This document shows, one piece after another, positions 1 through 64,000 of a stretch of DNA of 64,000 nucleotides. The notes below the pieces were generated by a model, which ran no database searches, was not told the origin of the DNA, and saw nothing but the letters and a program-made list of their open reading frames with translations. The DNA lies in NCBI GenBank assembly GCA_016708025.1, contig JADJGQ010000003.1:448457-512456 (forward strand), read 5' to 3'. How positions within the stretch are numbered: position 1 is the first letter of the stretch; each line of letters starts with the position of its first letter. The position numbers were made by a program, and so were the translations under genes. This DNA is from a bacterium. Lineage in GTDB: Bacteria; Zixibacteria; MSB-5A5; GN15; FEB-12.

Positions 1-3000
1 CGCCAATTATCCCCACTACGAACGCACGAACATACTTAATCCAAGTCTGCAGTATCCGATCGAGGCCCCAGCCTTCCAAAAGGGAAAGCAGTACGCCTGG
101 CAAGTACAGATTTTAGACAGCCGCGGCTATCCGCCGTCATCCAACAATGGACTGAGTGAGACCTGGAGTTTTCTGTACGATGCCGACACCACCACTCCTG
201 TCGAGTATCGTCGCATAGCTGGGCGAGTGATCGACTCTGCCACCAATCAGGCGATCACCGGCGCAACAGTCGTTTATCGACCGGTCAGATTGCGTGTGAC
301 AGACAGCGACTCAACCTGGGAAGTAAGCGATGATTCCATTCTGGCGATCAGCGGACCGTCGGGTGACTTCCGGATCGATAGCGCGATAAACAAAAGCTAC
401 TATGCTTTGACCGTTAGTCAGAAAGAATATCGTCCGAAAACTGCTATTGGCAGTCAAATGTATCTTAGTGGTGATATCGCGGAACAGGTAGTTCGCCTCA
501 CCTACCTCTCTCCCGGTATGCGTCGACTCGCCGGTATCGTCAGAGATTTCTTCACCAATGCGCCGGTGCCGAATGCGACTGTCACTTACCACGTTGTCAC
601 AGCTGTGACGACGACCGATACCAGTGGCGCCAATCACACTACTTACAATGACCATCCCCGCAAGCAATTGCAGACGGTGACCGATGCTCAGGGACGATTC
701 GAGTTCACTGAAACCGCCGATTCATCATATTACAGTCTCCAGTGCAGCGCCCCACCCGCCTACCTTGACTGCAAGGAGTCCGGCGAGACTCAATACCAGC
801 GCGGTGATATCGACAACTATACGCTGTTGATCAAGCCAAACGCCTGCAACCTTGCTGGTACCCTGACCTGGCCGGCGTACGAAGGGGTTGTCCCACTTCC
901 CAATACCATGGTGCAGTTGGTGAGGCTCTGCCGTGTCGAACACCGCACCGTGCAATTGCTACTCGGAGTATTCAGGACAGAAACCACAACCGAAGAAGTC
1001 GTGGCTTGCGGTCCCGAGGTCTCTGCGTATACCGGCCCAGATGGCCGCTTCGTTTTCACTCGGCTTCTTCCGCAGAGTCCCGATGATTTTGATCGGACCA
1101 ACTTGTCCGGGAATTTCGTCTATTCGCGTACGGTGGTCTCCAGACTGGTTGAGCTGACCTACAAAGTTAAAGTCGTCGATCCGAAATTTCAGCCCTATCT
1201 GTCGGTTGATTCCTTCGTCTTCCAACCGGGCGAAACGATCGAAACCGGCGAACATCAGTTAAAAGCCAAAGCCGGATCTATTGTCGGCCTGGTGCGCTGT
1301 GACACCGTGCCGGTCCCCGGCGCGAATGTCTACTTGTACAAAGCTGCGCGACGAACCCGAACTCCGGGCAACGCCTCTGCCGCTGGTACAAAGTCCGGCG
1401 CGAATGGAAGACTGCTCGGCTCGGGTGAGTCTGGTTCCTCCTCCGGCGACTCTGGCAGTTGGACCAACGAGCAGACAGGTCGACCCTCCGGAGAACCCCT
1501 CGCTCGAACCGCATCGGATCAGCAGGGAAACTACTTCTTTGCGCAAGTCCCGATCAACGACCCGCAACAGTCAACCGACCAGTATACTGTCTGGTTTGAT
1601 ACCGATGAGCACAACGATGCCGTCCGCGCCGCCCGTCTCGACCATGAGGGTCAGGCGGACACGGTCGATGTCAATTTGCTCCGCACCGGCGGACTGATCT
1701 ATGGCACGATCGTTGACAAGGGTGGCGCGTTCATTTCCGGCGCACGTGTCGAACTGCATCGACTGACCGACACACTCGCAGATTCGACAGCGACCTCATC
1801 CGACAGTCTGGTTGCCTGGAAGCAGACCGGCGAATCAGGCGCGTTCTCTTTCGCTGATCTTGAGCCAGCCACTTACTGGCTGACGTCCAGTCGGTCCGCA
1901 TACTCCACTGAAACGACGGGTCGATTCGAAGTCACATATGGTGATCGGCATCTCCGCGAACTGACGCTCAATCAGGCACAGGGAACGATTGCCATCACCG
2001 TGACTGATAAATCGTCCAGCAAGGGGATTCGCGACGTTTCGATCAAGTCGCCGCAGGTACCTTCGCTCGTCGGCTTCACCGCCGACAGCGGCAAGATCGT
2101 TGTTGACGCCATCGCTGATACCATCACCCTGCAGTTCCGCATGATCGGCTACGCCGACCTGGATACCTCCATTGTTGTGCCGCCACTCGATACGGTCAAA
2201 GTGAAGGTCACTCTTAATAAGCGGACCGGTGAATATCGACTGACTGTCATTGAGAAGGGAAACACTCCCGGCAAACCGCTCTCTGATATCCTGGTGACGG
2301 TCGGCAAATCCGACACGGCAACCACAGACTTCAACGGATATGCCATTTTCAAAGCGGCGCCTGCTGGAAAGCAGAAAATCAAAGTCTTCCCGCCGGACAC
2401 CAAGTACTACCTCAAAGATTACATCCCGTATGAAACCGAGGTAGAGATCCGCGAAGGGTTCAATCCCGATACCCTCGTAGTACAGCTTGTTCCGGCCGCG
2501 CGTCTAAGCGGTAAAGTGATCGATGCTGACTCTGCTAAGGCACTAAAAGACGTTTTGGTCAAGTTGGATGGTGGCTCCATTGAGACTCACACCAACGAAG
2601 ACGGCGAGTTCACGCTCAAGAATCTTCCGACTAATGAGACGATCAAGTTCCTGGTGAGAAAGGCCGGCTTCCGCAGCCTGTATCATACTTACGACAAAAA
2701 ACTGGTGGCAGGCGACAAGATCGAAGGTGTGACGATCAAGCTTGAGCGCTCCCCGATCGATTCGCTCATGGGCTTCGCTATTGCCCTGGATTCCATCGTC
2801 AGCAAGACCGGAGGAAACAGCCGCATCTTTGGCGCTATCGTTGATCTCCCCCCGACTTTCGGACTCAAACTCAAAGAATCCGGTACCGTACTCAACTTCA
2901 GCGACGTAGAAGTTGATGCTTCTTACAAGCCGGTCAACGATACTATCCGACTCTCCGCCAAGGAGCTTGCGGTCGAACTCTTTGGTTGCGAAGCAACCAT

Positions 3001-5071
3001 GAAGTACACTGATGGCCTGCAGTTGGAATGGGTCGACTCATCTAAAGCAGGCCGCATAACCGGAAACTTCACGATCAAAAACGTCTTCGAGAAGATCTTC
3101 CCGGATACAAAACTCCCTGAACTTTCGATCCCCAAGCAGTACGCCCCGTCATTCTGGGCAGGTGGTATCAATCGCGGTCTGGAGAAGTTCGGGCTCACTG
3201 CGACTGATTCGGAGATTCAGGCGAAATTCAAAGGTGTCGGACTCGGACTGGATTACCAGAAGACCTATGTTGACACCGGCGGCCTCCATCTGGCCGGTTC
3301 TCTCATCTTCAAAGAATATAAGGTCGGATTCGAGAATCTGAATCTCGGGCGTGATCCGGTCAGTAACGATATCGTCTTCAAAGCGGTCACCATCTCAACC
3401 AAGCCGCCTATCACTCTCAAGTTCGGTGTCTTTACTTTCGTCGACTCCTCTATGACCTGGGAGGCGACCGGCTTCCGCGCTTCGGGCGCGATCATTGTCC
3501 CGCCGCTCAACAACTGGACGGTCGGCTTCAAAGACCTGCGTATTTCGCCCGAGGGAGAGTTCCTCAGTCTGACGCTGAATCTTGACGAAAAGAACGGGAC
3601 GATCAAGGTACACGGACAGACCTTCCAGGTTAAGTCGCTGGAATACGGTACCGAGAATTTCGAGTCGGATACTCTTCCGCATAACCGGTTCTTCTCCTTC
3701 ACCGGTGAAATGAAATTCACCAAGTTGGACAAGCCGGTAGAGATCAAAGTCCGCTATAGCCAAAGCGACCAGTTCACCGGCAAGCTGACGTTTAACCAAT
3801 CCAAGACTTTCGCCGGATGTGTCACCCTGCAACTGGAGTCAATCGAACTTGGCTATGACAAAACCAAAGATGACCGCTTTGTCGGCTTCTCGGGCGGTGT
3901 CAAGTTTGGTTCGATCAAAGGTCTCTCCCTCCAGGCAAGTAACCTTCGCTTCTGGATGAGCGGCGCCGTCTCGGTTGATGAGATCAAAGCCGACTTCATC
4001 GCCGGTCCGGCCGAGATCGCCATCAAGATCCATTGGACGGATAGTCTCTTCGACGGAAGCGGCCTGATCCGCATCAAACCGGTCTTCAGCATGGGTGCGG
4101 AGTTCCGCTATGCGGGAAGCCAGGACTGGTGGATCAAAGTCACTGCCGGTATGCGTGTGCCGATGGGCCCCTGCGAATTGGTCGAGGTCCGCGGCGGTAT
4201 CGGCCGCAAAGACGACACCTGGCGTTTCCTCCTCGGTGGTCGCATTTCGCCTGCCAAACTAGATAAAGGGATCTCACTCGATATTGATGTCGAGGTTCAT
4301 TCCACTCCCAAAGGGGTGATCATCCTCGGCAACGCCTCGGTCGAAGTCGCCGGGAATCTCCAGATCGGGCGCGCCACCCTCGAGATCAATATCCCAGAGG
4401 AACGTGTCGTTGGCTCGATCGTCCTTGAATACAACAAGGAAGCTCTGGTCATCGGCGCTCAGGTTGATCTGGGCGTGCAGTTCGGTAAGTACTGGTATGT
4501 CCACGGTATGGCCAAGATCAAGTTCCTGGAGTTCTTCCATGCGGACGGCGTATTCGTTATCGCCAACAACTGGGAATGGCAGCACAAAGGAACACTGAAG
4601 AAGATCAGCGGCATTTATGTCGAATTGAACTCAGACTTCAGAGTTGACGCCAACTGGCGCGTGATCCGCTGGGGGCTTTACTTCGATCGTCATGGCATGA
4701 TCTACATCGGCTGGAACGGTGATTTCGCCGGATCGATCGATATGCGGGGCGGCGCCAATGCCTGGATCGGTCTCGATCTGGGTATTTTCGAGATCAGCCT
4801 CATTCAGGCGCAGGCCAACATGGCGTTCGCTGCCGCCATCTCCAAGACAGGTCCAGAGTGGGCCGCCATGGCTCATGGCAATTTCTCGCTGGAAGCTACC
4901 ATCGGATACTGCAACAATGCCAGATGCTGGTCGATCTGCTGGACATGCATCCTCCGCATTTTCGGCAAGTGCATCATCCCATTCCCGACCGGCGCCAAAG
5001 CCTGCGCCGCGATGTCGGCTGATGTCAGCTACAGTACGAGCCGTGGAACCAGTGTCAGTGTGAGCTTCTAA
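1..5071 (+). CDS. Giant exported/surface protein whose 5' end lies outside the window. It has tandem CarboxypepD_reg-like beta-sandwich repeats, then about 800 aa of beta-rich sequence of unassigned family and a Cys-rich tail.
   Basis: Frame 2 has no stop from nt 2 to the TAA at 5069-5071. Translated by eye, nt 2-226 read ANYPHYERTN...EYRRIAGR, so the 1614-aa track ORF is only part of a longer protein. Repeated units match carboxypeptidase-regulatory-like domains, e.g. IAGRVIDSATNQAITGATVVY, LAGIVRDFFTNAPVPNATVTY and LSGKVIDADSAKALKDVLVKL...NEDGEFTLKNLP. Confidence 0.75.
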   Translation, partial: ANYPHYERTNILNPSLQYPIEAPAFQKGKQYAWQVQILDSRGYPPSSNNGLSETWSFLYDADTTTPVEYRRIAGRVIDSATNQAITGATVVYRPVRLRVTDSDSTWEVSDDSILAISGPSGDFRIDSAINKSYYALTVSQKEYRPKTAIGSQMYLSGDIAEQVVRLTYLSPGMRRLAGIVRDFFTNAPVPNATVTYHVVTAVTTTDTSGANHTTYNDHPRKQLQTVTDAQGRFEFTETADSSYYSLQCSAPPAYLDCKESGETQYQRGDIDNYTLLIKPNACNLAGTLTWPAYEGVVPLPNTMVQLVRLCRVEHRTVQLLLGVFRTETTTEEVVACGPEVSAYTGPDGRFVFTRLLPQSPDDFDRTNLSGNFVYSRTVVSRLVELTYKVKVVDPKFQPYLSVDSFVFQPGETIETGEHQLKAKAGSIVGLVRCDTVPVPGANVYLYKAARRTRTPGNASAAGTKSGANGRLLGSGESGSSSGDSGSWTNEQTGRPSGEPLARTASDQQGNYFFAQVPINDPQQSTDQYTVWFDTDEHNDAVRAARLDHEGQADTVDVNLLRTGGLIYGTIVDKGGAFISGARVELHRLTDTLADSTATSSDSLVAWKQTGESGAFSFADLEPATYWLTSSRSAYSTETTGRFEVTYGDRHLRELTLNQAQGTIAITVTDKSSSKGIRDVSIKSPQVPSLVGFTADSGKIVVDAIADTITLQFRMIGYADLDTSIVVPPLDTVKVKVTLNKRTGEYRLTVIEKGNTPGKPLSDILVTVGKSDTATTDFNGYAIFKAAPAGKQKIKVFPPDTKYYLKDYIPYETEVEIREGFNPDTLVVQLVPAARLSGKVIDADSAKALKDVLVKLDGGSIETHTNEDGEFTLKNLPTNETIKFLVRKAGFRSLYHTYDKKLVAGDKIEGVTIKLERSPIDSLMGFAIALDSIVSKTGGNSRIFGAIVDLPPTFGLKLKESGTVLNFSDVEVDASYKPVNDTIRLSAKELAVELFGCEATMKYTDGLQLEWVDSSKAGRITGNFTIKNVFEKIFPDTKLPELSIPKQYAPSFWAGGINRGLEKFGLTATDSEIQAKFKGVGLGLDYQKTYVDTGGLHLAGSLIFKEYKVGFENLNLGRDPVSNDIVFKAVTISTKPPITLKFGVFTFVDSSMTWEATGFRASGAIIVPPLNNWTVGFKDLRISPEGEFLSLTLNLDEKNGTIKVHGQTFQVKSLEYGTENFESDTLPHNRFFSFTGEMKFTKLDKPVEIKVRYSQSDQFTGKLTFNQSKTFAGCVTLQLESIELGYDKTKDDRFVGFSGGVKFGSIKGLSLQASNLRFWMSGAVSVDEIKADFIAGPAEIAIKIHWTDSLFDGSGLIRIKPVFSMGAEFRYAGSQDWWIKVTAGMRVPMGPCELVEVRGGIGRKDDTWRFLLGGRISPAKLDKGISLDIDVEVHSTPKGVIILGNASVEVAGNLQIGRATLEINIPEERVVGSIVLEYNKEALVIGAQVDLGVQFGKYWYVHGMAKIKFLEFFHADGVFVIANNWEWQHKGTLKKISGIYVELNSDFRVDANWRVIRWGLYFDRHGMIYIGWNGDFAGSIDMRGGANAWIGLDLGIFEISLIQAQANMAFAAAISKTGPEWAAMAHGNFSLEATIGYCNNARCWSICWTCILRIFGKCIIPFPTGAKACAAMSADVSYSTSRGTSVSVSF

Positions 5072-5090
5072 CCGGATTGAGTAGAGGAAA

Positions 5091-7148
5091 ATGACTATGC
5101 ACATACTGCAATCAACACTCAGGCTCGCATCACTGATGCTCCTGACGATATTCCTTCTGCCGGTCCTCTCTACTGCGCAGGAGGAAGCCGAATTCGGCGT
5201 TTACCCGATGTCCGGGCCGGAGGGAATTCTCCTGGTCATCCAGGGACAACCCCTCCATCCGACCGTCGCCTCTCAGAACTCCGGTTGGGTCGGTTATCAT
5301 ATCTACCGCAAGGCAGACAGTGACACTAGTTATATCCGGATCACGTCCCAGCCGGTGTCGCGCGTCGGATCACTTGAGGAACTCGAGGCTTTTGCCGGTG
5401 GACCGATCGATGGACTGGAACGACTTGTTGGTCTCACAACCAAGCAAGAACTCTGGCAGCGGCTGGCCGCGAATGATTCGTCTGCGATGATCCTCGGCAT
5501 ATTCAGTCGCTCATTCTACGAAGCGATGGGTTTGTTGCGATGGGACCGCCTGGTCGAAAAGGGGAAAGCCTACAGCTATCGCGCTACCCGCGTCGACAAA
5601 AACGGCAAAGAATCTGAAGCCTCCGAACCGGTCAGCGCAACCTACGGCACTCCCCCCTTCTCACTGCTCGGGCCACTCGACCCGCAGATCGCAAATACCA
5701 AGAAAGGCGTCGAGTTAACTTGGCAAAGAAATCCTGACGATTCCGGCGGAATGAGCTATTCCGTATATCGCACACCGGACCTCGAGGGTTCTTTCATCCG
5801 CCTCAATCGTTACTCATTGATCCTGACTCCCGATTCCGCCACCGGCGAACCGCGCGGCACCTTTGTCGACACGACCGCCAGTCAGGGTCATGGATATTAC
5901 TATGCCGTCGTCTCAACTGACTATGCCGGCAATGAGAGCACCCGCGATAAAGTCCTTTCGATCCATGTCGCCGATCTGCTTCCTCCACCCATTCCACAGA
6001 ATGTCTTTGCTGATCCGGATGAGCTCGGAATCACGATCCGGTGGGACAAAGTCGACGATCCGGCGACTGCTGGCTACTATATCTACCGTAGTCTCGACCC
6101 TGACAGCAATTACATCAAGATCACCGAATCACTGCTTCCCTACGACACCGGGTGGTACATGGATCGCACTGCCACGGTGACCGATCGCGTTTTCTATCGT
6201 GTTTCTGCCGTCGACCAGTCCGGGAATGAGTCCGCCCCGTCCGCGCGGGCGCTCTCCCTCTACGAAAACTACGTGGTACCGCTTCCTCCGCAGGAAGTTC
6301 GGGCAATGCAGTCCGACAGCGGTGTTGTGATCTCGTGGATACGCAATGAAGAACCGGACCTGCAGGGATATTACCTCTTCCGCGCCGACAATTACGGCGG
6401 TGAACTGACTCAGATCTCCCCGTTGATCCCTCCGGACACACTCAATTATCGCGATTCATCGGACTACCTTTCCCCGCGCGGCGAATACTGGTACCTGGTG
6501 CAGGCGATCAATTTCACCGGCATCACCAGTCAGTATTCCGTACCAGTGGCGGTCAGCCCCTCCAAGGAAGAGTCTCCGGAACAGGTGCTGGCATTCTGGG
6601 GATATTATGAACCGGGCGCCGGCAGACTCTTCTGGCGTGCCCCCGATGATAATATGGTCGCGGGGTACAATCTCTATCGAACGACTACCGGGGATACCAC
6701 ACAATGGATTCTCCTCAATGCAAAGCCGCTAGACCGCACAGTCGGCGAATACCGCGACACGCTGGTCTCCCCAAATCAATTCTATCGCTATCGCATCTGC
6801 TCCGTGGATCCGAAAGGTCTTGAAGGCGACATGTCGCACATCGTCTCCTTTGTCACCTTTGAATCCGTCGCTCCACCTCCCGGAGGACTTCGTGTCGTCA
6901 GCACCGATGGCACGCCAAAACTGATCTGGAATCAGTCTCAGTTGAAGGAAATTGTCGGCTATCGCATTTACCGTCGCCAGGATAATATCGCCATGGCCAT
7001 TCATCCTCAGATGCTACCTGCCACGGCTAATGAGTATCAGGACACAACCGCCCAGCGAGGCATGAAGTACTACTACTCCATAAGCTCGGTGGACAGTTGG
7101 GGTCGCGAAAGCGAACGTAGCCCGGAGATAGAATACCTGGTTCGCTGA
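5091..7148 (+). CDS. Secreted protein with about six fibronectin type III-like domains
   Basis: N-terminal signal peptide (LASLMLLTIFLLPVLSTAQE). Six units end in the FN3-like strand motif: YSYRATRVDKNGKES, YYYAVVSTDYAGNES, FYRVSAVDQSGNES, WYLVQAINFTG, FYRYRICSVDPKGLE, YYYSISSVDSWGRES. It lies 19 nt downstream of the previous stop. Confidence 0.75.
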   Translation: MTMHILQSTLRLASLMLLTIFLLPVLSTAQEEAEFGVYPMSGPEGILLVIQGQPLHPTVASQNSGWVGYHIYRKADSDTSYIRITSQPVSRVGSLEELEAFAGGPIDGLERLVGLTTKQELWQRLAANDSSAMILGIFSRSFYEAMGLLRWDRLVEKGKAYSYRATRVDKNGKESEASEPVSATYGTPPFSLLGPLDPQIANTKKGVELTWQRNPDDSGGMSYSVYRTPDLEGSFIRLNRYSLILTPDSATGEPRGTFVDTTASQGHGYYYAVVSTDYAGNESTRDKVLSIHVADLLPPPIPQNVFADPDELGITIRWDKVDDPATAGYYIYRSLDPDSNYIKITESLLPYDTGWYMDRTATVTDRVFYRVSAVDQSGNESAPSARALSLYENYVVPLPPQEVRAMQSDSGVVISWIRNEEPDLQGYYLFRADNYGGELTQISPLIPPDTLNYRDSSDYLSPRGEYWYLVQAINFTGITSQYSVPVAVSPSKEESPEQVLAFWGYYEPGAGRLFWRAPDDNMVAGYNLYRTTTGDTTQWILLNAKPLDRTVGEYRDTLVSPNQFYRYRICSVDPKGLEGDMSHIVSFVTFESVAPPPGGLRVVSTDGTPKLIWNQSQLKEIVGYRIYRRQDNIAMAIHPQMLPATANEYQDTTAQRGMKYYYSISSVDSWGRESERSPEIEYLVR

Positions 7149-7173
7149 ATAGGATTAACCGGCAAATAAGCAT

Positions 7174-8874
7174 ATGACAAGTTCCCGATCCACTGGTTGG
7201 CTGAGCGCTCCCCTATTCATGGTGATCCTCGTTACCGGAATGGCGATGGCTCAATCTGATTCCTTGACCGCCAAGTCCTCCGGCTCGAGCTCTGCGCTCC
7301 GCTTCTCGGGTGAAATTGGGGCGTTTGGCGAACTCTACAATATGTCCGGCCGCCCCGACAACCGACCGTCATCCACCGGGCGGGTATTCCTCCGCTCCAC
7401 TCTGACTGCCTGGGAATCCATCAGCACCAACCTGAATCTGGTTCTTTCAACCGAAGGGAATTCCGCGCGCCAGGAAATCAACCAGCTTGATTTCAATCCG
7501 CGGTGGCGTTGGGGTGAGATGCACCTCGGTGACTTCACGACCGAATACACCCCGCTTACGCTTAACGGCATTCGCGTCCGCGGCGGATCGCTGATGCTGC
7601 AGCCAGGGAAGTTCCGGCTCGGTCTGCTCTCCGGTCGAACCAACCGCTCCGTGTCGACTGATTCCGATCGGCGCAGCTACGAACGGACGATCTCTGGTGG
7701 AGTGATTGGGATCGGCCAAACCCAGGGGTCACACTTCAATCTCACTTTCCTCACGGCCCGAGACCGCCTTGGTTCGCTGGCAGATATTCCGACCGACACC
7801 ACGATCGATACGCTCGGCATCGGCGATGATTCCACACAGAACCCGGTCAGTGTGACTCCGCAGGAGAATCTGGTTGTCTCGGCGTTGACAAACCTCAAGC
7901 TGTTTGATCGACATGTCACCTGGAGAAGTGAATTCAGCGCGAGTGCCATCACTCGTGATCGCCGCGCCGACCCGGTTGAGTCCGAAGATATCCCCGCTTT
8001 CCTCGCCGATATCTTCACCCCACGCGTCAGTAGCGGCGCTGATTACGCCTACACCACTGATCTGAATCTCGATCTCAAGAAGGTCGCGTTCACGGCGGGC
8101 TACAAATACATCGGCCCCGGCTATGTCTCCCTTGGAGTTACTTCTCTCCTCCCGGACCGCCAGACGGTCTCTGCCGGTATGCAATACCGTCATTCACGCG
8201 GCATGTTTAAGCTGGATGGCTCACACCAGACAGACAACCTGATCGACCAGAAGCTTGCAACAACGACTCGAACCCGCTTCTCCTCGGTCCTCACCTATCG
8301 TCTCGCCCGAGGCTGGAATGCCAATGCCGCTGTCACCGTGGCAGGTATGCAAAATGATGCCGCTGTGACCTCTTCCAAGGTCGATTACACCAGTCTGATG
8401 CTTCGCACTGGCCAAATCATGACTTTCTCGCGACGCCTCGGTCTCAAGATGCTGTCGCTCGACTATACGTATCAGCATGCCGAGGATCCCACCCCGGGTC
8501 GACAAACCAGTCGACTGGCCTCGCACTCGGCTACCCTCGGTAGTGCGATTGGCCTCACCGAATCATTGGAACTGACTGCTCAGTCAGGACTTGTCTCTTC
8601 GGAACGCGGCGACTCTCCTTCCGAATTATCACAAACCTATGCTCTCGGCCTCCGCAAATCTGCCTTGCAGGCGCGGCTGATGCTTTCAGCCACCACCACG
8701 ATCGCCGTGCAATCGCCGCATACCTCTTTCCGCAATGCCTTGCGCGGAAACTACCGGCTGACTCAAACCCTGTCGATGACCGCCGAGGTGGAAACCACCC
8801 TGCTTCGAGGCGGTCCGTCCACCAATCAGTACGAGGAGATCGCCTCGCGCCTGATGGTGACCCGGCAATTCTGA
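7174..8874 (+). CDS. Putative outer-membrane beta-barrel protein, family unassigned
   Basis: Signal peptide (LFMVILVTGMAMAQS), an alternating hydrophobic/polar strand pattern throughout, and a terminal aromatic residue (...MVTRQF). It lies 25 nt after the FN3 gene. Confidence 0.6.
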   Translation: MTSSRSTGWLSAPLFMVILVTGMAMAQSDSLTAKSSGSSSALRFSGEIGAFGELYNMSGRPDNRPSSTGRVFLRSTLTAWESISTNLNLVLSTEGNSARQEINQLDFNPRWRWGEMHLGDFTTEYTPLTLNGIRVRGGSLMLQPGKFRLGLLSGRTNRSVSTDSDRRSYERTISGGVIGIGQTQGSHFNLTFLTARDRLGSLADIPTDTTIDTLGIGDDSTQNPVSVTPQENLVVSALTNLKLFDRHVTWRSEFSASAITRDRRADPVESEDIPAFLADIFTPRVSSGADYAYTTDLNLDLKKVAFTAGYKYIGPGYVSLGVTSLLPDRQTVSAGMQYRHSRGMFKLDGSHQTDNLIDQKLATTTRTRFSSVLTYRLARGWNANAAVTVAGMQNDAAVTSSKVDYTSLMLRTGQIMTFSRRLGLKMLSLDYTYQHAEDPTPGRQTSRLASHSATLGSAIGLTESLELTAQSGLVSSERGDSPSELSQTYALGLRKSALQARLMLSATTTIAVQSPHTSFRNALRGNYRLTQTLSMTAEVETTLLRGGPSTNQYEEIASRLMVTRQF

Positions 8875-8960
8875 ACCAACTCGCCACCCTTCCCGAACAT
8901 CACCTAACCGCTCCGTCTTTGCCGGTACCGTGATCGGCCTGCCGCGCTCCCTGAAAAGCG

Positions 8961-8990
8961 TTGACAACATGGAGCCCTAATGTATATTAT
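8961..8990 (+). promoter_or_regulatory. Sigma-70-like promoter for the first tail-fibre-domain gene
   Basis: TTGACA at 8961-8966, then TATATT at 8983-8988 (16-nt spacer) or TATTAT at 8985-8990 (18-nt spacer). A 6-bp hairpin (AGGGCC/GGCCCT) sits at 9003-9020 in the leader, and AAGGAG at 9065-9070 precedes the ATG at 9077. Confidence 0.5.
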
Positions 8991-9076
8991 TAAAGAAGTG
9001 TTAGGGCCGGGTCTGGCCCTCATACCGTCATCCAGTTACAGCATTACATCATTCAGCACCTAGTAAGGAGTGCCTC

Positions 9077-11614
9077 ATGCGCCAGTTCCTCACTCTCCTG
9101 ACCGTTCTTTGCCTGGCATTTACGGTCTCACCTATTCTGGCCGGTCCGATCGCCGACTCGCTCGCATTCCAGGGGCGTCTCACCGATGCATCGGATGTCC
9201 CGGTTCCCGATGGACCGCGTGACCTCACCATCTCCCTCTGGACTGACTCGGTCGGCGGCACTATGCTCCATAGTGAAGTCGTCGTTGTGACCGTCAGCAA
9301 AGGACTCTATTCGACCTGTATCGGCTGCGCCAGCAGCTCGTTTTTTGATATCTTCAAAAGCCAATCCGTTTACCTGCAGGTACAATTGGCCGGATCACCA
9401 CCGATGACCCCGCGCACCCAGATGCGGAGCGTACCGTTCTCGGTCTCATCGTCGAGCCTTCATAATCAGGGCACAATGCCCGGCGGTTCCGTTATTAGTG
9501 CCGCGGTCAGTTCTGTCGGAAACCTCGCCGGTGGCGGCGGCGGTGCAGCAGCCGCTTCGTATGCGCGACTCGCCGCAGATAGTGATGGCGATGGTCATGA
9601 CGACTTTGTCATCACCGATAGCGCCAGAACGGATGGCGCTCATTCGGTCATGGGTGGGGATCTGGACGGTGACGGAATCCCGGACGTTGCCATTGCCTCA
9701 GTGGTGCGTCCCACAACCGCCAGTCTCGCCATCAAAACCAAGGGGACCAGCGCCCAGCGCCTTAGCGCTGGCGGCGACTGCGACGATACCGACTCTGAGA
9801 TATACGCAGACTGCGACGACGACAATGACGGCATTGTCGACCGCTCCGCTGCCTTGCGCATTACCCCAACCACATCGAGTCTGGCTATCAATAGCAAAGG
9901 GACCAGCGCCAAGCGACTGCGCGCCGGCGGTGATTGCGACGACACAGACTCCGAACTCTATACCGACTGCGACGACGACGACGATGGTCTCATAGACCGG
10001 TCAGCTGCCTTACGTATTACTCCAACCACCTCGAGTCTGGCGATCAAAACCAAAGGTACCAGCGCCCAACGCCTCAGCGGCGGCACAGACTGCGACGACT
10101 TGAGCGCGACCAATTACCTCGACTCTGACGACGACGGTGATGGCATCCCCGAAGATGAAATCGAGTCATCAGTCATGCCCGGAACCTGCAGCGTGGCCAT
10201 TAAAACCAAAGGGACTGGCGCCGACGCAAATCGCGTCGTCACAACCACCACGCCGGACTCTGTAGTCACCGAACAAACCTTTGAGTTCGAAAACTCCCTC
10301 CTCATGCCTGCTCTGATGAAGGCCAAAGAAAAGGCCAATCGAACCAAGTGCTCCAACAATCTGCGCTATCAGTCACCGGTCACTGTCCATGAAGGCGAAC
10401 TGGCCGTTGATTCCACCGGCTCTGGATTGAACATGTTCTCCGACGACGATGGCGACGGTATCCCGGAGTCCTCAGTAAAGGTCGGCTCGGGTGCATCGCT
10501 TCTCGGAGGCGCACTTCCAGGTGGAGCGGTCTTATCGGCACGCTGCGACATTGACGATGACGGCGATGCCGAAGGCGAGATTGTGTCCTCCGTCGTGCCA
10601 GGTACGTCCGCTGTAGCCATCAAAACCAAGGGGACCGGCGCTGACAAAAACCGGACAGCAGCAAGCTCCTGCGACGACAGCTCGGCGGTCGACTATTTGG
10701 ATATCGATGATGACGCCGACGGCATCTCAGAGGCATATGCGGTGAGTTCCGTTGTCGCAGGGTCCGGCGGCGGCGGAGGTGGCGCCGCATCAGCTTCTTA
10801 CGCCGCGACTGGACGTTGGTACACTGACTCCGACGATGATGGTGTCCCGGAAGGTGACATTGAAGCAATAGTCACTCCCACGACCAACAGTGTCGCTATC
10901 AAGACCAAAGGGACCGGTGCCGATGCGAATCGCGTTGTGATCACGCAAACCACCGATACCACTCGTGCATCTACGGTCACATCTGTCGATCTCGATGGCG
11001 ACGGACTTGCGGACAGATCAGTAACTATGGACTGCGATGATACCGACGGCGGCATAACCGTAGAAGGCGCTTCCAGCGCGGTTAAAATCAAACACAAAGG
11101 CTGGGATGGCTTGATCTACGGGCGTATGGCCATCGAAACCGGCGGCAACATTGAAGTTGATTTCGGCGGTAACGGTGTCGGCTTCGTGTCTCAACGGTTT
11201 GGCATAGGCGTACTCTCGCCGACGAATCCGCTTGAACACTCTTCAGGCGCGCACTTGACAGCCGGTGGCGTCTGGACCAACGCGTCAGATGAAAATCTCA
11301 AAGAGAACTTCCAGCCGGTTGATGGCGCTGAACTGCTCGAGAAGATCGAACAGCTCCCAATTTCCGAGTGGAACTACAAAACTGAATCCGACGAGATCAA
11401 GCATATCGGCCCGACCGCCCAGGATTTCCAGGCGACGTTCGGAGTCGGTTCTGATGGCAAGTCGATCTCGACGATCGATCCTTCCGGCATCGCCCTGGCC
11501 GCGATTAAGGAACTCAAGAAAGAGAATACCGAACTGAAGAAGCAAATCGAAGAACTCTCTGGCCTGAAGAACGAAATTGAGCAACTCAAGAAGCTGCTCA
11601 TGGAAAAGAAGTAA
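9077..11614 (+). CDS. Signal-peptide protein with acidic Ca-binding-like repeats and a C-terminal tail-fibre/endosialidase intramolecular-chaperone (Peptidase S74-like) domain plus coiled coil
   Basis: The C-terminus reads GGVWTNASDENLKENF...LPISEWNYK...HIGPTAQDF...IDPSGIALAAIKELKKEN, then a heptad-like tail. The N-terminus reads LAFQGRLTDASDVPVPDG...ISLWTDSVGG. DxDxDG-type acidic motifs recur. A strong RBS is present. Confidence 0.8.
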   Translation: MRQFLTLLTVLCLAFTVSPILAGPIADSLAFQGRLTDASDVPVPDGPRDLTISLWTDSVGGTMLHSEVVVVTVSKGLYSTCIGCASSSFFDIFKSQSVYLQVQLAGSPPMTPRTQMRSVPFSVSSSSLHNQGTMPGGSVISAAVSSVGNLAGGGGGAAAASYARLAADSDGDGHDDFVITDSARTDGAHSVMGGDLDGDGIPDVAIASVVRPTTASLAIKTKGTSAQRLSAGGDCDDTDSEIYADCDDDNDGIVDRSAALRITPTTSSLAINSKGTSAKRLRAGGDCDDTDSELYTDCDDDDDGLIDRSAALRITPTTSSLAIKTKGTSAQRLSGGTDCDDLSATNYLDSDDDGDGIPEDEIESSVMPGTCSVAIKTKGTGADANRVVTTTTPDSVVTEQTFEFENSLLMPALMKAKEKANRTKCSNNLRYQSPVTVHEGELAVDSTGSGLNMFSDDDGDGIPESSVKVGSGASLLGGALPGGAVLSARCDIDDDGDAEGEIVSSVVPGTSAVAIKTKGTGADKNRTAASSCDDSSAVDYLDIDDDADGISEAYAVSSVVAGSGGGGGGAASASYAATGRWYTDSDDDGVPEGDIEAIVTPTTNSVAIKTKGTGADANRVVITQTTDTTRASTVTSVDLDGDGLADRSVTMDCDDTDGGITVEGASSAVKIKHKGWDGLIYGRMAIETGGNIEVDFGGNGVGFVSQRFGIGVLSPTNPLEHSSGAHLTAGGVWTNASDENLKENFQPVDGAELLEKIEQLPISEWNYKTESDEIKHIGPTAQDFQATFGVGSDGKSISTIDPSGIALAAIKELKKENTELKKQIEELSGLKNEIEQLKKLLMEKK
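9710..10177 (+). repeat. Three in-frame tandem copies of a 156-bp (52-aa) unit inside the CDS
   Basis: Units start at 9710, 9866 and 10022 (PTT[A/S]SLAI[K/N][T/S]KGTSA[Q/K]RL..GGDCDDTDSE[I/L]Y.DCDDD.DG..DRSAALRIT). The third copy is diverged. Degenerate AIKTKGTGAD units recur near 10196, 10617 and 10896. Confidence 0.85.
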
Positions 11615-11645
11615 ACACCATCTGTTGATGGTTTCTTGATTCCGG

Positions 11646-11675
11646 GGGCGAGTCTTCTATCGACTCGCCCTTTTT
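11646..11675 (+). terminator. Rho-independent terminator
   Basis: GGGCGAGTC (11646-11654), a 7-nt loop, GACTCGCCC (11662-11670), then TTTTT (11671-11675). Confidence 0.75.
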
Positions 11676-11779
11676 ACACGCACTACTGCCTGTGACTTTC
11701 ATTCCGCGCACAGGCCAAAATCTACTTCCGATGATAAGAACGCTGTAAACGATAATTGGGATCACCAAAGGAGTACCGT

Positions 11780-14218
11780 ATGCGTCGCACTCTCGTCTGG
11801 AGCCTCACCTTCATCGTGGCCGCCCTTGCTTTTGTCGGCGCTGCGACAGGAGCCCCCTCTACTGTTAGCTACCAGGGTCGTCTCACCAGCTCGTCGGGCA
11901 CTCCGGTCGCCGATGGCTCCTACTCTATCACCTTCAGCATCTGGACTGACTCGGTCGCCGGCTCAATGATCTGGAGCGAATCACAGACTGTCCAGGTAAC
12001 CGGCGGTGGGGGACTCTTCTCCACCCAGTTGGGCGGCCTTCAGCCGCTCGGAGGAGAGTTGATCATTCATGCTGACGACGAACTCTTTCTTCAGACCGCC
12101 GTTTCGGGTACGCCGCTCTTACCCAGGTTGGCCCTGGGATCGGTTCCGCATGCCTTTGTGTCTTCCAGCGTGAGTCAGACTGTACCGGGGAAAGGCTCTG
12201 TTCACATGGGCGTGGGAGAAGACACGACCAAGATCATCACAACCCATGAGAGCTTCTCTAATCTCCTCGACTCCTACGTTCACCTCACCGATGATCGCGC
12301 ACTCATGGGACTAAAGTCCTACAACCCATCACAATCATATCGGGGCTCCAGTAATAGTGAGATCTCTGGAAGTGTTATTCGGAACTTTCTTGATCTCGAT
12401 GATGACGCTGATGGCGTCCCGGATGTCGTGGAAGATATGTCGGTCCAGCCTGGAACCGCTACTCTGAGTGTCAGTTCGTCAAAGAGACGTTTTAATCTGA
12501 TGGACGCCTTCCCTCAGCGCTTTGTGGTGAGTGCCCACGACTCAGACACGGCCAGTTCGGTCAGTTCTGCGTTGGAATCAGACGCGGATGCTGACGGCAT
12601 CGCTAATGGAAGCGTCTGGGCAAAGGTCGACAACACCGACGTGATCAGTGTCGCCGGAGTTGATGTCGATGAAGACGGCGACACCGATGTTGGCAACTCT
12701 TCCTCGGCCAAGATTTCACGTTCGATTCTCAAGACCTTCTTTGAGCGCGGCGATAAACCGACGCAAAGCCAGATCGTTGACAGCGTCGACGAGAACGGCG
12801 CATATCATGGCACCACTCGGTACACCGGTTCAGACTTTGAAAGATTCCATGTCAGCCTGATGCCGGACTCGGCTGTCGTTTCAACTGAAGCAAGCAATCC
12901 CGATGGGTCATCTTCGAGCCGCATGCGAGTCCGTGTCAACGAACTCGAAGCAAGACTACAGTCAATAGGAATACTGGCCAGGTCAAGCTCCACGAGTTCG
13001 CTCACGCCGGATTCGGCTTCTGAGACAATTGAAGTACATGGTGCTGGCGCACAAATTGGAAGAGTCGTCTCTGTTTCGTCGAGCACCGATATCGACAGTG
13101 CAGTGACCGAGATCCTCGGGCAGGATGCGACTAGCGCTGGCAGTATTCGACTCACCGCGCAACCAGCCGGACCGACTGTGGTGAATCTTTCGAGTATGGA
13201 TGCCTCCTCCGGCACGCCCATCATAAAGGGTAGTGCCCTCATGACCTCATCCCCCAGCAGTGTTGCACACTCACTGGAGTGGGATGAAGATGGAGATGGT
13301 GTCTTTGATCGCCGGGTCACCGAAGATTGCGATGATGACGACGCCGGAATCTCTATTCAGGCCGGTGTTGCCATTCCCAAGTTCATCAACGTCACAGCCC
13401 AGGCTCAGGCTGCCGCGCAAAAGGCTGATATCGGAATGTTGATGGGAGTCGGCTCGGATACTACCATAAAAATCGGTGCCGATGATGATGAGGCTGGAGT
13501 CACCATACAGTCCGGAGTCGCCATTCCGAGGTTCATCGAAATGAATGCCAAATCGCAGAGTTCAGCCCATCAAGCCAGCGTTGGACTTGTTATGGGCGCC
13601 GGCCCCGATACTGCGGTCGCAGTTTACAGCGACGAATCAGAAACTAAGCTCAGATTCAAGGCACCCCAATCCGGCCATTATACCTTTGATTTTGCATTCA
13701 CGCCCGCCAGTGGTTCGGTCTCTATGACTGATTCACTTGGCGCGATCTCCATGCAAATGGACGGCGATGGTCGCTTGGGAGTTGGCGGACCGGCTCATGC
13801 CAACAATCCCATTGATCATCCCTCCAGTGGGGCACACTTGACTTCCGGCGGTGTCTGGACCAACGCGTCCGACGAAAATCTCAAAGAGAATTTCAGGATG
13901 GTAAATGGCGAAGAACTCCTGGAGAAGCTCGAAGAACTTCCGATCAGCCAGTGGAACTACAAGAGTGAATCTGACAATGTGACCCACATCGGCCCGACCG
14001 CGCAAGACTTCCAGAAAGTCTTTGGCGTTGGCGAGAACGACAAGACCATCTCGACTATTGATCCCTCCGGTATCGCTCTTGCCGCGATCAAAGAGCTGAA
14101 TAAACAGAACCTTCAACTCCATGAAGAGAGCAAGAAGATCAGGAAAGAAAATGAACGACTGCAGAAAGAGCTGAATGAGTTGAGAGCCAGAGTCGACAAA
14201 CTGATCTCCGGCAAATAG
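11780..14218 (+). CDS. Paralog of 9077-11614: signal-peptide protein with the same N-terminal module and the same S74-like C-terminal chaperone domain
   Basis: The ATG at 11780 is preceded by AAGGAG (11768-11773), so the track start at 11756 is probably too early. N-terminus: VSYQGRLTSSSGTPVADGSYSITFSIWTDSVAGS. C-terminus: GGVWTNASDENLKENF...LPISQWNYK...HIGPTAQDF...IDPSGIALAAIKELNKQN, plus a coiled coil. Confidence 0.8.
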   Translation: MRRTLVWSLTFIVAALAFVGAATGAPSTVSYQGRLTSSSGTPVADGSYSITFSIWTDSVAGSMIWSESQTVQVTGGGGLFSTQLGGLQPLGGELIIHADDELFLQTAVSGTPLLPRLALGSVPHAFVSSSVSQTVPGKGSVHMGVGEDTTKIITTHESFSNLLDSYVHLTDDRALMGLKSYNPSQSYRGSSNSEISGSVIRNFLDLDDDADGVPDVVEDMSVQPGTATLSVSSSKRRFNLMDAFPQRFVVSAHDSDTASSVSSALESDADADGIANGSVWAKVDNTDVISVAGVDVDEDGDTDVGNSSSAKISRSILKTFFERGDKPTQSQIVDSVDENGAYHGTTRYTGSDFERFHVSLMPDSAVVSTEASNPDGSSSSRMRVRVNELEARLQSIGILARSSSTSSLTPDSASETIEVHGAGAQIGRVVSVSSSTDIDSAVTEILGQDATSAGSIRLTAQPAGPTVVNLSSMDASSGTPIIKGSALMTSSPSSVAHSLEWDEDGDGVFDRRVTEDCDDDDAGISIQAGVAIPKFINVTAQAQAAAQKADIGMLMGVGSDTTIKIGADDDEAGVTIQSGVAIPRFIEMNAKSQSSAHQASVGLVMGAGPDTAVAVYSDESETKLRFKAPQSGHYTFDFAFTPASGSVSMTDSLGAISMQMDGDGRLGVGGPAHANNPIDHPSSGAHLTSGGVWTNASDENLKENFRMVNGEELLEKLEELPISQWNYKSESDNVTHIGPTAQDFQKVFGVGENDKTISTIDPSGIALAAIKELNKQNLQLHEESKKIRKENERLQKELNELRARVDKLISGK
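13343..13642 (+). repeat. Two in-frame tandem 150-bp (50-aa) units
   Basis: AGISIQAGVAIPKFINVTAQAQAAAQKADIGMLMGVGSDTTIKIGADDDE is followed directly by AGVTIQSGVAIPRFIEMNAKSQSSAHQASVGLVMGAGPDTAVAVYSDESE. Confidence 0.7.
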
Positions 14219-14240
14219 ACTATCATCACCCGAATGACCA

Positions 14241-14269
14241 CAGGCCAGGCATCATGCCTGGCCTGTTTT
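14241..14269 (+). terminator. Rho-independent terminator between convergent genes
   Basis: CAGGCCAGGCAT / ATGCCTGGCCTG palindrome at 14241-14265, followed by TTTT at 14266-14269. Confidence 0.75.
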
Positions 14270-14309
14270 GTGACAACCCAAAAGAAGGAGATGTCCCAGC
14301 TACCAGGAC

Positions 14310-14747
14310 TCACTTGGTTGTGGTCGTTCGAACATACTCTTCCAGCGACTGCCGGATCATGCTTCGAAGGCTGTCGTCATCCCATGGCTTCGTGAGAAAT
14401 TTGTGGCAATGCAGAATGCTGTCGGCGATCGGTTGAGGAACCGACTGGGCTTTGGTCGCTCCCGTCAGCATGATCCGGATACAGCGCGGATTCCGAGACT
14501 CCATGACAGCCAGCAACTCTGCGCCTGTCATTTCCGGCATGGTGTAATCGCTGATCACCACCGCAAACTCGTGCGTCGCCATTAACTGCATCGCCGACAT
14601 ACAGTCATTAGCCGTGAACAGGGTATATGGTTCGCGGCGCAATGCTCGCTGTAGCGCATTTAGAATAGACGGTTCATCATCCACCAGCAGGATGGCGTGC
14701 TTTCCCGCTTCTCCCTGCCCTTCATTCCCACTCATCGAAACCCCCAA
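14310..14747 (-). CDS. Single-domain response regulator (receiver)
   Basis: ILLVDDEPSIL...VVISDYTMPEMTGAELL...IMLTG...KFLTKPWDDD, i.e. REC with an RpfG-type LxKPW ending. Confidence 0.85.
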   Translation of the reverse strand: MGVSMSGNEGQGEAGKHAILLVDDEPSILNALQRALRREPYTLFTANDCMSAMQLMATHEFAVVISDYTMPEMTGAELLAVMESRNPRCIRIMLTGATKAQSVPQPIADSILHCHKFLTKPWDDDSLRSMIRQSLEEYVRTTTTK

Positions 14748-14760
14748 TTATATCAATTTT

Positions 14761-17700
14761 TCACTCTTGCTGACTCGACCCGTTTCCGCTGCTCACAATT
14801 GCGACGGTGCCCTCAACGATTCGACTCGTTGGCTGGACCGGCTGATCAATTATTCTGTCAATCGCCGCAAGAAGCTCTTCCGGCTGGAACGGCTTTTGCA
14901 GAAGCTCACAATCATCTCCCACCACGCCATTCCTTCCTAACACGTCATCTGTGTAACCTGACATGTACAGTGATCGACATCCGGGATACCGCGATCGCAC
15001 CAGATCCCCCAACTGACGGCCATTCATCCCCGGCATAATAATGTCAGTGATCAGAATGTCAGGAGTGATCTCCCGCCGTCGCAGCATCTCGATCGCTTCC
15101 TCGCCCGAAGATGCCTCGATCACCTGATGCCCGGATTGCTCAAGCACTCGCCGTACCAACTGCCTGATCGCATGTTCATCCTCGACGAGACAAACCAGTT
15201 TGCTGCCTCTCGCGATTAAAGACTGGCCAGTTTTGTCCTTCGGTGACACTTCGATATGCGATACTGGTTCCGCTGGTAACCAGACTTCAAACGTTGTTCC
15301 TTCTCCGACCGCACTCTGTACTGTAACTACGCCATTTGCCTGATGGACTATGCCATAAACGGTAGAAAGTCCCAATCCTGTCCCCTTGCCGACCTCCTTG
15401 GTCGTGAAGAACGGATCGAAGACGCGGTCCATGGTTGCCTGATCCATACCGCACCCGGTGTCGCTACAGATCAATTGCACATGCGCAGTCAGATCCGTGA
15501 AATCGTTGGCTGATAATAGTGGAGCCATCCCCAGAATCGCCTTGGTCCTCAGGGTGATCTTCCCTCCCTGCGGCATCGCATCTCGCGCGTTCACCACCAG
15601 ATTCAGGATCACCTGCTCAAGTTGCGCGGGGTCGATCACGACATGCGGAATGTGCGGGTCAAATTCAGTTGTGAGGATGATATTTTCGTCCAGGATACGG
15701 CTTAACATCTTTCGTAAATTGTCGATGATCGCATTCACATTAATCGACTGCGGTCGACTTATCTGCTTCCTGCTGTATGCCAGCAGTTGCCGGGTTAACG
15801 AAGCGGCCCGATTGCCGGTCTCCAGTATCTGCGCTATATCTTCCCGGTGAGGGTTATCTTCAGGAAAGTGTTTGAGTAACATATGGCTGTGGCCGATGAT
15901 CACGGTCAACAGGTTATTGAAATCGTGAGCGATCCCACCGGCCAGAATTCCGACTGCCTCCAACTTTTGCGATTGCAGCAACTGCTGTTCGAGATTCCTC
16001 TGCAGCGTCATGTCATGTTTGACCGCCACGAAGTGCGCGATCTTTCCCTGACTATCCAAAACAGGCGAAATGGTCGCGCGCTCAACGAACTCATGACCAT
16101 CCTTGGCGACATTGATCAATTCACCGCGCCAGATCTGACCGGAGGTGATCGTCGACCAGAGTCGCGAATAGAATTCGCTGCTCAGTTTGCCGCTCTTCAG
16201 AACAGCCGGAGTTTTGCCGATCGCCTCTTCTGTGCTATAACCGGTCACTCGCGAGAAAGCCGGATTGCAGTACTCGATCGTCCCGAGTGGATCGGTCACT
16301 ACGATCGCTTCATCTGCTGCCTCGATCGCCGCATTCAACAGCGACTGCCGCAGCACCATTCGATAGTGTTCATCAACGTCGTAGACGATCCCCTCAAGAA
16401 ACGCCTGCAGGCCATCTGACGAGCTTGAAGGGCTTGCTTGCTCCATCACCCATCGAAAGGTCCCGTCTTTGTGCTGGACACGGTACGAGACATTAAGCGG
16501 CATCTGCGACTCGATCGCCTCTTCCCGAGCGCGCTCTACTGCCCCCTGATCGCCCGGATGGATCAAGGGCATTTCGCTGCTATTTACACAAAGGATAAGC
16601 TCTTCCGGCGAATAGCCGAAAATTCGCGTCGAACCTCCGCTCGCGAATTCCAGCAGACGCTCGGGACGCATCTGGCGTCGGAAGGCCATCCCCGGCAGAT
16701 TGTTCATCAGCGATGCCAGCATTCGCTCGCTCTCGCGCAGCGCCTGTTCCGCCTGATTCCGCTGCGATATATCGCGGCACACGCAAAAGATCAGCTTCTG
16801 TCCATTGCAGGTCGCTCCGTTGCTCGTGATCTCGACATCCACAAGACTGCCGTCTTTCTGGCGCATGCGGGTTTCAAATTTCTCTCCGGCCGCGTCCGAC
16901 TTCCTCAGCATTTCGAGAAGTTCTTCTGGCGTCCATGTGGTGTCCCAGTCCCATACATGCAGTGAAGCGGTTTCCTCGACCGTGTACCCGAGCATCTCAG
17001 CGAATCGGTTATTGCTTTCGTAGACCGCACCCGTTTCCGTCAACACGACAATGCCATCTCTCGACTGCTCGATCAGGATCCGACGGCGGATCGCTTCCTC
17101 CGCCAGCATTCGGTCGGTATCTTTTCGATCTGAGATGTCGCGCACGAAAACCAGGATCGCCGGCTCTCCATCCATGCCGATAACCGTGGCCGTGATCTCC
17201 GAATCGCACATCGTCCCATCAGCCTTGACTAGACGTAGCTCCATCGGCGCAAAATGCGTTTCGCCATCCGAACGCCGATTGATCCGTTCGATCACCTCCA
17301 GATGCTGTTCTGGGTCGACAAAGTTCAGAACACTCTGACCAAGCAGTGACTCGTCTCTTCCCACACGGAGAATGTCACGCATCGTGCTGTTGAGATAGAC
17401 TATGATTCCGCTCCGATGAACGATGATCCCATCTGGAGTTGTTTCGATCATTGCCCGAAAACGTTCTTCACTCTCTCTCAGCCGCTGCATTGCGTCGCGT
17501 TGCTCCGTGACGTCAAAACAGACGCCCACAAATCCGCTGATCCGGCCGTCTGCTTCACGAAGCGGACGTCCGCCATCCCTGATCCACCGATACTTCCCGT
17601 CGTATCTTCTTGCCCGATACTCCAGGTTCATTGACTGTCCACCTTCTATCGCCTTGGATAGCCGGGCCGTGTACAATGGAAGATCCTCTGTATGGATCAC

Positions 17701-18138
17701 CGACTCCCAGTTTTCTCCCGTCTCCTCGACCAGAGATCGACCGGTGAATTCAAGCCAGCGTTGATTGCAGTAGATTCGCTTGCCCGTGGCGTCGGTTCGC
17801 CAGGCCATTGCCGGGATCCCCTCGAGCAACGAATGGTAGTTGTCTCGCTCAGACTCGACCTGGCGAAGCAGTTGTTGGTAACCCTGGTCGAAATAGCGGT
17901 CAAAAAGTCTGTTGAAGTACCACGCCATGGTCGCTACTACCGCAACCAGGAGCGATGCCCCGACCAGTGAGGTAATAAAGTCTGTTAGATGCTCCAACTG
18001 ATACTCGCGTACTAGTTGCCGTCCAAAATGCTCCCAGATTAAAACGCGCACGACGACAAACGCAGGAACTGAAATGACTATCCAGAGCCAAACCTTCCCT
18101 TGAAACTCCCGTCTCCAGTTTTGCACCGTTTGCTTCAT
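14761..18138 (-). CDS. Membrane-anchored multi-PAS hybrid sensor histidine kinase (HisKA + HATPase_c + C-terminal REC)
   Basis: Two N-terminal TM helices and several PAS-like segments. H-box HDFNNLLTVIIGHSHML; ATPase motifs NLVVNARDAM, DTGCGMD, GKGTGLGLS; C-terminal receiver DILITDIIMPGMNG. Confidence 0.9.
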   Translation of the reverse strand: MKQTVQNWRREFQGKVWLWIVISVPAFVVVRVLIWEHFGRQLVREYQLEHLTDFITSLVGASLLVAVVATMAWYFNRLFDRYFDQGYQQLLRQVESERDNYHSLLEGIPAMAWRTDATGKRIYCNQRWLEFTGRSLVEETGENWESVIHTEDLPLYTARLSKAIEGGQSMNLEYRARRYDGKYRWIRDGGRPLREADGRISGFVGVCFDVTEQRDAMQRLRESEERFRAMIETTPDGIIVHRSGIIVYLNSTMRDILRVGRDESLLGQSVLNFVDPEQHLEVIERINRRSDGETHFAPMELRLVKADGTMCDSEITATVIGMDGEPAILVFVRDISDRKDTDRMLAEEAIRRRILIEQSRDGIVVLTETGAVYESNNRFAEMLGYTVEETASLHVWDWDTTWTPEELLEMLRKSDAAGEKFETRMRQKDGSLVDVEITSNGATCNGQKLIFCVCRDISQRNQAEQALRESERMLASLMNNLPGMAFRRQMRPERLLEFASGGSTRIFGYSPEELILCVNSSEMPLIHPGDQGAVERAREEAIESQMPLNVSYRVQHKDGTFRWVMEQASPSSSSDGLQAFLEGIVYDVDEHYRMVLRQSLLNAAIEAADEAIVVTDPLGTIEYCNPAFSRVTGYSTEEAIGKTPAVLKSGKLSSEFYSRLWSTITSGQIWRGELINVAKDGHEFVERATISPVLDSQGKIAHFVAVKHDMTLQRNLEQQLLQSQKLEAVGILAGGIAHDFNNLLTVIIGHSHMLLKHFPEDNPHREDIAQILETGNRAASLTRQLLAYSRKQISRPQSINVNAIIDNLRKMLSRILDENIILTTEFDPHIPHVVIDPAQLEQVILNLVVNARDAMPQGGKITLRTKAILGMAPLLSANDFTDLTAHVQLICSDTGCGMDQATMDRVFDPFFTTKEVGKGTGLGLSTVYGIVHQANGVVTVQSAVGEGTTFEVWLPAEPVSHIEVSPKDKTGQSLIARGSKLVCLVEDEHAIRQLVRRVLEQSGHQVIEASSGEEAIEMLRRREITPDILITDIIMPGMNGRQLGDLVRSRYPGCRSLYMSGYTDDVLGRNGVVGDDCELLQKPFQPEELLAAIDRIIDQPVQPTSRIVEGTVAIVSSGNGSSQQE

Positions 18139-19511
18139 GCAGGATCGACGTGCCCTTCCTGGCGACGCGGCTTACGCATCACCCAGATCTCTCCCGCCGC
18201 CGGATCCAGACGAACGATCGCCCTGATCCGGGCGATATTCTGGGCAGTCAGGCAAGTGCCGCTGGCCGCCAGCAATGATCCGGTCATCGTATAAAGATCG
18301 CGGGCCAATATGTAGTTTGGCGCAAGATCGGAAGGACCGATTCGCAAAATATTGTCGTTCGCGCGACGGTCATTCATTCGATTGATGTAATCCAGAGTGA
18401 TCTGAACCAGCCGTGACGGGAAATCCTGATCTGCCATCTCGGCGATCGTCTGACACGCAAATTGGAACGCAAATTCCGGACTTCGCGACGGACGCATGAT
18501 CAAATGGTCGTAGGCATCAACGATTCCCACGATATAGCTCTCGGTGAGCGTGGAAAGCCCTTTCTGCCCTGTTGGGAAGCCACTGCCATTATACCGTTCG
18601 TGATGTTGCTGAATGATCGTCGCGATCCGATCGTAGTAGCTGATCCCCTTCAAGTAATCCGTGCCGCTTTGCGGGTGCGTTTTGTACAGATCCAGCTCTT
18701 CCCGACTATAGTCGGCCGCATGCTTTTCTACCAGGAAGATCGGGAAGCCGAGCTTGCCGCCATCATGCAACAACGCTGCTATCTCGAGATCGCGAATCTC
18801 CTGACGGCCCAGCTTGCAGAGCTTGCCTATCTCGACCGCGTGTTCCGCGACGCGCCGACTATGGCTTCCCAATTCCGGACGGGCCGACTGGATCAACGTA
18901 AAGAAAACTTTGGTGCTGGAATACAGCGCGTCCTCGAGTTGTTCATTCAGGGCGCGGGCAGTATACAGCGCATCAGCAAGCTGGGTTGTTCTCGCTTGCA
19001 CCTGCTCCTCGAGTTCATTGTTGGCTGCTTCGAGTCTGGCGTTCTGTTGCTGCGTCAGCACGAGGAGACGACGGTTTTCATCATGCAGACGGCCATACTC
19101 CACTGCCTGACGGACCGCCAACCGGAGTTCCTCATCCTTCCACGGTTTGAGGAGAAACCGGTAGATCTCTCCGTCGTTGACTGCCTTTTGAACCGCCGCC
19201 AGATCGGCCTGGCCGGTGAGCATAAGACGGACAGCGCGTGGCCGCTTTTCCTTGACTCGCGCGAGGAACTCCGCTCCGGTCATCTGCGGCATCCGATGAT
19301 CCGAGACTATAACATCTATACAATGCGCACTGAGGGTTTCGAGCGCCTCTTTGGGCGAACCGACAAAGTGGCAATGCAACCCGGCCTCATTGTGAAATAC
19401 GCGTTGAAGCGCACGCAACACCGGTGCTTCATCATCTAAAAACAGCACTTCCGCGGTGGACTGTGTCGCCTCAGCCTGCTCCCGCTGCGGTTCTTCTGTC
19501 AATGTGGTCAT
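18135..19511 (-). CDS. RpfG-like response regulator: REC + HD-GYP domain (putative c-di-GMP phosphodiesterase)
   Basis: REC (VLFLDDEAPVL...IVSDHRMPQMTGAEF...RFLLKPWKDEEL), a coiled linker, then HSRRVA...LLHDGGK...HHERYNGSGFP (HD-GYP with GFP in place of GYP). Its ATGA stop/start overlaps the kinase gene. Confidence 0.85.
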   Translation of the reverse strand: MTTLTEEPQREQAEATQSTAEVLFLDDEAPVLRALQRVFHNEAGLHCHFVGSPKEALETLSAHCIDVIVSDHRMPQMTGAEFLARVKEKRPRAVRLMLTGQADLAAVQKAVNDGEIYRFLLKPWKDEELRLAVRQAVEYGRLHDENRRLLVLTQQQNARLEAANNELEEQVQARTTQLADALYTARALNEQLEDALYSSTKVFFTLIQSARPELGSHSRRVAEHAVEIGKLCKLGRQEIRDLEIAALLHDGGKLGFPIFLVEKHAADYSREELDLYKTHPQSGTDYLKGISYYDRIATIIQQHHERYNGSGFPTGQKGLSTLTESYIVGIVDAYDHLIMRPSRSPEFAFQFACQTIAEMADQDFPSRLVQITLDYINRMNDRRANDNILRIGPSDLAPNYILARDLYTMTGSLLAASGTCLTAQNIARIRAIVRLDPAAGEIWVMRKPRRQEGHVDPA

Positions 19512-20335
19512 GTCCGCTCCAGAGTCGACAGTTGGTATTCCACTTCTTCCGGCAACTGCCGGGCGATCTCCTGCTGGTCCGCAGGAAGATCAGCTGTTTC
19601 CATCGAACCAATGGCAGGACACGAAAGACCGGTAGCTCGTGCCAGATAGTCAGCCGTCGAGAGTATTTTGTGAGGTGATTCGAACTCCTGCTCCACCGCT
19701 TCCGCGTGGTGGTGCTGGACGATCTCCACGATCAGTTTGGGGAAACGCCAGTTAGTGCACAGCGATGCGGCGATCTCCGCATGTGACCCGTGAAACAGCC
19801 GCTGTTCCACTTGCCAGTAATCTTCGTTGGTGTGCCGCATGGTGTTGACGATCGCTTTCCAGGACTCCGGCCAGTGATAAGCGACAATGACCTTACCGAT
19901 GTCGTGGATCAAACCGGCCAGATACAATGAGTCAGCCATCGACGTGAGCTTGTGCACCGCCAACTTGTGAGCGGCAATCGCGGTGGCATTCGAGTGTTTC
20001 CAGAATTCCGACATGTCAAAAACATCCACCCGAGGATGCAGAGCGGAGAGACCGGTCATCAGCGAAGCAGCCGTGGTAATATTCTTGATCGTATTCATCC
20101 CCAGCACCAGCACCGCCTCCTTGACACTCAATACCGGACGGGCCAGCATATAAAACGGCGAATTCGCCAGATGAACCACGCGCATAGAGAGCGAAGGATC
20201 AGCGCTGATCACATTGGCAAGCTCGGTCGCCGATGCACTGTCATCATTCAACAATGAAAACAGCCTGGTCGTCACCTTCGGAAAGGGAGGTAGTGCCGAA
20301 AGATGGTCTACAACATCTGAGATCGATTGCGTCAT
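19508..20335 (-). CDS. HDOD domain protein
   Basis: LPPFPKVTTRLFSLLNDDSASATELANVISADPSLSMRVVHLANSPFY...AGLIHDIGKVIVAY. ATGA overlap with the downstream gene. Confidence 0.8.
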   Translation of the reverse strand: MTQSISDVVDHLSALPPFPKVTTRLFSLLNDDSASATELANVISADPSLSMRVVHLANSPFYMLARPVLSVKEAVLVLGMNTIKNITTAASLMTGLSALHPRVDVFDMSEFWKHSNATAIAAHKLAVHKLTSMADSLYLAGLIHDIGKVIVAYHWPESWKAIVNTMRHTNEDYWQVEQRLFHGSHAEIAASLCTNWRFPKLIVEIVQHHHAEAVEQEFESPHKILSTADYLARATGLSCPAIGSMETADLPADQQEIARQLPEEVEYQLSTLERT

Positions 20336-20339
20336 TAAT

Positions 20340-20885
20340 TCACTCCACCATCAATTCAGGTGTTTCCGCTTGTTTCCGTGACTCCAGCGTCATGATCCGC
20401 TGGATCTCGGGTGGTGCCGTCGCAAGAACTTCCGGATGCTGTTTCTGGAGGTACACGAGGACCAACTCCATTTCAGTCAGTTGGTTCTTCAGGCTGGCGA
20501 CATCCTGCCGCAGCTTATAATGAGCGAGCGCTATATAAACATTGGCCTTGAGGTCGCTGTCGGTCCACGGCTTAAGCAGGAATCGGAAGGCTTCTCCCTG
20601 GTTGACCGCTCCAAGCACTGCCTGCATATCCGACTGTCCCGAGAGAATGATGCGCAACGTGTCCGGCCAACTGTCGCGGATCTTTTTGATCAGCTCAACG
20701 CCGGTCATCCGCGGCATGATATTATCAGTCACTACCAACTGGACCGGACGCGAACGCAACAGCTCCAGCGCTTCTTCACCGCCGGATGCCACCAGAACAT
20801 CGAATGACTCCCGGTGAAACAGGCGGGTCAACGAACGGAGTATGTTCGGTTCATCATCCACAAATAGTACACTGTAACGATCCAT
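20340..20885 (-). CDS. Response regulator receiver with a short C-terminal helical extension
   Basis: VLFVDDEPNILRSL...VVTDNIMPRMTGVELI...IILSG...RFLLKPWTDSDL. Confidence 0.85.
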   Translation of the reverse strand: MDRYSVLFVDDEPNILRSLTRLFHRESFDVLVASGGEEALELLRSRPVQLVVTDNIMPRMTGVELIKKIRDSWPDTLRIILSGQSDMQAVLGAVNQGEAFRFLLKPWTDSDLKANVYIALAHYKLRQDVASLKNQLTEMELVLVYLQKQHPEVLATAPPEIQRIMTLESRKQAETPELMVE

Positions 20886-20895
20886 CCGTCGTTCC

Positions 20896-22563
20896 TCACA
20901 CCGTTTCCGCCTCTACCGGAGTCAACACGCCGGGGAGAGGAAGTTCTATGCTAAAGGTTGTCCCCCTGCCAGATTCACTTGTCACACTGATATGGCCGCC
21001 GTGCCGCTGGATTATCCCATAGGAGATGCTGAGCCCCATACCCGTCCCTTTGCCCGGCGGCTTGGTCGTAAAAAACGGATCGAAAATGCGCGACAAATGC
21101 TTGTCGGGTATTCCGGCGCCGTTGTCACGTATCTGGATCTTGATCACATTGTTGCGTTCTGAAGTGCTGATCGTGAGAATTCCCGTGTTCTCCACCGCAT
21201 GCGCCGAGTTCACGAACATATTCGTGAAGACCTGAACCAGTTGATTCGGAAAGCAGGAGAGGTCCGACAGTTCACCGAATTCGCGCACTATCTCCAGCTT
21301 GTATTTCGTTTCGTTGCGCACCAGGTTCAGAGCATCGTCCAATAGACTGTTGATCTGGCAAACCTGCGGTACGTCTCCCTCCACTCTTGCGAAGGTCTTG
21401 AGATCGGTGACGATCTTCGAGACGCGCATCAACCCATCCAGCGTCTCTTTCATCAGACCGCTGATATCCCCAAAGATATATTCGATATCAAGTGACTGCC
21501 GTGTCGAGCTGACGCGTTCCTGCAGATGCTGGGGTAATTGCACGGCGCGAGTCGTCTCTTCGAGCGCTGTCGTATACAATTTCACCGCTTCCACATATTG
21601 CGCCAGGGAGTTGCAGTTGCTGATGACAAACCCCAGCGGATTGTTGATCTCGTGCGCGACCCCTGCGGCCAGTTCGCCGATCGAGGCCAACTTGGCCGTC
21701 TGAAGCAACCGCCGCTGCAGGATCTCCCGCTCGGTTACATCGTGGACGATCAACACAACCGCCGCAATACTCTCTTTATGTTTGATCGCATAGGCGATCA
21801 GGTCGAGGCGCTTTTCAGTGATCGAATTCGTGAAAGTGTCGCGCTGCATCTCCCCCGTGGCCAGTACCTCTCGCGCCGCACGAAGCATCGGCTCGCGACA
21901 CGCGTCCGGCAATAACTGGCTCAACGGATGACCGTGATACCCAGCCACCAACGGGCTGATCATCCCCAACAGCTGGACTGCAAATTCATTTAGCAGATGG
22001 GTGCATTGGTTGTTGTCGATTGCCACCAGACCAAAGTTCGCGTTCCGGATTATTCCCTGGAGCAGCTCTTTTTCTGCAAAGAGTCGTTCGGTCCGGAAAG
22101 CCAGCTCGCGATGTTGCTCCGCAACTTCCGATTCAAGTTGCCGCCGTGCGATCACCAGGTCGCGCTCGATACACGCTTGCTGATAGGCTCGATCAACCAG
22201 CGTCAGTAGCTGATCGGGTGTAAACGGCTTTTCGAGAAATCCGAACGGACGAAGTCGTATTGCCTGCGAGACGGATTCATATTCCGCAAAGCCCGTGATG
22301 AATATCACCGGGATAGTGGAATCAACAGCGAGGATCTGTTCCGCGACCTCTACCCCCGAAAGTCCGGGCATCCGAATATCAGTGATGATCAACCCAAAGG
22401 CATTCGTGTGGATCAACTCGATCGCTTTTGCTCCATCACCGACCGATTCACATGAAAAGCCGGAGGCGATGATCGCTCGCTGCAGCAGATCACGTATCTC
22501 CTTTTCATCGTCGATGAGGAGAACCCGAAACGCCAGCTTTTGTCGCTGCTCTGCAGACATCAT
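20896..22563 (-). CDS. REC-PAS-like-histidine kinase (N-terminal receiver fused to HisKA/HATPase_c)
   Basis: [14 protein letters not shown]...[13 protein letters not shown]-box [10 protein letters not shown]; DNGAGIP; [15 protein letters not shown]. Confidence 0.9.
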
Positions 22564-22917
22564 TCAGATAGCCACCCCTTTTTGGATAAAAAAGCATCAA
22601 TCGGACCACATTACTTAAGGTCGACAAATCAAGCAATACCTTGACTTGATTCCATAGATTCAACAATCCACCTCGGCGGCGACGATAGAATAGTATTGAG
22701 GAGTGTGATTTTGCTGCCGCTCGCTAGAAAGTCGCCTGGCAAAATCCACTTTCTCTCGCTAAGGGATTGCCTGGCAATTTGATATGTCGAAGATTCTTTT
22801 TCTAAGATTTCGCCTGTTCCGTTCCGAAACATGGAGTAGCCCGGTAGATGTCGCGATTTCTTGTTCGCCGACTCAGGAAAGTCTGCCGGCCAGTCAAGCA
22901 AGCAAAAGGAGATGTCC

Positions 22918-23634
22918 ATGAAACGGATCAATCTGCTGTCGGCCCTCGCCCTGCTGTTGGTTGCCGGTTCCCTGATGGCCGCCAACCCAAAGTCCAAGTC
23001 GGACTACAGTAATGGAAGTGCTTCGTCACCCACTATCCGCGCTTTCACCGGGCAGGTGCTCACCGGATATTATGCCGGTGTTGGTTTACACTGCAGTGGA
23101 ACACTCAATCACTTTGCGGTAGGGTTTCCTTTCAGTGTACGGTTCGGTCTCGGTTACGCACGCGTAGCGACTGGCGATGCCGTCGCGGCTCGTCGCATTT
23201 TCATCGACAACAACACCAACGGCTCGCCGCGAGGCTGGGCTAAGTTGTGGGATACTCGACTTGATGTGCTTTATCCCGTGAAGATCGCCTCACTGCAATA
23301 CTCCAATGTCTATGGCGGCGTGCGTCACGCCTATTATAACTCGCACTTCGAGTACATCGGCGGCAACGAGACGTTTGATGTTACCACCAATGCCTGGGGT
23401 CTTGGCGGCGGTCTGGAATCCTCATTCCCGGTCAGTCCGCGCGTTTCGATGTTGTTCACGGTCGGTGCGGATTATTATTTCCGGAGTGAACTCTCCGGCC
23501 ATGACACCTATTACCGTCCGAACGGCGACGACCTGCATGCCAAGGAAGATTACACCTATGATGACGCCGATGCAGCGATCGCTCAGCCCGATGTTGAGGT
23601 GCGGCTGATGTTCGGTGTCTCGTACAAGTTTTAG
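22918..23634 (+). CDS. Small outer-membrane beta-barrel protein (OmpW/OmpA-barrel-like)
   Basis: The ATG at 22918 lies 6 nt after AAAGGAG (22905-22911), so the track start at 22861 is likely too early. Signal peptide MKRINLLSALALLLVAGSLMA; the protein ends ...MFGVSYKF. Confidence 0.6.
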   Translation: MKRINLLSALALLLVAGSLMAANPKSKSDYSNGSASSPTIRAFTGQVLTGYYAGVGLHCSGTLNHFAVGFPFSVRFGLGYARVATGDAVAARRIFIDNNTNGSPRGWAKLWDTRLDVLYPVKIASLQYSNVYGGVRHAYYNSHFEYIGGNETFDVTTNAWGLGGGLESSFPVSPRVSMLFTVGADYYFRSELSGHDTYYRPNGDDLHAKEDYTYDDADAAIAQPDVEVRLMFGVSYKF

Positions 23635-23741
23635 TGCAGAGTCCTCGACAGCGTCTGGCCAGGTCCTCGGCCACGCTCCTCCATGCTTGTTCGTGTTAAC
23701 CTGAACCGAAAGGGGCCGTTCAACCGGCCTCTTTCGTACCA

Positions 23742-23999
23742 ATGGACGGGACTATGCAGAATATCATGAGACTGAATACGCGCGCAATGATGTGTGCTGC
23801 TTTGGTACTGACGGGATCTCTGCTGATTGGCGGTTGTGCCACCAGTGGACAGATCTGCACCAAGCCTCCGGTCGCCGCCGAAGAGTTGCAACTCGATAAG
23901 CAGCTCAGCAAAGAGATCATCGACGACCACATTTACTTCTCGAAAGAAGCCTCCAGTGGTGGTCGGTCGTTTGGCGGAGGCGGATGTGGGTGTAACTGA
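23742..23999 (+). CDS. DUF4266-type small lipoprotein
   Basis: Lipobox LLIGGC and the family-typical tail HIYFSKEASSGGRSFGGGGCGCN. The start is ambiguous (23742, 23754 or 23766). Confidence 0.7.
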   Translation: MDGTMQNIMRLNTRAMMCAALVLTGSLLIGGCATSGQICTKPPVAAEELQLDKQLSKEIIDDHIYFSKEASSGGRSFGGGGCGCN

Positions 24000-25270
24000 T
24001 GCGCATCAAACCGATCAAACATGCGCTGGCGTCGCTCACCGCTGTGGTACTTGGTTCGACCGCGCTCACCACGCACGCCCAAAATCGCTCGGAAAGCTCC
24101 ATCCTCTTCTATAGTGAAAAGGATCGGATCAAGGCGACCGAGGCGATGTTCAACCTGACCAGGCAGCTTAAGAATCAGTTTACTCTGAATCTGAATCTGA
24201 CCTATGATGGTCTGACCGGAGCTTCGCCGACCGGCGGTTCTCCCTCAAAGTATCCGATGACCATTACCCGGTCATCGGGCGGCGGCCGCGTGGTGACTGC
24301 CGCAGGAGAGATCCCGATCGACAAGAGCTTCCAGGATACTCGCTTTTCCGGCGACATGGCGCTTTCGCGCAGATTCTGGGAGCGCACCACTTTTACCGTG
24401 GGATTGCACCTCTCCAGCGAACATGACTACAAGTCGACCGGTTTCAGCGGCGCCGTCTCTCAGGAATTCGATGGCGGCAAAACTGCCCTCAGCCTCTCCG
24501 GTTCGATCGCTCGGGACAATGTCTCCATGCTTGGTGGCATGCCGGAGCCGTTTACCGATATCACGGCAGAGGATGAAGATGATGGCGAGCGACGACTCGG
24601 ACGAGATGGCCGTCGCAAGACCACCTATGACCTGGTCGCAGGGGTCACTCGCATTCTTGGCAAACGGACCATGCTCCGTTTTAACTATTCGCTATCGGAT
24701 GCCTCCGGCTACCTGACCGATCCTTACAAGATCATCAGTGTGGTACAGCCAGTTGACTCCGCCGATCCGGGCGAACCAGTGCAGAACCTGCATGAAAAGC
24801 GTCCCGACCGAAGAACCGGCAACGCGCTCTTTGGTCAGCTACGCCACTCGATCTCTTTGGGAGTTCTCGATGCTTCCTATCGATACTTCTGGGATGATTG
24901 GGGAGTTGTTTCGCATACTACTACTTTTTCCCTGCGCCACGACTTTGGAAAATCCGGCGCGGTGAAACCGTCGATCCGATGGTACCAGCAGTCTCGTGCG
25001 GATTTCTCCCGCCCATTCCTGGTTCAGGGAGTGCCGTTACCGCAGTATGCTTCGGCCGACAGCCGTCTGGCCAAATTCTCAGGATTAACCTACGGACTTG
25101 GCTACGACCTGCCGATCTCGCTCGCCTCTACCCTGCAACTGTCGTTGGAGTGGTACTCGCAGAGCGGAGACCCAAGCCCGCCGGAAGCGTTCGGACCGCT
25201 GCAGGAGTTTGATCTCTTTCCCGACCTGAAAGCGTTTATGCTCCGCATCGGTTATGCCAAAGACTTTTGA
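23999..25270 (+). CDS. DUF3570-type putative outer-membrane protein
   Basis: Signal peptide ending THAQ. At 423 aa it fits the size I recall for this family, and it is beta-rich. It is translationally coupled to the DUF4266 gene through a TGATG overlap at 23997-24001, which is the usual partner arrangement. Confidence 0.65.
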   Translation: MRIKPIKHALASLTAVVLGSTALTTHAQNRSESSILFYSEKDRIKATEAMFNLTRQLKNQFTLNLNLTYDGLTGASPTGGSPSKYPMTITRSSGGGRVVTAAGEIPIDKSFQDTRFSGDMALSRRFWERTTFTVGLHLSSEHDYKSTGFSGAVSQEFDGGKTALSLSGSIARDNVSMLGGMPEPFTDITAEDEDDGERRLGRDGRRKTTYDLVAGVTRILGKRTMLRFNYSLSDASGYLTDPYKIISVVQPVDSADPGEPVQNLHEKRPDRRTGNALFGQLRHSISLGVLDASYRYFWDDWGVVSHTTTFSLRHDFGKSGAVKPSIRWYQQSRADFSRPFLVQGVPLPQYASADSRLAKFSGLTYGLGYDLPISLASTLQLSLEWYSQSGDPSPPEAFGPLQEFDLFPDLKAFMLRIGYAKDF

Positions 25271-25278
25271 TCCTCGCA

Positions 25279-25303
25279 AGGCCCGACTTCAGTCGGGCCT
25301 TTT
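25279..25303. terminator. Hairpin terminator between convergent genes
   Basis: AGGCCCGAC (25279-25287), loop TTCA, GTCGGGCCT (25292-25300), with a T run through 25303. Confidence 0.7.
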
Positions 25304-25316
25304 GCATGCCCACGTT

Positions 25317-25751
25317 TTAGCTGGATACGGGATATCGTTTGCGGAAGGTGATAATGCTGTTCCCCGATTCATGCCGGTAACCCAGCTGATCGGCGAACTT
25401 TCTGACCAGGTGGAGCCCCATTCCACCGTGGCGGCGTTTTTCTATCGGAACATCCAGATCCGGAAGTGAGACAGTAGTGATATCAAACAGCTCTGCATCG
25501 AAGTCGGTCATCTCAAGTTCAATCCACTCCTCGGTTTGCTCCAGAGTGATCCGAACCGGCTGATGACTCTTTGTGCTGTACTTCACAAGGTTGGTGAAAA
25601 GTTCTTCGGCGGCCACAGTCAGTGCAAACGCGGTCTGTTCGTCGAGTGCCCCTTGCCGGGCGAAATCGCCGACAAATCCAAACAGGTCATCGACCGACCC
25701 CGCCTCTTTGCGCAGCACACAGGTCATTTTCATGCCGCTATCCCGATACAA
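25317..25751 (-). CDS. RsbW/SpoIIAB-like anti-sigma-factor serine kinase (HATPase_c_2)
   Basis: AAEELFTNLVKYS...RRHGGMGLHLVRKFADQLGYRHESGNSIITFRK. No STAS or sigma partner lies next to it. Confidence 0.7.
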   Translation of the reverse strand: MYRDSGMKMTCVLRKEAGSVDDLFGFVGDFARQGALDEQTAFALTVAAEELFTNLVKYSTKSHQPVRITLEQTEEWIELEMTDFDAELFDITTVSLPDLDVPIEKRRHGGMGLHLVRKFADQLGYRHESGNSIITFRKRYPVSS

Positions 25752-25921
25752 GACTGTGACATTCCATGATTATACTAGCCCCTCTGATTTCCCGCCAGAC
25801 CGTTCTTTCAGCGAATCAGGTGGCCGCTTGACAGCCGCCGCGTCGTGCAGTACCTTCGCGCGACACCACATACCATTGATCCAACTCCCCGGGCAACACG
25901 AGAGGGAAATCGATTCCGGAA

Positions 25922-27091
25922 ATGCTGCGCGAAACCTACAACGCCAAGCTGGTTTTAGAGGATGGCCGCCTCTTTCCCGGCAATCGCTTTGGCGCTCGAA
26001 CCGATGCCATCGGCGAGGTCGTTTTTAATACCGCCATGTCCGGCTATCAGGAAATTCTCACCGACCCGTCTTATTCCGGCCAGATGGTGGTGATGACCGC
26101 CCCGCAGATCGGTAATTACGGGATCGCTCAGGATGATGCCGAATCCCGCCAGCTTTTCCTCTCTTCCCTGATCATCAAAGAACTGAGCCGCGTTGCCAGC
26201 AACTGGCGGTCGATCCAAACACTCGACGACCATCTGGCGGCTAACAATATCCCGGGGATAGAGGGGCTGGATACTCGCGCACTAGTTCGCCACCTCAGAA
26301 CATTCGGCGCCATGCGCGGTGTCATTGCGAACATCACCGACGAAGATCGAGACCTGATCGCTCGCGCCCGCGCACATCCTTCCATGGCTGGAGTCGATCT
26401 TGCTTCCACAGTCACGCTTGGCCGACGGTACCAATGGGACAGTCAGGAGCTTCTGCTCAATGGTCACTGGCATCAGCAAGATCTCTTTTCAAATTCGATT
26501 CAATCATCGCTGCATGTGGTCGTCTATGACTATGGCGTTAAGTATAACATCCTTCGCTGTTTAACCCGGCTCGGCTGCAAAGTAACAGTCGTTCCAGCCT
26601 CCACTTCGGCAAACGACATATTGGACATTAAACCGGATGGCCTCCTGCTTTCGAATGGACCCGGCGACCCTGATCCATTGACCTATGCGACAGATAATAT
26701 CAAAGCGATGCTTGGCCGACTGCCGATAGCCGGTATCTGTCTCGGGCATCAGCTGTTGGCTTTGGCCGCCGGTGGGAAAACGTACAAGCTAAAATTCGGA
26801 CACCGCGGAAGCAATCATCCGGTGATCGACCATCGCACCGGCAAAGTCCAGATCACTGCCCATAACCACGGCTTTTCCGTTGATGCCGACTCGCTCCGGG
26901 ATCGCACAGTTGATATCACGCACATCAATCTGAATGACCTGACAGTCGAAGGATTGTCTCTGCGAGATGTCCCGGCCATCGCCGTGCAATATCATCCCGA
27001 AGCCTCACCCGGACCGCACGACGCGTTTCCCTTCTTTGACAGTTTCATCGCACTCATGAAGCAATGGCAGGAGCCTCACAGCCATGCCTAA
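25922..27091 (+). CDS. carA: Carbamoyl-phosphate synthase small (glutaminase) subunit
   Basis: [37 protein letters not shown]...GICLGHQLL...HNHGF. Overlaps carB by 8 nt. Confidence 0.95.
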
Positions 27092-30000
27092 ACGTACCGA
27101 TTTGCACAAGATCCTCGTGATCGGATCCGGCCCGATCGTGATCGGACAGGCATGTGAGTTTGATTATTCCGGCACACAGGCTATCAAGGCGCTTCGCTCC
27201 GAAGGGATCGAAGTTATGCTGGTCAATTCCAACCCGGCCACCATTATGACCGACCCAGAGCTGGCCGACCGCACCTATATCGAACCGCTGACCGTTCCCT
27301 TCCTCGAAAAGATCATTCAGCGTGACCGTCCGGACGCCATTCTCCCAAGTGTGGGTGGCCAAACGGCGCTCAACCTCGCTCTTGCCCTGCATAAAGCCGG
27401 CATACTCGAGAAGTACAACGTCCAGTTGATCGGTGCATCTGCCGAGGCTATTCGCCTCGCCGAAGATAGAGAGCTCTTCAAGCAAGCGATGATCGAGATC
27501 GGTCTGGATGTCCCTCGTTCGTCGCTCGTCTCAAACCATGCACAGGCGAAAAGCTTCGCTAAACAGAACGGCTTTCCGATCATTGTCAGACCGAGTTTCA
27601 CGCTTGGCGGGTCCGGCGGCGGCATTGCTTACAATCTGGAAGAACTCGATTCGATCGTCACTCGTGGCTTCGCCCTCTCTCCAGTCGGACAAGTGCTGGT
27701 CGAGGAATCACTGCTTGGCTGGAAAGAATACGAACTTGAAGTTATGCGCGACTGCCGCGATAACTTTGTGGTTATCTGCTCGATCGAGAACTTCGATTCA
27801 ATGGGTGTCCATACCGGTGACTCTCTTACCGTGGCTCCCGCACAGACACTGACCGATAAGGAGTTTCAGCGGATGCGCGATGCCGCCGCCGCTATCCTCC
27901 GTCGTGTCGCCGTGGAAACCGGTGGTTCCAATGTTCAGTTTGGCGTCAATCCCCGCACGGGCCGACTGGTCGTGATCGAAATGAACCCCCGTGTTTCACG
28001 CTCCTCTGCACTCGCCTCCAAGGCGACCGGTTTTCCGATCGCCAAGATCGCCGCTAAACTGGCGATCGGTTATACCCTTGATGAGATCCCTAATGATATC
28101 ACGCGCAAAACTCCTGCCGCGTTCGAACCGGCGATTGATTATGTAGTCACTAAGATTCCGAAATTTGCTTTCGAAAAATTCCCCGGCGCCGATGCATCAC
28201 TTGGCATCCAGATGAAGTCTGTTGGCGAAGTGATGGCGATTGGCCGAACCTTCAAGGAGTCGCTCTTTAAGGCGCTTCGCTCGCTCGAGGCTATCAAGCC
28301 GTTTCGCCCCGGCGCAATGACGCGCGAGCAGTTCACCGCCGCCCTCGCCACCCCCAATGAAAACCGGCTACATTATATAGTACACGCGCTCGATGTCGGC
28401 TGGTCGGTTGACGAGGTCAACCGCCTCACGCAGATTGACCCCTGGTTTCTCGACCATGTCGCCCAGTTCGCGGAACTTCAGCGGCAGATCCGGGGTCGAA
28501 GCCTTGACTCGATTGAAAATACCGAGCTGAGTCTCGCCAAGAAATTCGGCTTCTCTGACCGCCGTATCGCCTATCTCACCAATTGCGACGAGGATCAGGT
28601 CCGTCAGCGACGCCACGATATCAATCTCCGCCCAGTCTTTAAACGAGTGGATACCTGCGCCGGTGAATTTGAGTCATTCACTCCGTATCTTTATTCAACC
28701 TATGAAACCGAGGATGAGTCTGAACCGACTGCCCGCAAGAAAGTAATGATCCTCGGTAGCGGCCCCAATCGTATCGGGCAGGGGATCGAATTCGACTACT
28801 GCTGTTGTCATGCATCATTTGCGCTCCGCGAAGCCGGTATCGAAAGCATCATGGTCAACTGCAACCCGGAAACGGTTTCGACCGATTACGACACAAGTGA
28901 CCGGCTCTATTTCGAGCCGCTCACTCTCGAAGATGTACTTGAGATATATGACAAAGAGCGCCCCGATGGCGTGATCGTTCAATTCGGCGGACAGACACCG
29001 CTTCGACTCACGATGCCGCTTGCCAACGCCGGCATTCCGATACTCGGCACGCCGCCGGATTCAATCGATCTCGCCGAAGATCGTGAGCGATTTGCGGAAT
29101 TCCTGAATAGGTTTAAGATCCGTCACCCGGATCATGCGATCGCGCGCACGATGGCCGAAGGTGATGCCGCCGCTCAAAAGCTCGGCTTCCCGCTTCTGGT
29201 CAGGCCGTCCTATGTCCTCGGCGGGCGTGGAATGGCGATCATCTATGGCATGGCGCAATTCCATGCCTATCTCGCCTCTGCCTTTGATGCCGCCCCCGGC
29301 CAGCCGATCCTGATCGACAAATTCCTGGAGGATGCCTACGAGTTTGATGTCGATGCTCTTTCCGATGGTAAGCAGTGCATTATCGCCGGGATCATGCAAC
29401 ATATCGAAGAGGCCGGCGTGCATAGCGGCGACTCAACCTCTGTTCTCCCTGCTTACATTAATGATGCCGCTCGCATGGAAGAGATTCGTCAGGTGACCCG
29501 TCAACTGGCTCGTGAACTCAAAGTGGTCGGCCTGATGAATATCCAGTACGCTGTCGCTGAGGGAGAACTGTATGTGCTGGAGGTTAACCCACGGGCCTCT
29601 CGCACTGTCCCGTTTGTCGCCAAGTCGACTGGTGTGCCGCTGGCCAAGATCGCTACTCGTCTGATGCTTGGACAGACACTCGCTGAGATCGGATTGACGC
29701 GTGACCTTGAAGTTGACCGCTTTTTCGTCAAATCGCCGGTCTTTCCATTTATCAAATTTCCCGGCGTCGATCCAAAGCTTTCCCCCGAGATGCGCTCAAC
29801 CGGCGAGGTCCTGGGCATCGGCGACAATTTCGGCACCGCCTTCTACAAAGCACAACTTGCTGCCGGAATCAAACTACCGCATGACGGCAAACTGCTGATC
29901 AGCGTCAATGATCGGGACAAAAAGGGGATAGTCGCAATTGCCCGACGATTCGCCTCGCTCGGCTTTTCGATCGTCGCAACCGGTGGAACCGCCGGTTTCC

Positions 30001-30302
30001 TCCGCGATATGGGGGTAGCGGCAGAGTCCGTCCTCAAGGTCAGCGAAGGTCGACCTAACTGCGTTGATATCATCAAGTCCGGCGATATCGGACTCGTCAT
30101 AAACACCCCACTGGGAGCAACTTCCGCCCAGGATGGCTGGTCGATCCGGACCGCTGCTATACAGAACGGCATCCCCTGCATCACCACCCTCTCCGGTGCC
30201 ACCGCCTCGGTCGAGGCAATTGCCGCTTTCCAGGAGGCAAAAATTTCCGTAGCTTCCCTCCAGGAAATACATACGGCCGCGACCGCCGAAATCGGCAAAT
30301 GA
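27084..30302 (+). CDS. carB: Carbamoyl-phosphate synthase large subunit
   Basis: 1072 aa with duplicated ATP-grasp halves ([24 protein letters not shown]... and [24 protein letters not shown]...) and a C-terminal MGS-like domain. Confidence 0.97.
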
Positions 30303-30335
30303 CCGATTTATGAGCCGTTTCGGCGAAAGGACATT

Positions 30336-31589
30336 GTGACCACACCTACGCCAACTGGCTTCCATGGGCTGGGTATCGCCCCTGGTCTGCAACATGCTAT
30401 CGCAAAACTGAAATTCACCGAACCAACCCCCATCCAACGCAAGTCGATCCCGATCGCCCTTGAGGGGAAAGATCTGATCGCCGTCGCCCAGACGGGAACC
30501 GGCAAAACGCTGGGATTCGGCATTCCGATGATCCAGCGGCTCGCTCAGCTAAAAGGCCGCGGCCTCATCCTCGTCCCGACACGCGAATTGGCGATCCAGG
30601 TGGATGAATCTCTGATGGCGGTTGGACGCTCCGTTGGTCTTCGCACGGCCGTGTTGATCGGCGGCGTTTCGGAAGTCACCCAGAAAAAAGCGCTCGAAAA
30701 ACAGCCTCGCATAATTGTCGCCACACCTGGTCGACTGGTTGACCTGATGGAACAGCGAATCGTCAATCTGTCCAATATCGAGATACTCGTACTCGATGAG
30801 GCCGACCGGATGCTGGATATGGGCTTTGCCCCGCAACTTAACAAGATCATCCGCATGGTTCCCAAAGTGCGCCAGACCATGCTTTTCTCCGCGACCATGC
30901 CGCGCGAGATCGTTTCATTAGCGCAGCAACATATGAAGATCCCGATCCAGATCGAGATCGCCCCGACCGGATCGACTGCGGACAATGTCGAACAGGAAGT
31001 CTTCTTCATCGAGAAGGCCGCCAAAAGATATCTCCTTGAAGAACTGCTCAAGCAGTATCAGGGCTCGGTGCTGGTCTTCTCGCGAACTAAGCATGGCGCG
31101 AAGAAACTGACTCGCGACATTCGCGGTGCCGGCTTCTCGGCCGCTGAGATACACGCCAATCGTTCACTGGCACAACGACGCGAGGCGCTCGATGGATTCA
31201 AGTCCGGCAAGTATCGTGTCCTGATCGCGACGGATATCGCCGCTCGCGGGATCGATGTGATTGGAATTGAACTGGTCGTCAATTTTGATCTGCCGACCAA
31301 CACTCAGGACTATGTCCACCGCATCGGACGGACAGCTCGCGCCGGACGAGCCGGGAGAGCTATCTCATTCGCCACTTTCGATCAGCGTGAAGATGTTCGG
31401 GAGATCGAACGATTGATCCGCTCTGCTTTGGCGGTCAAACAGGTGCCGGCACTTCCATTTGATCGCGCTCCCCGGACGCAGGTCAAATATGAGTCGGAAG
31501 TAAGAACCAAGCCGAAGTCTGAGGGTCCGGCCTTTGGCCGCGCGCCGCGTCGCCCCACCGACCGTGAAAAACGGAGAAAGCTGCGCTAG
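30336..31589 (+). CDS. DEAD-box ATP-dependent RNA helicase with a basic C-terminal tail
   Basis: Q-motif TPIQ, AQTGTGKT, PTRELA, DEAD, SAT, HRIGRTARAGRAG. GTG start. Confidence 0.9.
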   Translation: MTTPTPTGFHGLGIAPGLQHAIAKLKFTEPTPIQRKSIPIALEGKDLIAVAQTGTGKTLGFGIPMIQRLAQLKGRGLILVPTRELAIQVDESLMAVGRSVGLRTAVLIGGVSEVTQKKALEKQPRIIVATPGRLVDLMEQRIVNLSNIEILVLDEADRMLDMGFAPQLNKIIRMVPKVRQTMLFSATMPREIVSLAQQHMKIPIQIEIAPTGSTADNVEQEVFFIEKAAKRYLLEELLKQYQGSVLVFSRTKHGAKKLTRDIRGAGFSAAEIHANRSLAQRREALDGFKSGKYRVLIATDIAARGIDVIGIELVVNFDLPTNTQDYVHRIGRTARAGRAGRAISFATFDQREDVREIERLIRSALAVKQVPALPFDRAPRTQVKYESEVRTKPKSEGPAFGRAPRRPTDREKRRKLR

Positions 31590-31600
31590 CCGCTTTCCCC

Positions 31601-34246
31601 TTACTTTATTGCCGCATCCCAGTTCAGCGTTACCAACGTTGAACTGGTGCTCTGATCCGACAACGGAATGTTCACCAGAAAACGCTGCCCATCCGCACTC
31701 ACCGCGTACCGGTGCTGAATAAGTCCCGCTCCATTGATCCGTTGATTGAACAACTTCTTCGGGACGCCGGCCTCAAAAGATCCCTTGTCTGTCACCACTG
31801 GGACCGCCACAAAATCTCCGCTGTTGTCATAGTAGAAGAGCTCTTTGCCATCGGCTCTCCAAGACGGCGCAAATCCAATATTCGCGGTGATCTGCCACTT
31901 GCCGCCGGTTGGCGAGTTCTCCCTTACATAAATCTCAAAGCGTCCTGACTCGTTGCTCTGATAAGCAATATATCTGCCGTTGGGGGAAAATCTCGGTCTT
32001 CGTTCCTGGTGTGGCGTACTCGTAAACTCAGTGAACTTGCCACTATCACCTGCACTGAGCAGCCAGATGTCCCATTCCCCTGACTGTTGCCCCACTGCGA
32101 TCGTGCGACCATCTCGCGACCAGTCGCTCGCACCTACATTCCCTCTGGTGGTAAACACAACGCGTGGTTCTCCGATACCATTCGCCTGTTGTTCCATCAG
32201 CTTGTACGTACCACCCGCATCATTGCTATACACGATCCTGTTCCCATCCGGGGACCATTTCGGCCAGACATCCGTGTCCGAGGAAAAGGTCAATCGAGTC
32301 GGAACCTCACGCACCAGATCGTACACCCAGATATCCTCAGCCTGACTTTGCTGATCGAATAATCCATAGGCCAGTCTCTTTTCATCCGGCGATAATTCAA
32401 TATCGCGGTATGGCGCTGACGGGCCGATCGTATCGATCGGCTTTCCATCTCGGTTGAACCAGACCAATTTCCCGGCATCCGCAATCGAGCCAACCTGATA
32501 CACCAATGTTCCGTTGTCGGCGACAGAAAACAGATATGCACCGAAAGCCTGGGCCACGCGCTCGGCTACCGGGACCGACTCGCCGACAATGTCCAATTTG
32601 TCCATCGAAAACGGCTGAGCCAAGAGCACGCCTTCCCGAATATGCAGAATGTACCCGGCCGCGCTGTAGTCGATTTGTGACGAAGTACGGAACAACTTCT
32701 TACCTTCCGAACCGTCGTTGGAACCAACACAGACCGTATAGATACCGCCGGATTGACTTGACGTGTCGATCTGAATCAGGTAGAGAAAGTGCTTTCCATC
32801 TGGCAGCGCACAGGGCCACGCATGCATCAGCTCCTTCTCGGTCTTGGAGAAAGTAGTCGCGGCGGTTGCGGTTCCGCCGCTCGCGGGTACCTTATGCAGT
32901 GAATCGCCGACATTATTATCAAAGATAATGTTCCCGTCTTTCCCCCATGTCCCGTCCGAGCCGGCTGCCTCGGTGATCAGTTGGGCGGGGCCACCGGTCA
33001 CCGCCATCTTCTTCAATTGTCTACCGACAAAGAACGCCAAATATTTACTGTCCGGCGACCAGAAAGGACGGCCAGCCCCCTCGGTTCCGGGAAGCTGGTA
33101 CAGATCCAGAGAATTCATCGGTCTGACCCAGATGGAGCGCACACTGTTCGAATCAAATGCCTGAACCGCCAGCATCTTCCCGTCGGGAGACAGCTTGAGC
33201 CAGTCAAAGCGCATCCCCGTGTAAGGACGCTCAATCGTGAACCGGTGGACTTCCTTCTCAGGTTCCTTTTGCATCAAGCGCATACCGAGCAGACCTAGCG
33301 CACTGACGATCGCCACCGCCGCCACGATCCAGCTCGCGTGCAAACGTCGGCGACGTTGTGCCACTACCGGCGCCGGGATACCGATCTGCGAACCACCCGA
33401 TGTGATCCAATTCAGTTCGCGCTTCAAATCCCCGGCCGACTGCCAGCGATCATCCGGCTCTTTCGCCAGACATTGCGTCACCACTCGCTCCAGCGTTGGC
33501 GGCGCCATCGGCTGGATCGCCGAGATCGGTCGCGGCTCTTCTTTCATGATCGATGCGATCAGACTCGCCTGGCTTTTACCTTCGAATGGACGTTTCCCTG
33601 TCGCCATCTCATAGAGCACGACACCAAACGAGAAAAGATCGGAACGGGCGTCCGCCTCTTTCCCTTCCAACTGCTCGGGTGACATATACTGGAATGTCCC
33701 GACGATCGTCCCTTCGGTTGTCAACGGCGACGAGGTCCGGGTCATCGAAAGATTGGTCACCGCGCCGGTCGTCTGAAATTTCGCCAATCCGAAATCCAGC
33801 AGCTTGGCGCCATTCTTGGTGATGATGATATTGGCCGGCTTGAGATCGCGATGAACCAGCCCCTGCTTATGCGCTTTATCGAGCGCATCGGCTATCTGCA
33901 TAGCGATCTTTAGCAACTCTGCCGTTTGCATCGGCCCCTTTTCCAGCACTTTGGAAAGCGACTCCCCTTCAAGATACTCCATCACCAGGTAGTCGATCCC
34001 ATCCTGCTGGCCGATATCGTAGAGCGCGCAGATATTCGGATGGTTGAGACTGGAGATCGCACGAGCCTCGCGGTCGAATCGCTGGCGAAGTTCCGGTGTG
34101 GCTGCCGTCTGGGAAGGAAGGACTTTGATCGCGACTATTCGATCGATCCGCGTATCTTTGGCCAGGTAGACCTCGCCCATACCGCCGGCACCAAGCGCCG
34201 ACTGAACTTCATATGGACCCAGCTTTTTTCCCAACAATTCAGACAT
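31601..34246 (-). CDS. Ser/Thr protein kinase, one TM helix, then a periplasmic TolB-like beta-propeller
   Basis: [33 protein letters not shown] helix [19 protein letters not shown]. Repeated SPDGK/WSPDG propeller motifs. Confidence 0.85.
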
Positions 34247-34515
34247 CCGTACCTCAATAATGATGGAGTTTTGGATATTGGCGCTATGAGTAAGGGGTAA
34301 CCTAACCCGGTTCGAGAGGACAGAATAGAGTTATTCTATCCATATTGCAAGCGGTTTGTCAGAAGTGATGGAGCGACTTGTGCTCAGGTGAAAAAAAGCA
34401 CGAGCCCATGGACCAGTAGCTCGTCCGGAGAACCTGAGGATATGCGCTTGAGTAAGGTCTACCGGCCCGCTATCGCATCAGGCAACCCAACTGCAAGATT
34501 CGCCTGCTGAAGAAC

Positions 34516-36027
34516 TCACCTGACTCTGGCGATATCGCCGGCTGATCGACGTCGGGCACTGTCACTGATGACGGAATTATTCAGGTAAACCGAGATAGTC
34601 TCCCAGCCAGCCACCAGATCAATGTCACCATCGCCATCCATATCGACAGCCTCGACATCAAAGCAATCATGTGGCTCTTCAAGCTGCAAGGGAGCAGCAA
34701 ACGATCGTGGCCAGACCGCATTTAACAACAGAGTAATACCATTTATCGTCTCATTTGCCAGTGCCAGATCAATGTCGCCATCGCCATCCAGATCGGCGGC
34801 AGATATGGCGCGACACATACCGGTCGCACTGCACGTGTCCATGTACGGACCAAACCAACCGTACCCGGAACCATAAAGCACAGTCACCAATTCGGTGAAT
34901 CTGTTGGTAACCGCCACATCCGGGAACTCATCTTCGTTCAAGTTGGCAATGACAATCCCGTCCGGAATCTGCCCGGCCGACGGGCGCTGCACCTCATCAA
35001 AGCTCCCCAGGCTGTTATTGTGATAGACCGATATACTGGATGAATAGTAATTCGAGACTGCCAGATCAATGTAGCCGTCGCCGTCGAGATCCGCTTGAGC
35101 AATATTATAGGGGGCAATCCCCGTTGCATCCTGATCTGTCAACATAAACTGACCATTCCCGGCGTTCAGGTATATCTGCAAGCCGACTGAACTGCCAATG
35201 AGCGCCAGATCATTTCTTGAGTCGTTATTGAAATCTGCGATGGCCACACCATGCGGTCCATCAAAGAGGTACCATGCCGTGTCGATAACCAGCACACCCG
35301 GTGCTATCTGCGTGAAAATGAACAGAGAATCCAGATTAGAGCTGATGGTTACGATATCGAGGTCGTCATCACCATCCAGATCACCAACATCGCCATCGCC
35401 CATCATCCTGGTAAACGCTATCTCCGGTTGCGGTGTCAGCTGGCCATGTCCGTCATTGGTCAGAATACCGATTCCCTCCCAGTAATCGAATTTGACGACA
35501 TCGCTGTCGCCGTCATTATCTATATCAGCGACTTTGAAATTCTCGCTCCCATACGAGCTAGCGGTTCGCAACGGTTCAGCAAAGAGTGGCAACAGATGCG
35601 CGGAATCAAGGTTTGACAGCCCTGACTGATTTCCTACCTCATCCAATGCTCGTACGCAGAAAAAGTACTTGCTTGCAGGTAGGAGCGAAGTGAAGACAAA
35701 ATGTTCAGAGTCGCCGGGCTGGCTTGGCAGCGGCTCACCATCACAGAATAGAGCGTCATCCCAGGTGGCAAAGTCAACGATCGGAACGGTCGAGCATCGA
35801 ACGTCATACGATGTCGCTCTACCTTTCGATCCGTTGTCGCCGGTTGCTATCCAAGTCAGTCTGACCATGGCAGAACTGACCTGCACGGCTGAAAGACTGG
35901 TGATCGGATCCGGCGCCAGATTGTCGATTGCCGGTTTGTTGGGGCCACCATCGCATCCCGATAAGACGACAAAAATCGCCACAAGAAAGCTCGGTAACAA
36001 TTTTACAAATGTTTGCAGGTGCTGCAA
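34516..36027 (-). CDS. Lipoprotein with an N-terminal FN3-like domain and seven FG-GAP/VCBS-type repeats
   Basis: Lipobox VLSGC. Repeats include DIDNDGDSDVV, DLDGDDDLDIV, DFNNDSRNDLA, DLDGDGYIDLA, DLDGDGDIDLA and DMDGDGDIDLV. Confidence 0.75.
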   Translation of the reverse strand: MQHLQTFVKLLPSFLVAIFVVLSGCDGGPNKPAIDNLAPDPITSLSAVQVSSAMVRLTWIATGDNGSKGRATSYDVRCSTVPIVDFATWDDALFCDGEPLPSQPGDSEHFVFTSLLPASKYFFCVRALDEVGNQSGLSNLDSAHLLPLFAEPLRTASSYGSENFKVADIDNDGDSDVVKFDYWEGIGILTNDGHGQLTPQPEIAFTRMMGDGDVGDLDGDDDLDIVTISSNLDSLFIFTQIAPGVLVIDTAWYLFDGPHGVAIADFNNDSRNDLALIGSSVGLQIYLNAGNGQFMLTDQDATGIAPYNIAQADLDGDGYIDLAVSNYYSSSISVYHNNSLGSFDEVQRPSAGQIPDGIVIANLNEDEFPDVAVTNRFTELVTVLYGSGYGWFGPYMDTCSATGMCRAISAADLDGDGDIDLALANETINGITLLLNAVWPRSFAAPLQLEEPHDCFDVEAVDMDGDGDIDLVAGWETISVYLNNSVISDSARRRSAGDIARVR

Positions 36028-36146
36028 TTGGACCTCCCATACCTTAGATTCACCCGACTACTCTTCATAAGATACGCTTTGGTAGAGATTTTCGCCAGTG
36101 GCACGTGCAAGCGAGGAGCTAAAGAATCCCATTTTTACCGTGATTG

Positions 36147-36175
36147 TTGACTAAATTGACGATATTTGCTATTAT
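36147..36175 (+). promoter_or_regulatory. Sigma-70-like promoter
   Basis: TTGACT (36147-36152), a 17-nt spacer, then TATTAT (36170-36175), about 34 nt upstream of the ATG at 36209. Confidence 0.5.
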
Positions 36176-36208
36176 TACTACAACTTACTTAATGATGAGG
36201 CGACGGGA

Positions 36209-37399
36209 ATGGATAGATTGATTTACCTCGACAGTGGTGCCACCACCTTTCCGAAACCTGAAGAGGTCTACCAGGCGATTGATTTCACCTATCGGAACTA
36301 CGGGGTGAATCCCGGACGGTCCGGTTATGACCTCTGTATCGCTGCCGGAGAAGTAGTTGAAAATACGCGCAAGTTACTGACCAGCTTCTTTAACGGAACC
36401 GACCCGAATCGACTGACCTTCGCTTACAATGCGACCGACGCGCTCAATCTGGCTCTGTTCGGGTCTTTGAAATCGGGCGATCATGCCATCACCACCACCC
36501 TTGAACATAACTCGGTCCTCCGCCCCCTTTATCATCTCTGGCGGGATCATGGAGTCGAGGTTGACCATGTGCCGTTTGACAAAGACGGCTTTGTCTCCCC
36601 CGATGAGATCAAGAAGCTCTTCAAGAAAAATACCAAGGTCGTGGCCGTCAATCACGGATCGAATGTGATCGGAACGGTGCAGGATGTTTCTACAATCGGT
36701 AAACTCTGCCGCGAACGCGATGTCACTCTGATCGTTGATGTCTCCCAGACTGCAGGGAAGATCCCCATCGATATGCAGGCAATGAATCTCGACATCATCG
36801 CCTTCACTGGTCACAAATCGCTGATGGGGCCGATGGGGATCGGCGGCCTGTATGTGCGCGAGGGAGTTGAGGTTTGTCATACTCGCGCCGGCGGGACTGG
36901 CGTCCGGTCAGCTATCCGTTCGCATCTCGACGAATATCCGTACCGCCTCGAGTATGGTACGCCCAATCTCCTCGGCATCGCCGGTCTCCAGGCCGGCGTG
37001 AAATGGCTCCAAAAAGAGGGGCTGGAGAATATCGAACGGACCGAAACCAGGATGCTTCGATTACTCCGCGATGGCCTAAAGAAGATCGACGGAATCACAC
37101 TGTATTGTCAGGACGATCTGGCCAACCATATCGGGGTGCTGTCGTTTAATGTCGATGGAACTGAGGCGGCCGAGGTCGGCACAATGCTGGACGTTGACTA
37201 CAATATTGCCTGTCGAACCGGACTACATTGCGCGCCGATGGTTCATGAACAGCTCGGCACAGATAAAATTCACGGCTCGGTTCGTTTTGGGATCGGGCCA
37301 TTTACTGTTGAATCGGATATTGAAACTGCGGTCAGTGCGGTAGCGGAGATCACACAGATGAGACACGCTGTCGCCGCCAACGGCCGCCGGCATTCATAG
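36209..37399 (+). CDS. Class V aminotransferase-fold enzyme, cysteine desulfurase family
   Basis: IYLDSGATTFPKPEEVYQAIDF...GVNPGRSGY...FTGHKSLMGPMGIGGLY (PLP-lysine region)...RFGIGPF. Confidence 0.8.
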   Translation: MDRLIYLDSGATTFPKPEEVYQAIDFTYRNYGVNPGRSGYDLCIAAGEVVENTRKLLTSFFNGTDPNRLTFAYNATDALNLALFGSLKSGDHAITTTLEHNSVLRPLYHLWRDHGVEVDHVPFDKDGFVSPDEIKKLFKKNTKVVAVNHGSNVIGTVQDVSTIGKLCRERDVTLIVDVSQTAGKIPIDMQAMNLDIIAFTGHKSLMGPMGIGGLYVREGVEVCHTRAGGTGVRSAIRSHLDEYPYRLEYGTPNLLGIAGLQAGVKWLQKEGLENIERTETRMLRLLRDGLKKIDGITLYCQDDLANHIGVLSFNVDGTEAAEVGTMLDVDYNIACRTGLHCAPMVHEQLGTDKIHGSVRFGIGPFTVESDIETAVSAVAEITQMRHAVAANGRRHS

Positions 37400-37400
37400 A

Positions 37401-38741
37401 TCAGGCGGGCGGGTTCAATACCAGCGCGTCGGCCACCATCTCGGTGACGGTTTTTATATCAACACCGAGTTTGTAATGCTTGTTGAGTTCTGACAACTGA
37501 TCGATGCAGTTGTGGCACGGCGCAACGACCACCTTGGCGCCGGTCGCCGCGATCTGGTCTGCTTTCATTTGTCCGGCCTTGATTCGTCTTTCGGCGTAGC
37601 GAGTCATTGACAACTGCCCACCGCCGCCGCCACAGCAGAAATTCTTCTCCCGATTGGGATTCATCTCCACCAGATTCGAAACCGCCTGTCTCAAAACAAC
37701 GCGCTGTGGATCTACCACGCCGCCGAGCCGCCCGAGATTGCAGGGATCATGGAGTGTCACTGGCTTGGTGTGCTTGCCCGGATCGACCGTGATTTTTTTC
37801 TCTGCCAGCATGCGTTCCAATATATCGAGTATGCTGATCTCCGGAATCTCGTGAGGTTTCCCCCGCCACTCCGGTCCCTCCCATCGATTGGCATTAAAGC
37901 CGTGGCCGCACTCCCCGAGGATGATGGTTTTGGCGCGGAGTCGTATTGCTGTATCCTGGAGGCGTGAAGCGATCAGCGCCGATTTTTCATCATCACCACT
38001 GAACAGCCCATAATTGGTGACATCGTAGTTGTCCGATGCAAAAGTCCAGCTCACTCCGGCAGCATAAAAGATCTTTCCGGCCGCCAGTAACGAAAGCGGA
38101 TAGAATTTTGCTTCTCGTGGATTGATCGAATACAGGTAGTCGACATCCGTCTTATCCAATGGGAGCTCCGCGGTGGGGTCGCCTGTCTCTCCCTGTAATT
38201 CCTCGGTCAACCAGGCGATAGTATCGAGCCATTCCTCTTTCGAGATCCCCATATTATTGCCGCTATTGATCGCGGTGTCGACTGTCGATTGGAGCGAACT
38301 CGGAACCAAACCGGCCGATGCCAGCGCGGTACGTCCGCGGCGAATGATCTGGTGGATGCCGATTCCCATCGTGCAATTGAGCGTGCATCGCCCGCACAGA
38401 GAACAGCGACCATACAGCGAATCGACCCATGCGGCAACACTGCCGGCATCGAGTGGTCGCGCGCCAACCAGCTTCGGAAAGAACCTCCCCGCGACAGTAT
38501 GCCTGCTCTTATAGAAATCGGCTATCAACCCGGCCTTGTACGCCGGAATTGCCTCGTTCTCTGGATTGGTCAGGAAATAATGACAGCTATCGGCGCAGAG
38601 ACCGCAATGCACACAGGTCAGGATCTGCGAAACCAGTTCTCCATCGAGCGTTGCTTCCAGCGAAGCGATTATCTGGTTTAGCTGCTCGGATGTAGCCGGG
38701 CTGTCCAGTTTGCATGCGTTGACATCGGGTCCGCTGGTCAT
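37401..38741 (-). CDS. HdrD/DsrK-like iron-sulfur protein (two ferredoxin-type clusters plus CCG domains)
   Basis: CVHCGLCADSCHY and CSLCGRCTLNC (CX2CX2CX3C twice). CCG-type motifs HDPCNLGR and NFCCGGGGGQ...APCHNC. Confidence 0.7.
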   Translation of the reverse strand: MTSGPDVNACKLDSPATSEQLNQIIASLEATLDGELVSQILTCVHCGLCADSCHYFLTNPENEAIPAYKAGLIADFYKSRHTVAGRFFPKLVGARPLDAGSVAAWVDSLYGRCSLCGRCTLNCTMGIGIHQIIRRGRTALASAGLVPSSLQSTVDTAINSGNNMGISKEEWLDTIAWLTEELQGETGDPTAELPLDKTDVDYLYSINPREAKFYPLSLLAAGKIFYAAGVSWTFASDNYDVTNYGLFSGDDEKSALIASRLQDTAIRLRAKTIILGECGHGFNANRWEGPEWRGKPHEIPEISILDILERMLAEKKITVDPGKHTKPVTLHDPCNLGRLGGVVDPQRVVLRQAVSNLVEMNPNREKNFCCGGGGGQLSMTRYAERRIKAGQMKADQIAATGAKVVVAPCHNCIDQLSELNKHYKLGVDIKTVTEMVADALVLNPPA

Positions 38742-38744
38742 CTC

Positions 38745-39401
38745 TTATGCTCCTGCCTGATCATGTGGAAGCACCCCCCGGCGCCCGAAATACTTACCGA
38801 AAGTCACCCGGCTGACGAAGAAAAAGCAGCAATGCCGAATCTTCCCCAGTGGCAGGTAGAGCAGCAGCAGGATCGCACTGATATGCAGAAGCGGCGTCAG
38901 GTCTGGTTCATAGATTGCCACAGCAGCCGCCAGTAGAAAGATGTCGACCAGAAGATTGGCCAGGAAATCATCCGGATGGCTGATCGCCCGCAAGTACCGT
39001 GTGCTGATCCGCTTTATGAGTAACCCAAAACCAGTCAGACATCCTGCGATCACCGGCGCTACTAAAATTGCATTCCAGAATTGACCAGTTTGCGGAGGCG
39101 CGAGCGAAAGCAGAAGCAGCAGAAATGCTGCAAAGATCCCTATATGGTAGATCACTCCGGCGACATACGTCGCTATATGCTGACGCGCGGAATCTTTCTC
39201 CCACGGCATCATCCCTTCGACAAACGCATAGCGGATACCCGCGCTTTCACTCCCAACCGCTAGCGCATACGACTTTCTCTCTCCAAAAGAGCGAGCTTTA
39301 CGCAAAGCAAGGATCAGGCCGACCAGCGCAAATGCAAATGCGCCGATCACCGCATACTTCAGAAGAGAAAGTGGCCCAATCCATAGATCAGACACAGCCA
39401 T
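38745..39401 (-). CDS. Polytopic membrane protein, possibly a NarI/DsrM-like dihaem cytochrome b
   Basis: Start chosen at the ATG at 39401 (MAVSDLWIGPLSLL...), because the track ORF start would run through dsrC. About five hydrophobic helices. His pairs HIATYVAGVIYH and HISAILLLLYLPLGKIRH have NarI-like spacing. Confidence 0.45.
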   Translation of the reverse strand: MAVSDLWIGPLSLLKYAVIGAFAFALVGLILALRKARSFGERKSYALAVGSESAGIRYAFVEGMMPWEKDSARQHIATYVAGVIYHIGIFAAFLLLLLSLAPPQTGQFWNAILVAPVIAGCLTGFGLLIKRISTRYLRAISHPDDFLANLLVDIFLLAAAVAIYEPDLTPLLHISAILLLLYLPLGKIRHCCFFFVSRVTFGKYFGRRGVLPHDQAGA

Positions 39402-39708
39402 CCGGTTTGGGAAGGCCGGCCAGTTTGCACGCTCCCTTGGCGGGGCCGGAGGGAAACAACTCATAGATACGGCGCAGCGGAAGACCCGATGATTTGCAGA
39501 CGGCACGGACCATGGGTGCCATATTCGTTTCCAGGAAATGCCCCCGAATAAACTCGATCACTTTCCAATGATCGGGAGTCAGCTCATCAAGTCCCTCTTC
39601 GACTTTGGCCAGAACTTTAGCGACCTCGTGGTCCCAGGCAGTCGGGTCAGAAAGAAAGCCCTCTTCGTTCAGTGCCAGAGTCTTCCCCTGTACTTCTATA
39701 TTCGACAT
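39388..39708 (-). CDS. dsrC: DsrC/TusE-family sulfur-relay protein with both C-terminal cysteines (DsrC type)
   Basis: Starts at MSNIEVQGKTLALNEEGFL and ends ...GPAKGACKLAGLPKPDGCV, the canonical C-x10-C-V arm. It has 106 aa from the ATG at 39708. Confidence 0.85.
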   Translation of the reverse strand: MSNIEVQGKTLALNEEGFLSDPTAWDHEVAKVLAKVEEGLDELTPDHWKVIEFIRGHFLETNMAPMVRAVCKSSGLPLRRIYELFPSGPAKGACKLAGLPKPDGCV

Positions 39709-39870
39709 CGCAAATACCTCCGTCGTTACCGAACCAATATACCACCAATTCTGTCTTAAGACCAACAAAATTGTCCACGATGTTTGAGTCGGTAATGTTG
39801 TGCGGGAGGCAGAGATATGATGACCGGCCGCCACAAGCTGACGGCCGGTCTGCAAGTATACTAAAGAGTA

Positions 39871-40569
39871 TTACTTCGGAAGGGATTTCATGCAGAAGAA
39901 CCAGTCGAGACACTCGTAATCGTCGCCGGCATTGTCGACACGGTCTTTCGCCACGCCGCAGGAGCCCGGAGGCGGAATGATCACTTTGTCCCCCGGACGC
40001 CAGTCCGCCGGGGTGGCTACCTTATGCTTGTCAGAGGTCTGCATGGCGACCAACAAGCGCATGATCTCGTCGAAATTCCGCCCGTTCGACAACGGATAAT
40101 AGATTAGGGCACGGATAATTGACTCAGGGTCGATGAAAAAGACCGCGCGAACCGCCTGCGTATTGCTGGCGCCCGGCTGAACCATACCGAACTTCTTGGC
40201 AACATCCATGGTCAAGTCAGCGATCACAGGGAATTTGACCTCAACGTTTTCCATCCCGCGATACTTGATCTTCTCTTTGATCGAACGAAGCCAGGCAATG
40301 TGGCTGTAGTGGGAATCGATCGACAGACCGATCAATTCGGTGTTCAGTTTCTTGAATTCCGGCTCCATGGAGGCGAAAGTCATAAACTCCGTCGTGCAAA
40401 CCGGCGTGAAATCCGCCGGATGTGAGAACAGGATCACCCATTTCCCTTTGTAGTCGGCCGGGAAATTGATCTCGCCCTGGGTGGTGACGGCATGAAAGGA
40501 CGGGGCCTTTTCGCCGATCAGCGGGACGCGAACGTCATCCGTCCTCTGTGCCAATGTCGATTCACTCAT
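39871..40569 (-). CDS. Peroxiredoxin, Prx6-like subfamily with a C-terminal CxDWxFC motif
   Basis: GKWVILFSHPADFTPVCTTEF, with C-terminal YECLDWFFC. The ATG at 40569 is preceded by AAGGAG. Confidence 0.9.
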   Translation of the reverse strand: MSESTLAQRTDDVRVPLIGEKAPSFHAVTTQGEINFPADYKGKWVILFSHPADFTPVCTTEFMTFASMEPEFKKLNTELIGLSIDSHYSHIAWLRSIKEKIKYRGMENVEVKFPVIADLTMDVAKKFGMVQPGASNTQAVRAVFFIDPESIIRALIYYPLSNGRNFDEIMRLLVAMQTSDKHKVATPADWRPGDKVIIPPPGSCGVAKDRVDNAGDDYECLDWFFCMKSLPK

Positions 40570-40600
40570 GATTTGCTCCTTGTGTATTGGTTGTTCGGTC

Positions 40601-41137
40601 TCAATTTTTCTTCTTTGTTGCTTTGCCTGTCGCCTCACTGCAGTGATGGCAGATCCCCCGCAATTCGATACGCGTCTCCTGCACCCTTCCTATCATTTGC
40701 GCTGCAGCCGGAGTTCGCAGTGCTCTGTACTCACGACTTTGGAAATCGTAGACAGTTTCGCACTGGATGCAGACAAAGTGATGGTGCGGACCGAGATTGG
40801 CATCGAAACGGATCCGATCTGGTGATGAATCAACGGTATGTAGCAGGTGCAGATCCCGGAGGAGCCGGACCGCCCGATAGACCGTATCGAGTGAAACTCG
40901 CGGAATACGCTTCTGTACTCCCTTGTAGATAGTCTCTACATCGGGATGAAGTTCGCTTGAGGCGACCGCGCGAAAGACTTCTTCGCGAGCGCGCGTCACT
41001 TTGACCTGATGCCGATCGCAGATATCGTAGAAGTGATCGATCCGCTGCGCTATTTCTTGCCCGTTTTTCAGTGCCGTCTCCAAATAAGAATCATTACTAC
41101 CACATGGATAGTACCATCTATAATCGAAATCGGCCAA
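40601..41137 (-). CDS. Fur-family metalloregulator, probably PerR-like from its context
   Basis: A winged-helix region (VTRAREEVFRAVASS...SLDTVYRAVRLL), then HHHFVCIQCETV...CHHCS. It lies 31 nt upstream of the peroxiredoxin. The TTG start is uncertain. Confidence 0.8.
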   Translation of the reverse strand: MADFDYRWYYPCGSNDSYLETALKNGQEIAQRIDHFYDICDRHQVKVTRAREEVFRAVASSELHPDVETIYKGVQKRIPRVSLDTVYRAVRLLRDLHLLHTVDSSPDRIRFDANLGPHHHFVCIQCETVYDFQSREYRALRTPAAAQMIGRVQETRIELRGICHHCSEATGKATKKKN

Positions 41138-41171
41138 TAGAAGTTCAAACTATTTCAGAAAAAACGCACCT

Positions 41172-41193
41172 TTGTATACCAAAGAGTACACAA
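41172..41193. promoter_or_regulatory. Candidate Fur/PerR operator
   Basis: Inverted repeat TTGTATAC-N6-GTACACAA (7 of 8 positions complementary), about 35 nt upstream of the regulator gene. Confidence 0.4.
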
Positions 41194-41242
41194 TGACGGG
41201 TTAAATATCGGATGAAGTTAGTCGGACTAAAACAAAGTAAGA

Positions 41243-42202
41243 CTAACGGGTGTCGGCGCGTAGCTGCGCGACAGTCGCCTTGATCCCGTCGTAGTATGAT
41301 GTGAATCGAAGAGCAGGGAGTGCGTTGCGCAATCTGCTGCCATCCAGAATGACCGGCTGCTCCTGCAAATAAGCCATCTCTTTCAACTCCCGTAGTAGCG
41401 GCGAGAAAAGCCCCAACACCGTCAACATGGTTTTGCCGACCGCCATATACTTTGGTTTATCCATTCCAAATTCAGCGTAGACTTTCTGCGCGAATTCGTG
41501 TACGGAGATGGTCTCATCTGATGCGACATTATAAGAAACGCCAAATAGCTCCGGTTGATCGATCAACCCGGTTATGACTGCACCAATATCCGGGGTATAG
41601 AAGAACTGATGCGGAGTCTCAACCGGTGCAAAGACATTGGCCGTCTTTCTTTTGGCTGCCGCGCTGAAGACCTGCCAGGCCAGGGAGTTCTCCGCGTCGA
41701 AACCGTAGAAATCGGGTAGTCGCAGTGAGAGTACCGACAGCCCATTCTGCCCGTGCGATGCCAGCGCGATATCCTCCTGCTGTTTCCGATACTCTCCCTT
41801 AACTGAACAGGGGATTCGAAGATGATCTTCGGTCACCTTTTCAGACTGCGGCAATCCGTAGGGATAGACATTGGTGATCAGGATCAACTTCTTCAGCCCG
41901 ACCTGTCGCGCCGCTTCGAGACAGACATGCATCATCGGTGGATACTGCGCAAAATCCTTCTTTGTATATGGAAGGCCTATCGCGTAGATCGCCGTGTCGA
42001 CTTCTGCAAGCGCGGAACGACATCCTTCTATCGTCGTCAGATCCGCGGTCTGGATCTCAACCGACTGACCCGCAAATGCGCGCGTCAACTTCTCCCGGCT
42101 TCGACCGACCACGCGAACAGCGAGTCCTTGTTTGAGAATTTCCGGGGTCGCTCCCTTGCCGATCGCGCCCGCCGCACCAAGGATGGCTACTTTTTTCTGC
42201 AT
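41243..42202 (-). CDS. NAD(P)-binding epimerase/dehydratase (extended SDR / NmrA-like)
   Basis: MQKKVAILGAAGAIGKG Rossmann motif. The start was moved to the ATG at 42202. Confidence 0.75.
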   Translation of the reverse strand: MQKKVAILGAAGAIGKGATPEILKQGLAVRVVGRSREKLTRAFAGQSVEIQTADLTTIEGCRSALAEVDTAIYAIGLPYTKKDFAQYPPMMHVCLEAARQVGLKKLILITNVYPYGLPQSEKVTEDHLRIPCSVKGEYRKQQEDIALASHGQNGLSVLSLRLPDFYGFDAENSLAWQVFSAAAKRKTANVFAPVETPHQFFYTPDIGAVITGLIDQPELFGVSYNVASDETISVHEFAQKVYAEFGMDKPKYMAVGKTMLTVLGLFSPLLRELKEMAYLQEQPVILDGSRLRNALPALRFTSYYDGIKATVAQLRADTR

Positions 42203-42328
42203 ATGCGGGAGTATACAAAGGCTGATTTTCGCTGTCATCAGTTTTTGATCGAATTGTCAGTGAAATTGGCTGGCCGATCCAACCTGTCCTCTTTAACTTG
42301 AGCAGAAGCCGCGACTAGAGAAAGCAGG

Positions 42329-42812
42329 ATGAACTTCAAGATGAATGAACACGCAGATGCCTTCTGGAGAGAATTTCTGGCAACTCTCCCCCCGGACCAT
42401 CACGCCCACTCGCGTCCGATCCCGGTCGCCGAAGGATTCGGTGACAATCCGGAACTTGCCGAAGAACTTGGGCAGTTGATCCATCAGGGGATCAAGACCG
42501 CCACCTGTGCCTCCCTGTGGGAACACGAATTGGAGGGATTGCCGATCCCCCAGGCGGGCCAGTACGAGATAGTCCTGGATGGTCAGAACCGGCCGCTCGC
42601 GGTCTACCTCCTGACTGAGGTGACAATCCGCCCCTTTTGACGAAGTGGATGCTTCCTTTGCATTTGAGGAAGGCGAGGGGGACCGTTCATTAGAGACTTG
42701 GCGCGAAGGGCACTGGCGGTTCTTTGGCCGCATCCTTAAGCCGCTTGGCCTCGAGGCTGACCCCAAAATGCCACTGATCTGCCAACGATTCCAAGTCGTC
42801 CATAAACGATAA
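42329..42812 (+). pseudogene. ASCH-domain protein interrupted by one frameshift
   Basis: Frame 1 ends ...LLTEVTIRPF* at 42640. The next frame, from 42639, continues DEVDASFAFEEGEGDRSLETWREGHWRFF...HKR*, which is the expected ASCH continuation. The break falls at the CCCCTTTT run (42631-42638). Confidence 0.75.
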
Positions 42813-43049
42813 AATCGGTCTATTAGTCACCCGGACAGATCAATCCACTGTTTTTGGGGGCGGCTCCGGCCGCCCAACAGATTTCGCTGCTTCGGATGCA
42901 ACATTTTGTTTCCCGGCTCGTCATTGCTAGTGAGATACCTGAAGACTCATTACGTTTGGCCGGCGCCCCTCTTTTTCAAGGTGGGGCAGGACCTCCCGGC
43001 CCGACTTGCACCGAAACAGATTCATAGGCAGTCGATCATGTACGCTTGA

Positions 43050-45351
43050 TTGACCAGGAGTGGCATCATGCGATCGATCTATGCCTTGCGGGGAACTTCC
43101 CTGGCTGGTCTGCTCATTATTGCGCTGTTCTCATCATCCCCTTCAATGGCAACATCTCTCACCGCGACAAGTTTCTCGCCGGAATTGGCGCTGAAATCCG
43201 CCACCGCTGAGATCAAAGTCGATGGCCGCATCAGTGATAGCGGATGGCAGCATGCCTCAGTGATCGATCAATTTGTGGAGATCCGACCGGGGAACAATAC
43301 CGCACCCGCAGTCGAGACCAAAGTATGGGCGACCTATGATGACCATGGCATCTATGTTGCGTTTCTCTGCAAAGATGATCCCAACAGCATTCGCTCCACT
43401 CTCTGCCAGCGCGACCAGACGACCAGCGACGACATGGTGATGATCGCCCTCGACACCTACGGCAACGGGACCTGGGCCTACGAACTGATGGTTAACCCGC
43501 ACGGGGTCCAGCGCGATCAACTCTGGTCGGTCTCTGCGCAGACCGATATCGGTTTCGATCTTGGTCTGGGAGTCCGCCGCTATGCGAACTGATTCCGGCT
43601 ATCAGGTGGAGATAGCGATCCCGTTTGCCAGCCTGCGCTTCCCCGACAGCGATCAACAATCCTGGCGGATCGACTTCCGCCGCGTTCGCCCCCGCGACAC
43701 GTACATGCAGTACGCCTGGTCGGCGGTCGATCGCAATCAGCAATGCTATCCTTGCCAGTTCGGGACGATCAGCGGAATCGAAAATGTCAATCCCGGTCGT
43801 GGGATCGAATTGCTTCCGGCGTTTGTTGGATATCGCACCGGCGAGCGTCTCTCAAGCGAATCTTTTCAGGAGCATGACCCCAAGGGCTCAATGTCACTGA
43901 CCGGTAAGTATACCACCACATCGGATATCACGATTGAGGCCGCGATCAATCCCGACTTCAGCCAGATCGAATCGGATGCCGGTCAGATCGATGTCAATTC
44001 AACTGTCGCCCTGCTCTACCCGGAGCGACGTCCCTTCTTTAATGAAGGGAGTGACATCTTCCAGACGCTCTTTAATTCATTCTATACACGCACAGTCGCC
44101 GATCCATCGTTTGCGGCCAAGATCACCGGTCGGCTACCCAAAACTCGCTTTGGACTTCTGAGCGCTGTCGATGAAAACTCTCCGTATCTCATTCCTGTCG
44201 GTGAATTCAGCCTGCCCACTTTGAACAGCGGTCGAAGCTATGTTAATGTGCTCCGTGGCACACAGACTTTGGGGAGTGGCTCTCAGATAGGGCTGATGCT
44301 GACTGACCGGCGATTCCGCCACGATGGCTCCGGCAATATCCTTTCAGGTGACTATGTCCTTCGCCTTGGGCAGAAGTATGTTATCGATGGTCAGTACCTG
44401 ATGAGCCACACGGCCGAAATGAATGAACCGACACTGACTGAGCGCTTCAACGGCATTACCTTCGATCATGGGAAATATACGGTCGATTTCGATGGCGAGT
44501 CATATTGGGGGACCGCATTCATACAGCGGATTGGACGTTACTCCGAGCACTGGAATCTGACGCTCGACTACAATCAGGTCAGTCCCAGCTATCGCACTCA
44601 CACCGGGTACGACCCCGTTAATGACCATCGAAGCAGCTCCATCTATGGTTCGGTGACAGCCCGTCCCAAGGGCGGGATCATTGAGACTTTTCAGCCCGGG
44701 GGATTTGTCTTTCGACGGTTCAACTTTGACGGCGACCGCCTGAATGAAACCAATGCCCTCAATTGCTTCGTGGGATTCCGGTTCGCGCAGTCCTCGATCT
44801 TCATGGCTTACCGCGACATATTTGAGTCTTTTGCCGGATACGACATTGACGGTCTGTATACGCTGGTTGGACAGTTCTCCGCCCGACCGCATAGTCGTCT
44901 ATCGACCTCGGTGGAGGTTTACTCCGGCACTGCCGTGACTCACTTCCTGCCCGTTCCGGAAAAGGCGAACGAATTGACGGCCGTGCTCGGCCTCAATTTC
45001 AAACCGATCGACCGGCTGACGATTGAATCAAACACAACCTATTACTCGATCTCCGATCGCGCAGCCGACACGGCATACTTTGATGGATATATCTCACGAG
45101 CGCGTATTCAGTATCAGTTCGCCAAAGAGTTGTCGATCCGACTGGTGGCTCAGTATGACGACTTTGGCCGGGTTTGGTCGGTCGATCCGCTGCTGACCTA
45201 CCGTCTCAGTCCATTCTCAGTTTTTTATGCCGGTTCAACGATGGACTATCAGGATTGGCCGGATCTCCCCAACGATCCGAATAGCCCCAGCGCATGGCGG
45301 CTGGCGCAGCGTCAATTTTTCCTGAAACTGCAGTATCTGTTTCAGGTCTAG
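43050..45351 (+). pseudogene. CBM9-like / DUF5916-type outer-membrane-associated protein interrupted by one frameshift
   Basis: IKVDGRISDSGWQHA...YDDHGIYVAFLC...DDMVMIALDTYGNGTWAYELMVNPHGVQRD ends out of frame. Frame +1 from 43561 continues VWESAAMRTDSGYQVEIAIPFASLRFP. The two ORFs together give about 770 aa. Confidence 0.7.
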
Positions 45352-45464
45352 CGTATTCTCCCACCCTCCGCCGCCCGTCAGCCCGATGGTGTAACCCACC
45401 TCGGGACCGGGCGGCGGACTCCAATTAAACCTTCTCGTCGCCCTTCTTTTGGGCGAATCCTCCG

Positions 45465-45481
45465 CAATAGTCGGACTATTG
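45465..45481. promoter_or_regulatory. Perfect 8-1-8 palindrome (candidate operator) upstream of the porin/symporter pair
   Basis: CAATAGTC-G-GACTATTG, flanked by direct repeats GAATCCTCC[G/A]CAAT. A possible promoter is TTGACT (45509-45514), 17 nt, GATATT (45532-45537). Confidence 0.35.
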
Positions 45482-45568
45482 ACGAATCCTCCACAATCAT
45501 GGTTCATCTTGACTCTGTTCGGTAATTGCCTGATATTGTCGCTTCAGGTAACGTAGGGACATTTTGCT

Positions 45569-46882
45569 ATGAACAGACATCTTGCATTTTTCTTGCTCTT
45601 GTTTCTGGTGATCTCTTCAAGTCTTGTCGAGGCCGCAGATTCAACCTCAATAGTAAAGGTCGGCGTCACGCTCCGCAGTCGTATCGAAACGACTGATTAT
45701 GCCACCAATCTTGGTTTCAATACCTCGCACTTTCCGATTTCCGGGACAAGTTACTATCGTCAACGTACTGGCCTGATGGTCCAAGTCATGCCAATTCCGA
45801 AGTACGAGTTGGGGATCAGGCTGACCAATGAATTCCGGCGCTACTTTGCCCCTACCGGCACAAAACGTACTTATGATGAAGTGGTCTTTGACCAGTTGTA
45901 TGTCAAAGGAGACAGCATTGGTGGACTGCCGCTAGCTGCAACTATCGGCCGCCAGAACATTACGCTTGGCGAAGGGTTCTTGTTCGCAGAGGGTGGTCCT
46001 CTCGATGGTTCTCGCACGGCCTATTTCAACGCGGTCAATCTGGCCTGGCAATTTTCTGCAAAGAGCACTATGCGTGTGATTTTCGCCAATCAGCAGAAAG
46101 ATGATGACATCCTTCCGGTGATCCATGACCAGCACAAGGGACTCACAGAGGGAGATGAAAAGTCCGCACTAGTCTATTTCAATACTTCGCTCGGCACTAT
46201 CAAGCTCGAGCCATATCTGATGCAGATGGAGCGTAATGCATCGAGCAAGCTCCCCCATGCCGGAATTGGATGCATCGGCCTTCGCGCCCAGGCACCAATC
46301 ACGCCGCAGATCACGATCACGGGTGAACTGGCCAAACAGTTCGGTGATTGGGGAGATCAGGATCACACAGCACTGGGTGGCTACGGCTATTTCGAGTGCA
46401 AAACCAACTGGCCACTCTATTTCCCATCGATTTTTACTGTGGGAGGCGTTTACCTCACCGGCGATGACGAGTCGACCGCAAAACATGAAGGATGGGATCC
46501 GCTCTTTGGCCGCTGGCCGAAGTGGTCCGAGTCGTATGTCTATACACTCACCAATGAGACGGGTGTTGCCTACTGGAGCAATTTTGCTTCATTGTTTCTG
46601 AAAACCTCCGCCCCGATCGGATCCGATCTGATCGCCACGATGGAGTACCATTACCTCATGGCGGACGAATGTCCAACGCAAGCGATGCGTTGGAGTTACT
46701 CAGTCTTCGCCGATGCGGTTGGCACCTCTCGCGGGGACCTGACTATTATGAAACTGAGTTACCGGATCAAGCCACGCCTGACAGGGCACATCTTGTATGA
46801 GCATTTTGACCCGGAATCATTTTATGCAGACTTCGCCAAGTCTTCCTCCTGGATGCGGATGGAAGTGATGTTGACTTTCTAA
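45569..46882 (+). CDS. Putative outer-membrane porin-like beta-barrel, family unassigned
   Basis: Signal peptide FLLLFLVISSSLVEA, beta-strand periodicity, and the ending ...RMEVMLTF. It lies 16 nt upstream of the symporter gene. Confidence 0.55.
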   Translation: MNRHLAFFLLLFLVISSSLVEAADSTSIVKVGVTLRSRIETTDYATNLGFNTSHFPISGTSYYRQRTGLMVQVMPIPKYELGIRLTNEFRRYFAPTGTKRTYDEVVFDQLYVKGDSIGGLPLAATIGRQNITLGEGFLFAEGGPLDGSRTAYFNAVNLAWQFSAKSTMRVIFANQQKDDDILPVIHDQHKGLTEGDEKSALVYFNTSLGTIKLEPYLMQMERNASSKLPHAGIGCIGLRAQAPITPQITITGELAKQFGDWGDQDHTALGGYGYFECKTNWPLYFPSIFTVGGVYLTGDDESTAKHEGWDPLFGRWPKWSESYVYTLTNETGVAYWSNFASLFLKTSAPIGSDLIATMEYHYLMADECPTQAMRWSYSVFADAVGTSRGDLTIMKLSYRIKPRLTGHILYEHFDPESFYADFAKSSSWMRMEVMLTF

Positions 46883-46898
46883 CGTCTGGATATCGACT

Positions 46899-48349
46899 AT
46901 GCTCGCAAAACTGATCATAATTTCGCTCTTTGGCCTGATGATCATTGTTATCGGGATCATCGGGATGCGACGGACCAAGACATTTTCGGATTATTTTCTC
47001 GGCGGCGGGACGATCGGACCATTCATGACCGCATTCACCTACGGCGCGGCTTACTTCTCGGCGGTGCTGTTCATCGGTTTTGCCGGAAAGGTTGGCTGGG
47101 ATTTCGGCCTCTCCGGTCTTTGGGTCGGAATCGGCAACGCCGTTGTCGGAGTACTAGGCGTCTGGTGGATCATGGGATGGCGAATCAAACAGATGTCAAC
47201 CACGTATGGTGTCGACACGATGCCGGAATTCTTCGAAAAGCGGTTCCACAGCCCGGCGTTGAAACTGTACAGTTCGATTGCCATTTTTGTTTTCTTTGTC
47301 CCGTATTCAGCCGCGGTCTTTATTGGACTGACCTACCTCTTTCAAGTGAATTTCGGCATAGACTTCGGCCTGGCTCTTCTCTTCATGGGGATCTTCACTG
47401 CGCTCTACCTGGTCATGGGCGGATATAAGTCGATGACTATGATCGACGTCATTTTTGGGATCATCATGGCTATCGGTACGGTTGTACTCCTGGCGACAAC
47501 ACTGGATAAGACCGGCGGGTTCAGTATGCTCAAGACCGATCTGAGCGCAATACATCCAAAACTGATCGACCCGGTTGGCCCTCCCGGACTCTGGCCGCTC
47601 TTTTCGCTCGTCTTCCTGACTTCAGTGGCGCCGTTCGCCATGCCGCAATTGGTGCAGAAGTTTTATGCGATCAAAGATCAACGCTCGATCCATATCGGGA
47701 TGGTAGCGTCAACGCTGTTTGCGCTCTTGATCGGCGGCGTTGCTTATTTTTCCGGCGCAACCTGCCGCGTGTTGATGTCTCCGGAATCTTCTCCCTCTGC
47801 ATTCAGTAACGGCAAACCTATCTTCGATGCACTCATGCCCGAGCTGCTGGCCAATATCATTCCGCAGTCGCTCTCTATTCTGATGTTGCTGTTGATCCTG
47901 TCGGCCTCTATGTCCACGCTGGCGGCACTGGTTCTGATCTCCAGTTCATCGGTCGCCAAGGATGTCTATGCCGGCTTCATTAATAAGAAGGTTACCGATA
48001 GACAACTGACCATGCTGATGCGAATCTGTTCTGCCGTCTTCGTATTGCTTTCGGTGGTCCTGGCCTACTTCAAGCCAGCATCCATCGTGGCTATTCTGGG
48101 AATTTCGTGGGGAGCGATAGGCTCGGCGTTTTTGGGACCGTTCGTTTGGGGTCTTCTCTGGAAACGGACCTCCAAACTGGCGGCGATCACATCATCGGTG
48201 GTCAGCCTGGCGCTCTGCGTCGGGCTGTATATTAGTGGGACCCCTCACCGCAGGCAGGGACGATCGGAATGCTCGCCTCCCTTATCTCTGCTCCGTTGAT
48301 CAGCCTGGTTCTGCCCGACCGGCAGGCTGCGTCCGCGCAGAACCGATAG
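46899..48349 (+). pseudogene. Sodium:solute symporter (SSS) family transporter with a frameshift near the 3' end
   Basis: Multi-TM SSS-like sequence. After ...GLYIS (about 48236) the track frame reads GTPHRRQGRSECS*. The frame starting at 48239 instead reads DPSPQAGTIGMLASLISAPLISLVLPDRQAASAQNR*, a plausible last TM helix. Confidence 0.75.
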
Positions 48350-48413
48350 CGCGGTTCACTCCTCTGCTACTCTATACTATAATAGAGGAGCGGTCCAGAA
48401 AACCGGACTACTG

Positions 48414-48758
48414 TCAGTCCTTTTCTTCGGCGTAGCCGCTGAGCACCCGATTGACGTGGGAGCAAACATTGTCACACAACGAAAAGACCCTCGGATTGGC
48501 AATAGAATAGAGGACGAAAGACCCCTGTTTCGTCTTTTTGACCATACCGGCGCGGGCAAGGATCCCGAGGTGACGGGAGATATTCGGCTGGGTCCAGTCG
48601 AACAGCGCGACCAGATCCTGTACCGATTTTTCCCCGGACTTCAAGGCCCGCAGGAGTTTAAGCCGGGTCGGGTCGGACAATGCCTGGAAGCATCCGGCGA
48701 CCAGTTCGAGCATTTGCTCGGGCATCTGCGAAAAATCTGTTGCTTTTTTTGTTGGCAC
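48414..48758 (-). CDS. ArsR/SmtB-family transcriptional regulator
   Basis: FQALSDPTRLKLLRALKSGEKSVQDLVALFDWTQPNISRHLGILARAGMV. Divergent from the efflux genes. Confidence 0.85.
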   Translation of the reverse strand: MPTKKATDFSQMPEQMLELVAGCFQALSDPTRLKLLRALKSGEKSVQDLVALFDWTQPNISRHLGILARAGMVKKTKQGSFVLYSIANPRVFSLCDNVCSHVNRVLSGYAEEKD

Positions 48759-48778
48759 ATTTATATATAACTATATGT
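48757..48778. promoter_or_regulatory. AT-rich imperfect palindrome, candidate ArsR operator
   Basis: ACATTTATATATAACTATATGT (ACAT...ATGT ends) in the divergent region between the ArsR and MFP genes. Confidence 0.35.
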
Positions 48779-48831
48779 TTATCTGTTTGTCAAGAGCCGA
48801 CAAAAAAAAAGTTGACCATAAAGGAAGAGGT

Positions 48832-49827
48832 ATGAGAACAACCCTGTTACTTTCCGGATTGCTGCTCGCCGCGGCGCTCACCGGATGTAGTTCCAGCGAA
48901 CAGACGGCGAATACCGCAACCGGAACCCCCAAGCCGGTCAGCGCGGTCAAAGCGGATCGTCTGACGACCGGCGCGCATGACGAGATCATGGGGACAGTCC
49001 GCGCCCGCAACACCGCCGACCTGAGCACCAAGGTTCAGGCGCGCATCGACCGGATCCCGGTAGTGATCGGCAGTCGGGTAAACAGAGGCGGCACACTGGC
49101 CGAACTGGATACCCGCGAATTCAAGGCCCGCGTTCAGCAGGCGCGCGCCGTGAAGGAGCAAGCCGATCTGGATCTGACCCGCTACACGTCGCTATTGGAC
49201 AAAGATGCCGTCACCAAGCAGGAGTTTGACGCAGTCAAGGCGCGGGCATCGGTAGCAGAAGCGAATCTCGATGAAGCCGAAGCGCTCATGAGCTACGCGA
49301 CAATCACCGCCCCCTTCTCCGGAGTCGTGACACGCAAGATGGTTGATGTCGGCGATTTGGCGATACCCGGCCAGCCGCTTTTCACTCTCGAGGAAGAATC
49401 AGCGCCGCAGTTTGTGGTCACCATTCCGGAATCACAGCGCACTAAGATCGCTATCGGCGATCAGGTGCAGGTAGAAATATCATCGCTGGACACCGCCATC
49501 ACCGGCACGGTGAAGGAGCTCTCCCCCAGCGCAGACCCGGTGACCCGGTCGTTTATCGTGAAGATCGATCTTCCAGCCTCGATCGCGCGCCCCGGCCAAT
49601 TCGGTCGGTTGCTTCTTTCTGTCGGAGGGGATGAGTCGATCTACATTCCCAGCGCGGCGCTGGTTCGTCTTAATGCGGAGAATGTCGCGGTGCTTAAGTT
49701 TGTCCGAACTGGACGTTCCCTTGGCGACAAGATCGAGATTCTTGCCGGACTGGAGAGCCACGACCTGGTCGTGACCCGTGGATTGACCGGTCTAGTCGAT
49801 GGCGACAAAGTTGAGGTCCAGCCATGA
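48832..49827 (+). CDS. RND efflux periplasmic adaptor (membrane fusion protein), lipoprotein
   Basis: ATG at 48832 after GGAAGAGG. Lipobox AALTGC. Typical hairpin and lipoyl motifs ([14 protein letters not shown]..., [10 protein letters not shown]). ATGA overlap with the permease. Confidence 0.85.
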
Positions 49828-52800
49828 GCCAGGAACATCACACAGTTCCGGCCCACGGCCTCGCTGGCATGCTGGCGAAGGGGTTCATTAATTCCAAACT
49901 GACCCCACTGCTTATTTTAACTTCAGTACTGCTTGGCGCATTTGCGGTGGCGATGCTCCCCCGCGAAGAAGAACCGCAGATCAAAGTGCCGATGGTTGAC
50001 GTCATGGTTTCGGTCCCCGGCTTCACCGCCAAGGAAGTCGAAAACCGCGTCACCGCTCCCATGGAGAAACTGATCTGGGAGATTCCCGGAGTTGAATATG
50101 TCTACTCCATCTCCCGCCCCGAAGAAGCGCTGGTGATCGTGCGTTATCTCGTCGGTGAGGATGTCGAGAAGAGCCTGGTCAAGCTGAACCAGAAACTCCA
50201 ATCGAACTTCGACAAGATCCCGCCGAATGTTTCTTTCCCACTGCTGAAGCCCCGCTCGATCGATGATGTCCCGATCCTTGCGATGACCTTCCATAGCGCG
50301 GAACTGGATCATTACTCGCTCCGGCGCGTGGTCGCCGAGGTCGAGGATCAGATCAAGCAGGTGCGCGATGTCTCAGAGACAAACATAATCGGCGGACTCC
50401 GCCGTCAATACCGGATTCAGCTCGACCCGGAAGCGCTCGCCGCGCGGCAACTTGACCCGTTACAGATCATCCCGGTGCTCCGTCAGGCAAATCGCCAGAA
50501 CAAGGCCGGGTCGCTGGTATACAACAATCAGGAAGTGGTAATCGAGACCGGCGGATTTATCCGCTCGAAAGAGGATGCCGAAAAGGTTGTCCTCGGGGTC
50601 TATAACAACTCCCCGATCTACCTTCGCGATGTCGCCAAGATCATCGATGGTCCGGAGGAGCTGAATCAGGTTGTTTTGTTTGGTTCGGGAGCCGCGATCG
50701 GCCCGCATCACGAGGAGGAAGCGGCGGTCACGCTTTCAATTGCCAAGCGTCCAGGGACCAATGCGATCCAGGTCGCCGAACATGTTCTGGAGAAAGTCCA
50801 TTTCCTCGAAGGAAAAGTGATCCCGTCGAATGTTGATATGACGATCACCCGCCACTATGGCGAAACAGCCGAAGAGAAATCGAACGAGCTGCTATTCCAT
50901 ATGATGATCGCGGTTTTTTCCGTGTCGTTGCTCATCCTGCTGGCCCTGGGATGGCGCGAATCGATCATCGTAGCGCTGGCGATACCATCAACTCTCGCGC
51001 TCACTCTTCTTGTATTTTATCTTGCCGGATTTACGCTCAATCGTATTACGCTTTTCGCGCTGATCTTCTCAATCGGTATTCTGGTGGATGATGCGATCGT
51101 GGTGGTGGAGAATATCACCAGGCACTTGCATCTTGCGCAGAACAAGGGGCGACATTGGGCGAAGATCGCGATCGATGCCGTCTCCGAGGTAGGCAATCCC
51201 ACTATCCTTGCCACCTGGGCGGTGATCGCGGCAGTGTTGCCGATGGCGTTTGTCGGCGGACTGATGGGGCCATACATGCGGCCGATCCCGATCGGCGCGA
51301 CCGCGGCAATGCTCTTCTCGCTGGTGGTCGCATTTATCGTGACGCCATGGGCGGCAGTGCGTGTACTCAAATGGGGAAAATCGAAAGAGCATATCATTCA
51401 TGATGCATCCAATGAGGATTGGTCAACGCGCGCATATCGCCGTCAGATGACCAAACTGATCACCAAGCCGAAAACCCGAATGATCTACCTGACCACTATC
51501 ACCGTGCTGTTGGTTGGAGCGATGGCGCTTGTCGGCATCGGCTGGGTGCAGGTGAAGATGCTCCCGTTCGACAACAAAAACGAATTCCAGGTTATCATTA
51601 ATATGCCGGAGGGGAGTTCGCTCGAAGAGACTGTCCAGGCCTCTCGCGAGATCGCCGGAGCAATCGCCAAAGAGTCCGAGGTAACGGATTACCAGATCTA
51701 TGCGGGGAATGCATCGCCATTCAATTTTAACGGTCTGGTGCGGCATTACTTCATGCGGCGCGGCTCTTATTCTGCGGATATCCAGGTCAACCTGGTCGGG
51801 AAGGGTGAGCGGTCTGACCAGTCGCACGATATCGCCAAGCGGGTACGCCCGCGCGTGGATGATATCGCGAAGAAGTATCGCGCGGCGGTGGCGATCGCCG
51901 AGGTACCACCCGGCCCGCCGGTCTTACAGACTCTGGTAGCGGAGATCTATGGACCGACTGATTCCACCCGCACCGCGCTTTCGCGCAAGGTCGAGGAGAT
52001 CTTCAAATCGACGCCCGGCGTGGTTGATGTTGACGCCTACGAAGAGATGGATCAGCCAAAACTGACTTTCACGATCGATCATGAAAAAGCGGCGCTCCAC
52101 GGCATCACCGCCGGAGATGATCGGCCAGTCGGTGAAACTTGCGGTCCAGCGGGATACAGGTCGACATCGGACATCGCGACAATGAGCGCGAAGATGTCGC
52201 GTTAATACTGGAACTCCCCCGCGCGCAGAAAACCTCCGCGGCGGATATTCTCGGCCTGCAGATACGGATGCCGAACACGGTTCAGTCGGCGAATGCCGCC
52301 GATGCACCGCTGGTGCCGCTGCGAGAACTGGTGACGGTAATTGATACGATTGCGGAGAAAACAATCTATCGGAAAAACCTTATGCCGGTGACATATATCA
52401 TCGGCGATGTCGCGGGTGAGATCGAGTCGCCGGTGTACGCCATCATGGATATGAACAAAAAGCTGGAGAAGCTTGAGATGATCCAGTATGGCGGGACAGA
52501 GAATAAGCTGCAGATTCTCAATGCGAGTATGCCGTTCTCCACTCTCGAGCCCGCACTTAAGTGGGATGGTGAGTGGCATATCACGATAGAGGTCTTCCGC
52601 GATCTGGGGATCGCATTCGCCGCAGTACTGATCCTGATCTATATTCTGATGGTGGGATGGTTCCAGTCGCTGTTGACGCCGATCATCGTGATGGCGGCGA
52701 TTCCGTTCTCGCTCATTGGGATCATGCCGGCGCATGGCGCGATGGGGGCGTTTTTCACGGCAACCTCGATGATCGGATTTATGGCGGGGGCGGGAATTGT

Positions 52801-53083
52801 CATACGAAACTCAATCATTCTGGTCGATTTCATTGAGCTTCGTCTAAAGGAAGGGATGCCGCTGGCGGAAGCGGTGATCGATGCCGGCGCGGTGCGGTTC
52901 CGTCCGATGTTGCTCACGGCCGGCGCAGTGATTGTCGGTGCAGGAGTGATTTTGTTCGACCCGATCTTCCAGGGTCTGGCGATCGCATTGATGGCGGGCG
53001 AGGTCGCCTCGCTGTTGATCAGCCGTGTGGCGGTCCCGATTCTGTATTATGTCGGGCATAAGAAGCAGTATCCTGTGGCGTAA
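49824..53083 (+). pseudogene. RND (AcrB/CzcA-type) inner-membrane efflux permease interrupted by frameshift(s) near 52105-52165
   Basis: The 793-aa and 314-aa ORFs are the N- and C-terminal parts of one roughly 1080-aa RND permease. No outer-membrane factor gene lies adjacent. Confidence 0.85.
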
Positions 53084-53186
53084 AATGTATGCCCTTCGAC
53101 TTCGCTCAGGGCGACGATTATAGTACTTGAAGAGATCAGATGGCGGGTTCGGAAACGGACTCGCCTTTCTTATGCTCATCGCTCCC

Positions 53187-53219
53187 CACTGCCTCACCAC
53201 TGCCTCACCATTGCCTCAT
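53187..53219. repeat. Three tandem 11-bp units
   Basis: CACTGCCTCAC CACTGCCTCAC CATTGCCTCAT, followed by the further GCCTCATCC copy. Confidence 0.8.
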
Positions 53220-53582
53220 CCTTCCCCTTCCCCCGCCTCATCCTCCGCCCGGAAAAGCCTAATCCTGAACTTGATTCAGGATCCATGGGCGGTGCCGGGG
53301 TGGAATCATCAGGTTGTTGGAGGAGAATCGATTGACCTTTGGCGGCTGGCGTTGGGTTTTGGTTCGATATCAGATTGCCGCCGAAGCGTGGGATGGTCCC
53401 TCTACTAGAGGGGGGAGTTCAGGGAGCGCTAGCGGGGTAATACGGGAGGGGATAGAGCATTGGCAGGATTTTTGAAGCTTGGCGTCCCGGCCCACGGCAG
53501 GCGAATGAGAGCAGCTCATTTAGTGATTGCCAAGCGGCTTCCTACTATGCAATTTAGAAGCAACAAGTGAGCAGAAAACAAG

Positions 53583-54795
53583 ATGGGTAATCGAACAAAG
53601 AGCGCCAATTCAGAATTTAGGCTTGCAATTACTGAACAAGATGTCTTTCGAGCTAGAATTGCTGGCGAACTTGTGAAGCGTCGTAAACGTCCGACGTTGA
53701 TAGACTTGTTCGCTGGAGCGGGGGATGACGCTCGGCTTCACCAAGGGACTCGGGCACTGTTTTGAGCCGGTGTGGGCAAATGATATTGATGAGGCTTCCG
53801 TTACAACCTACCACTTGAATTTTGACTGCCACTGTGTGTCAGGAGACCTTATAGATATTTTGGCTGCCAGGAGTTACAAGATTCCTCATGCAGACGTGGT
53901 CATTGGAGGGCCACCATGCCAAGGGTTCAGCCTGCTTAACAAGAATCGGGACGGTGATCCGAGGAAGCAACTATGGAGACCGTTTCTTGATGTAGTCAAG
54001 CACTCTAAGGCAAAGCTGTTTGTCATGGAAAACGTCCCGCAGTTGCTTGGTACACCAGAGCATACAGAGATTCTTGGTTATGCCAAGAAACTAGGTTTTC
54101 AGACCGAGTCGCGTGTATTATGCGCAGCAGACTATGGAGTATCCCAGAAGCGGTATCGCGCCTTCATTATTGGGTGTTCATTTGCAGATCCGAGGATCTC
54201 CTTCCCGCCTAAGAAATCGCATTATAACCCTTGTAATGGCAGCACTCTTGATTTATTAGAATCGAATGGTGCATTTTTGACAAATCCCCAAAAATGGAGG
54301 ACAGTCAGAGATGCAATAGCGGATCTTCCACAGCCAACAGGTACCGAAATAGCTGCAGTAGCGCCACCATTCGACCTTCATTTCGGCAGGACGCCGACTC
54401 AGAAGTCCCTTCAAAGATATCGTGCAATTCCAGAAGAAGGAATGAACAGGTTCGACCTACAACGACGCGCCCTTAAATTGACTCCAGATTGCTGGATAAG
54501 GAAGACTTCCGGCGGGACTGACCTGTTTGGGCGCTTATGGTGGGATAAACCCGCTTTAACTATTCGAACAGAATTCTTCAAGCCAGAAAAAGGTCGGTAC
54601 CTTCATCCGTGTGAACATCGGCCGATTACGCACAGGGAAGCGGCGCGCCTGCAGAGTTTTCCAGATGATTTTCTATTCCACGGTTCAAAGACTCAAATCG
54701 CAAAACAGATCGGCAACGCAGTTCCTCCAATGTTAGCTGCTCGAGTCGCAGACTGCGTTTTTTCTCTTTGGCTCTCTCAGGAACAAGCTACATGA
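53583..54795 (+). pseudogene. DNA (cytosine-5)-methyltransferase, frameshifted inside motif I
   Basis: LIDLFAGAG is followed out of frame by MTLGF; the expected sequence is FAGAGGMTLGF. Downstream motifs are intact: GGPPCQGFS, ENV (FVMENVPQL), QKRYRAF, GNAVPP. Confidence 0.85.
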
Positions 54796-55202
54796 GCGAC
54801 GTTTTTTCTAGTAAGAAGCGCAGCGAGATAATGTCGCTTGTGAAGGGGCGCGATACAACACCCGAAAGAATAGTAAGATCACTCCTTCATCGAAATGGAT
54901 ATCGCTTTTCTGTTCATCGGTCGGACCTACCCGGAAGACCCGATATAGTTCTAACAAGACATCGTACTGTTGTATTTGTAAATGGCTGTTTCTGGCATGA
55001 CCACAAAGGATGCAAAAGAGCAAGTAAACCACAAAGTAATAGATTGTTCTGGATGGAGAAAATTGAATCTACTAGGATGCGGGATCAACGGAATGGCAGA
55101 TTATTGCGAAAATTGGGTTGGCGTGTTTTGACCGTATGGGAATGTGAAACCAAGCGCGACAACTTCCTGGCATCAAAGATTCGGAATTATTTCCAACGAT
55201 AG
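54792..55202 (+). CDS. vsr: Very-short-patch repair endonuclease
   Basis: KKRSEIMSLVKGRDTTPE...GRPDIVLTRHRTVVFVNGCFWHDHKGC...WRVLTVWECE. ATGA overlap with the methyltransferase stop. Confidence 0.9.
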   Translation: MSDVFSSKKRSEIMSLVKGRDTTPERIVRSLLHRNGYRFSVHRSDLPGRPDIVLTRHRTVVFVNGCFWHDHKGCKRASKPQSNRLFWMEKIESTRMRDQRNGRLLRKLGWRVLTVWECETKRDNFLASKIRNYFQR

Positions 55203-55215
55203 GCGGACAAAAACA

Positions 55216-56154
55216 ATGCCAAGACGGACAAAATGTGAGCAACCCGAGTCCCACCGAATCGAACTAATCGACTTATTGATGAATTTTGAGGCGGAGCTCA
55301 GATCCAAAGACCTACGTCGAAAAGTCCTCTCACTAGTCGACGCATATCGATTGCTGCACAACTTAGGAAGTTCACTAATTCCAATGGAGATTGCCAAGTC
55401 GGCCAGGGATCGCATTCTTTGCTACTTTAGGAAATACCCTTCGACGATAATCGATGGAGAGGAAATCATGGTGGTTTCCGGAATTAGTGAGTGGGCAAGA
55501 AGGGTGCGAGAGCTTAGAGTTCAATTTGGATGGAGCATCATTAGTGGAATCACAGCCAAGGAGATGCTGAAAGAGGAATCTCCTCTTGTCATTAACGGCG
55601 TTGAAATCAGCGAAATGAAACCGAATCAGTATTTTCTCGCGAGCCCAGAAGAAGATCGGGAGGCTGCTAGGCGTTGGCATGTAGCCAACGACATCCGAAA
55701 GGGAAAAGGCGGCTCGAAAGAGAAAATTATTGAATTCTTCCGTCAAAACGTGGGTCAGCCAATAAGCGGAGAAGAATTACGTTACGCTGCTAATGACAAA
55801 TCAGAATGGGCCAGACGTGTGAGAGAACTCAGAACTGAAAATGGCTGGCCAATTGTTACACGCAATACCGGCAGACCAGATCTACCTGTTGGAATGTATG
55901 TGCTCGAACAGGACCGACAGAGCCCCGAACATGACAGGAACATTCCCGATTTGGTACGACGCACAGTCCTCGAACAAGCAAAGTACCGTTGTGCTAACTG
56001 CAAATGGCATCACAAGAAGTGGAATCGATCGGACCCGCGATTTCTCGAGCTTCACCACAGTGTTCCGCATTCTCACGGTGGAAAGAATGAAGCCGAGAAT
56101 CTCATTGTATTATGTAACGTCTGTCACGATCAGATTCACAAGAAACGTCGATAG
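55216..56154 (+). CDS. HNH nuclease with a duplicated N-terminal winged-helix-like module; probable restriction endonuclease of the cassette
   Basis: C-terminal CANCKW...LELHHSVPHSHGGKNEAENLIVLCNVCHDQIH (HNH). Two copies of SEWARRVRELR..GW.I lie 105 aa apart. It starts 13 nt after vsr. Confidence 0.7.
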   Translation: MPRRTKCEQPESHRIELIDLLMNFEAELRSKDLRRKVLSLVDAYRLLHNLGSSLIPMEIAKSARDRILCYFRKYPSTIIDGEEIMVVSGISEWARRVRELRVQFGWSIISGITAKEMLKEESPLVINGVEISEMKPNQYFLASPEEDREAARRWHVANDIRKGKGGSKEKIIEFFRQNVGQPISGEELRYAANDKSEWARRVRELRTENGWPIVTRNTGRPDLPVGMYVLEQDRQSPEHDRNIPDLVRRTVLEQAKYRCANCKWHHKKWNRSDPRFLELHHSVPHSHGGKNEAENLIVLCNVCHDQIHKKRR

Positions 56155-57232
56155 TCCCCCCTACTTCCGCACCTAGCGTGTACTGGCCGTACATGTCCTT
56201 GGCGTAGTCCATCTCTTTATCCCAGCCGAAGTACTTCCCCATCTCGCGGGCAGGTTCGGTATCATCGACGTTATACCCCAACACCGTAAAGCCGGTCTTT
56301 TCGAGCAGCTCCTGCGTAAACGGGCAGCGGCCATCGGACCACGGCACATATTTCTCGTCCGGCCCGCTCAGTTTCGGATGGAGATTGTAGATCATGAAAT
56401 ATCCCCCCGGCTTAAGCAGATCGTAGATAGTTTTCACATAGGCGGAATCAGTGACCCCCAACTGCACCAGCATGCGCGGGTCAACCTCGCGCTCCGGATG
56501 AATGTACCCATGCTTGAGCGTGTTCTTGGAAATAAACAGATCGTAGCCCTCGCCGACAATGGCGCGCGTCGCGCTGTCTGCGGGGAATGAACCGAACGCG
56601 AGCGTGAGGTGTCCCGGCGCTCCCTCCCCTGCCACACGCGCACGCGCGATATAGCCGGCATCGGCAGGCTGCGCATAGAGCAGTTTGAGAAGCGGGTCAA
56701 CTTCGATACCGGTGACATTCGCGCCGCAGGAGGCCATCAGGCGGAGATGGCCGATCGAACCGAAGCCGTAGTCGGCAATACGGGCGGAATCCAATTTTGC
56801 CAGGCCGGCTATGCCGACGAGGTCGAGCGCGCGGGCGAAGGCGAGCGGTGTGCCATAGCGGGTGAAGTAGTAGAACTCTTCGCCGACATCGCGTCTTTCG
56901 TAGCCTTCAATGGATTGCTTCGTCGCTTCGCTCCTCGCAATGACATTGGACGTGTCTGTGGCTTTTTTGTATTCAGCTTCGGACATGTATGAGCGGGTCG
57001 TTTTGTTGACATAAACGACGCGGGATTCGATCGACGGTAGATCGGGGACCGCCGCGAGGAATTGTTTGGCGATGGGTGAAGTGACGAAAGTCGCAAGCGT
57101 GTCCGCCTGGAGATTCAGCACTTCGAGTGCGGTGAGGGTGTCGCCGGTGGTGTCGGTCTGGGCGACGGATGATCCGGCGAGGGTGGCGCTGATGAGAAGC
57201 GCGATTGCAAAGATGGTGCGAAGGTGGCGCAT
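56102..57232 (-). CDS. Exported class I SAM-dependent methyltransferase-like protein, with its C-terminal 17 codons read from islet DNA
   Basis: Start moved to the ATG at 57232 (MRHLRTIFAIALLISATLAGSSVAQ signal peptide). Motif I-like IADYGFGSIGHL...VTGIEVD; YDLFISKNTL; LKPGGYFMIYN. Confidence 0.6.
   Translation of the reverse strand: MRHLRTIFAIALLISATLAGSSVAQTDTTGDTLTALEVLNLQADTLATFVTSPIAKQFLAAVPDLPSIESRVVYVNKTTRSYMSEAEYKKATDTSNVIARSEATKQSIEGYERRDVGEEFYYFTRYGTPLAFARALDLVGIAGLAKLDSARIADYGFGSIGHLRLMASCGANVTGIEVDPLLKLLYAQPADAGYIARARVAGEGAPGHLTLAFGSFPADSATRAIVGEGYDLFISKNTLKHGYIHPEREVDPRMLVQLGVTDSAYVKTIYDLLKPGGYFMIYNLHPKLSGPDEKYVPWSDGRCPFTQELLEKTGFTVLGYNVDDTEPAREMGKYFGWDKEMDYAKDMYGQYTLGAEVGGTIDVSCESDRDRRYIIQ
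56912..56944. repeat. Short palindromic element copy A (inside the CDS, in frame)
   Basis: GGATTGCTTCGTCGCTTCGCTCCTCGCAATGAC, translated on the minus strand as VIARSEATKQSI. Confidence 0.7.
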
Positions 57233-57283
57233 TCTGGTTTCCCTTATGTTTACTCGGGCAGACGAGGACGTCTGCCGCGCAAA

Positions 57284-57310
57284 GTCATTGCGAGCGTAGC
57301 GAAGCAATCC
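57284..57310. repeat. Short palindromic element copy B (inverted relative to copy A)
   Basis: GTCATTGCGAGCGTAGCGAAGCAATCC. Its reverse complement shares both ends (GGATTGCTTCG...CTCGCAATGAC) with copy A. Confidence 0.7.
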
Positions 57311-57507
57311 ATTGATTCCGCGCGAAGCGCAGCCTCCCATACTTACGGTAAGGTAACGGTTCAGTTGCAGGGATGCGAGGGGGAAATTGCGCCCTCACCG
57401 TCCGCCGATAGCAGGCCCCCTCTCCCAGAGGGAGAGGAGAAATTTCTGAGGGATTGGATGTAGGGGGCCTTCGTTGGCCGGGCGAAGATGGGTGGATGTT
57501 CGAAAAA

Positions 57508-57536
57508 AGCCTCCGGAGAGTATCCGGAGGCTTTTT
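57508..57536. terminator. Bidirectional hairpin terminator
   Basis: AAAAAA-AGCCTCCGGA-GAGT-ATCCGGAGGCT-TTTT. It lies about 50 nt beyond the end of the minus-strand gene at 57584. Confidence 0.7.
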
Positions 57537-57583
57537 CGTATACACGTCCGTGTGCAAGTCCGCAAAGGGACGGGCATTTCTCT

Positions 57584-59657
57584 TTACGGACAATTGGGCA
57601 AGGTCGGGCGTGGTACCTGCGTCAGATAGGCTATCAAGAGCGACAGATCAGACAGGTCGATAGAGCCTGTGGTGTTGACGTTCGCTTCCGGCAGGCATGG
57701 CAGGACCGGACGCGGAACAATTGTCAGATAGCTGATGAGCAGAGAGAGATCCGACAGGTCAGGCGTTTCAATAACGCCATCGTTCACATTGCCGGTGGTG
57801 CCAACACAGCAACTGACTGTCTGGCAGGAATCGCCGACACCATCGCCATCAGAATCCTCCTGCAACGGATTGTATTTGTTGGGGCAATTGTCGCACAGAT
57901 CGCCGATCAGATCGAAATCGACATCAGACTGCGTTGGATTTGAGACAGTCGGGCAGTTGTCACAGATCGCCAACTCCATCCAGGTCGCCATCAAGCTGAG
58001 TCGGATTCGAGATGGTCGGGCAATTGTCGCAGGCATCACCAAAGGTGTCGGCATCGGTATCGAGCTGATTGTTGTTCGTTACCGCTCTGCAGTTGTCGCA
58101 GGCATCGCCAAGCGTGTCGAGATCGGAGTTGACCTGCGAGGGATTGGGCGTGAAGTCGCAATTATCGAGCGAATCGATAATGCCGTCATTGTCTGTGTCA
58201 CAGGCGAAAACATTCTCAAAGATGACATCCTGATCGACACCATTGCGGCCATCGTTCCAGACGATGCCGAAGGGATTGATCAGGTTGAAATCCGAATCGA
58301 AATAGGACCCGATGTATTGTCCCAAAGGACGCGGAATGGTGCTAACCGGTGGGAATGGACCATTGCGCGTGAGTATGCAATCCTGAAACGTAACGCCACA
58401 GTCGCGCGAGATGGATGACCAGATCTCGACGGCGTTGTTGGCCAGGTCATTGCGACGGTCGTTGTAGCTGACTATCACCGCGCCGGTGTTGCGGTCGAGA
58501 GTGATCGTCGGCGCCCATTGATCGCGTCCATTACCAACCGGGTCCTGATTGACGCGCATCGGCGGGAGGAATGATCCGGGAGCTCCGCCAGCCGGACTGA
58601 CGGTCATCCAGATATCGATATCGGTTCCGGTCGGACCGGGAGCATCCCAGACAATATAGACATAACTGGGACATCCGCCGGCAACACCTTGTCAATCGCG
58701 AGGTCAACCGTATTGGCGACTTCGATTCCCGGAGCGAGTGTGGGAGGTACAGGAAGAATTCCACCGGTAATGATTGCGGCAGGGACCATGGCGCACCGCC
58801 GGTAGGAGTCGGGTTCCAAGACATCACGATGTTACCTGCCAGAATGTCGCGCCAGATACAGTAAGTCGCGCCGGGAGGGAGAAATCCTGTTCCGGCTGGG
58901 CCGGCAAAATCGAGGGCTGGCTTATGTCCTGCAGATACGCGCCATGCGGCATGCCCGGCATGACTGGGGCGGGCCGAGAAAGTGCCGGATAGGGGAAAGG
59001 TCCGCCAAAAGCAGATTTGTGGAGGAGGACCAGATAGCGGCAAGGTCGGCAGGATCATTGTAGAAGTTCAAGTCTCCGTTGGGTCGCCATCGATGTCGGT
59101 GGATTGCACCCAGGCATAAGTAGCCTCACCCATCATTGGAACGGGGATACCAGGGACATCAACAATGGAAGAGCTGGGTAGTCGAACCATTGATTGATTG
59201 CCGGGCTGATACTGATCGGAAAAAGGTGCGGCGAACGGTGCGCCACCGCCAAGACTTCAGACATGTAGACCGCGTTTCCGATCGGCGTGAATTGCTGTCC
59301 CTGGTCCAAAGGCAGTGCCGCCCATCATGAATCCACCACCTGGAGCAGAGCCAAGTGAAGGGTTCCAGTCGCTGGATAGGGGGCGGCGCGGTCACACCCA
59401 TTGGCAGCCAGGAACCAGAAGCGCCGAAAGCCGGTGACCATGCCCAGTCAATCGTCACCGCCTGGAAAAAGGCCTGGCAAATGATTGTTGTAAAGGTGTA
59501 GATCTCTCCCGGTTTGATCTCGTTCCAGGAGACTGCTGTGTTGTTTTGTTCGGACCCGGGTGGATGTCCGGAGCCACGGGTGAGTTAGCCATGACACTGA
59601 ACCCAGGAAGCAGATGATCGCGGCAACTCTGCTGAATGAGAGAATCAGGCGAACCAT
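57584..59657 (-). pseudogene. Secreted BNR/sialidase-like protein with thrombospondin type 3 repeats and a twin dockerin-like C-terminal tail, broken by at least five frame changes
   Basis: Recognisable pieces lie in all three minus frames. They are a signal peptide (MVRLILSFSRVAAIICFLGSVS), [13 protein letters not shown] (BNR), repeated D.D.D..GD.CDNCP..(S/Y)NP.Q, and [12 protein letters not shown]...[13 protein letters not shown]...[14 protein letters not shown]. Confidence 0.7.
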
Positions 59658-59941
59658 TTTTCACCTCCATGAGATGAACGCCGGTTGGGGAACCGGTGAA
59701 GGTTGAAGATACATCTGTATATCAGAAGACTCAGTTCATGGTCGCCGGAACGATCAATGCAAAAAATGCACGGAAGTGATCCGGTGAAGCTTTCGATGGT
59801 GTATTGAGCGCTTAAAATGGAGTGGTGAAATAGTGACGACGGAGCTTGGCGAAACTTTTACCTGATCAGTCATTCACTCCAGACATAACGTAGCGTACCA
59901 TGTCTTCGTTTGCAAGGAGAAAATGAGTGAGACGAGGAGAA

Positions 59942-60834
59942 TCAACTAACAGAACCTGACTTACTCTTGTTCGGGAGTTGGATACCCGACAGGGCTAAGC
60001 CGATGACAATACATGCGCCGCCGATGCCACTGTGCATGGTGAACTGCTCTCCCAACTGTCCAGGCCGCCGCCGCCGCTCGAATACCGGCTCCAGTGCAAA
60101 GATAAGTGACACACGGAGTGGTGACGTGGCGCTGAGCAAACATCTGGATGACAAAAGGCAGAAAGTGTCGGAAAGAGGGCGAGAAAAATGATCGCACTCC
60201 AGGCAGCATTGGTGGTGACATCGAAAGAGCGCCCGGTGATTGCGGTCATGGCAATACTGCCCAGGCCAACCAATAGAAACTGCTGACAACTGATGGCGAT
60301 AGGATCGACACCCGCCTTGATGTACTTATCGGAAAGCAACAAGTGCAGGGCGTAGGCCATCGAAGCGACGATCGTCAGCAGGTCGCCGATGTTGACTTCT
60401 TTCAGGCCGCCGGTGAGTATCCAAAGACCGACCAGCGATATGACCGAGGCGATGATCTCCATCAAAGTGGGGCGACGCCTGAAGAGGGTCACGAGAAAAA
60501 CCGGCACCCAGAGAACAAACAGGCCGGTGATAAAGCCGGAGTTTGAGGCGGTGGTGTAATTCAGACCGACTGTCTGCGTGACATAAAGTGTCCAAAGAAC
60601 AACGGCAAGAAAGAGACCTTGGCGAATATTCGGGAGAACCGGTTTACGTTTGATCAGGAGATAGCCCAACAACAGGCCACCGGCGATCAGAAAACGATAG
60701 CCGACCATAGTCACGGCATCGACGCCGGTCAGCGCTGATTTGACAATGACAAAGGTCGTTCCCCAGATAAGGGCGGCATAGAATAGTCCGGTGTCGGACC
60801 AAAACTGTAGTCGTCGAGAGGGGGATTGATTCAT
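59942..60834 (-). pseudogene. EamA/DMT-family transporter with several frame changes in its last 250 bp or so
   Basis: The sequence is intact through ...IIFLALFPTLSAF. The expected continuation (..VIQMFAQRHV.., SLIFALEPVF, AAAAAW, LGEQFTMHSGIGGACIVIGLAL) is then scattered over three frames. Confidence 0.8.
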
Positions 60835-60868
60835 TGGCGTAACTTACTTCAGACAGAGAGGCGCAGCG

Positions 60869-61246
60869 CTACCGTGGTTTCCTGCGTGGGATCTTTTGGT
60901 TGAAGGCGCAGATTTCTTCTTCATGGAGCCACGGCGATTTTGGCTGCCATTGGAATTTCAGGTCAATACGGTCGCGGAAACCCAAAGTAGATCCCTTCGC
61001 TTTCGAGTAGACTGTGCTGGACTTCGTACCCTTCACCCGGCGGAGCGAGATCTTCCCTTCGCGATTAATAACGCGGAACCAGGGGAGTTTCTCGGATTCG
61101 GAGCAGCCATGTAGCACCCACCCGACAGACCGTGGGTCACGAGGATTGCCGGCCATTGCGGCGACCTGACCGTAGGTAGCAACCTTTCCGCGCGGGATCT
61201 TGCGGATCACCTGACAGATCGCTTTGACGACAGGAGATTTCGTCAC
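60869..61246 (-). CDS. Alkyltransferase-like (ATL/YbaZ-type) MGMT-family DNA-binding protein
   Basis: IPRGKVATYGQVAAMAGNPRDPRSVG...LPWFRVINREGKISL, with Trp in place of the MGMT active-site Cys. GTG start overlapping the upstream stop (GTGA). Confidence 0.75.
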   Translation of the reverse strand: MTKSPVVKAICQVIRKIPRGKVATYGQVAAMAGNPRDPRSVGWVLHGCSESEKLPWFRVINREGKISLRRVKGTKSSTVYSKAKGSTLGFRDRIDLKFQWQPKSPWLHEEEICAFNQKIPRRKPR

Positions 61247-62073
61247 CGCGATTTCTCTGTCAGATCGGTTGAAATGATCGGCGCGTAGATATCGGGGCGA
61301 CGGTCTACGAACAGATCGTTGCGGGGGTTGACCGCTTTGTCGCGCGACTCTCTCGGATCGATATCAACGGTGATCACCGCTTCTTCCCTCTCGGACCGGT
61401 GACAATGACATTTCCGCGGACATCGCAGACGACCGAAAGGCCGGTGAAGTTGAGGCCTCCTTCGGAACCGATCCGGTTGGCGGTCACGACCGCAACTCTG
61501 TTTGTCATGGCATGTATAGGTACAGCGCGCTGACATTTGCCTGGAATGACCAGATTGGCAGGATGGCAAATGATATCCGCGCCTTTGAGGGCAAGCAGGC
61601 GCCAGACTTCGCCAAACCACCAGTCGAAACAGATCAACATGCCGATGCGGACGCCATTCACCTCAAAGACGGGCGCGCCGAGATTGCCGGGCTGGAAAAA
61701 TCTTTTCGTTCAAATAGAGATGAAGTTTGCGATACTTGCCTATGACACCATCGCGAGTGAGCAGGATCGACGAGTTGTAGAGCTGTTTTCCATCGCGCTC
61801 GTTAAGGCCACTGACGATCGTGCAGTTATGCTGTCTGCAGAATGCATGGAGATAGCCGGTGAATGGGCCATCGATGACGGATTCAGAACTTGCCCACGCC
61901 TGTTCCTGCGAAGTGAAGTTGTATCCTGAATTGCAGAGTTCCGGCAGGACGACCAGATCTGAGCCGATCGCCTGAGGCATGAGACGGTCCAGGCTTTGCA
62001 GGGTGGCTTGCAGGTCGGCCAAAGCCGGTGCAAACTGAATGATAGTGATCCTCACAAGTATGCCCTCACGCAT
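61243..62073 (-). pseudogene. Carbon-nitrogen hydrolase (nitrilase superfamily) with two frameshifts
   Basis: LVVLPELCNSGY...KLHLYLNEK in frame 1. (NLGAPVFEVN)GVRIGMLICFDWWF...VTANRIGSEGGLNFTGLSVV in frame 2. EEAVITVDIDPRE...DRRPDIY in frame 3. Confidence 0.8.
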
Positions 62074-62243
62074 GGGGTGGTGCAGTTTCGACAGGCCCGA
62101 CTGGACTCAATGTCAGGTCGGTTTGGGCGTGAGGCAACCACTTTTTCGAAAGCCAAAATTGGACAAGTTTACCCACAACAAGTGACCCGGGGCTATGCGT
62201 ACCTAACAGGTGGCCCTGGTACGCAACCCGCAAGACACCTGGA

Positions 62244-64000
62244 GTGACCATGACTCGAATATTGATGGCAATTGCGTTGATCTCTCTGACCCTTCTCCCC
62301 CTTGAACTGACCTGGACCCGCATTTTCTCAGCAGAATTCTTCTATACCTTTGCGTTTCTTGTTCTTTCGCTGGCGATCCTGGGACTTGGATTGGGTGGTC
62401 TGATGTTGCGACTATGCAAGGCGGCGGATCGCGATCTGCTGTTAAGTCCTTATCTGGCAATCTCAGGGCTCTGCGCGCTGGTGGGGCCGATGCTGGTATT
62501 TCAATTGGGCCTCGATTTCTCGGCCCTCTTCGCCAGTATGGCAATGGTGGGAAAACTGCTGGTGACGGTTCTGATTCTGATGTCCGCGTTCTTTTTTGGC
62601 GGCATGGGGCTGGCCATGATCTTCAAGCGCCGTTCCGCAGAGATGCCCCACCTTTATATGGCAGATTTGATAGGCGCAGGGCTGGGACTGTTGGTTGGAC
62701 TCTGGGGAATGAATCAATTCGGCACTCCGGTCGCATCGGTACTGGTAGCCCTGCCTATTCTGATGGCCTCGTTTCTGCTTGCCGCCGGATGGATCCGGAT
62801 TCTCCCGGTAGTGTTGCGGTGGCGGTCTTTATCGTAGCTCCGGGGGGCGAACGGCGTCCCTCAACGGCCCCTCGACGGGAACATGCGCAGTGATCTACAC
62901 GCACTGGGATGCCGTCTCTAAATTGAAAATGTACGACTATGGTCCGGACTATCGCGGATTGAATATAGATAATGTCGCCAATTCGCCGGTAAATCGAGTC
63001 GACGGAAAATGGGAAGATATCAATCCTGATTCCGGTTGAGTGGGGATCGATGTCTCCTATTTGATACAGCAGTTTGATTCCTGCAGATTCCTTTCGCTGG
63101 GATCCGGCGGCGGCGGTGATGTTTTGCAGGCATTGGTGGAAGGTGCGACTGAGGTTCACGCGGTTGAGGTCAACCCGCACATCAACTGGATGATGCTGAA
63201 TGATGACACGACCGGTTACCACAAGGCGCCGTTCGTCCCCGATAGCAGTTGGAGCGTGGCACAGGTTGATTCAGCCAGAGCGGTGTATGATACGACACGG
63301 ATGCTTTTTCGGTTGCGGAGTTGCCGGGAATCTCTATCGCGATCCACGGTGACTGTTAGTAACCGAAGATGCGCGCTCATATGTCCGGAAATTCGGGGTA
63401 AAAAAAAAAAAAAAAGAAAAAGTTTGAGTGTCATCTACTCGCTCAGTTCGAATAGCTGGGCGGCTCTGGCATCAGGCGCGTTTGCCCTGGCAAAGAACTA
63501 TCTCTTACGACCGGGGCATTCGAGGATTTACTGGGAGGCTTTCCGACAGCGGCTTCCTGATGATGGAACATCAGGTATACACGCCGAGATTGGTATCAGA
63601 GGCATTGGCCGCGCTGGAGAACAGAGGTGCTCTCGGCGGAGCAAGCGGCATCTCTGACCCGTCGCGGCATATCGCGGTGTATGACTTGCCAAAATGCGGC
63701 GAAGATATTGCTTCTCTCGAAACGGCCGTTGACCGATTCACTTCGCTACTATGCGCTCCGGGCCGCTTACTCCGGAACGATTCGGCCAGATCCATCTGTT
63801 GTATCCTCCAGCGAACGAGTCATTGGCGAATAATCAAATCGCGCGGATCGTTAACGATGGCTGGCGAAAGCGCAGTTCACGAAGATAGATCTCTCCCCGT
63901 CTCCGACAACCGACCGTTTGTCGCGCAACTCGGGCTCTGGCGCAATTTGACCTCGGAGAATATGCAGAAGGTTTCAACTATGCCCGGAATTCTCCGGCTT
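62244..64000 (+). pseudogene. Spermidine-synthase-like membrane protein (multi-TM N-terminus plus methyltransferase fold), several frame changes, runs off the 3' edge
   Basis: TM region LELTWTRIFSAEFFYTFAFLVLSLAILGLGLGG. Then IYTHWDAVSKL, LSLGSGGGGDVLQALVEGATEVHAVEVNP, SWAALASGAFALAKNYL and ...DNRPFVAQLGLW appear in different frames. Confidence 0.65.
63400..63421. repeat. Homopolymer A16-G-A5
   Basis: Read directly: sixteen A (63400-63415), G (63416), five A (63417-63421), inside the spermidine-synthase-like gene. Confidence 0.95.

Follow-up and report, generated by a model that had tools for sequence, protein, structure and literature searches.

A 26-strand outer-membrane barrel and its N-terminal module partner form a candidate two-partner-like system for the export or anchoring of giant proteins in FCB bacteria

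The type Vb transporters of two-partner secretion (TpsA/TpsB, CdiA/CdiB) are 16-strand Omp85 barrels with periplasmic POTRA domains, and the cargo they serve carries a TPS domain (Haemagg_act). In autotransporters (types Va, Vc and Ve) a 12-strand translocator is part of the passenger's own chain, and the FimD/PapC ushers are 24-strand barrels which pass folded Ig-like subunits one by one. Large barrels can also act as sheaths, as when MtrB of MtrCAB encloses its partner protein MtrA, or when LptD holds LptE. Finally, in FCB bacteria (here the Fibrobacterota-Chlorobiota-Bacteroidota group and its relatives) the PorP/SprF-type barrels of the T9SS are encoded beside giant surface proteins.

Polymorphic toxins of Bacteroidetes may begin with an N-terminal domain known as TANFOR (TIGR02542), and are built with a C-terminal toxin and a downstream immunity gene (Jana, Salomon and Bosis, 2020; PMC7073777). 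Export of these toxins by the T9SS was speculated and a barrel partner was not reported (PMC7073777). In the same study T9SS substrates, as well as Fn3 (COG3401), PKD and SprB-repeat proteins, were found to be enriched near TANFOR genes, and its Supplement 1 shows that in Cellulophaga, Aquimarina and Tenacibaculum an unannotated signal-peptide protein of 750-800 amino acids recurs immediately downstream of these genes (PMC7073777).

We have analysed three genes at the beginning of the window, which is the whole stretch of 64,000 nucleotides under study, and find that they are a real, widely conserved unit, probably an undescribed way to export or anchor giant surface proteins, proteases and toxins. 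We propose, with a rough probability of 0.55, that the barrel and a cargo headed by a particular N-terminal module constitute a two-partner-like export or anchoring system of FCB phyla, built from non-homologous parts. The system is widespread and unannotated. The features of the locus are as follows.

2..5071, + strand: gene 1, an open frame truncated at its 5' end by the window edge, holding 1,689 of the roughly 1,900 codons of the cargo
2..181, + strand: end of the N-terminal module (its last ~60 residues, ANYPHYE...GKQYAWQVQILD...SETWSF), from tblastn conservation
209..2746, + strand: stalk-like array of CarboxypepD_reg-type beta-sandwiches with one low-complexity insert, from Pfam and a self-profile
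2702..5071, + strand: C-terminal domain of gene 1, 789 amino acids, all-beta, with a Cys-rich tail ending ...SVSF, conserved in the clade
5091..7148, + strand: gene 2, an exported protein of 685 amino acids, bearing six FN3-like repeats after its signal peptide, from its reading frame and repeat analysis
7174..8874, + strand: gene 3, an outer-membrane barrel of 566 amino acids with a signal peptide and a C-terminal ...TRQF beta-signal, from AlphaFold
8961..8990, + strand: promoter-like site, TTGACA-N16-TATATT (11/12 consensus match), at the downstream boundary of the unit

The reading frame of gene 1 ends with a stop at 5069-5071 and lacks a start codon within the window, in agreement with the original prediction that the frame is open from nucleotide 2 and continues upstream. 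Full-length relatives, which carry a signal peptide, are 1,896-1,912 amino acids long, so that about 212 codons are missing upstream. CarboxypepD_reg domains had been proposed for this giant protein and are clearly found by Pfam (CarboxypepD_reg, 2.5e-33; CarbopepD_reg_2, 5.7e-23), with repeats at amino acids 72-148, 176-250 and 566-639, and weaker ones, in the self-profile. The array is the least conserved part of gene 1, with 72% identity to relative L007 against 89% for the C-terminal part, and within the clade no part of the cargo is better conserved than the C-terminal 789 residues (42-89% identity among relatives). Cargo conservation in the clade follows a pattern of conserved anchor and head with a variable stalk. 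The C-terminal 789 residues have no match in sequence searches of Pfam, NCBIfam and the PDB, and their AlphaFold model, made from a four-sequence alignment, is unusable (pLDDT 35). The ...SVSF ending was considered as a general beta-signal or anchor of cargos and was rejected, as it does not extend beyond the Zixibacteria-like clade.

The genes are separated by 19 nt (gene 1 to gene 2) and 25 nt (gene 2 to gene 3), exactly the gaps first noted, and no terminator-like site was found on the + strand between 5072 and 8874. The next gene, which starts at 9077, had been credited with its own promoter; a TTGACA-N16-TATATT site at 8961-8988 does precede it, although a consensus match alone is no proof of function. 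Of the relatives, only the nearest keep the fibre-like genes downstream of the unit. The window contains the system once, with no second copy found, and the contig collection has no record of the exact gene 2 product and has the identical barrel only on a 2.5-kb contig.

The signal peptides predicted for genes 2 and 3 are visible in both sequences. Gene 2 had been described as carrying six FN3 domains, and six internal repeats are indeed present, five of them full (204-285, 311-382, 409-482, 513-580 and 610-676) and the first broken in two by an insertion (60-90 and 152-176); their FN3 identity, however, is drawn from weak matches, since the Pfam fn3 models stay below cut-off. A sequence search of solved structures with gene 2 gave nothing meaningful. 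Of 54 barrel loci, 28 have an FN3 protein encoded on the strand of the barrel; it is a frequent accessory, mainly beside giant cargos, and not a universal part.

Structure prediction agrees with the earlier view of gene 3 as a beta-barrel. The AlphaFold model (pLDDT 85.5, pTM 0.73) has 26 strands over amino acids 42-565, which begin straight after the signal peptide, with neither a plug nor a periplasmic domain. The best Foldseek match is MtrB (6r2q_B; E 1.3e-9, TM 0.53), followed by the FimD/PapC ushers, so that the nearest folds belong to barrels which enclose a protein or let one through. TonB-dependent transporters, AlgE and porins are also matched, with E values of 1e-5 to 1e-6. At the level of sequence gene 3 has no match in Pfam, NCBIfam or the PDB (phmmer and profile), and we found no description of this barrel in the literature on TANFOR proteins, 26-stranded barrels and Bacteroidota toxin export. 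The family comprises 3,068 clusters at 50% identity, all without annotation, and in some of its members (P0197 and others) the barrel is fused to TPR repeats, which shows that periplasmic N-terminal extensions also occur. Assuming the usual topology of outer-membrane proteins, the most conserved parts of the barrel are the outward loops L1-L3, L7 and L8 (the long odd-numbered connections), with mean conservation of 0.68-0.78 compared with 0.40 for the short turns, and of 63 near-invariant positions 26 are in loops and 2 in turns. Ordinary porins show the opposite pattern, and the loops of gene 3 fit a barrel with a conserved protein partner.

The constant partner of the barrel is a module of about 270 amino acids at the N-terminus of the giant protein, and not that protein in its entirety; the module consists of two domains directly after the Sec signal peptide. 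Because the module lies almost wholly outside the window, which holds its last ~60 residues, it was studied in relatives. When gene 1 was used in tblastn, only the end of the module was found in loci of Ignavibacteria, Gemmatimonadota, Eisenbacteria, Kryptoniota and Bacteroidota, and in the partner proteins it always sits around residue 210. Pfam gave only sub-threshold Ig-like matches for the full N-termini of three relatives (L007, L005 and L004), and a module profile returned nothing meaningful among solved structures. We counted as members of the system those loci in which a barrel of the gene 3 family has a module-bearing protein encoded within ~10 kb and on its own strand, as genes 1 and 3 of the window are. 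Counted from the barrel, 42 of 54 non-duplicate loci have the module on the barrel's strand, those without it being mostly truncated contigs, with four evaluable loci (L015, L028, L050 and L053) in which no module was detectable. Counted from the module, a barrel is present in 17 of the 18 loci with enough flanking DNA. The pairing spans Zixibacteria, Ignavibacteria, Calditrichota, Gemmatimonadota, Eisenbacteria, Kryptoniota and Bacteroidota, and the order of the genes varies (N-F-B, N-B and B-N), which makes plain inheritance of synteny a poor explanation. In cultured strains, EMTOL_RS21260 of Emticicia oligotrophica DSM 17448 and DTQ70_RS30335 of Runella sp. SP2 are examples of the barrel with a module-bearing protein beside it. 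Some modules are proteins on their own, of 282-334 amino acids, and adjoin barrels, and in one protein of 865 amino acids (P0248) the two are fused, with the module at 10-279 and the barrel at 337-862. This fusion was found in assemblies from two samples, as a single sequence cluster with two contigs 100% identical over the gene. A module joined to the barrel N-terminus could be periplasmic, could act as a plug or could be threaded outward.

These counts also bear on the original prediction, which took the three genes for one transcription unit and saw in them a barrel and an FN3 scaffold that export or anchor a giant fibre. The dedicated barrel and its module do recur together across phyla, but the CarboxypepD_reg fibre is restricted to the Zixibacteria-like clade and the FN3 protein to the 28 loci given above, and export or anchoring is itself an inference. 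As the genes co-occur, and as searches of Pfam, NCBIfam and the PDB do not make the barrel a porin or a member of the BamA/TamA families, the view of one unit with a dedicated outer-membrane barrel, outside the named secretion systems, stands.

What follows the module differs from locus to locus. Its cargos include CarboxypepD_reg giants, PKD giants, Peptidase_S8 and Peptidase_C25 proteins, they reach 3,700 amino acids, and in Emticicia oligotrophica (pEMTOL03) a WHH nuclease and then a SUKH-1 immunity gene come directly after the barrel homolog. A nuclease toxin with an immunity gene implies a cargo that must leave the producing cell. The window cargo has neither toxin nor immunity gene, and its conserved 789-residue C-terminus is followed by the FN3 gene. 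A T9SS C-terminal domain was found in none of the module-bearing cargos examined, and the T9SS C-terminal signal occurs in neighbouring, unrelated genes of three loci (L003, L005 and L141). T9SS substrates are encoded near several loci, and help from another secretion system may be involved. SprB-repeat giants and Por_Secre_tail proteins are present in several neighbourhoods, and two-component regulators adjoin some loci.

Among the described systems, the locus resembles two-partner secretion in its logic, with an N-terminal targeting domain, very large and variable cargos (adhesins and polymorphic toxins) and an adjacent barrel of ~570 amino acids. However, gene 3 has 26 strands and no POTRA, unlike the type Vb Omp85 barrel, and the module is Ig/FN3-like, according to weak matches, and not a TPS beta-helix. 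Pfam and NCBIfam searches gave no match to the type Vb families ShlB, Bac_surface_Ag and Haemagg_act, the window barrel returning nothing even at E<=10, and supported the earlier statement that TPS, POTRA, autotransporter and T9SS C-terminal-domain signatures are absent. None of the three genes matches Autotransporter, YadA_anchor or IAT_beta (Pfam), the barrel being a separate 26-strand protein, or a T9SS cargo domain (Pfam and NCBIfam). Gene 3 resembles MtrB in having 26 strands and no plug domain of its own, yet there is no sequence relation (no MtrB_PioB match in Pfam and an empty PDB profile search), and genes 1 and 2 are not cytochromes, whereas the partner of MtrB is a periplasmic decahaem cytochrome. 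The ushers are the second-best fold match and the window cargo is likewise a string of beta-sandwich domains, but gene 3 lacks the plug and the N- and C-terminal usher domains, and Pfam found no Usher, PapC_N or PapC_C domain and no PapD-like chaperone for genes 1-3. The likeness to PorP/SprF is one of gene arrangement; gene 3 has no PorP_SprF match and far exceeds those barrels in size, and in its cargo an N-terminal module takes the place of a C-terminal T9SS signal.

The export or anchoring reading is best supported by the fusion of module and barrel, and by the finding that toxins and proteases, which are bound to leave the cell, begin with this one module. We infer the following sequence of events: 1) Sec would carry all three proteins across the inner membrane; 2) the N-terminal module would dock to the barrel, probably at its conserved lumen-facing or outward-facing loops; 3) the barrel, by analogy with the 24-strand ushers, would be wide enough for folded beta-sandwich domains; and, 4) the cargo would pass through it to the cell surface and stay held by its N-terminal module. 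In the window cargo the module would be the anchor, the CarboxypepD_reg array the variable stalk and the 789-residue domain the conserved head, a layout suggestive of a giant fibre at the surface. Gene 2, with its six FN3-like repeats, would be an accessory to large cargos and may serve as a periplasmic or surface scaffold.

One alternative, which we consider unlikely, is that the barrel is only a sheath or anchor which holds the N-terminal module in or on the outer membrane, while the cargo crosses by other machinery such as the T9SS. It would agree with the best fold match, MtrB, being a 26-strand sheath around a partner protein, with stand-alone module proteins and the module-barrel fusion, which resemble stable subunits more than transient substrates, with the Por_Secre_tail proteins and SprB-repeat giants nearby and with the finding that T9SS substrates are enriched around TANFOR genes (PMC7073777). 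However, the module-bearing cargos examined are devoid of the T9SS C-terminal domain, we found no link of the loci to T9SS core genes, and a plug-less 26-strand barrel beside each cargo exceeds the needs of an anchor. Less probable still, and in our opinion doubtful, is a channel for small or polymeric solutes, either an uptake porin or a polysaccharide exporter like GfcD or AlgE, which does not handle the proteins and is co-encoded with them as in a polysaccharide-utilisation-type locus. The Foldseek matches to transporters, AlgE and porins, the want of a recognisable protein-handling domain (POTRA or usher) and the adjoining two-component regulators, as in nutrient loci, are compatible with such a channel, but a single substrate logic would hardly suit partners as different as adhesin-like giants, C25 and S8 proteases and a nuclease toxin with its immunity gene, the constant element is a protein module and not an enzyme, P0248 fuses it to the barrel, conserved outward loops are unusual among porins, and neither polysaccharide-synthesis genes nor TonB-box or plug features were seen in the loci or the model. 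That the products form a periplasmic or outer-membrane structural assembly which is never surface-exposed, for example a tether of the giant protein and FN3 chain below the barrel, is very improbable, for although the barrel N-terminus is periplasmic by usual topology, with TPR extensions at that end in the family, and a six-FN3 chain would by its domain count be long enough for the periplasm, toxin-immunity and protease cargos would be senseless in the producer's own periplasm and cargos attain 3,700 amino acids.

Within the export or anchoring reading there is a further link to be made with TANFOR, of which the module appears, by profile comparison, to be a distant relative. Both TANFOR toxins and module cargos are large and Sec-dependent, with an N-terminal domain after the signal peptide, a variable C-terminal cargo and an enrichment of Fn3, PKD and SprB-repeat proteins in the neighbourhood, and the Emticicia WHH and SUKH-1 locus has the layout given for TANFOR toxins (PMC7073777). 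P0136, a protein annotated as TANFOR-containing by JGI, adjoins a barrel homolog and aligns to the profile of the module in hhalign (99.2%, E 7e-20). Against the TIGR02542 cut-off of 67 bits (NCBIfam), however, P0136 scores 42.3 bits, L054 reaches E 0.012, and the L007, Emticicia and Runella proteins have no match. The module also has two domains and ~270 amino acids where TANFOR has one and ~147, it is found far outside Bacteroidetes, and the window cargo has no toxin or immunity gene. We therefore hold only tentatively, at somewhat under even odds, that this is an unrecognised FCB secretion system, type Vb-like and independently evolved, in which a 26-strand translocon recognises a TANFOR-like module and exports giant adhesins, proteases and contact-dependent nuclease toxins, and which would hence be the missing route of TANFOR-class toxins. 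For these, whose route has been unsettled since 2020 with the T9SS merely speculated, the adjacent barrel is a concrete export candidate, and for about 3,000 clusters of an unannotated large outer-membrane barrel there is now a defined partner and a role that can be tested. If the proposal is true, it would add a secretion or anchoring route in mostly metagenomic phyla (Zixibacteria, Ignavibacteria, Gemmatimonadota and Calditrichota) and provide an annotation rule, whereby the N-terminal module marks a surface or secreted cargo. Cultured carriers include Emticicia oligotrophica DSM 17448, Runella sp. SP2 and Persicobacter sp. JZB09.

The three genes that open the window are arranged as had been read from the sequence, with a first frame open from nt 2 and only short gaps between genes:

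nt 2 to a stop codon at 5069-5071, + strand, gene 1, the cargo protein, its frame open over 1,689 codons
5091-7148, + strand, gene 2, the FN3-like protein (685 aa), 19 nt after gene 1
7174-8874, + strand, gene 3, the barrel (566 aa), 25 nt after gene 2
8961-8988, 5' of the next gene, a sigma-70-type near-consensus site, TTGACA-16-TATATT (pattern match only)

No terminator-like sites were found inside the three-gene unit, and the site at 8961-8988 may be the promoter that was claimed for the next gene. Typical Sec signal peptides are seen at the N-termini of genes 2 and 3, again as claimed, and about 212 codons of gene 1 lie upstream of the window.

Searches of gene 3 against Pfam and NCBIfam (at any threshold) and against PDB sequences (50-sequence profile included) returned no match, which was also the outcome for the porin, BamA and TamA families that the original prediction had proposed to check. 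The AlphaFold model, built on an alignment of 50 sequences, is confident (pLDDT 85.5, pTM 0.73) and argues for the predicted beta-barrel, with 26 strands between residue 42 and the C-terminal Phe and neither a plug nor a periplasmic domain. Using Foldseek to compare this model with the PDB, the top match was MtrB (6r2q_B, E 1.3e-9, TM 0.53), the 26-strand sheath of the MtrCAB complex, followed by the 24-strand FimD/PapC ushers and then by generic large barrels. Gene 3 is unrelated to the three other predicted outer-membrane barrel-type proteins of the window:

23999-25270, + strand, DUF3570 (2e-104)
43561-45351, + strand, weak DUF5916 match
45569-46882, + strand, weak Alginate_exp match

The 126 homologs of gene 3 found by word index all lack a name and Pfam domains, and an exhaustive profile search extended the family to 3,068 clusters (50% identity) at E<=1e-3, or 1,224 at E<=1e-30; no published description of it was found in the literature searched. 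Scanning a single genome for each species gave 49 barrel loci, from Zixibacteria, Ignavibacteria, Calditrichota, Gemmatimonadota/Longimicrobiales, Eisenbacteria, WOR-3, Kryptoniota and Bacteroidota, the closest homologs among them being those of Zixibacteria (65-68% identity), which marks the source of the window as a Zixibacteria-like bacterium of the FCB group. Fusion variants occur among the homologs P0197, P0189, P0202, P0207, P0212 and P0246; some family members carry a TPR-rich N-terminal extension of ~270-500 aa ahead of the barrel, and one is itself a lipoprotein that has three Ig-like repeats there. At one locus (L042, 9986-11958) the barrel is broken into two 321-aa ORFs, either a decayed copy or an assembly error.

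When gene 1 was split into pieces, its stalk and C-terminal domain were found in the close clade only, and its first 60 window residues were found adjoining barrels in nearly all lineages. The motif that they form is always located around residue 210 of a partner protein that starts with a signal peptide and then 'PFPSPYxSDW', and it therefore belongs to a two-domain module of ~270 aa. The partner of the barrel is this conserved N-terminal module, of which the window holds only the end. The idea of the trio as a conserved unit is thus right in that barrel and partner co-occur, and has to be revised in that the constant partner is the module, not the whole giant protein. Specifically, HMMs found the module in an ORF that shares the barrel's strand at 42 of 54 non-duplicate barrel loci, and a gene 2-like FN3 protein at 28 of them; contigs are truncated at 8 of the 12 loci lacking a module. 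The reciprocal test, a module-seeded metagenome scan, gave 79 loci, and the barrel was present at 17 of the 18 with enough flank. The paired loci gathered in this way number roughly 100. The proposed check of gene neighbourhood gave a positive answer: the full trio, in order and with a cargo of 1,896-1,912 aa, recurs across a Zixibacteria-like clade, and the same order is found in Ignavibacteria, where the cargo (1,900-2,056 aa) is very divergent. Gene orders seen include module-FN3-barrel, module-barrel and barrel-module, and the smallest module protein, at 282 aa, is just the module, with the largest exceeding 3,700 aa.

A second, paralogous system occurs in the same genomes (locus pairs L007/L018, L010/L014, L008/L019 and L009/L021), consisting of a 1,417-1,490-aa module protein with the barrel directly after it and no FN3 gene, and thus several cargo-barrel pairs are possible in one organism. 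In Gemmatimonadota and Longimicrobiales a ~790-aa protein without a family match stands between an 800-aa module protein and the barrel (L004, 6864-9245, and equivalents), in the usual place of the FN3 protein; it has no similarity to gene 2. At L016 (2213-7882) an in-frame stop interrupts the cargo gene, which may be a decayed copy or an assembly error. Two-component regulators adjoin the system in several phyla (L004, 151-3914; L005, 1-1675; L057, 4663-8330; L139, 6775-9815); among them are a Reg_prop/Y_Y_Y histidine kinase paired with a LuxR-type regulator, one regulator of LytTR type, and a response regulator accompanied by a TPR protein, and it is possible that they are dedicated to the system.

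Contact between module and barrel is suggested by P0248, an 865-aa protein found in assemblies of two samples, in which a module (aa 10-279) is fused through an acidic linker to a barrel (aa 337-862); downstream lie a cargo that has a module too, and an FN3 protein. Conservation in the barrel model is highest in the long odd-numbered connections (L1-L3, L7 and L8, 0.68-0.78), against a mean of 0.40 for the short turns, and of 63 near-invariant positions 26 are in loops and 2 in turns. By the usual rule for outer-membrane proteins such connections are the outward-facing loops, an orientation that we have assumed here. Porins have the reverse pattern, and a loop-conserved barrel therefore fits a conserved protein partner. 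The two ends of the cargo are conserved within the clade and its middle varies, which would suit a fibre with anchor, stalk and head.

Gene 1 contains CarboxypepD_reg-type beta-sandwich domains (Pfam 2.5e-33; CarbopepD_reg_2 5.7e-23), in agreement with the original prediction; a self-profile places its repeats at ~aa 70-900, and its last 789 aa have no match in Pfam, NCBIfam or PDB sequences. For gene 2, described as having six FN3 domains, the number of repeats was borne out: there are six internal ones of ~95 aa each, with an insert in the first and an FN3-like signature, Y-x-Y-x-V-x-A-V-D-x-x-G-x-E-S. The FN3 identity itself is a weaker assignment, because no Pfam fn3 model passes threshold and the hits are a weak one to the NCBIfam CbhB FN3 region (1.6e-14) and faint fn3/Fn3_SaeA matches in orthologs.

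The cargo behind the module is diverse, comprising CarboxypepD_reg arrays, as in the window, PKD giants, proteases (Peptidase_S8, Peptidase_C25) and a toxin, which must leave the cell. The latter is on plasmid pEMTOL03 of the cultured Emticicia oligotrophica DSM 17448, where the gene next after a barrel homolog (EMTOL_RS21260, HMM E 1.6e-33) encodes a 2,719-aa protein (EMTOL_RS21255) whose module spans aa 7-289 (E 6e-19) and which ends in a WHH nuclease (7.6e-12), and the one after that encodes a SUKH-1 immunity protein (EMTOL_RS21250); a SprB-repeat giant lies upstream. Runella sp. SP2 and Persicobacter sp. JZB09 also have barrel-module pairs. Of what has been described, the TANFOR toxin class comes nearest, with similarity below threshold. 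TANFOR is the N-terminal domain of one class of Bacteroidetes polymorphic toxins, which includes WHH and AHH toxins with SUKH immunity proteins and Fn3, PKD and SprB neighbours, and whose export has speculatively been assigned to the T9SS; the supplement lists a recurrent unannotated exported protein of 750-800 aa just downstream of TANFOR genes (PMC7073777). Unannotated proteins downstream of true TANFOR genes include WP_051333182.1, WP_083629362.1 and WP_132724457.1. The module homolog P0136, named 'TANFOR domain-containing' by JGI, scores 42 bits against TIGR02542 (cut-off 67), is a 99.2% match to the module profile and adjoins a barrel homolog; the modules of L007, the nearest full-length relative (module at aa 27-290), Emticicia and Runella do not match TIGR02542. 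The module is distantly related to TANFOR as a sister and falls outside it. Cargo proteins that begin with a TANFOR-like domain are known; the barrel partner, the much wider phyletic range and the non-toxin cargo are new.

We propose, with a probability of roughly 55%, that the module engages the barrel, which passes the cargo to the surface and retains it by the module. Sec would carry all three proteins over the inner membrane, the N-terminal module would dock on the barrel, the beta-sandwich chain would pass outwards through the wide, plug-less pore, and the cargo would stay held by its own module, the FN3 protein perhaps assisting large cargos. The system most alike in working is two-partner secretion. 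None of the defining features tested was found for types Va, Vb, Vc and Ve, for T9SS cargo, ushers and MtrB/PioB, or for BamA, TamA and porins, so that the earlier failure to name a secretion system stands. That this is a new one is a tentative suggestion, which we hold at somewhat less than even odds. The barrel might instead be a sheath or anchor only, with T9SS or something else as the exporter; MtrB as top structural match and the T9SS assignment of TANFOR toxins lean that way, the lack of the tested T9SS cargo features leans against, and we think it unlikely. A channel for solutes or polysaccharide, linked to the other genes by co-regulation alone, could be read from the generic large barrels among the matches; set beside the P0248 fusion and the conserved loops, it is improbable. 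A purely periplasmic structural assembly is very improbable given a toxin among the cargo.

Elsewhere in the window, two paralogous exported proteins follow the trio, each with a C-terminal Peptidase_S74 (1e-13), an intramolecular-chaperone domain:

9077-11614, + strand, 845 aa
11756-14218, + strand, 820 aa

Their N-termini weakly resemble that of a Bdellovibrio 'mosaic adhesive trimer' fibre (8e-9), and in L007 and L008 their ends are conserved and their middles swapped, which makes a fibre-like mosaic. The pair has a promoter-like site of its own and follows the trio in the nearest relatives only. GC skew is negative over 1-48 kb and positive over 48-64 kb, changing sign at ~47-50 kb, with a cumulative minimum near 47 kb; the switch falls among genes for an SSF symporter and an HlyD/AcrB efflux pair, and no replication genes were seen there. 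GC content falls to 0.47 at 54-56 kb, over two genes:

53725-54795, + strand, C-5 cytosine DNA methylase
55144-56154, + strand, HNH-endonuclease protein

The stretch 53725-56154 could be an island, either mobile or for restriction-modification.

What the first reader, a model, noticed from the sequence alone, without database searches (positions are those of the whole stretch)
9077..14218. Two chromosomal, signal-peptide-bearing paralogs with a phage tail-fibre S74 intramolecular-chaperone domain and no phage context
Seen: both proteins end with about 115 aa that match the endosialidase/tail-spike chaperone signature (GGVWTNASDENLKENF ... NYK ... HIGPTAQDF ... IDPSGIALAAIKEL). In both, the Ser...Lys pair is spaced as in SDENLK (Ser codons at 11285 and 13868), followed by a coiled coil. 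The C-terminal roughly 330 bp are clearly similar at the DNA level (11240-11530 versus 13826-14110). Both share an N-terminal (V/L)x(Y/F)QGRLT...(I/F)S(L/I)WTDSV module and classic Sec signal peptides. No capsid, terminase, baseplate or integrase gene is nearby. Established knowledge: S74 domains drive trimerisation of phage fibres and then cleave themselves off. Inference: these are host-encoded, self-processing trimeric surface fibres, possibly working with the upstream envelope operon.
Basis: partly seen in the sequence, partly recalled or inferred. Interest (0 to 1): 0.6.

Follow-up and report, generated by a model that had tools for sequence, protein, structure and literature searches.

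The report
Chromosomal self-cleaving surface fibre gene pair
Two neighbouring genes in an uncultured FCB-group bacterium encode secreted fibre proteins that carry the self-cleaving folding domain of phage tail spikes. They belong to the fibre family already described in the predator Bdellovibrio (the MAT family), so they are a real but fairly ordinary new member of a known kind.

Summary
ORF A (9077-11614, 845 aa) and ORF B (11780-14218, 812 aa) both match Pfam Peptidase_S74 (E about 1e-13, 52 bits against a cut-off of 22). Both have SDENLK with Ser codons at 11285 and 13868. They share about 75% identical DNA over 281 nt, have similar N-terminal modules and signal-peptide-like starts. No phage gene was found among the roughly 45 larger ORFs scanned across the 64 kb window.

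The architecture is not new. Signal peptide, conserved beta-rich N-domain, variable shaft and C-terminal S74 chaperone define the S74 subgroup of the Bdellovibrio MAT (mosaic adhesive trimer) fibres (Caulton 2024). In that work Bd3182 self-cleaves at its catalytic Ser. The N-domain here matches NCBIfam Bdello_MAT_N below its cut-off (E 8.4e-9), as do 90 of 95 members of its family. That N-domain family is very large: 88,993 clusters at 50% identity.

Relatives are MAGs labelled Ignavibacteriales or Zixibacteria. They carry tandem arrays of 2-3 such genes with mosaic middles, under purifying selection, in non-phage chromosomal settings. The proposed link to the upstream envelope operon is not supported: A has its own promoter-like site, and the linkage is limited to close relatives.

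Verdict: a new member of a known kind, of modest interest.

The parts
8961..8990 (+). Sigma-70-type promoter-like site (TTGACA, 16/18 nt, TATATT/TATTAT; 11 of 12 matches) upstream of gene A. An AAGGAG ribosome-binding site lies at 9066-9071.
   Evidence: This is a consensus match only, not evidence of function.
9077..11614 (+). Gene A, an 845-aa MAT-like fibre protein with a C-terminal S74 chaperone
9077..9142 (+). A: signal-peptide-like N-terminus (aa 1-22, MRQFLTLLTVLCLAFTVSPILA)
   Evidence: Read from the sequence. No predictor was run.
9152..9499 (+). A: conserved beta-rich N-domain (aa 26-141), homologous to the MAT N-terminal domain
   Evidence: E 4e-41 to the N-domain profile; Bdello_MAT_N, E 0.0034, weak
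9578..11005 (+). A: acidic repeat shaft with ten DxDxDG motifs and six 'AIKTKGT'-type motifs. It includes three tandem 156-nt (52-aa) units at 9710-10177.
   Evidence: Only sub-threshold FG-GAP matches.
11057..11284 (+). A: stalk and tip segment just upstream of the cleavage site (aa 661-736), ending ...GGVWTNA. It would form the C-terminal end of the mature fibre.
   Evidence: dN/dS for aa 701-736 is 0.004-0.01 against L001 and L006 orthologues, but this segment is replaced in L002.
11285..11611 (+). A: S74 intramolecular chaperone/protease domain (aa 737-845). Catalytic Ser737 codon at 11285-11287 and Lys742 codon at 11300-11302. Long C-terminal helix at aa 800-844 (11474-11608).
11780..14218 (+). 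Gene B, an 812-aa MAT-like fibre protein with a C-terminal S74 chaperone. The ATG start is as in NCBI protein P0001. The in-frame TTG at 11756 is the mechanical ORF start.
11780..11851 (+). B: signal-peptide-like N-terminus (aa 1-24, MRRTLVWSLTFIVAALAFVGAATG)
   Evidence: Read from the sequence. No predictor was run.
11852..12226 (+). B: conserved beta-rich N-domain (aa 25-149). The model shows six beta-strands, with block-mean pLDDT of 75-96 over the first 90 residues (about 87 on average).
   Evidence: (Bdello_MAT_N, E 8.4e-9, 35.4 bits, cut-off 60)
12227..13867 (+). B: variable middle (shaft and tip). It has no Pfam family, four DxDxDG motifs, and is mosaic relative to orthologues.
13868..14215 (+). 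B: S74 intramolecular chaperone/protease domain (aa 697-812). Ser697 codon at 13868-13870 and Lys702 codon at 13883-13885.
11246..11526 (+). Direct DNA repeat shared by A and B (second copy at 13829-14109), 75% identical. It encodes the S74 core.

Best explanation
A and B are chromosomal, cell-encoded fibre proteins of the MAT-like kind (mosaic adhesive trimer).

Proposed mechanism, step by step:
1. Each protein is exported by Sec through an N-terminal signal peptide. This is inferred from the sequence.
2. Three chains are brought into register by the C-terminal S74 intramolecular chaperone, whose long terminal helix forms the trimer core. This is inferred from the family.
3. The chaperone templates the folding of the stalk in front of it.
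4. The Ser/Lys dyad (A: S737/K742; B: S697/K702) then cuts the chain just before the Ser, at ...TNA|SDENLK. This releases a chaperone fragment of about 109-116 aa and exposes the mature tip. This is inferred, and it mirrors Bd3182, which cleaves at A781|S782.
5. The conserved beta-sandwich N-domain stays nearest the cell and holds the fibre on the envelope. This is inferred, and the receptor is unknown even in Bdellovibrio.
6. The variable middle and tip bind an outside target. In A the middle is made of acidic, probably calcium-binding, 52-aa repeats.

The two genes are paralogues in a tandem array that grows, shrinks and exchanges segments between relatives, as expected for diversifying adhesins. 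They are not part of a phage, tailocin or injection system.
For: S74 domain:
- Pfam matches have E about 1e-13, 30 bits above the cut-off.
- SDxxxK is present, and S, D and K are at least 90% conserved in 122 aligned relatives.
- The AF2 model of A 640-845 has pLDDT of 89-98 over the S74 part.
- Its best PDB matches are only intramolecular-chaperone structures: MyRF ICA 7dc3 (E 7.7e-6), phage GA-1 3gud and K1F 3gw6.

N-domain:
- NCBIfam Bdello_MAT_N hits B at E 8.4e-9, and 90 of 95 aligned family members at E <= 0.01, best 3.3e-16.
- The domain follows the signal peptide directly, as in MATs.

Architecture:
- Of the best N-domain representatives that are at least 550 aa long, 67 of 99 match my local S74 profile. 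In most of the rows printed the match is near the C-terminus, though a few are short internal matches.

Experimental precedent:
- Bd3182 self-cleaves at S782, S782A blocks this, and MATs were localised on the predator surface (PMC10769870).

Not phage:
- No phage structural, packaging or integration family was found among the ORFs scanned across the window.
- The N-domain has no tblastn match in 50,697 phage genomes.
- Only one weak S74-only hit was found in IMG/VR.
- Relatives sit among lysine-biosynthesis, carAB and DUF3570 genes.

Functional genes:
- dN/dS is 0.004-0.27 between orthologues in nearly all regions.

Diversifying family:
- Relatives carry arrays of 2-3 genes.
- Block-wise identity to orthologues swings between 10% and 98%.
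Against: - The N-domain scores are below the curated cut-off of the Bdellovibrio model (35.4 and 17.2 bits against 60). A and B are therefore distant relatives, not members of that subfamily model.
- Trimer formation, cleavage, surface location and calcium binding were not tested and cannot be tested with these tools.
- No signal-peptide predictor was run.
- The route across the outer membrane is unknown.
- The shaft of A is built from acidic repeats with no counterpart named in the MAT paper. The residues of the C-terminal model that precede the stalk had low confidence, with pLDDT about 50.
- dS is saturated (about 1 or more), so the dN/dS values are rough.
- The organism is uncultured and there is no expression evidence.
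Confidence: 0.72

Rival explanations
1. The genes are leftover or domesticated tail-fibre genes of a prophage, tailocin or extracellular contractile injection system. They would act as receptor-binding fibres of a particle rather than of the cell.
For: The S74 domain is shared with phage fibres. PHROG tail-fibre and virion-protein families hit the C-terminal part (E 1e-7 to 7e-13). 26 phage genomes hold a related S74 at 35-49% identity. NCBI names the protein 'tail fiber domain-containing protein'.
Against: Both proteins start with signal-peptide-like sequences, which virion fibres assembled in the cytoplasm do not need. The N-domain has no match in 50,697 phage genomes and no confident fold match in BFVD. 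No sheath, tube, baseplate, capsid, terminase or integrase family was found among the ORFs scanned in 64 kb, nor in L001-L004. The position next to hyp257, DUF3570 and carAB is conserved in relatives.
Confidence: 0.06
2. The fibre genes are the last genes of the upstream envelope operon (1614-aa CarboxypepD_reg protein, 685-aa Fn3-repeat protein, 566-aa protein with no family). They would depend on it for export or anchoring.
For: All five genes lie on the same strand with short gaps. The three upstream genes lie directly upstream of the fibre array in L006 and L008. The 566-aa protein has a signal-peptide-like start and no known family, so a role as an outer-membrane partner cannot be excluded.
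Against: A 202-nt gap before A holds a strong promoter-like site (11 of 12 matches) and a separate ribosome-binding site. L006 and L008 are close relatives (upstream proteins 65-86% identical), so this is shallow synteny. L001 has LysW-type lysine-biosynthesis genes upstream. L003 and L004 have unrelated neighbours. Clustering of neighbour ORFs over 15 loci found no family, other than the fibres themselves, shared beyond the window, L006 and L008.
Confidence: 0.12
3. The S74-like end is kept only as a permanent trimerisation module, or the products are released into the medium (a secreted lectin, matrix or S-layer component) rather than being cleaved, cell-anchored fibres.
For: Cleavage and anchoring were not tested. 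The target of the N-domain on the cell is unknown even in Bdellovibrio. Some N-domain family members carry collagen-like repeats and are short.
Against: The catalytic Ser, Asp and Lys are conserved in at least 90% of 122 relatives, which would not be needed for a purely structural module. dN/dS of the S74 part is 0.06-0.12. Every tested S74 protein with an intact dyad that is cited cleaves itself.
Confidence: 0.1

Closest known systems
Bdellovibrio bacteriovorus MAT (mosaic adhesive trimer) fibres, S74 subgroup, e.g. Bd3182 (Caulton et al. 2024, PMC10769870; NCBIfam NF053851 Bdello_MAT_N)
   Same: Same order of parts: signal peptide, conserved beta-rich N-domain of about 130 aa, variable shaft and tip, then a C-terminal S74 with SDxxxK. 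The cleavage context is the same (Ala|Ser). Both have several paralogues per genome with mosaic middles. Both are chromosomal and lie outside any phage.
   Different: The host is an FCB-group lineage (MAGs labelled Ignavibacteriales or Zixibacteria), not Bdellovibrionota, and has no known predatory habit. The N-domain scores are below the model's cut-off. The proteins are shorter (812-845 aa against about 1000). The shaft of A consists of acidic DxDxDG repeats that the paper does not describe. The genes are in a tandem array.
Phage S74 intramolecular chaperone domains: K1F endosialidase (3GW6), GA-1 neck appendage (3GUD), T5 L-shaped tail fibre pb1 (4UW8); Pfam PF13884
   Same: Same C-terminal domain family, the same Ser/Lys dyad and terminal helix, and fold matches to 3gud and 3gw6. 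A related S74 occurs in 26 phage genomes.
   Different: The phage proteins have no signal peptide and no MAT-type N-domain, and they are encoded within virion modules. Here there is no virion gene, and the N-domain is absent from phage genomes at BLAST sensitivity.
Eukaryotic myelin regulatory factor (MyRF) ICA domain (7DC3)
   Same: It is the best structural match of the modelled C-terminus (E 7.7e-6, probability 1.00, 22-23% identity) and the only PDB sequence-profile hit (E 0.046). It is another non-viral use of the same self-cleaving trimerisation module.
   Different: MyRF is a membrane-bound transcription factor. Its domain is internal, and cleavage releases a DNA-binding trimer. Nothing else is shared.
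Trimeric autotransporter adhesins (YadA type)
   Same: They work alike in outline: Sec-exported, obligate trimeric, modular surface fibres with variable binding parts.
   Different: Those adhesins are anchored by a C-terminal beta-barrel translocator. A and B have no such domain in the Pfam or NCBIfam scans, and their C-terminus is predicted to be cut off.

Membership tests
Peptidase S74 / intramolecular chaperone (PF13884) | Profile match above Pfam's gathering score | tested here: met
   A 51.8 bits and B 51.9 bits against a cut-off of 22; E about 1e-13
Peptidase S74 / intramolecular chaperone (PF13884) | Catalytic Ser-Lys dyad in an SDxxxK motif at the start of the domain | tested here: met
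   SDENLK at A 737-742 and B 697-702, aligned to profile position 1. S, D and K are at least 90% conserved in 122 relatives.
Peptidase S74 / intramolecular chaperone (PF13884) | Fold of solved chaperone domains, with a long C-terminal helix | tested here: met
   In the model the block-mean pLDDT of the S74 part is 89-98 and there is a 45-residue terminal helix. The top six Foldseek PDB chains are all chaperone-domain entries (7dc3, 3gud, 3gw6). Only the three 7dc3 chains pass E 1e-3. TM-scores are modest (0.4-0.58) because a monomer model is being compared with intertwined trimers.
Peptidase S74 / intramolecular chaperone (PF13884) | Trimerisation and autocatalytic release of the domain | not testable with these tools
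   Needs a multimer prediction and expression of wild type against Ser-to-Ala mutants.
MAT (mosaic adhesive trimer) fibre family | Signal peptide directly followed by the conserved beta-rich N-domain of about 130 aa | tested here: inconclusive
   Homology is significant for B (NF053851, E 8.4e-9) and weak for A (E 0.0034), but both are below the curated 60-bit cut-off of the Bdellovibrio subfamily model. 90 of 95 family members hit the model at E <= 0.01. The model is a six-stranded beta domain with no PDB homologue, as reported for MATs. Direct structural comparison with Bdellovibrio models was not possible because the AlphaFold library was unavailable.
MAT (mosaic adhesive trimer) fibre family | Variable C-terminal tip, in the S74 subgroup closed by an S74 domain | tested here: met
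MAT (mosaic adhesive trimer) fibre family | Several paralogues per genome with exchanged (mosaic) segments | tested here: met
   Two in the window. Three in tandem in L002 and in L006. A further copy on another contig of the same MAG (L010). Block identities range from 10% to 98%.
MAT (mosaic adhesive trimer) fibre family | Trimeric along the whole length; located on the cell surface | not testable with these tools
   No multimer prediction is available and the organism is uncultured.
Phage, tailocin or contractile-injection-system tail fibre | Encoded within a module of particle genes (sheath/tube/baseplate or capsid/terminase) | tested here: not met
   No such family among the ORFs scanned across the 64-kb window or in the flanks of L001-L004
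Type IX secretion cargo | C-terminal sorting domain (Por_Secre_tail type) | tested here: not met
   No such match in Pfam or NCBIfam. The C-terminus is the S74 domain.
Trimeric autotransporter adhesin | C-terminal YadA-type membrane anchor | tested here: not met
   No match in Pfam or NCBIfam

The most novel reading that the evidence does not exclude
MAT-type fibres may not be a predator's tool. They could instead be a general, very widespread system of self-processing surface fibres in FCB-group and other bacteria, held on the cell by one conserved N-domain (about 89,000 clusters and no Pfam family). Its envelope receptor and its route across the outer membrane are still unknown. In this lineage the shaft would be a new calcium-stiffened repeat design. 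Alternatively, their presence may point to an unrecognised cell-attacking or epibiotic habit in bacteria of the Zixibacteria or Ignavibacteria type.
Probability: 0.3. Interest if true: 0.55.

Novelty: new member of a known kind. Interest (0 to 1): 0.3.

Why it matters
It shows that the phage-derived, self-cleaving fibre design described in Bdellovibrio also occurs in uncultured FCB-group bacteria that are not known as predators. There it appears as tandem, recombining gene arrays. The survey made here suggests that the N-terminal anchoring domain is one of the larger uncharacterised secreted-protein domains in metagenomes. That makes it a reasonable target for a family definition and for finding its envelope partner. 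For this particular locus, the main practical result is a better annotation than 'tail fiber domain-containing protein', and the removal of any suspicion that it is a prophage.

Tried and rejected
- Exact-sequence look-ups of A and of P0001 found no contig on record, so the source contig beyond the window was not seen.
- phmmer of full-length A against PDB sequences found nothing. A profile of the S74 part found only MyRF, at E 0.046. Sequence alone is too weak to link it to the phage structures.
- The N-domain model found no confident match in the PDB (best E 0.024, TM 0.36). It found none in BFVD either (best E 2.9e-3, TM 0.41, a Microbacterium phage minor tail protein). It looks like a generic beta sandwich.
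- The N-domain alignment was too variable for a scan of viral contigs. The single-protein scan gave one weak S74-only hit.
- Pfam at E <= 1 on the middle regions gave only sub-threshold FG-GAP hits for A and nothing for B.
- PADLOC gave no match, so a defence system was rejected.
- A programmed-inversion (shufflon-like) switch was considered, because a published survey lists tail-fibre-domain proteins among gene families enriched near predicted inversions. There are no inverted repeats in 8800-14400 and no invertase nearby, so it was rejected.
- A lipoprotein reading of the Cys at A residue 12 was considered and rejected, because the residues before it do not fit a lipobox.
- The last two protein searches returned mostly short fragments, so they gave only a rough picture of taxonomy.
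Full report
**What is there**

The stretch 9077-14218 holds two same-strand ORFs. A is 9077-11614 (845 aa). B is listed from a TTG at 11756, but it is identical to NCBI protein P0001 (812 aa, 'MAG: tail fiber domain-containing protein [bacterium]') when read from the ATG at 11780.

Both match Pfam PF13884 Peptidase_S74, 30 bits above the gathering score (E 9.7e-14 and 9.6e-14). Profile position 1 aligns to the Ser of a single SDENLK motif.

BLASTP of A against B gives two separate similar regions:
- a 247-column C-terminal alignment (43% overall, far higher from the AHLT motif onward);
- roughly the first 260-290 residues, which include the N-terminal module (31% identity, E 6e-20).

The middles align only through short acidic motifs.

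At the DNA level, 11246-11526 and 13829-14109 are 75% identical, against 26% for shuffled sequence.

Both proteins begin with a basic residue or two, a hydrophobic stretch and a small-residue cleavage context. This was read by eye, as no predictor was available.

**No phage setting**

I scanned roughly 45 of the larger ORFs, spanning the window, with Pfam. Nine around the finding were also scanned with PHROGs. The window holds the following:
- an upstream set of three large secreted proteins (CarboxypepD_reg repeats; Fn3-like repeats; one with no family);
- a block of two-component signalling genes;
- DUF3570, carA and carB;
- a DEAD-box helicase and a Ser/Thr kinase;
- redox and iron-regulation genes, and transporters;
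- a methylase/HNH pair.

I found no capsid, terminase, portal, sheath, tube, baseplate or integrase family and no tRNA gene. The only PHROG tail hits outside A and B are to the Fn3 repeats of the 685-aa protein, which also occur in the lambda J family. PADLOC finds nothing.

**Relatives**

The closest relatives of B lie in metagenome-assembled genomes labelled 'uncultured Ignavibacteriales', 'Ignavibacteria' or 'Candidatus Zixiibacteriota'. The window therefore comes from an uncultured FCB-group lineage, not from Bdellovibrionota.

In these genomes the genes form tandem arrays. L001 and L004 have two, and L008 has at least two. L002 and L006 have three. A further copy lies on another contig of the L002 genome.

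The array sits next to hyp257, DUF4266, DUF3570 and carAB in L002 and L006. In the window, the 8-kb signalling block 14310-22563 is inserted at that point.

Flanks in L001, L003 and L004 are ordinary metabolic and envelope genes, not phage genes.

**The N-terminal module is the key to classification**

NCBIfam has a model, NF053851 Bdello_MAT_N ('mosaic adhesive trimer family chimeric fiber protein'). It hits B residues 24-93 at E 8.4e-9 (35.4 bits) and A weakly at E 0.0034 (17.2 bits). Both are below the curated 60-bit cut-off.

I aligned 95 N-domains: A, B and proteins found with them. Of these, 90 hit the same model at E <= 0.01, the best at 3.3e-16. The module is therefore a distant relative of the MAT N-domain.

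An AlphaFold model of B 25-160 gives a confident six-stranded beta domain, with block-mean pLDDT of 75-96 over the first 90 residues. It has no significant match in the PDB or in BFVD. This agrees with the published remark that the MAT N-domain has no structural homologue in the PDB.

**What is known about that family**

Caulton et al. 2024 (PMC10769870) defined 21 MAT proteins in B. bacteriovorus HD100. [quoted passage not shown]

- A C-terminal fragment of Bd3182 cleaves itself at S782, and S782A blocks this.
- The mature tip ends at A781.
- MATs were seen on the predator surface.
- The N-domain is proposed to bind a cell-surface element that is still unknown.
- Their Supplementary Table S3 already lists MAT proteins in other phyla: FCB-group bacteria (Dokdonia with an S74-like tip, Saprospiraceae, Salinivirga, Kordia), Omnitrophica, a planctomycete and Micavibrio.

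**How common it is**

A profile of 13 N-domains was searched against 1.84 billion representatives. It found 88,993 clusters at E <= 1e-3 and 41,351 at E <= 1e-10. In most of the best 150, the domain starts at residues 20-50.

Of the best representatives that are at least 550 aa long, 67 of 99 also match my local S74 profile, in most printed cases near the C-terminus.

Named members are mostly Bacteroidota and Zixibacteria, and some carry collagen repeats instead. Close S74 relatives are named from Chloroflexi, Planctomycetota and Zixibacteria.

By contrast, the N-domain has no tblastn match in 50,697 phage genomes. The S74 part matches 26 of them at 35-49% identity. Only one weak S74 hit was found in IMG/VR.

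The S74 module is therefore shared with phages, while the N-domain looks cellular.

**The S74 end**

The model of A 640-845 is confident over the S74 part, with block-mean pLDDT of 89-98. It shows short strands, two short helices and one 45-residue terminal helix.

Its top six PDB chains are all intramolecular-chaperone entries:
- MyRF ICA 7dc3 (E 7.7e-6, probability 1.00);
- phage GA-1 3gud (probability 0.98);
- K1F 3gw6.

TM-scores are modest, as expected when a monomer model is compared with intertwined trimers.

In an alignment of 122 relatives, the Ser, Asp and Lys of the motif are at least 90% conserved. The HIGPxAQDF and IDxxG motifs are also conserved: six of their positions are invariant and the rest at least 90%.

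**The middles**

A has ten DxDxDG motifs and six 'AIKTKGT'-type motifs in repeats of about 52 aa. Three of these repeats are tandem 156-nt units at 9710-10177.

Pfam gives only sub-threshold FG-GAP matches there, and nothing for B. I read the repeats as calcium-binding loops that stiffen a shaft. This is an inference from the motif alone.

Orthologue comparison in 50-aa blocks is strongly mosaic:
- A against L002_a is 96-98% identical in four of the five blocks over residues 250-500 (90% in the other), but only 16% in 650-700.
- A against L009 is 86-94% identical in three blocks and about 20% in many of the others.

dN/dS is 0.004-0.27 between orthologues in nearly all regions, including the S74 part at 0.06-0.12. 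dS is saturated, so these values are rough. These are working genes that exchange segments.

There are no inverted repeats, so no inversion switch.

**The upstream operon**

The 202-nt gap before A holds a TTGACA-16/18-TATATT/TATTAT match (11 of 12) and an AAGGAG ribosome-binding site.

The three upstream genes accompany the array only in L006 and L008, which are close relatives. L001 has lysine-biosynthesis genes there instead.

Clustering of neighbour ORFs over 15 loci found no recurrent partner family.

The suggested functional link is therefore unsupported, though not excluded.

**Verdict**

The locus is best described as a tandem pair of MAT-like, S74-processed surface fibre genes in an FCB-group bacterium.

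- Shown: the domains, motifs, fold match, paralogy, mosaicism, selective constraint and non-phage context.
- Inferred: Sec export, trimerisation, self-cleavage at Ala|Ser, anchoring through the N-domain, calcium binding and an adhesive role.

It is a new member of a known kind. The one wider point of interest is the very large, still unmodelled N-domain family and its presence in lineages not known as predators.

Noticed in passing
window 49824-53083: An AcrB-type RND transporter gene is split into two overlapping ORFs. 49824-52205 covers profile positions 12-734 and 52139-53083 covers 755-1019. This points to a frameshift, pseudogene or assembly error.
   Followed up: no
window 53725-56154: A low-GC island (GC 0.468 in 54001-56000, against about 0.55 elsewhere) holds a C-5 cytosine DNA methylase and an HNH endonuclease. 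It is probably an acquired restriction-modification pair.
   Followed up: no
window 14310-22563: A block of six minus-strand signalling genes: a receiver, a 1125-aa PAS histidine kinase, a receiver-HD protein, an HDOD protein, a receiver and a hybrid kinase. It lies between the fibre genes and hyp257/DUF3570/carAB, and is absent from that position in L002 and L006, so it is an insertion or a loss.
   Followed up: partly
window 227-8874: Three large secreted proteins in a row: 1614 aa with CarboxypepD_reg domains, 685 aa with Fn3-like repeats, and 566 aa with no Pfam, NCBIfam, PHROG or PADLOC family. They are conserved as a set in L006 and L008. The function is unknown, and the 566-aa protein could be an outer-membrane protein.
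   Followed up: partly
window 57960-58607 (minus strand): A 215-aa ORF with thrombospondin type 3 repeats (PF02412, E 4.5e-10). This is another acidic calcium-binding repeat protein in the same genome.
   Followed up: no
window about 43000-50000: The cumulative GC skew reaches its minimum near 46-48 kb, and gene orientation changes from mostly minus to mostly plus around 43 kb. This could mark a replication origin or terminus, or a rearrangement.
   Followed up: no
L004 4321-4809 and 7522-7983: In a more distant relative, each of the two fibre genes is followed by a small ORF (162 and 153 aa, one with a weak dockerin hit). These could be accessory or partner genes, and they are not present in the window.
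   Followed up: no
L003 12703-14745: A single MAT-like gene there lies next to a TMEM260-like protein (a family of protein O-mannosyltransferases) and sugar epimerases. This hints that some fibres may be glycosylated.
   Followed up: no
proteins P0016, P0017, P0089, P0120 (representative library): Some large proteins (up to 2260 aa) carry three to six copies of the N-domain and have no S74 end. The domain is therefore also used as an internal repeat.
   Followed up: no

Follow-up and report, generated by a model that had tools for sequence, protein, structure and literature searches.

The analysed DNA, a stretch of 64,000 nt (hereafter the 64-kb window), contains five genes on the reverse strand, namely perR, prx, dsrC, a dsrM-like gene and a dsrK-like gene, and a convergent cysteine desulfurase gene (csd) on the forward strand. 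The gene calls, gene order, coordinates, and intergenic gaps of the original prediction were all reproduced, and the HMM E-values of the locus genes were far beyond chance expectation. The first reverse-strand gene (positions 40601..41137, likely start near 41083; NCBI gene model of 160 aa) encodes a Fur-family PerR-like regulator (PF01475, 1.3e-22), the best NCBIfam matches of which were PerR models, below cutoff. After a gap of 31 nt it is followed by the gene of a Prx6-subfamily peroxiredoxin (39871..40569, reverse strand) with AhpC-TSA and 1-cysPrx_C domains and the motifs PVCTTE and ECLDWFFC. Scoring 338 bits on NF009668 (cutoff 211), this protein is an ordinary member of the archaeal-type thioredoxin-peroxidase family.

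The dsrC gene (39388..39708, reverse strand) begins 162 nt after prx and is preceded by a GGAGG Shine–Dalgarno sequence. Its product matched PF04358 (3e-34) and TIGR03342 (105 bits), and its C-terminal end is ACKLAGLPKPDGCV, with CysB at C94 and CysA at C105. This is a genuine two-cysteine DsrC, as had been proposed: it matched the PDB DsrCs of DsrAB organisms at 1e-29, far better than TusE (1.6e-6). Among module DsrCs, CysA was present in 97/97 and CysB in 92/97. A promoter scan returned TGGACA-18-CAGAAT upstream of dsrC, within a region (TGGACA...TGGTATATT, 39735..39777, reverse strand) that is near-invariant between the window and the related loci L003–L005 despite a different upstream gene (prx here, an SDR gene there). 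The dsrC-dsrM-dsrK genes are thus predicted to have their own promoter, common to the relatives.

The ATG start of the dsrM-like gene (38745..39401, reverse strand) sits inside dsrC, resulting in a 14-nt overlap. The product has five hydrophobic helices and is a NarI-like, DsrM-like subunit, predicted from its AF2 model and weak HMM matches to be a quinol-interacting cytochrome b. It had no Pfam match and matched the NCBIfam models TmcC (1.6e-8) and HmcE (3e-7) weakly. The top eight Foldseek PDB matches of the AF2 model (pLDDT 87) were all NarI (probability 1.0, TM about 0.5), and Mycobacterium smegmatis EtfD (PDB 9OJN) was also among the matches. The NarI-like histidine spacing described earlier holds in part. 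The protein carries the pairs H75-X10-H86 and H173-X16-H190, and H75, H86, and H190 are kept in 77–80 of 80 homologues, but H173, at the fourth position, was found in the window protein only. Because the family keeps just three of NarI's four canonical His ligands, a difference from DsrM, the haem content and quinol site of this subunit are uncertain.

The dsrK-like gene (37401..38741, reverse strand) starts 3 nt further on and encodes a DsrK-type CCG iron–sulfur protein of 446 aa (type 1), the predicted catalytic subunit. Its sequence carries two [4Fe-4S] motifs (CX2CX2CX3C), a GECGH motif, and a single CCG motif with a final Cys (C334/CCG369-371/C409xxC412); all 14 motif cysteines were invariant in 81–82 of 82 homologues. 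NCBIfam scores were 288 bits for HmcF, 277 for TmcB, and 225 for DsrK, each below cutoff. The HdrD/DsrK-like assignment of the original prediction was supported by HMM scores, with the DsrK, HmcF, and TmcB models matched at 1e-66 to 1e-85 and GlpC or LutA, the competing grouping, at about 1e-3. The best structural match of the AF2 model (pLDDT 80) was M. smegmatis EtfD (E 3e-13, TM 0.69), followed by LutA and HdrB, and EtfD was also the only phmmer match in the PDB.

The csd gene (36209..37399, forward strand) ends 1 nt from the dsrK-like stop codon. It encodes a class V PLP cysteine desulfurase (PF00266, 1.7e-88; SufS/CsdA-like group II), with both the PLP-binding Lys203 and the catalytic Cys341 (GLHCAP) present and kept in 50–51 of 52 homologues. 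The nearest solved structures were cysteine desulfurases and SufS. Csd passes the cutoff for the TIGR01977 (EF2568-type) desulfurases (435 vs. 377 bits), which include the selenocysteine lyase SclA, a homologue. It falls below the cutoffs of SufS and SclA (310 vs. 525 bits for the latter), however, and has no selD or selenium genes nearby, its conserved neighbours being dsrC and dsrMK. The scan placed a sigma-70-like promoter, TTGACT-17-TATTAT, at 36147..36175 (forward strand), and the block ATTGTTGACTAA...CTATTAT was kept together with the Shine–Dalgarno region in L003 and L005. Module-adjacent Csd homologues were 65–93% identical, compared to 53–86% for DsrK, and csd is better conserved than the other three genes.

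We surveyed gene linkage in 81 DsrK-anchored loci from species-level genomes of several phyla and in 80 metagenome contigs. In the DsrK-anchored loci, dsrM was adjacent in 72/73 and dsrC in 63/73, and csd lay downstream in 46/67 (44 convergent, 38 within 150 nt). About 30% of these loci had no csd nearby, and eight had neither dsrC nor csd. Unbiased ORF clustering across ±10 kb around the 81 genome loci recovered the dsrC, dsrM, dsrK, and csd families as conserved, and no others. Co-occurrence was counted on the 61 loci with enough flanking sequence in both directions, of which 43 had dsrC and csd, 10 dsrC only, eight neither, and none csd alone (Fisher p = 1.5e-5, without phylogeny correction). 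csd thus depends on dsrC, having never been seen without it. With csd as the anchor, in 25 metagenome contigs offering 1.5 kb or more of sequence to either side, type-1 DsrK was adjacent in 22, six of them as a co-directional dsrC-dsrM-dsrK-csd operon. The remaining three carried a second, divergent DsrMK pair in place of type 1, with a CCG protein of 560 aa that scored best on DsrK (318 bits) and a neighbouring membrane gene matching PF02665 (NarI) in two of the three. The orientation of csd to dsrK was mostly convergent, at times that of one operon; L129 and L135 show a 1-nt overlap between csd and dsrC. The desulfurase linkage, first noted at this single site, extends to both anchor sets, and no other feature of the locus is as strongly conserved. 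What the analysis establishes directly is which proteins the four genes encode, the catalytic residues of these proteins, and the conserved two-way gene linkage. The conserved unit consists of dsrC, the NarI-like dsrM, the gene of the DsrK-type CCG protein, and csd, the TIGR01977-type class V desulfurase gene, and it was found repeatedly in Zixibacteria, Aminicenantes, Acidobacteriota, and Eisenbacteria.

DsrC and DsrMK are best known as partners of sulfite reductase in sulfate reducers; here they accompany a cysteine desulfurase. In our best reading, drawn wholly from comparative evidence, dsrC-dsrM-dsrK and the convergent csd would form a single stand-alone functional module, in which Csd loads cysteine-derived sulfane sulfur on DsrC and DsrMK, drawing on menaquinol, reduces that sulfur to sulfide; we give this reading as a whole a probability of about 0.5. 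Csd would turn L-cysteine into alanine, forming a persulfide on its own catalytic Cys, and would hand the sulfane sulfur to DsrC, at the penultimate Cys, with DsrC as a dedicated acceptor comparable to SufE for SufS, CsdE for CsdA, and the TusA-to-TusE path for IscS. The sulfur may then stay on DsrC as a persulfide, or attack by CysB may yield a disulfide with release of sulfide. Electrons would come from menaquinol oxidised at the NarI-like subunit, for a net conversion of cysteine and quinol to alanine, H2S, and quinone. Several published observations are consistent with these steps. IscS with cysteine persulfurates DsrC in vitro solely at the penultimate Cys (PMC3397948), and type II desulfurases require a dedicated acceptor protein (PMC11408855). 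The conserved GECGH cysteine of DsrK has been seen persulfidated, with a sulfur relay to the cluster proposed, and DsrM in MK-only complexes is predicted to be a quinol oxidiser (bioRxiv 10.64898/2026.08.25.746951; PMC10861901). The membrane-quinol link argues for a role in energy metabolism or as an electron sink, reducing cysteine-derived sulfur, over a purely biosynthetic one. Menaquinol is about isopotential with the cysteine/alanine plus H2S couple (about −0.1 V as estimated from free energies), which counts against the mechanism. No description of the module was found in the searchable literature, and the occurrence of the four-gene unit in many uncultured bacteria suggests an undescribed route for quinol-driven reduction of cysteine-derived sulfur.

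The DsrC-DsrMK(JOP) systems of sulfite/sulfate reducers and sulfur oxidisers likewise combine a two-Cys DsrC with a conserved C-terminal arm, a NarI-like subunit, and a CCG protein (two [4Fe-4S], one CCG, GECGH). The minimal MK-only architecture is shared, as is the predicted reaction, quinol reduction of DsrC-bound zero-valent sulfur. The module differs in having no dsrAB, dsrD, dsrN, dsrT, or dsrJOP nearby, in a CCG protein that scores 225 against the DsrK cutoff of 400 and has a CCG motif ending in Cys instead of Asp, and in its conserved gene partner. Because that partner is a cysteine desulfurase, the zero-valent sulfur would come from cysteine, not sulfite. HmcEF and TmcBC of Desulfovibrio had the best NCBIfam similarity (HmcF and TmcB for the CCG protein, TmcC and HmcE for the membrane subunit) and, like HdrDE of methanogens, pair a cytochrome-b-type with an HdrD-like subunit. 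The module has none of the periplasmic cytochrome c or Fe-S subunits of Hmc and Tmc (HmcABCD, TmcA), however, and it misses the equivalog cutoffs by a wide margin; HdrD differs in its two CCG motifs and its substrate, CoM-S-S-CoB. EtfD, the solved structure closest to the CCG protein, shows that a NarI-like dihaem domain and an HdrD-like domain can join a cytoplasmic redox partner to menaquinone. Unlike the module, EtfD is one fused polypeptide, its partner is an electron-transfer flavoprotein of fatty-acid oxidation rather than a sulfur carrier, and its electrons run towards quinone.

Alternatively, Csd and DsrC may act as a TusE-like relay feeding Fe-S clusters, thiolated tRNA, or cofactors, with DsrMK just keeping DsrC reduced or giving two electrons for the step from S0 to S2-. 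The SufS-SufE/SufU, CsdA-CsdE, and IscS-TusA-TusBCD-TusE systems likewise encode a group II PLP desulfurase next to a small carrier protein bearing a Cys. The last is a precedent for such a relay, as TusE is a DsrC homologue taking persulfide on the equivalent Cys, and type II desulfurases act through dedicated acceptors (PMC11408855). Some MK loci without dsrC and csd also have IscU/NifU-like and MinD-ferredoxin genes 1–3 kb downstream, but this synteny is limited to four MK-only loci (L031, L033, L037, and L050) that share several other neighbours. We consider the relay unlikely: MnmA, ThiI, MoaD/ThiS, SufBCD, and SufU were not conserved within ±10 kb of the 81 loci, so that the module, in contrast to the known relays, has no conserved biosynthetic enzyme downstream nearby, and its acceptor is a two-Cys DsrC. 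A membrane quinol-linked reductase would be unusual there, and we know of no desulfurase relay in which the acceptor pair is tied to one.

Somewhat less likely still is that DsrC and DsrMK are ordinary Dsr components serving DsrAB or another sulfite reductase elsewhere in the genome, with the desulfurase unrelated or supporting. The module DsrC is indistinguishable from bona fide DsrC in sequence and in its two Cys, CysB is said to be nearly confined to organisms with DsrAB (PMC3397948), and reductive dsrAB is carried by some Zixibacteria (PMC8477390), while our scan was made at window level. Within the 64-kb window, however, Pfam searches over the remaining 30 large ORFs detected no dsrAB, aprAB, sat, qmo, or hdrABC, and neither dsrD nor dsrN was found, in agreement with the minimal set without dsrAB originally described. 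csd is the conserved partner in both test directions and with two different MK types, no other family being conserved around the 81 loci, and the CCG protein scores closer to HmcF and TmcB. The module is also common in Aminicenantes, described as fermenters, one MAG of which is reported to have a two-Cys dsrC and no dsrAB (PMC6081815).

A dedicated maturation role for Csd, supplying sulfide to build the unusual Fe-S clusters of the DsrK-like protein in the way that NifS serves nitrogenase, is improbable: the genes are tightly adjacent and the protein bears three clusters, but csd tracks dsrC rather than MK, with 8/8 MK-only loci with room on both sides lacking csd, none of the 61 loci having csd without dsrC, and csd overlapping dsrC in L129 and L135.

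The weakest alternative, that DsrC-DsrMK is a quinol-driven thiol reductase of a PerR regulon recycling the adjacent Prx, draws on the same-strand adjacency of the genes in this genome and on a shared palindrome, and is very improbable given the boundaries of the perR-prx pair. The pair lies outside the conserved module and was found beside it in 0/81 species-level genomes and 0/80 metagenome contigs, so the prx-dsrC-dsrMK synteny proposed as a check occurred in 0/161 loci. These loci include three relatives with 86% identical DsrK-like proteins, and in the closest relatives an SDR gene directly precedes dsrC at the same position. A GC-rich terminator-like hairpin directly 3' of prx (39822..39850, reverse strand) marks the end of the perR-prx unit and is absent in the relatives; the 81-nt region 39800-39880, which includes its 12-bp stem, has a folding energy of −31.3 kcal/mol (z = −4.6, 0/200 shuffles as stable). 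Since perR-prx is absent beside the module elsewhere, the hairpin intervenes, and dsrC has its own promoter, the five same-strand genes are two units and not the single functional string first supposed, and perR-prx is predicted to be transcribed separately from dsrC. The Prx C-terminal Cys pair is also typical of thioredoxin-dependent archaeal-type Prx.

Two copies of a 15-mer flank perR-prx as a direct repeat: copy 1 (TACTCTTTGGTATAC, 41174..41188, reverse strand) upstream of perR and copy 2 (TACTCTTTAGTATAC, 39856..39870, reverse strand; palindromic core ATACT-N4-AGTAT) immediately following the stop codon of prx. The pattern has exactly these two matches in 64 kb, compared to 0.04 expected. 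In the relatives, a single TATACT-N4-AGTATA palindrome sits after the SDR gene and before the dsrC promoter; copy 1 is its positional counterpart. The repeat resembles the footprint of an insertion or deletion. perR-prx is lineage-specific and appears to be a peroxide-defence cassette, unrelated to the module, that was inserted downstream of the SDR gene and ahead of the dsrC promoter. A TACT-N4-AGTA palindrome thus lies upstream of both perR and dsrC, and the promoter of the closest perR homologue has a similar one. The palindrome is unlikely to be the operator of this PerR, because the relatives keep it although no perR homologue with more than 53% identity turned up. Beyond a copy in the same MAG, the best homologue of the window PerR was merely 51–53% identical, and the nearest perR homologues sit directly upstream of catalase genes, PerR homologues usually pairing with catalase as two-gene units.

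The six genes of the locus were confirmed in the sequence at the coordinates and spacings of the original prediction, which had described a minus-strand string of five genes and a convergent class V gene. The string consists of a PerR-like gene of the Fur family (41137..40601, −; Fur domain, PF01475, ~1e-22), prx of the Prx6 subfamily (40569..39871, −; 31 nt past perR; NF009668 338 bits, cutoff 211), a two-cysteine dsrC (39708..39388, −; 162 nt past prx; PF04358 3e-34), a gene for a five-helix membrane protein that overlaps dsrC by 14 nt (39401..38745, −), and, 3 nt past it, a gene for a CCG iron-sulfur protein (38741..37401, −). On the other strand, csd, encoding a class V aminotransferase fold (36209..37399, +; TIGR01977 435 bits, cutoff 377), ends 1 nt from the stop of the CCG gene. 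A terminator-like hairpin with a T-run behind it was found at 37427–37446 (+), 28 nt past the csd stop and within the 3' end of the dsrK-like coding sequence, which means that the convergent transcripts have to overlap. Pfam scans of the 30 other large ORFs of the 64-kb window detected no dsrAB, as had been predicted, and no apr, sat, qmo or hdrABC; these ORFs encode signalling proteins, carAB, transporters and a restriction-modification pair. The NCBI record from the MAG of the window is MBK7143035.1, and the nearest relatives are labelled Zixibacteria.

The conservation of the neighbourhood was assessed by aligning homologues of the CCG protein and then scanning one genome per species. Relatives of the window-like, 446-aa DsrK type (type 1) numbered 579 after pattern confirmation, and at least 80 species-level genomes carried a relative with at least 52% identity. 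The 80 loci, with 52–86% identity to the window CCG protein, belonged to Zixibacteria, Aminicenantes, other Acidobacteriota, Eisenbacteria, and unclassified MAGs. The window proteins were compared by tblastn to these loci and to the Aminicenantes locus L002 (81 loci in total), and synteny was counted wherever a locus had sufficient flanking DNA. The membrane gene adjoined the CCG gene in 72 of 73 loci and dsrC did so in 63 of 73; csd was located downstream in 46 of 67 (44 convergent, 38 within 150 nt). An unbiased ORF clustering that covered ±10 kb around each of the 81 loci returned exactly four conserved families, dsrC, dsrM, dsrK and csd, and no fifth. In the 61 loci with sufficient sequence to either side, dsrC and csd occurred together in 43, dsrC without csd in 10, neither gene in eight, and csd without dsrC in none, giving a dsrC–csd association with p = 1.5e-5 (Fisher's test, phylogeny not corrected for). 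The best conserved of the four genes was csd, at 65–93% identity versus 53–86% for DsrK.

A csd-anchored scan of metagenome contigs returned a further set of 80 loci (64–79% identity). Twenty-five contigs extended at least 1.5 kb to either side of csd, and 22 of them had the same DsrK type beside it; the arrangement was convergent in 16 of the 22, and the other six carried a co-directional dsrC-dsrM-dsrK-csd operon. All three of the remaining csd loci that were examined (L129, L124 and L146) had a second, divergent MK pair, whose 560-aa CCG protein (type 2) had its highest score, 318 bits, with the model for DsrK. The adjacent membrane gene matched PF02665 (NarI) in L129 and L146, not in L124. 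This second version of the module, with a two-cysteine DsrC and the csd subfamily, spans L129:371-3476, L124:6001-10126, L146:1320-5172 and L135:5950-7493, and csd and dsrC overlap by 1 nt in L129 and L135. The combination of one csd subfamily and a two-cysteine DsrC with either of two DsrMK-like pairs is hard to explain without a functional link. In L129, csd is immediately preceded, on its own strand, by a gene for a PLP enzyme of Cys/Met metabolism (PF01053).

A type-1 DsrMK pair lacking both dsrC and csd was shown by 13 loci, including L031, L033, L037, L044 and L050. Loci with MK and neither of the other genes had no alternative conserved partner, except for a four-locus group with IscU/NifU, MinD-ferredoxin and CGGC genes. 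Downstream of the MK-only pairs of the five named loci (L033:3714-9839 and equivalents in the others), genes for a metallo-beta-lactamase fold, an IscU/NifU-like protein, a MinD/ParA-ferredoxin fusion and a CGGC-domain protein were each found in four. These neighbours might point to a connection with Fe-S metabolism.

The window CCG protein scored below the curated equivalog cutoffs of DsrK (NF045796, 225 versus 400 bits), HmcF (288 versus 750) and TmcB (277 versus 735). A grouping with GlpC/LutA-type enzymes, which the original prediction had kept in view, was not borne out: GlpC and LutB matched at only ~1e-3 to 1e-5, versus the 225–288 bits for HmcF, TmcB and DsrK. The protein possesses two ferredoxin-type [4Fe-4S] motifs (C43/46/49/53 and C113/116/119/123) and a single CCG motif (C334, C369-C370-G, C409xxC412, ending in Cys), with only one PF02754 domain detected, and the cluster-motif cysteines were invariant in 81–82 of 82 homologues. 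The G/T-ECGH motif is present as LGECGHG, with C278 and H280 invariant. A single CCG motif together with G/T-ECGH is the signature of DsrK, HmcF and TmcB, unlike HdrD/HdrB, and the conserved cysteine of G/T-ECGH is non-ligating (PMC10861901). The AF2 model (pLDDT 80) had an HdrB/HdrD-like fold, with EtfD of M. smegmatis as its nearest structure (3e-13), followed by LutA and HdrB chains (prob 1.0 for all three); EtfD was also the sole PDB match by sequence.

For the membrane protein, hydropathy gave five helices, and the eight best PDB matches of its AF2 model (pLDDT 87) were all NarI (prob 1.0, TM 0.49–0.55), in keeping with a five-helix NarI fold. The window protein matched no Pfam family, PF02665 included, and was weak on TmcC (34 bits versus a cutoff of 240) and HmcE (30 versus 275). 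The NarI-like histidine spacing that had been proposed stood in part: H75, H86 and H190 were conserved in 77–80 of 80 homologues, but the fourth NarI-type position (H173) is a histidine in the window only and L, F or Y in the 79 other members, and a search across the family returned no conserved fourth haem ligand. One bis-His haem is well supported, and a second is uncertain. The motifs YxPxGKIRHCFFFF and SxPDDxxxN are conserved throughout the family.

The window DsrC belongs to the DsrC/TusE/DsvC family (TIGR03342 105 bits, cutoff 53.5). Its C-terminus, ACKLAGLPKPDGCV, has the CysB-X10-CysA arrangement on the C-terminal arm, CysA being the penultimate cysteine (C105) and CysB the second (C94). 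It matched the DsrC structures 1JI8, 2XSJ, 2V4J and 1SAU at ~1e-29 and TusE (7SYB) at 1.6e-6; it is about as close to the DsrCs of DsrAB organisms as those are to one another, whereas TusE is far. All 97 module DsrCs had CysA, and 92 had CysB, with Ala in the other five. The latter five occur with DsrMK, which fits persulfide chemistry on CysA alone. The csd product (PF00266 1.7e-88) is a SufS/CsdA-like desulfurase, with the PLP-binding K203 (GHKSLMGP) in 50 and the catalytic C341 (GLHCAP) in 51 of 52 homologues. Selenocysteine lyase SclA (NF040779) was considered and rejected at 310 bits versus a cutoff of 525 and for want of a selenium gene context; no selD was found among the window ORFs or in the conserved neighbourhood.

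With a probability of roughly 0.3, csd-dsrC-dsrMK may form a hitherto unrecognised respiratory branch in uncultured anaerobes without DsrAB (Aminicenantes, Zixibacteria, Acidobacteriota and Eisenbacteria), in which protein-bound S0 derived from cysteine would serve as terminal acceptor, the quinol-oxidising DsrMK would generate proton-motive force, and alanine and sulfide would be released. The desulfurase would convert cysteine into alanine and an enzyme persulfide, the penultimate cysteine of DsrC would take the sulfur, and the DsrK-type subunit would reduce it on DsrC with electrons from menaquinol oxidised by the NarI-like subunit. By a rough estimate, the cysteine/(alanine + H2S) couple lies at about −0.1 V, approximately isopotential with menaquinone, and reduction of cysteine sulfur by menaquinol would therefore be feasible, though not strongly driven. 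Each step of such a relay appears plausible given published work. DsrC is persulfurated by IscS and cysteine at the penultimate cysteine only (PMC3397948), and type II desulfurases need a dedicated acceptor protein (PMC11408855). DsrMKJOP with menadiol reduces DsrC-bound S0, and cryo-EM showed a persulfidated GECGH cysteine, with a proposed sulfur relay to the cluster; in MK-only complexes, quinol oxidation by DsrM is predicted for the outer face and would render the reaction electrogenic (PMC10861901; bioRxiv 10.64898/2026.08.25.746951).

The main rival is an ordinary Dsr pathway with dsrAB elsewhere in the genome. Several observations speak against it. The module is linked in both directions to csd and not to a dsr gene, its CCG protein falls below the cutoff and resembles HmcF/TmcB, and the module is abundant in Aminicenantes. 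These bacteria have been described as fermenters (PMC5459899), and one Aminicenantes bin with a two-cysteine dsrC had no dsrAB (PMC6081815). A biosynthetic sulfur relay is possible; however, no enzyme that would use the sulfur is conserved near the module, and it would be unusual for such a relay to include a quinol reductase in the membrane. That Csd instead matures the clusters of DsrK is contradicted by the distribution of csd, which follows dsrC and not MK.

DsrC and DsrMK are counted in the minimal DsrABCMK set, their genes serve as metagenomic markers of dissimilatory sulfur metabolism, and a two-cysteine DsrC is taken as a sign of DsrAB. If the respiratory reading is true, two-cysteine dsrC and dsrMK could no longer be relied on to indicate sulfite or sulfate reduction in metagenomic data, and DsrMK would reduce DsrC-bound S0 in general, as an enzyme that predates DsrAB or does not depend on it. 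A widespread module wired to csd would account for the puzzling bins with dsrC and without dsrAB, would suggest that microbes in sediments and sludge release sulfide from organic sulfur by a route so far overlooked, and bears on scenarios in which DsrC-DsrMK existed before its coupling to DsrAB. Three small proteins and cysteine would also make a simpler system for the reduction of protein-bound sulfur by the single non-cubane clusters of the DsrK type. A full-text literature search found no description of a desulfurase-DsrC-DsrMK cluster; an earlier mention is possible. Large comparative studies of Dsr took only genomes with the DsrABCMK set (PMC10504309; PMC8477390). The parts of the module and the likely DsrK chemistry are already known; the novelty would lie in where the sulfur comes from and in the module not depending on DsrAB.

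Recycling of the peroxiredoxin by DsrC-DsrMK, as originally predicted, fails on synteny, on transcription-unit structure and on the family type of the Prx. The expected prx-dsrC-dsrMK synteny was absent from relatives, perR and prx adjoining the module in none of the loci. The three closest relatives (L003–L005, DsrK-like proteins 85–86% identical) have flanking genes in common with the window, and their gene order is SDR - dsrC - dsrM - dsrK - csd - FG-GAP, with no gene between SDR and dsrC. The ~45 nt upstream of dsrC, which include promoter-like hexamers, are near-identical in the window and these relatives, and dsrC therefore has its own promoter. A 12-bp GC-rich hairpin directly past the prx stop is absent from the relatives; the 81-nt region around it had a folding z of −4.6, and none of 200 shuffles folded as well. 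Taken together with the repeats described below, the cassette appears to have been inserted locally and to be transcribed as a unit of its own.

The 15-mer TACTCTTT[A/G]GTATAC has exactly two matches in the window, versus 0.04 expected by chance, and these flank perR-prx as a direct repeat, at 41174–41188 (upstream of perR) and 39856–39870 (directly past prx). The copy on the perR side aligns with the lone, perfect TATACT-N4-AGTATA palindrome of the relatives, which has a variable spacer and is located just before the dsrC promoter (L003:8932, L004:8932 and L005:8926). Such a repeat-bounded cassette looks like the trace of an insertion or, alternatively, of a precise loss from the relatives, and the palindrome or 15-mer may be either an operator for some regulator or a recombination site used for the insertion. 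No anomaly in GC or GC3 was found that would date the insertion. We also considered the palindrome as a PerR operator, in which case dsrCMK would belong to a PerR regulon. Such a role is unlikely because the relatives keep the palindrome, with no perR homologue of >53% identity found, and the two window copies look like a border duplication. A similar palindrome, TTACT-N4-AGTAA, occurs in the promoter of one perR-katA unit (L163), which leaves the question of a PerR operator slightly open.

Apart from the copy in its own MAG, the PerR-like protein had no homologue with >53% identity, and the flanking genes have relatives at 70–93%. Its nearest homologues are encoded directly upstream of catalase genes, as self-contained regulator and enzyme pairs. 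Besides PF01475, PerR models were its best matches (94 and 84 bits, cutoffs 180 and 200). The prx product has AhpC-TSA and 1-cysPrx_C domains with the peroxidatic cysteine in PVCTTE, and its nearest structures (5OVQ and the P. horikoshii and A. pernix Prx) share the C-terminal YEC.DW..C. These similarities place it in the archaeal-type thioredoxin-peroxidase branch of the Prx6 subfamily, where a C-terminal cysteine pair is typical.

Elsewhere in the window, an AcrB/RND transporter is divided over two overlapping ORFs (49824–52205 and 52139–53083, profile positions 12–734 and 755–1019), likely due to a frameshift, an assembly error or pseudogene formation. The overlapping same-strand ORFs at 43050–43592 and 43561–45351 together resemble one DUF5916-type outer-membrane or carbohydrate-binding protein. 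The homologue in L005 is a single ORF of 766 aa, and the pair is possibly another frameshift. Genes for a C-5 cytosine DNA methylase and an HNH-endonuclease-domain protein (53725–56154) occupy the sole low-GC stretch (0.47 versus 0.545 overall) and are probably an acquired restriction-modification unit. Peptidase_S74, known from phage tail spikes and endosialidases, acts as an intramolecular chaperone. This domain forms the C-terminus of two tandem paralogues of ~830 aa (9077–11614 and 11756–14218), which are preceded by a CarboxypepD_reg-rich protein of 1614 aa.

Follow-up and report, generated by a model that had tools for sequence, protein, structure and literature searches.

Beyond about 42 kb, a 64,000-nucleotide stretch of a Zixibacteria metagenome-assembled genome (MAG), called the window here, carries one interrupted gene after another. 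A preliminary description of the window, made from its letters and open reading frames (ORFs), had proposed that the indel load rises sharply at ~42 kb and is densest past 57.5 kb, and that the indels are either very recent or artifactual, naming a drop in coverage or quality, strain collapse, differently polished sequence, and real decay as possible causes. This raises the question of whether the segment is decaying in the organism or was left poorly corrected in the assembly. The comparison with related genomes indicates that the frame breaks are very probably residual consensus errors of a Nanopore R9.4.1 metagenome assembly and not gene decay, and the feature is almost certainly an artifact of little biological importance.

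Density of frame breaks along the window

Intact orthologs from syntenic Zixibacteria relatives (L081, L083, L085, L086, L087, and L088) were used as queries against the window with a custom-written, frameshift-aware protein-to-DNA aligner, which models ±1-nt events and codon gaps only, so that exact indel sizes are not fully resolved. The aligned coding DNA amounted to 18.9 kb in region A (16621-31586 and 36833-42202), 13.7 kb in region B (42341-57232), and 5.8 kb in region C (57587-63998). The positions of the events were reproduced by a second, independent reference set. A codon-usage frame plot, tried as a break counter, was too noisy and was dropped.

We found 46 frame breaks in the window, distributed over 11 genes (Table 1). 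Region A, with its 20 genes, showed no frameshift, even at a lax penalty, compared with 7 in region B (42.3-57.5 kb; 0.5 per kb) and at least 39 in region C (57.5-64 kb; 6.7 per kb, with patches of up to ~15 per kb). If the rates were equal, all 7 events of region B would fall in B rather than in A with a probability of 0.002, and the rates of regions C and B also differ (P = 1.6e-14). Events are unevenly spread inside region C itself (dispersion index of 2.5 in 500-bp bins versus a null 95th percentile of 1.6), where clean stretches of 0.7 to 1.1 kb lie between the dense patches. Rates of up to 15 per kb together with such clean gaps fit window-wise polishing; a strict 500-bp polishing grid is not evident in the event spacing, which shows significant patchiness only.

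The proposed asymmetry is thus borne out by a frameshift-aware scan of the window against close relatives, in which indel density was nonuniform. The accompanying claim that 0-42 kb is free of indels holds for the 18.9 kb aligned (16.6-31.6 and 36.8-42.2 kb); for 0-16.6 kb and 31.6-36.8 kb, where there is no close reference, it is based on uninterrupted, abutting long ORFs only. A scan of metagenome contigs with the 845-aa protein gave no syntenic relative covering 0-16 kb, and a scan of genome contigs with the RND permease gave only relatives of ≤78% identity, with L002 and L003 alone being useful.

Table 1. Broken genes and reference features of the window (event positions approximate where marked ~)
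Feature	Position	Strand	Frame breaks or remark
Clean control region	16621..42202	.	20 genes compared with L086/L083/L085 orthologs; 31.6-36.8 kb by intact long ORFs only
ASCH-domain gene	42341..42806	+	One +1 break, ~42632; L083 and L085 give the same position
CBM9/DUF5916 gene	43068..45348	+	One +1 break, ~43560
Sodium:solute symporter (SSF) gene	46899..48325	+	One -1 break, ~48247; L081 and L083 concordant
RND permease (ACR_tran) gene	49824..53080	+	+1 events, ~52113 and ~52147, 34 nt apart; L081 and L088 concordant
C5 DNA methyltransferase gene	53583..54786	+	One break, ~53721, adjoining a G5 run
SAM-methyltransferase-like gene (343 aa)	56164..57232	-	+1 event, ~56173, three codons ahead of the stop; missed by the preliminary description
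TSP_3-repeat protein gene	57587..59657	-	15 breaks, ~57965 and 14 in 58689-59614; single reference (L081)
EamA transporter gene	59945..60843	-	4 breaks within 104 bp (60053-60156); L081 and L087 concordant
ATL/DNA_binding_1 gene	60932..61246	-	Compensating pair, -1 at ~61044 and +1 at ~60989
CN_hydrolase (nitrilase-family) gene	61252..62055	-	2 breaks, ~61701 and ~61390
Spermidine-synthase-like membrane protein gene	62250..64000 (cut at window end)	+	14 called breaks (62812-63983) and a hidden compensating pair, ~63351/63361
A16 homopolymer	63400..63415	+	Inside the spermidine-synthase-like ORF; GAAAAC in both relatives

In the sparse region, every break that had been suspected from the letters (in the ASCH, CBM9/DUF5916, symporter, and C5-methyltransferase genes, and two in the RND permease) was recovered against orthologs. 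The event at ~56173 removes the stop codon of the methyltransferase-like gene and gives the protein a false 24-aa C-terminal extension, also present in GenBank entry MBK7143048; the relatives terminate in QYTLVRK (window, CTAGGTGCGGAAGTAG; relatives, CTGGTGAGGAAGTAG). The CBM9/DUF5916 protein is represented in GenBank by its 589-aa C-terminal part only (MBK7143042). A low-GC Dcm-Vsr-HNH module also lies within the affected segment, and its Dcm/HNH ancestry is mosaic.

For the dense region, the preliminary description had predicted at least 5 breaks in the BNR/TSP3 gene, about 4 in the EamA gene, 2 in the nitrilase-family gene, and several in the spermidine-synthase-like gene. All are present, and the ortholog-based count is higher than the earlier one. 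The compensating pair that it had suspected in the ATL gene was confirmed; the ORF stays open with ~18 codons out of frame. The repeats of the TSP_3 protein are ~47 aa shorter than in the L081 ortholog, and this slot is variable between lineages. The L081 ortholog of the spermidine-synthase-like protein scores 21.9 bits against Pfam Spermine_synth (cutoff, 22.9), and the A16 tract inside this gene is the longest homopolymer of the window.

Indels without other signs of gene decay

Real and recent pseudogenization of a dispensable 20-kb segment, with genes truly inactivated, would agree with the presence of the breaks in the deposited sequence, with the accessory-type genes of the segment, including the Dcm-Vsr-HNH module, and with the difference in the TSP_3 slot between lineages. 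Neighboring genes with multiple frameshifts are also seen in bacterial pseudogene clusters and decaying genomic islands. The character of the indels argues otherwise. All 46 breaks resolve as ±1-frame steps, and insertions are about as frequent as deletions (22:21 among the 43 events typed), whereas real bacterial pseudogenes show a deletion bias and mixed sizes. Fifteen independent hits in one gene and 16 in another are implausible without other decay. Substitutions in bacterial pseudogenes are expected to outnumber indels by about ten to one; at that ratio, 57.5-64 kb should contain ~15 to 20 stops. The frame-corrected alignments of the broken genes contained no genuine in-frame stop, in keeping with the earlier remark that such stops were few; the only ones in these alignments are at 63352, inside the compensating pair, and at 63401, in the A16 insertion (lax penalty only).

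The substitutions are those of genes under selection. Changes private to the window in the broken genes amounted to 0.091, 0.038, and 0.371 at codon positions 1, 2, and 3, respectively, a pattern shared with the branches of intact relatives (0.074/0.037/0.407 and 0.109/0.065/0.419). The codon-position pattern of purifying selection was therefore retained, so that these genes went through no phase of neutral evolution. An excess of private amino acid changes in the dense genes was considered as a sign of substitution errors or decay and rejected, since the codon-position analysis showed ordinary selected divergence. Moreover, the genes and their order are kept intact in three relatives. Unlike pseudogene clusters, the window thus combines balanced indels with an absence of nonsense mutations and of relaxed codon positions, and relatives carry the orthologous region unbroken and in synteny. 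We regard pseudogenization of the segment as very unlikely and real decay as effectively excluded as the cause of the breaks, so that the artifactual half of the initial alternative is the one that stands. A real, indel-specific mutational burst in a segment of 6 to 20 kb, by slippage-prone repair or targeted mutagenesis and too recent for substitutions to have accumulated, seems highly improbable as well.

Beyond the location of some events at short runs of T or A, nothing specific favors programmed or tolerated frameshifting (ribosomal or transcriptional slippage) of genes that are still expressed. The 46 events affect 11 unrelated genes, up to 16 times per gene and in both directions, the contexts listed share no slippery motif, and the orthologs need no frameshift. 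The probability of this explanation is negligible. Association with runs is modest overall: 35% of the events have a run of ≥4 within ±8 nt, versus 21% by chance (P = 0.035), and 14% have a run of ≥5 within that distance, versus 7% by chance (P = 0.07). Several inserted bases are located in T5 or G5 runs, and many events fall outside runs of ≥4. A link with methylation motifs was rejected, with 4 of the 46 indels near CCWGG versus 5% expected (P = 0.24).

Probable assembly provenance and residual long-read errors

Proteins of the window are 100% identical to GenBank entries MBK7143024, MBK7143042, and MBK7143048, which belong to a MAG with IPH75 locus tags and lie on a 513,391-bp contig; exact-protein look-ups with the window proteins and these GenBank twins gave no match in any other assembly. 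The supplementary data of Singleton et al. 2021 (PMC8012365) list a sister Zixibacteria MAG, JADJGC (MBK7092859, on an 875,181-bp contig); the IPH75 MAG itself was not found there. Accession proximity and naming point to an origin of the IPH75 MAG in the same Aalborg activated-sludge set, from which we infer that it went through the same pipeline. That study assembled Nanopore reads with CANU 1.8, using corMinCoverage=0, which permits very low-coverage paths, and polished with Racon, two rounds of medaka r941, and then Illumina Racon with --include-unpolished (PMC8012365). Frameshift-causing indels are documented to persist in R9.4.1 assemblies that have had no short-read polishing, above all where coverage is low (Sereika et al. 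2022, PMC9262707).

The breaks of the window resemble this class of error in that single-base indels split conserved genes, there is no excess of substitutions, there may be a partial bias toward homopolymers, and the source is a MAG, probably from a long-read assembly to which Racon, medaka, and Illumina Racon were applied. They differ from the usual R9.4.1 errors in being uneven along the window (clean for 42 kb, sparse for 15 kb, and then densely hit in patches where indels reach 1.5%) and in including an unusual 16-base A insertion. Many events lie outside long homopolymers, suggesting very low local read support and not the usual residual homopolymer errors. The contig would have been assembled from noisy long reads and then treated with long-read and short-read polishers, with short-read correction effective up to ~42 kb. 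Correction would have been partial from ~42.3 kb, leaving ~0.5 indels per kb, and from ~57.6 kb, patches look essentially uncorrected, with up to ~15 single-base indels per kb. The likely cause is that few or no reads support the sequence there, which could result from a local coverage dip, from a minor strain variant taken as the contig path, or from reads drawn to the contig of a sister strain.

A more specific form of artifact is a chimeric or mixed-strain assembly, in which the path would run from ~42 kb, and especially from ~57.6 kb, through a lower-abundance strain or a strain mixture; consensus and polishing would degrade once the path enters the minor strain or the collapsed mixture. 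Two step-like changes in rate (from 0 to 0.5 to 6.7 per kb), the patchiness of the events, and the corMinCoverage setting of the putative pipeline are consistent with it, and the variable TSP_3 locus and the mosaic Dcm/HNH module make strain variants in the sample plausible. However, gene order is continuous across both points of rate change in independently assembled relatives (L083, L081, and L087/L088): the same order extends over 36.8-50.3 kb in L083, from 46.9 kb to beyond 64 kb in L081, and, except for the variable TSP_3 slot, over 43-64 kb in L087 and L088. There is also no jump in divergence confined to the genes dense in breaks, apart from the variation seen from gene to gene. The frame-corrected identity to L081 of the broken genes in 57.5-64 kb (78-86%) overlaps that of genes nearer the clean part (76-94%). 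A mixture of strains would also leave the same signature in the window as a simple coverage dip. The chimeric join suggested in the preliminary description is thus not supported as a break in gene order; a join of near-identical strains at differing coverage may have occurred, and we keep the mixed-strain origin as a tentative and rather unlikely subtype of artifact.

Consequences for annotation

At least 11 genes of the window are miscalled in a public MAG classed as high quality, and at least two wrong proteins derived from indels have entered GenBank and downstream collections (MBK7143042, an N-truncated DUF5916 protein, and MBK7143048, with its false 24-residue tail). Inferring from this region the loss of RND efflux, of the solute symporter, of the polyamine-related protein, or of the EamA or nitrilase-family proteins would be wrong. 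The practical importance of the breaks is therefore real, and their biological importance is small. The error density of a hybrid-polished long-read MAG can vary more than 40-fold in one contig, so that genome-wide quality scores hide local problems of this kind.

Frameshift density along the window

The window belongs to a Zixibacteria-like MAG, and the nearest other organisms were Zixibacteria MAGs, with about 73 to 86% amino acid identity to the window proteins. Homologue look-ups by exact sequence led to syntenic stretches, five in all, in relatives whose genomes had been assembled independently; all genes in these stretches were intact. L081 (NCBI GCA_964503315.1) provided SSF, RND, Dcm, Vsr, HNH, methyltransferase-like, TSP_3, EamA, ATL, CN_hydrolase, a 793-aa protein, and OPT; L083 (GCA_041908405.1) and L085 (Logan) provided Fer4/CCG, epimerase, ASCH, CBM9/DUF5916, AlgE-like, SSF, and RND; L086 and L088 belong to a single JGI contig and L087 to another. 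Together they covered 16.6-31.6 kb and 36.8-64 kb of the window. Each reference protein was aligned to its own window region by local protein-to-DNA dynamic programming with explicit −1/+1 frameshift moves (BLOSUM62, frameshift penalty of 14).

The preliminary description had reported a sharp asymmetry in indel load and called for a frameshift-aware scan, which confirmed it: break density was not uniform and rose in two significant steps (P = 0.002 and P = 1.6e−14). No event was found in the 18.9 kb of coding DNA aligned at 16.6-31.6 and 36.8-42.2 kb (0 per kb, upper 95% bound of 0.16), seven were found in 13.7 kb aligned at 42.3-57.5 kb (0.51 per kb), and at least 39, all beyond 57.6 kb, in 5.8 kb aligned at 57.5-64 kb (6.7 per kb). 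Events in the last 6.4 kb were clustered (dispersion index of 2.5, null 95th percentile of 1.6), with patches of up to ~15 per kb separated by clean stretches of 0.7-1.1 kb. The break-free regions comprised 13 genes compared with L086 (16.6-31.6 kb) and 7 compared with L083 and L085 (36.8-42.2 kb), and at a penalty of 9 they remained clean except for one call at an alignment end, unsupported by a second reference. At 0-16.6 and 31.6-36.8 kb, which have no close references, cleanliness means uninterrupted ORFs only. In the ORF map, long abutting ORFs tile the first 42 kb; beyond 42.3 kb, numerous short ORFs on the same strand overlap one another in different frames.

Gene by gene, the breaks listed from the sequence alone proved correct or conservative, including the compensating pair suspected in ATL; at 42.3-57.5 kb all those listed were found, and the one in the 343-aa methyltransferase-like gene had been missed. 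With L087 and L088 as independent references, the same positions were obtained in the shared genes (spermidine-synthase-like, CN_hydrolase, ATL, EamA, Dcm, and RND). The AlgE-like, HTH_5, MFP, Vsr, and HNH genes within the affected span carried no breaks.

Frame breaks and other features of the window
Feature	Window position	Observation
ASCH	~42632	1 break
CBM9/DUF5916	~43560	1 break
SSF symporter	~48247	1 break
RND permease	~52113, ~52147	2 breaks
C5-methyltransferase (Dcm)	~53721	1 break
343-aa methyltransferase-like gene	~56173	1 break, three codons ahead of the stop; stop lost, 24 false residues gained
TSP_3-repeat gene	~57965; 58689-59614	15 breaks (one; fourteen)
EamA		4 breaks inside 104 bp
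ATL		−1/+1 pair 55 nt apart; ORF stays open
CN_hydrolase		2 breaks
Spermidine-synthase-like gene	~63351/63361 (pair)	14 breaks plus close compensating pair
A16 run	63400-63415	In spermidine-synthase-like ORF
MBK7143042	43561-45351	589 aa, N-truncated by indel; orthologues 756-760 aa
MBK7143048	56102-57340	376 aa, false 24-aa C-terminal extension from indel
CarboxypepD_reg-domain gene	227-5071	Large, intact, clean part; protein of at least 1614 aa
Ser/Thr protein kinase	31601-34246	Large, intact, 881 aa, clean part; fused to PD40/beta-propeller repeats
Cumulative G-C skew minimum	47000-51000	V-shaped
Dcm-Vsr-HNH module	53100-56200	GC of 0.47-0.50 (low)

Selection on the broken genes

Frame-corrected alignments contained no genuine in-frame stop. 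One apparent stop (63352) fell within 10 nt put out of frame by a pair of compensating indels, where DNA alignment to both relatives was far better with the indel pair than in frame; a second (63401) appeared only at a lax penalty, inside the A16 insertion. Window-private changes, counted at sites identical in the two relatives after masking of residues close to breaks, amounted in the broken genes to 0.091, 0.038, and 0.371 per site at codon positions 1, 2, and 3, respectively, compared with 0.074, 0.037, and 0.407 and 0.109, 0.065, and 0.419 on the intact relatives' own branches. This similarity indicates that the window lineage has been under purifying selection, without a neutral phase. 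A private amino acid excess was rejected as a separate signal, being ordinary divergence dominated by third positions.

In bacterial pseudogenes, a deletion bias and a spread of indel sizes are expected. The events observed here instead resolved as ±1-frame steps, with insertions about as frequent as deletions (22 and 21 among 43 typed). Real decay, in which the breaks would be true inactivations in a pseudogene cluster, is thus highly improbable: none of the defining features of such a cluster (nonsense mutations, relaxed selection, deletion bias) was found in the window, and 15 to 16 independent frameshifts in one gene without any other lesion are an implausible evolutionary state. Of the two initial readings, very recent or artefactual indels, the lack of stops and the purifying selection support the latter. 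The breaks very probably belong to the known class of artefacts of incompletely polished long-read consensus, from whose usual form the window differs only in the sharp density change within one contig.

Origin of the breaks and consequences

Homopolymer enrichment at the events was modest: runs of 4 or more lay within ±8 nt of 35% of events, against 21% by chance (P = 0.035), and runs of 5 or more near 14%, against 7% (P = 0.07). Several inserted bases fell in T5 or G5 runs that are shorter in the relatives. In place of the A16 run, both relatives have GAAAAC; the run far exceeds every other homopolymer in the window in length, an intergenic A9 at 48802 ranking second. No association of events with CCWGG sites was found.

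The accession block MBK714xxxx is near MBK7092859, a protein on the 875,181-bp contig of JADJGC, one of the Zixibacteria MAGs that Singleton et al. 2021 list in their supplement. We infer that the IPH75 MAG, for which no direct listing was found there, comes from the same submission. In that study, Nanopore reads were assembled by CANU 1.8 with corMinCoverage=0 and polished with Racon, twice with medaka (r941 model), and last with Illumina Racon using --include-unpolished (PMC8012365). R9.4.1 assemblies that have not been polished with short reads are documented to keep frameshift-causing indels, above all where coverage is low (PMC9262707), and the three-level pattern fits such residual indels. 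Short-read correction would have been good up to ~42 kb and weak from 42.3 kb, and the patches after 57.6 kb would have had very low support from both read types. Candidate causes are a local coverage dip, a contig path through a minor strain variant, or a sister-strain contig capturing reads in whole-metagenome mapping; lineage differences do exist at the TSP_3 slot and the Dcm/HNH module. A chimeric join, also suggested initially, was not supported as a gene-order chimera, since synteny is continuous in three relatives.

The biological interest of the breaks is low and their consequence practical, with at least 11 window genes miscalled. Three GenBank proteins (MBK7143024, MBK7143042, and MBK7143048, "MAG: ... 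IPH75_13275 / IPH75_13320 [bacterium]"), encoded on a 513,391-bp contig, are 100% identical to window proteins, and the last two are indel products already propagated into protein databases.

Other features

Reference gene order matched the window across both density change points, with two exceptions: L083 has an extra UbiE-type methyltransferase gene (7128-7805) between DUF5916 and AlgE-like, absent from the window (45351-45569), and in L087 an unrelated 249-aa gene (8955-9704) occupies the TSP_3 slot, a variable locus. Compared with its orthologue in L081 (7381-9612), the TSP_3 protein (window 57587-58100) lacks ~47 aa, equivalent to about two repeats, a shortfall that assembly collapse could also explain. 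No tRNA genes, nor Rfam families at gathering threshold, were found across the 64 kb.

Cumulative G-C skew was negative before its minimum and positive after, independently of gene strand, and the switch recurs at the orthologous RND operon of L081 (~14-17 kb) and L088 (~5.7-9 kb). This conserved strand-composition switch possibly lies in the neighborhood of an origin or a terminus of replication; a dnaA gene was not seen near it. The Dcm-Vsr-HNH module has mosaic ancestry, with Dcm closer to L087 (95.5% identity versus 76% to L081) and HNH closer to L081 (92.9% versus 62% to L087), which suggests that its parts were exchanged between Zixibacteria lineages.
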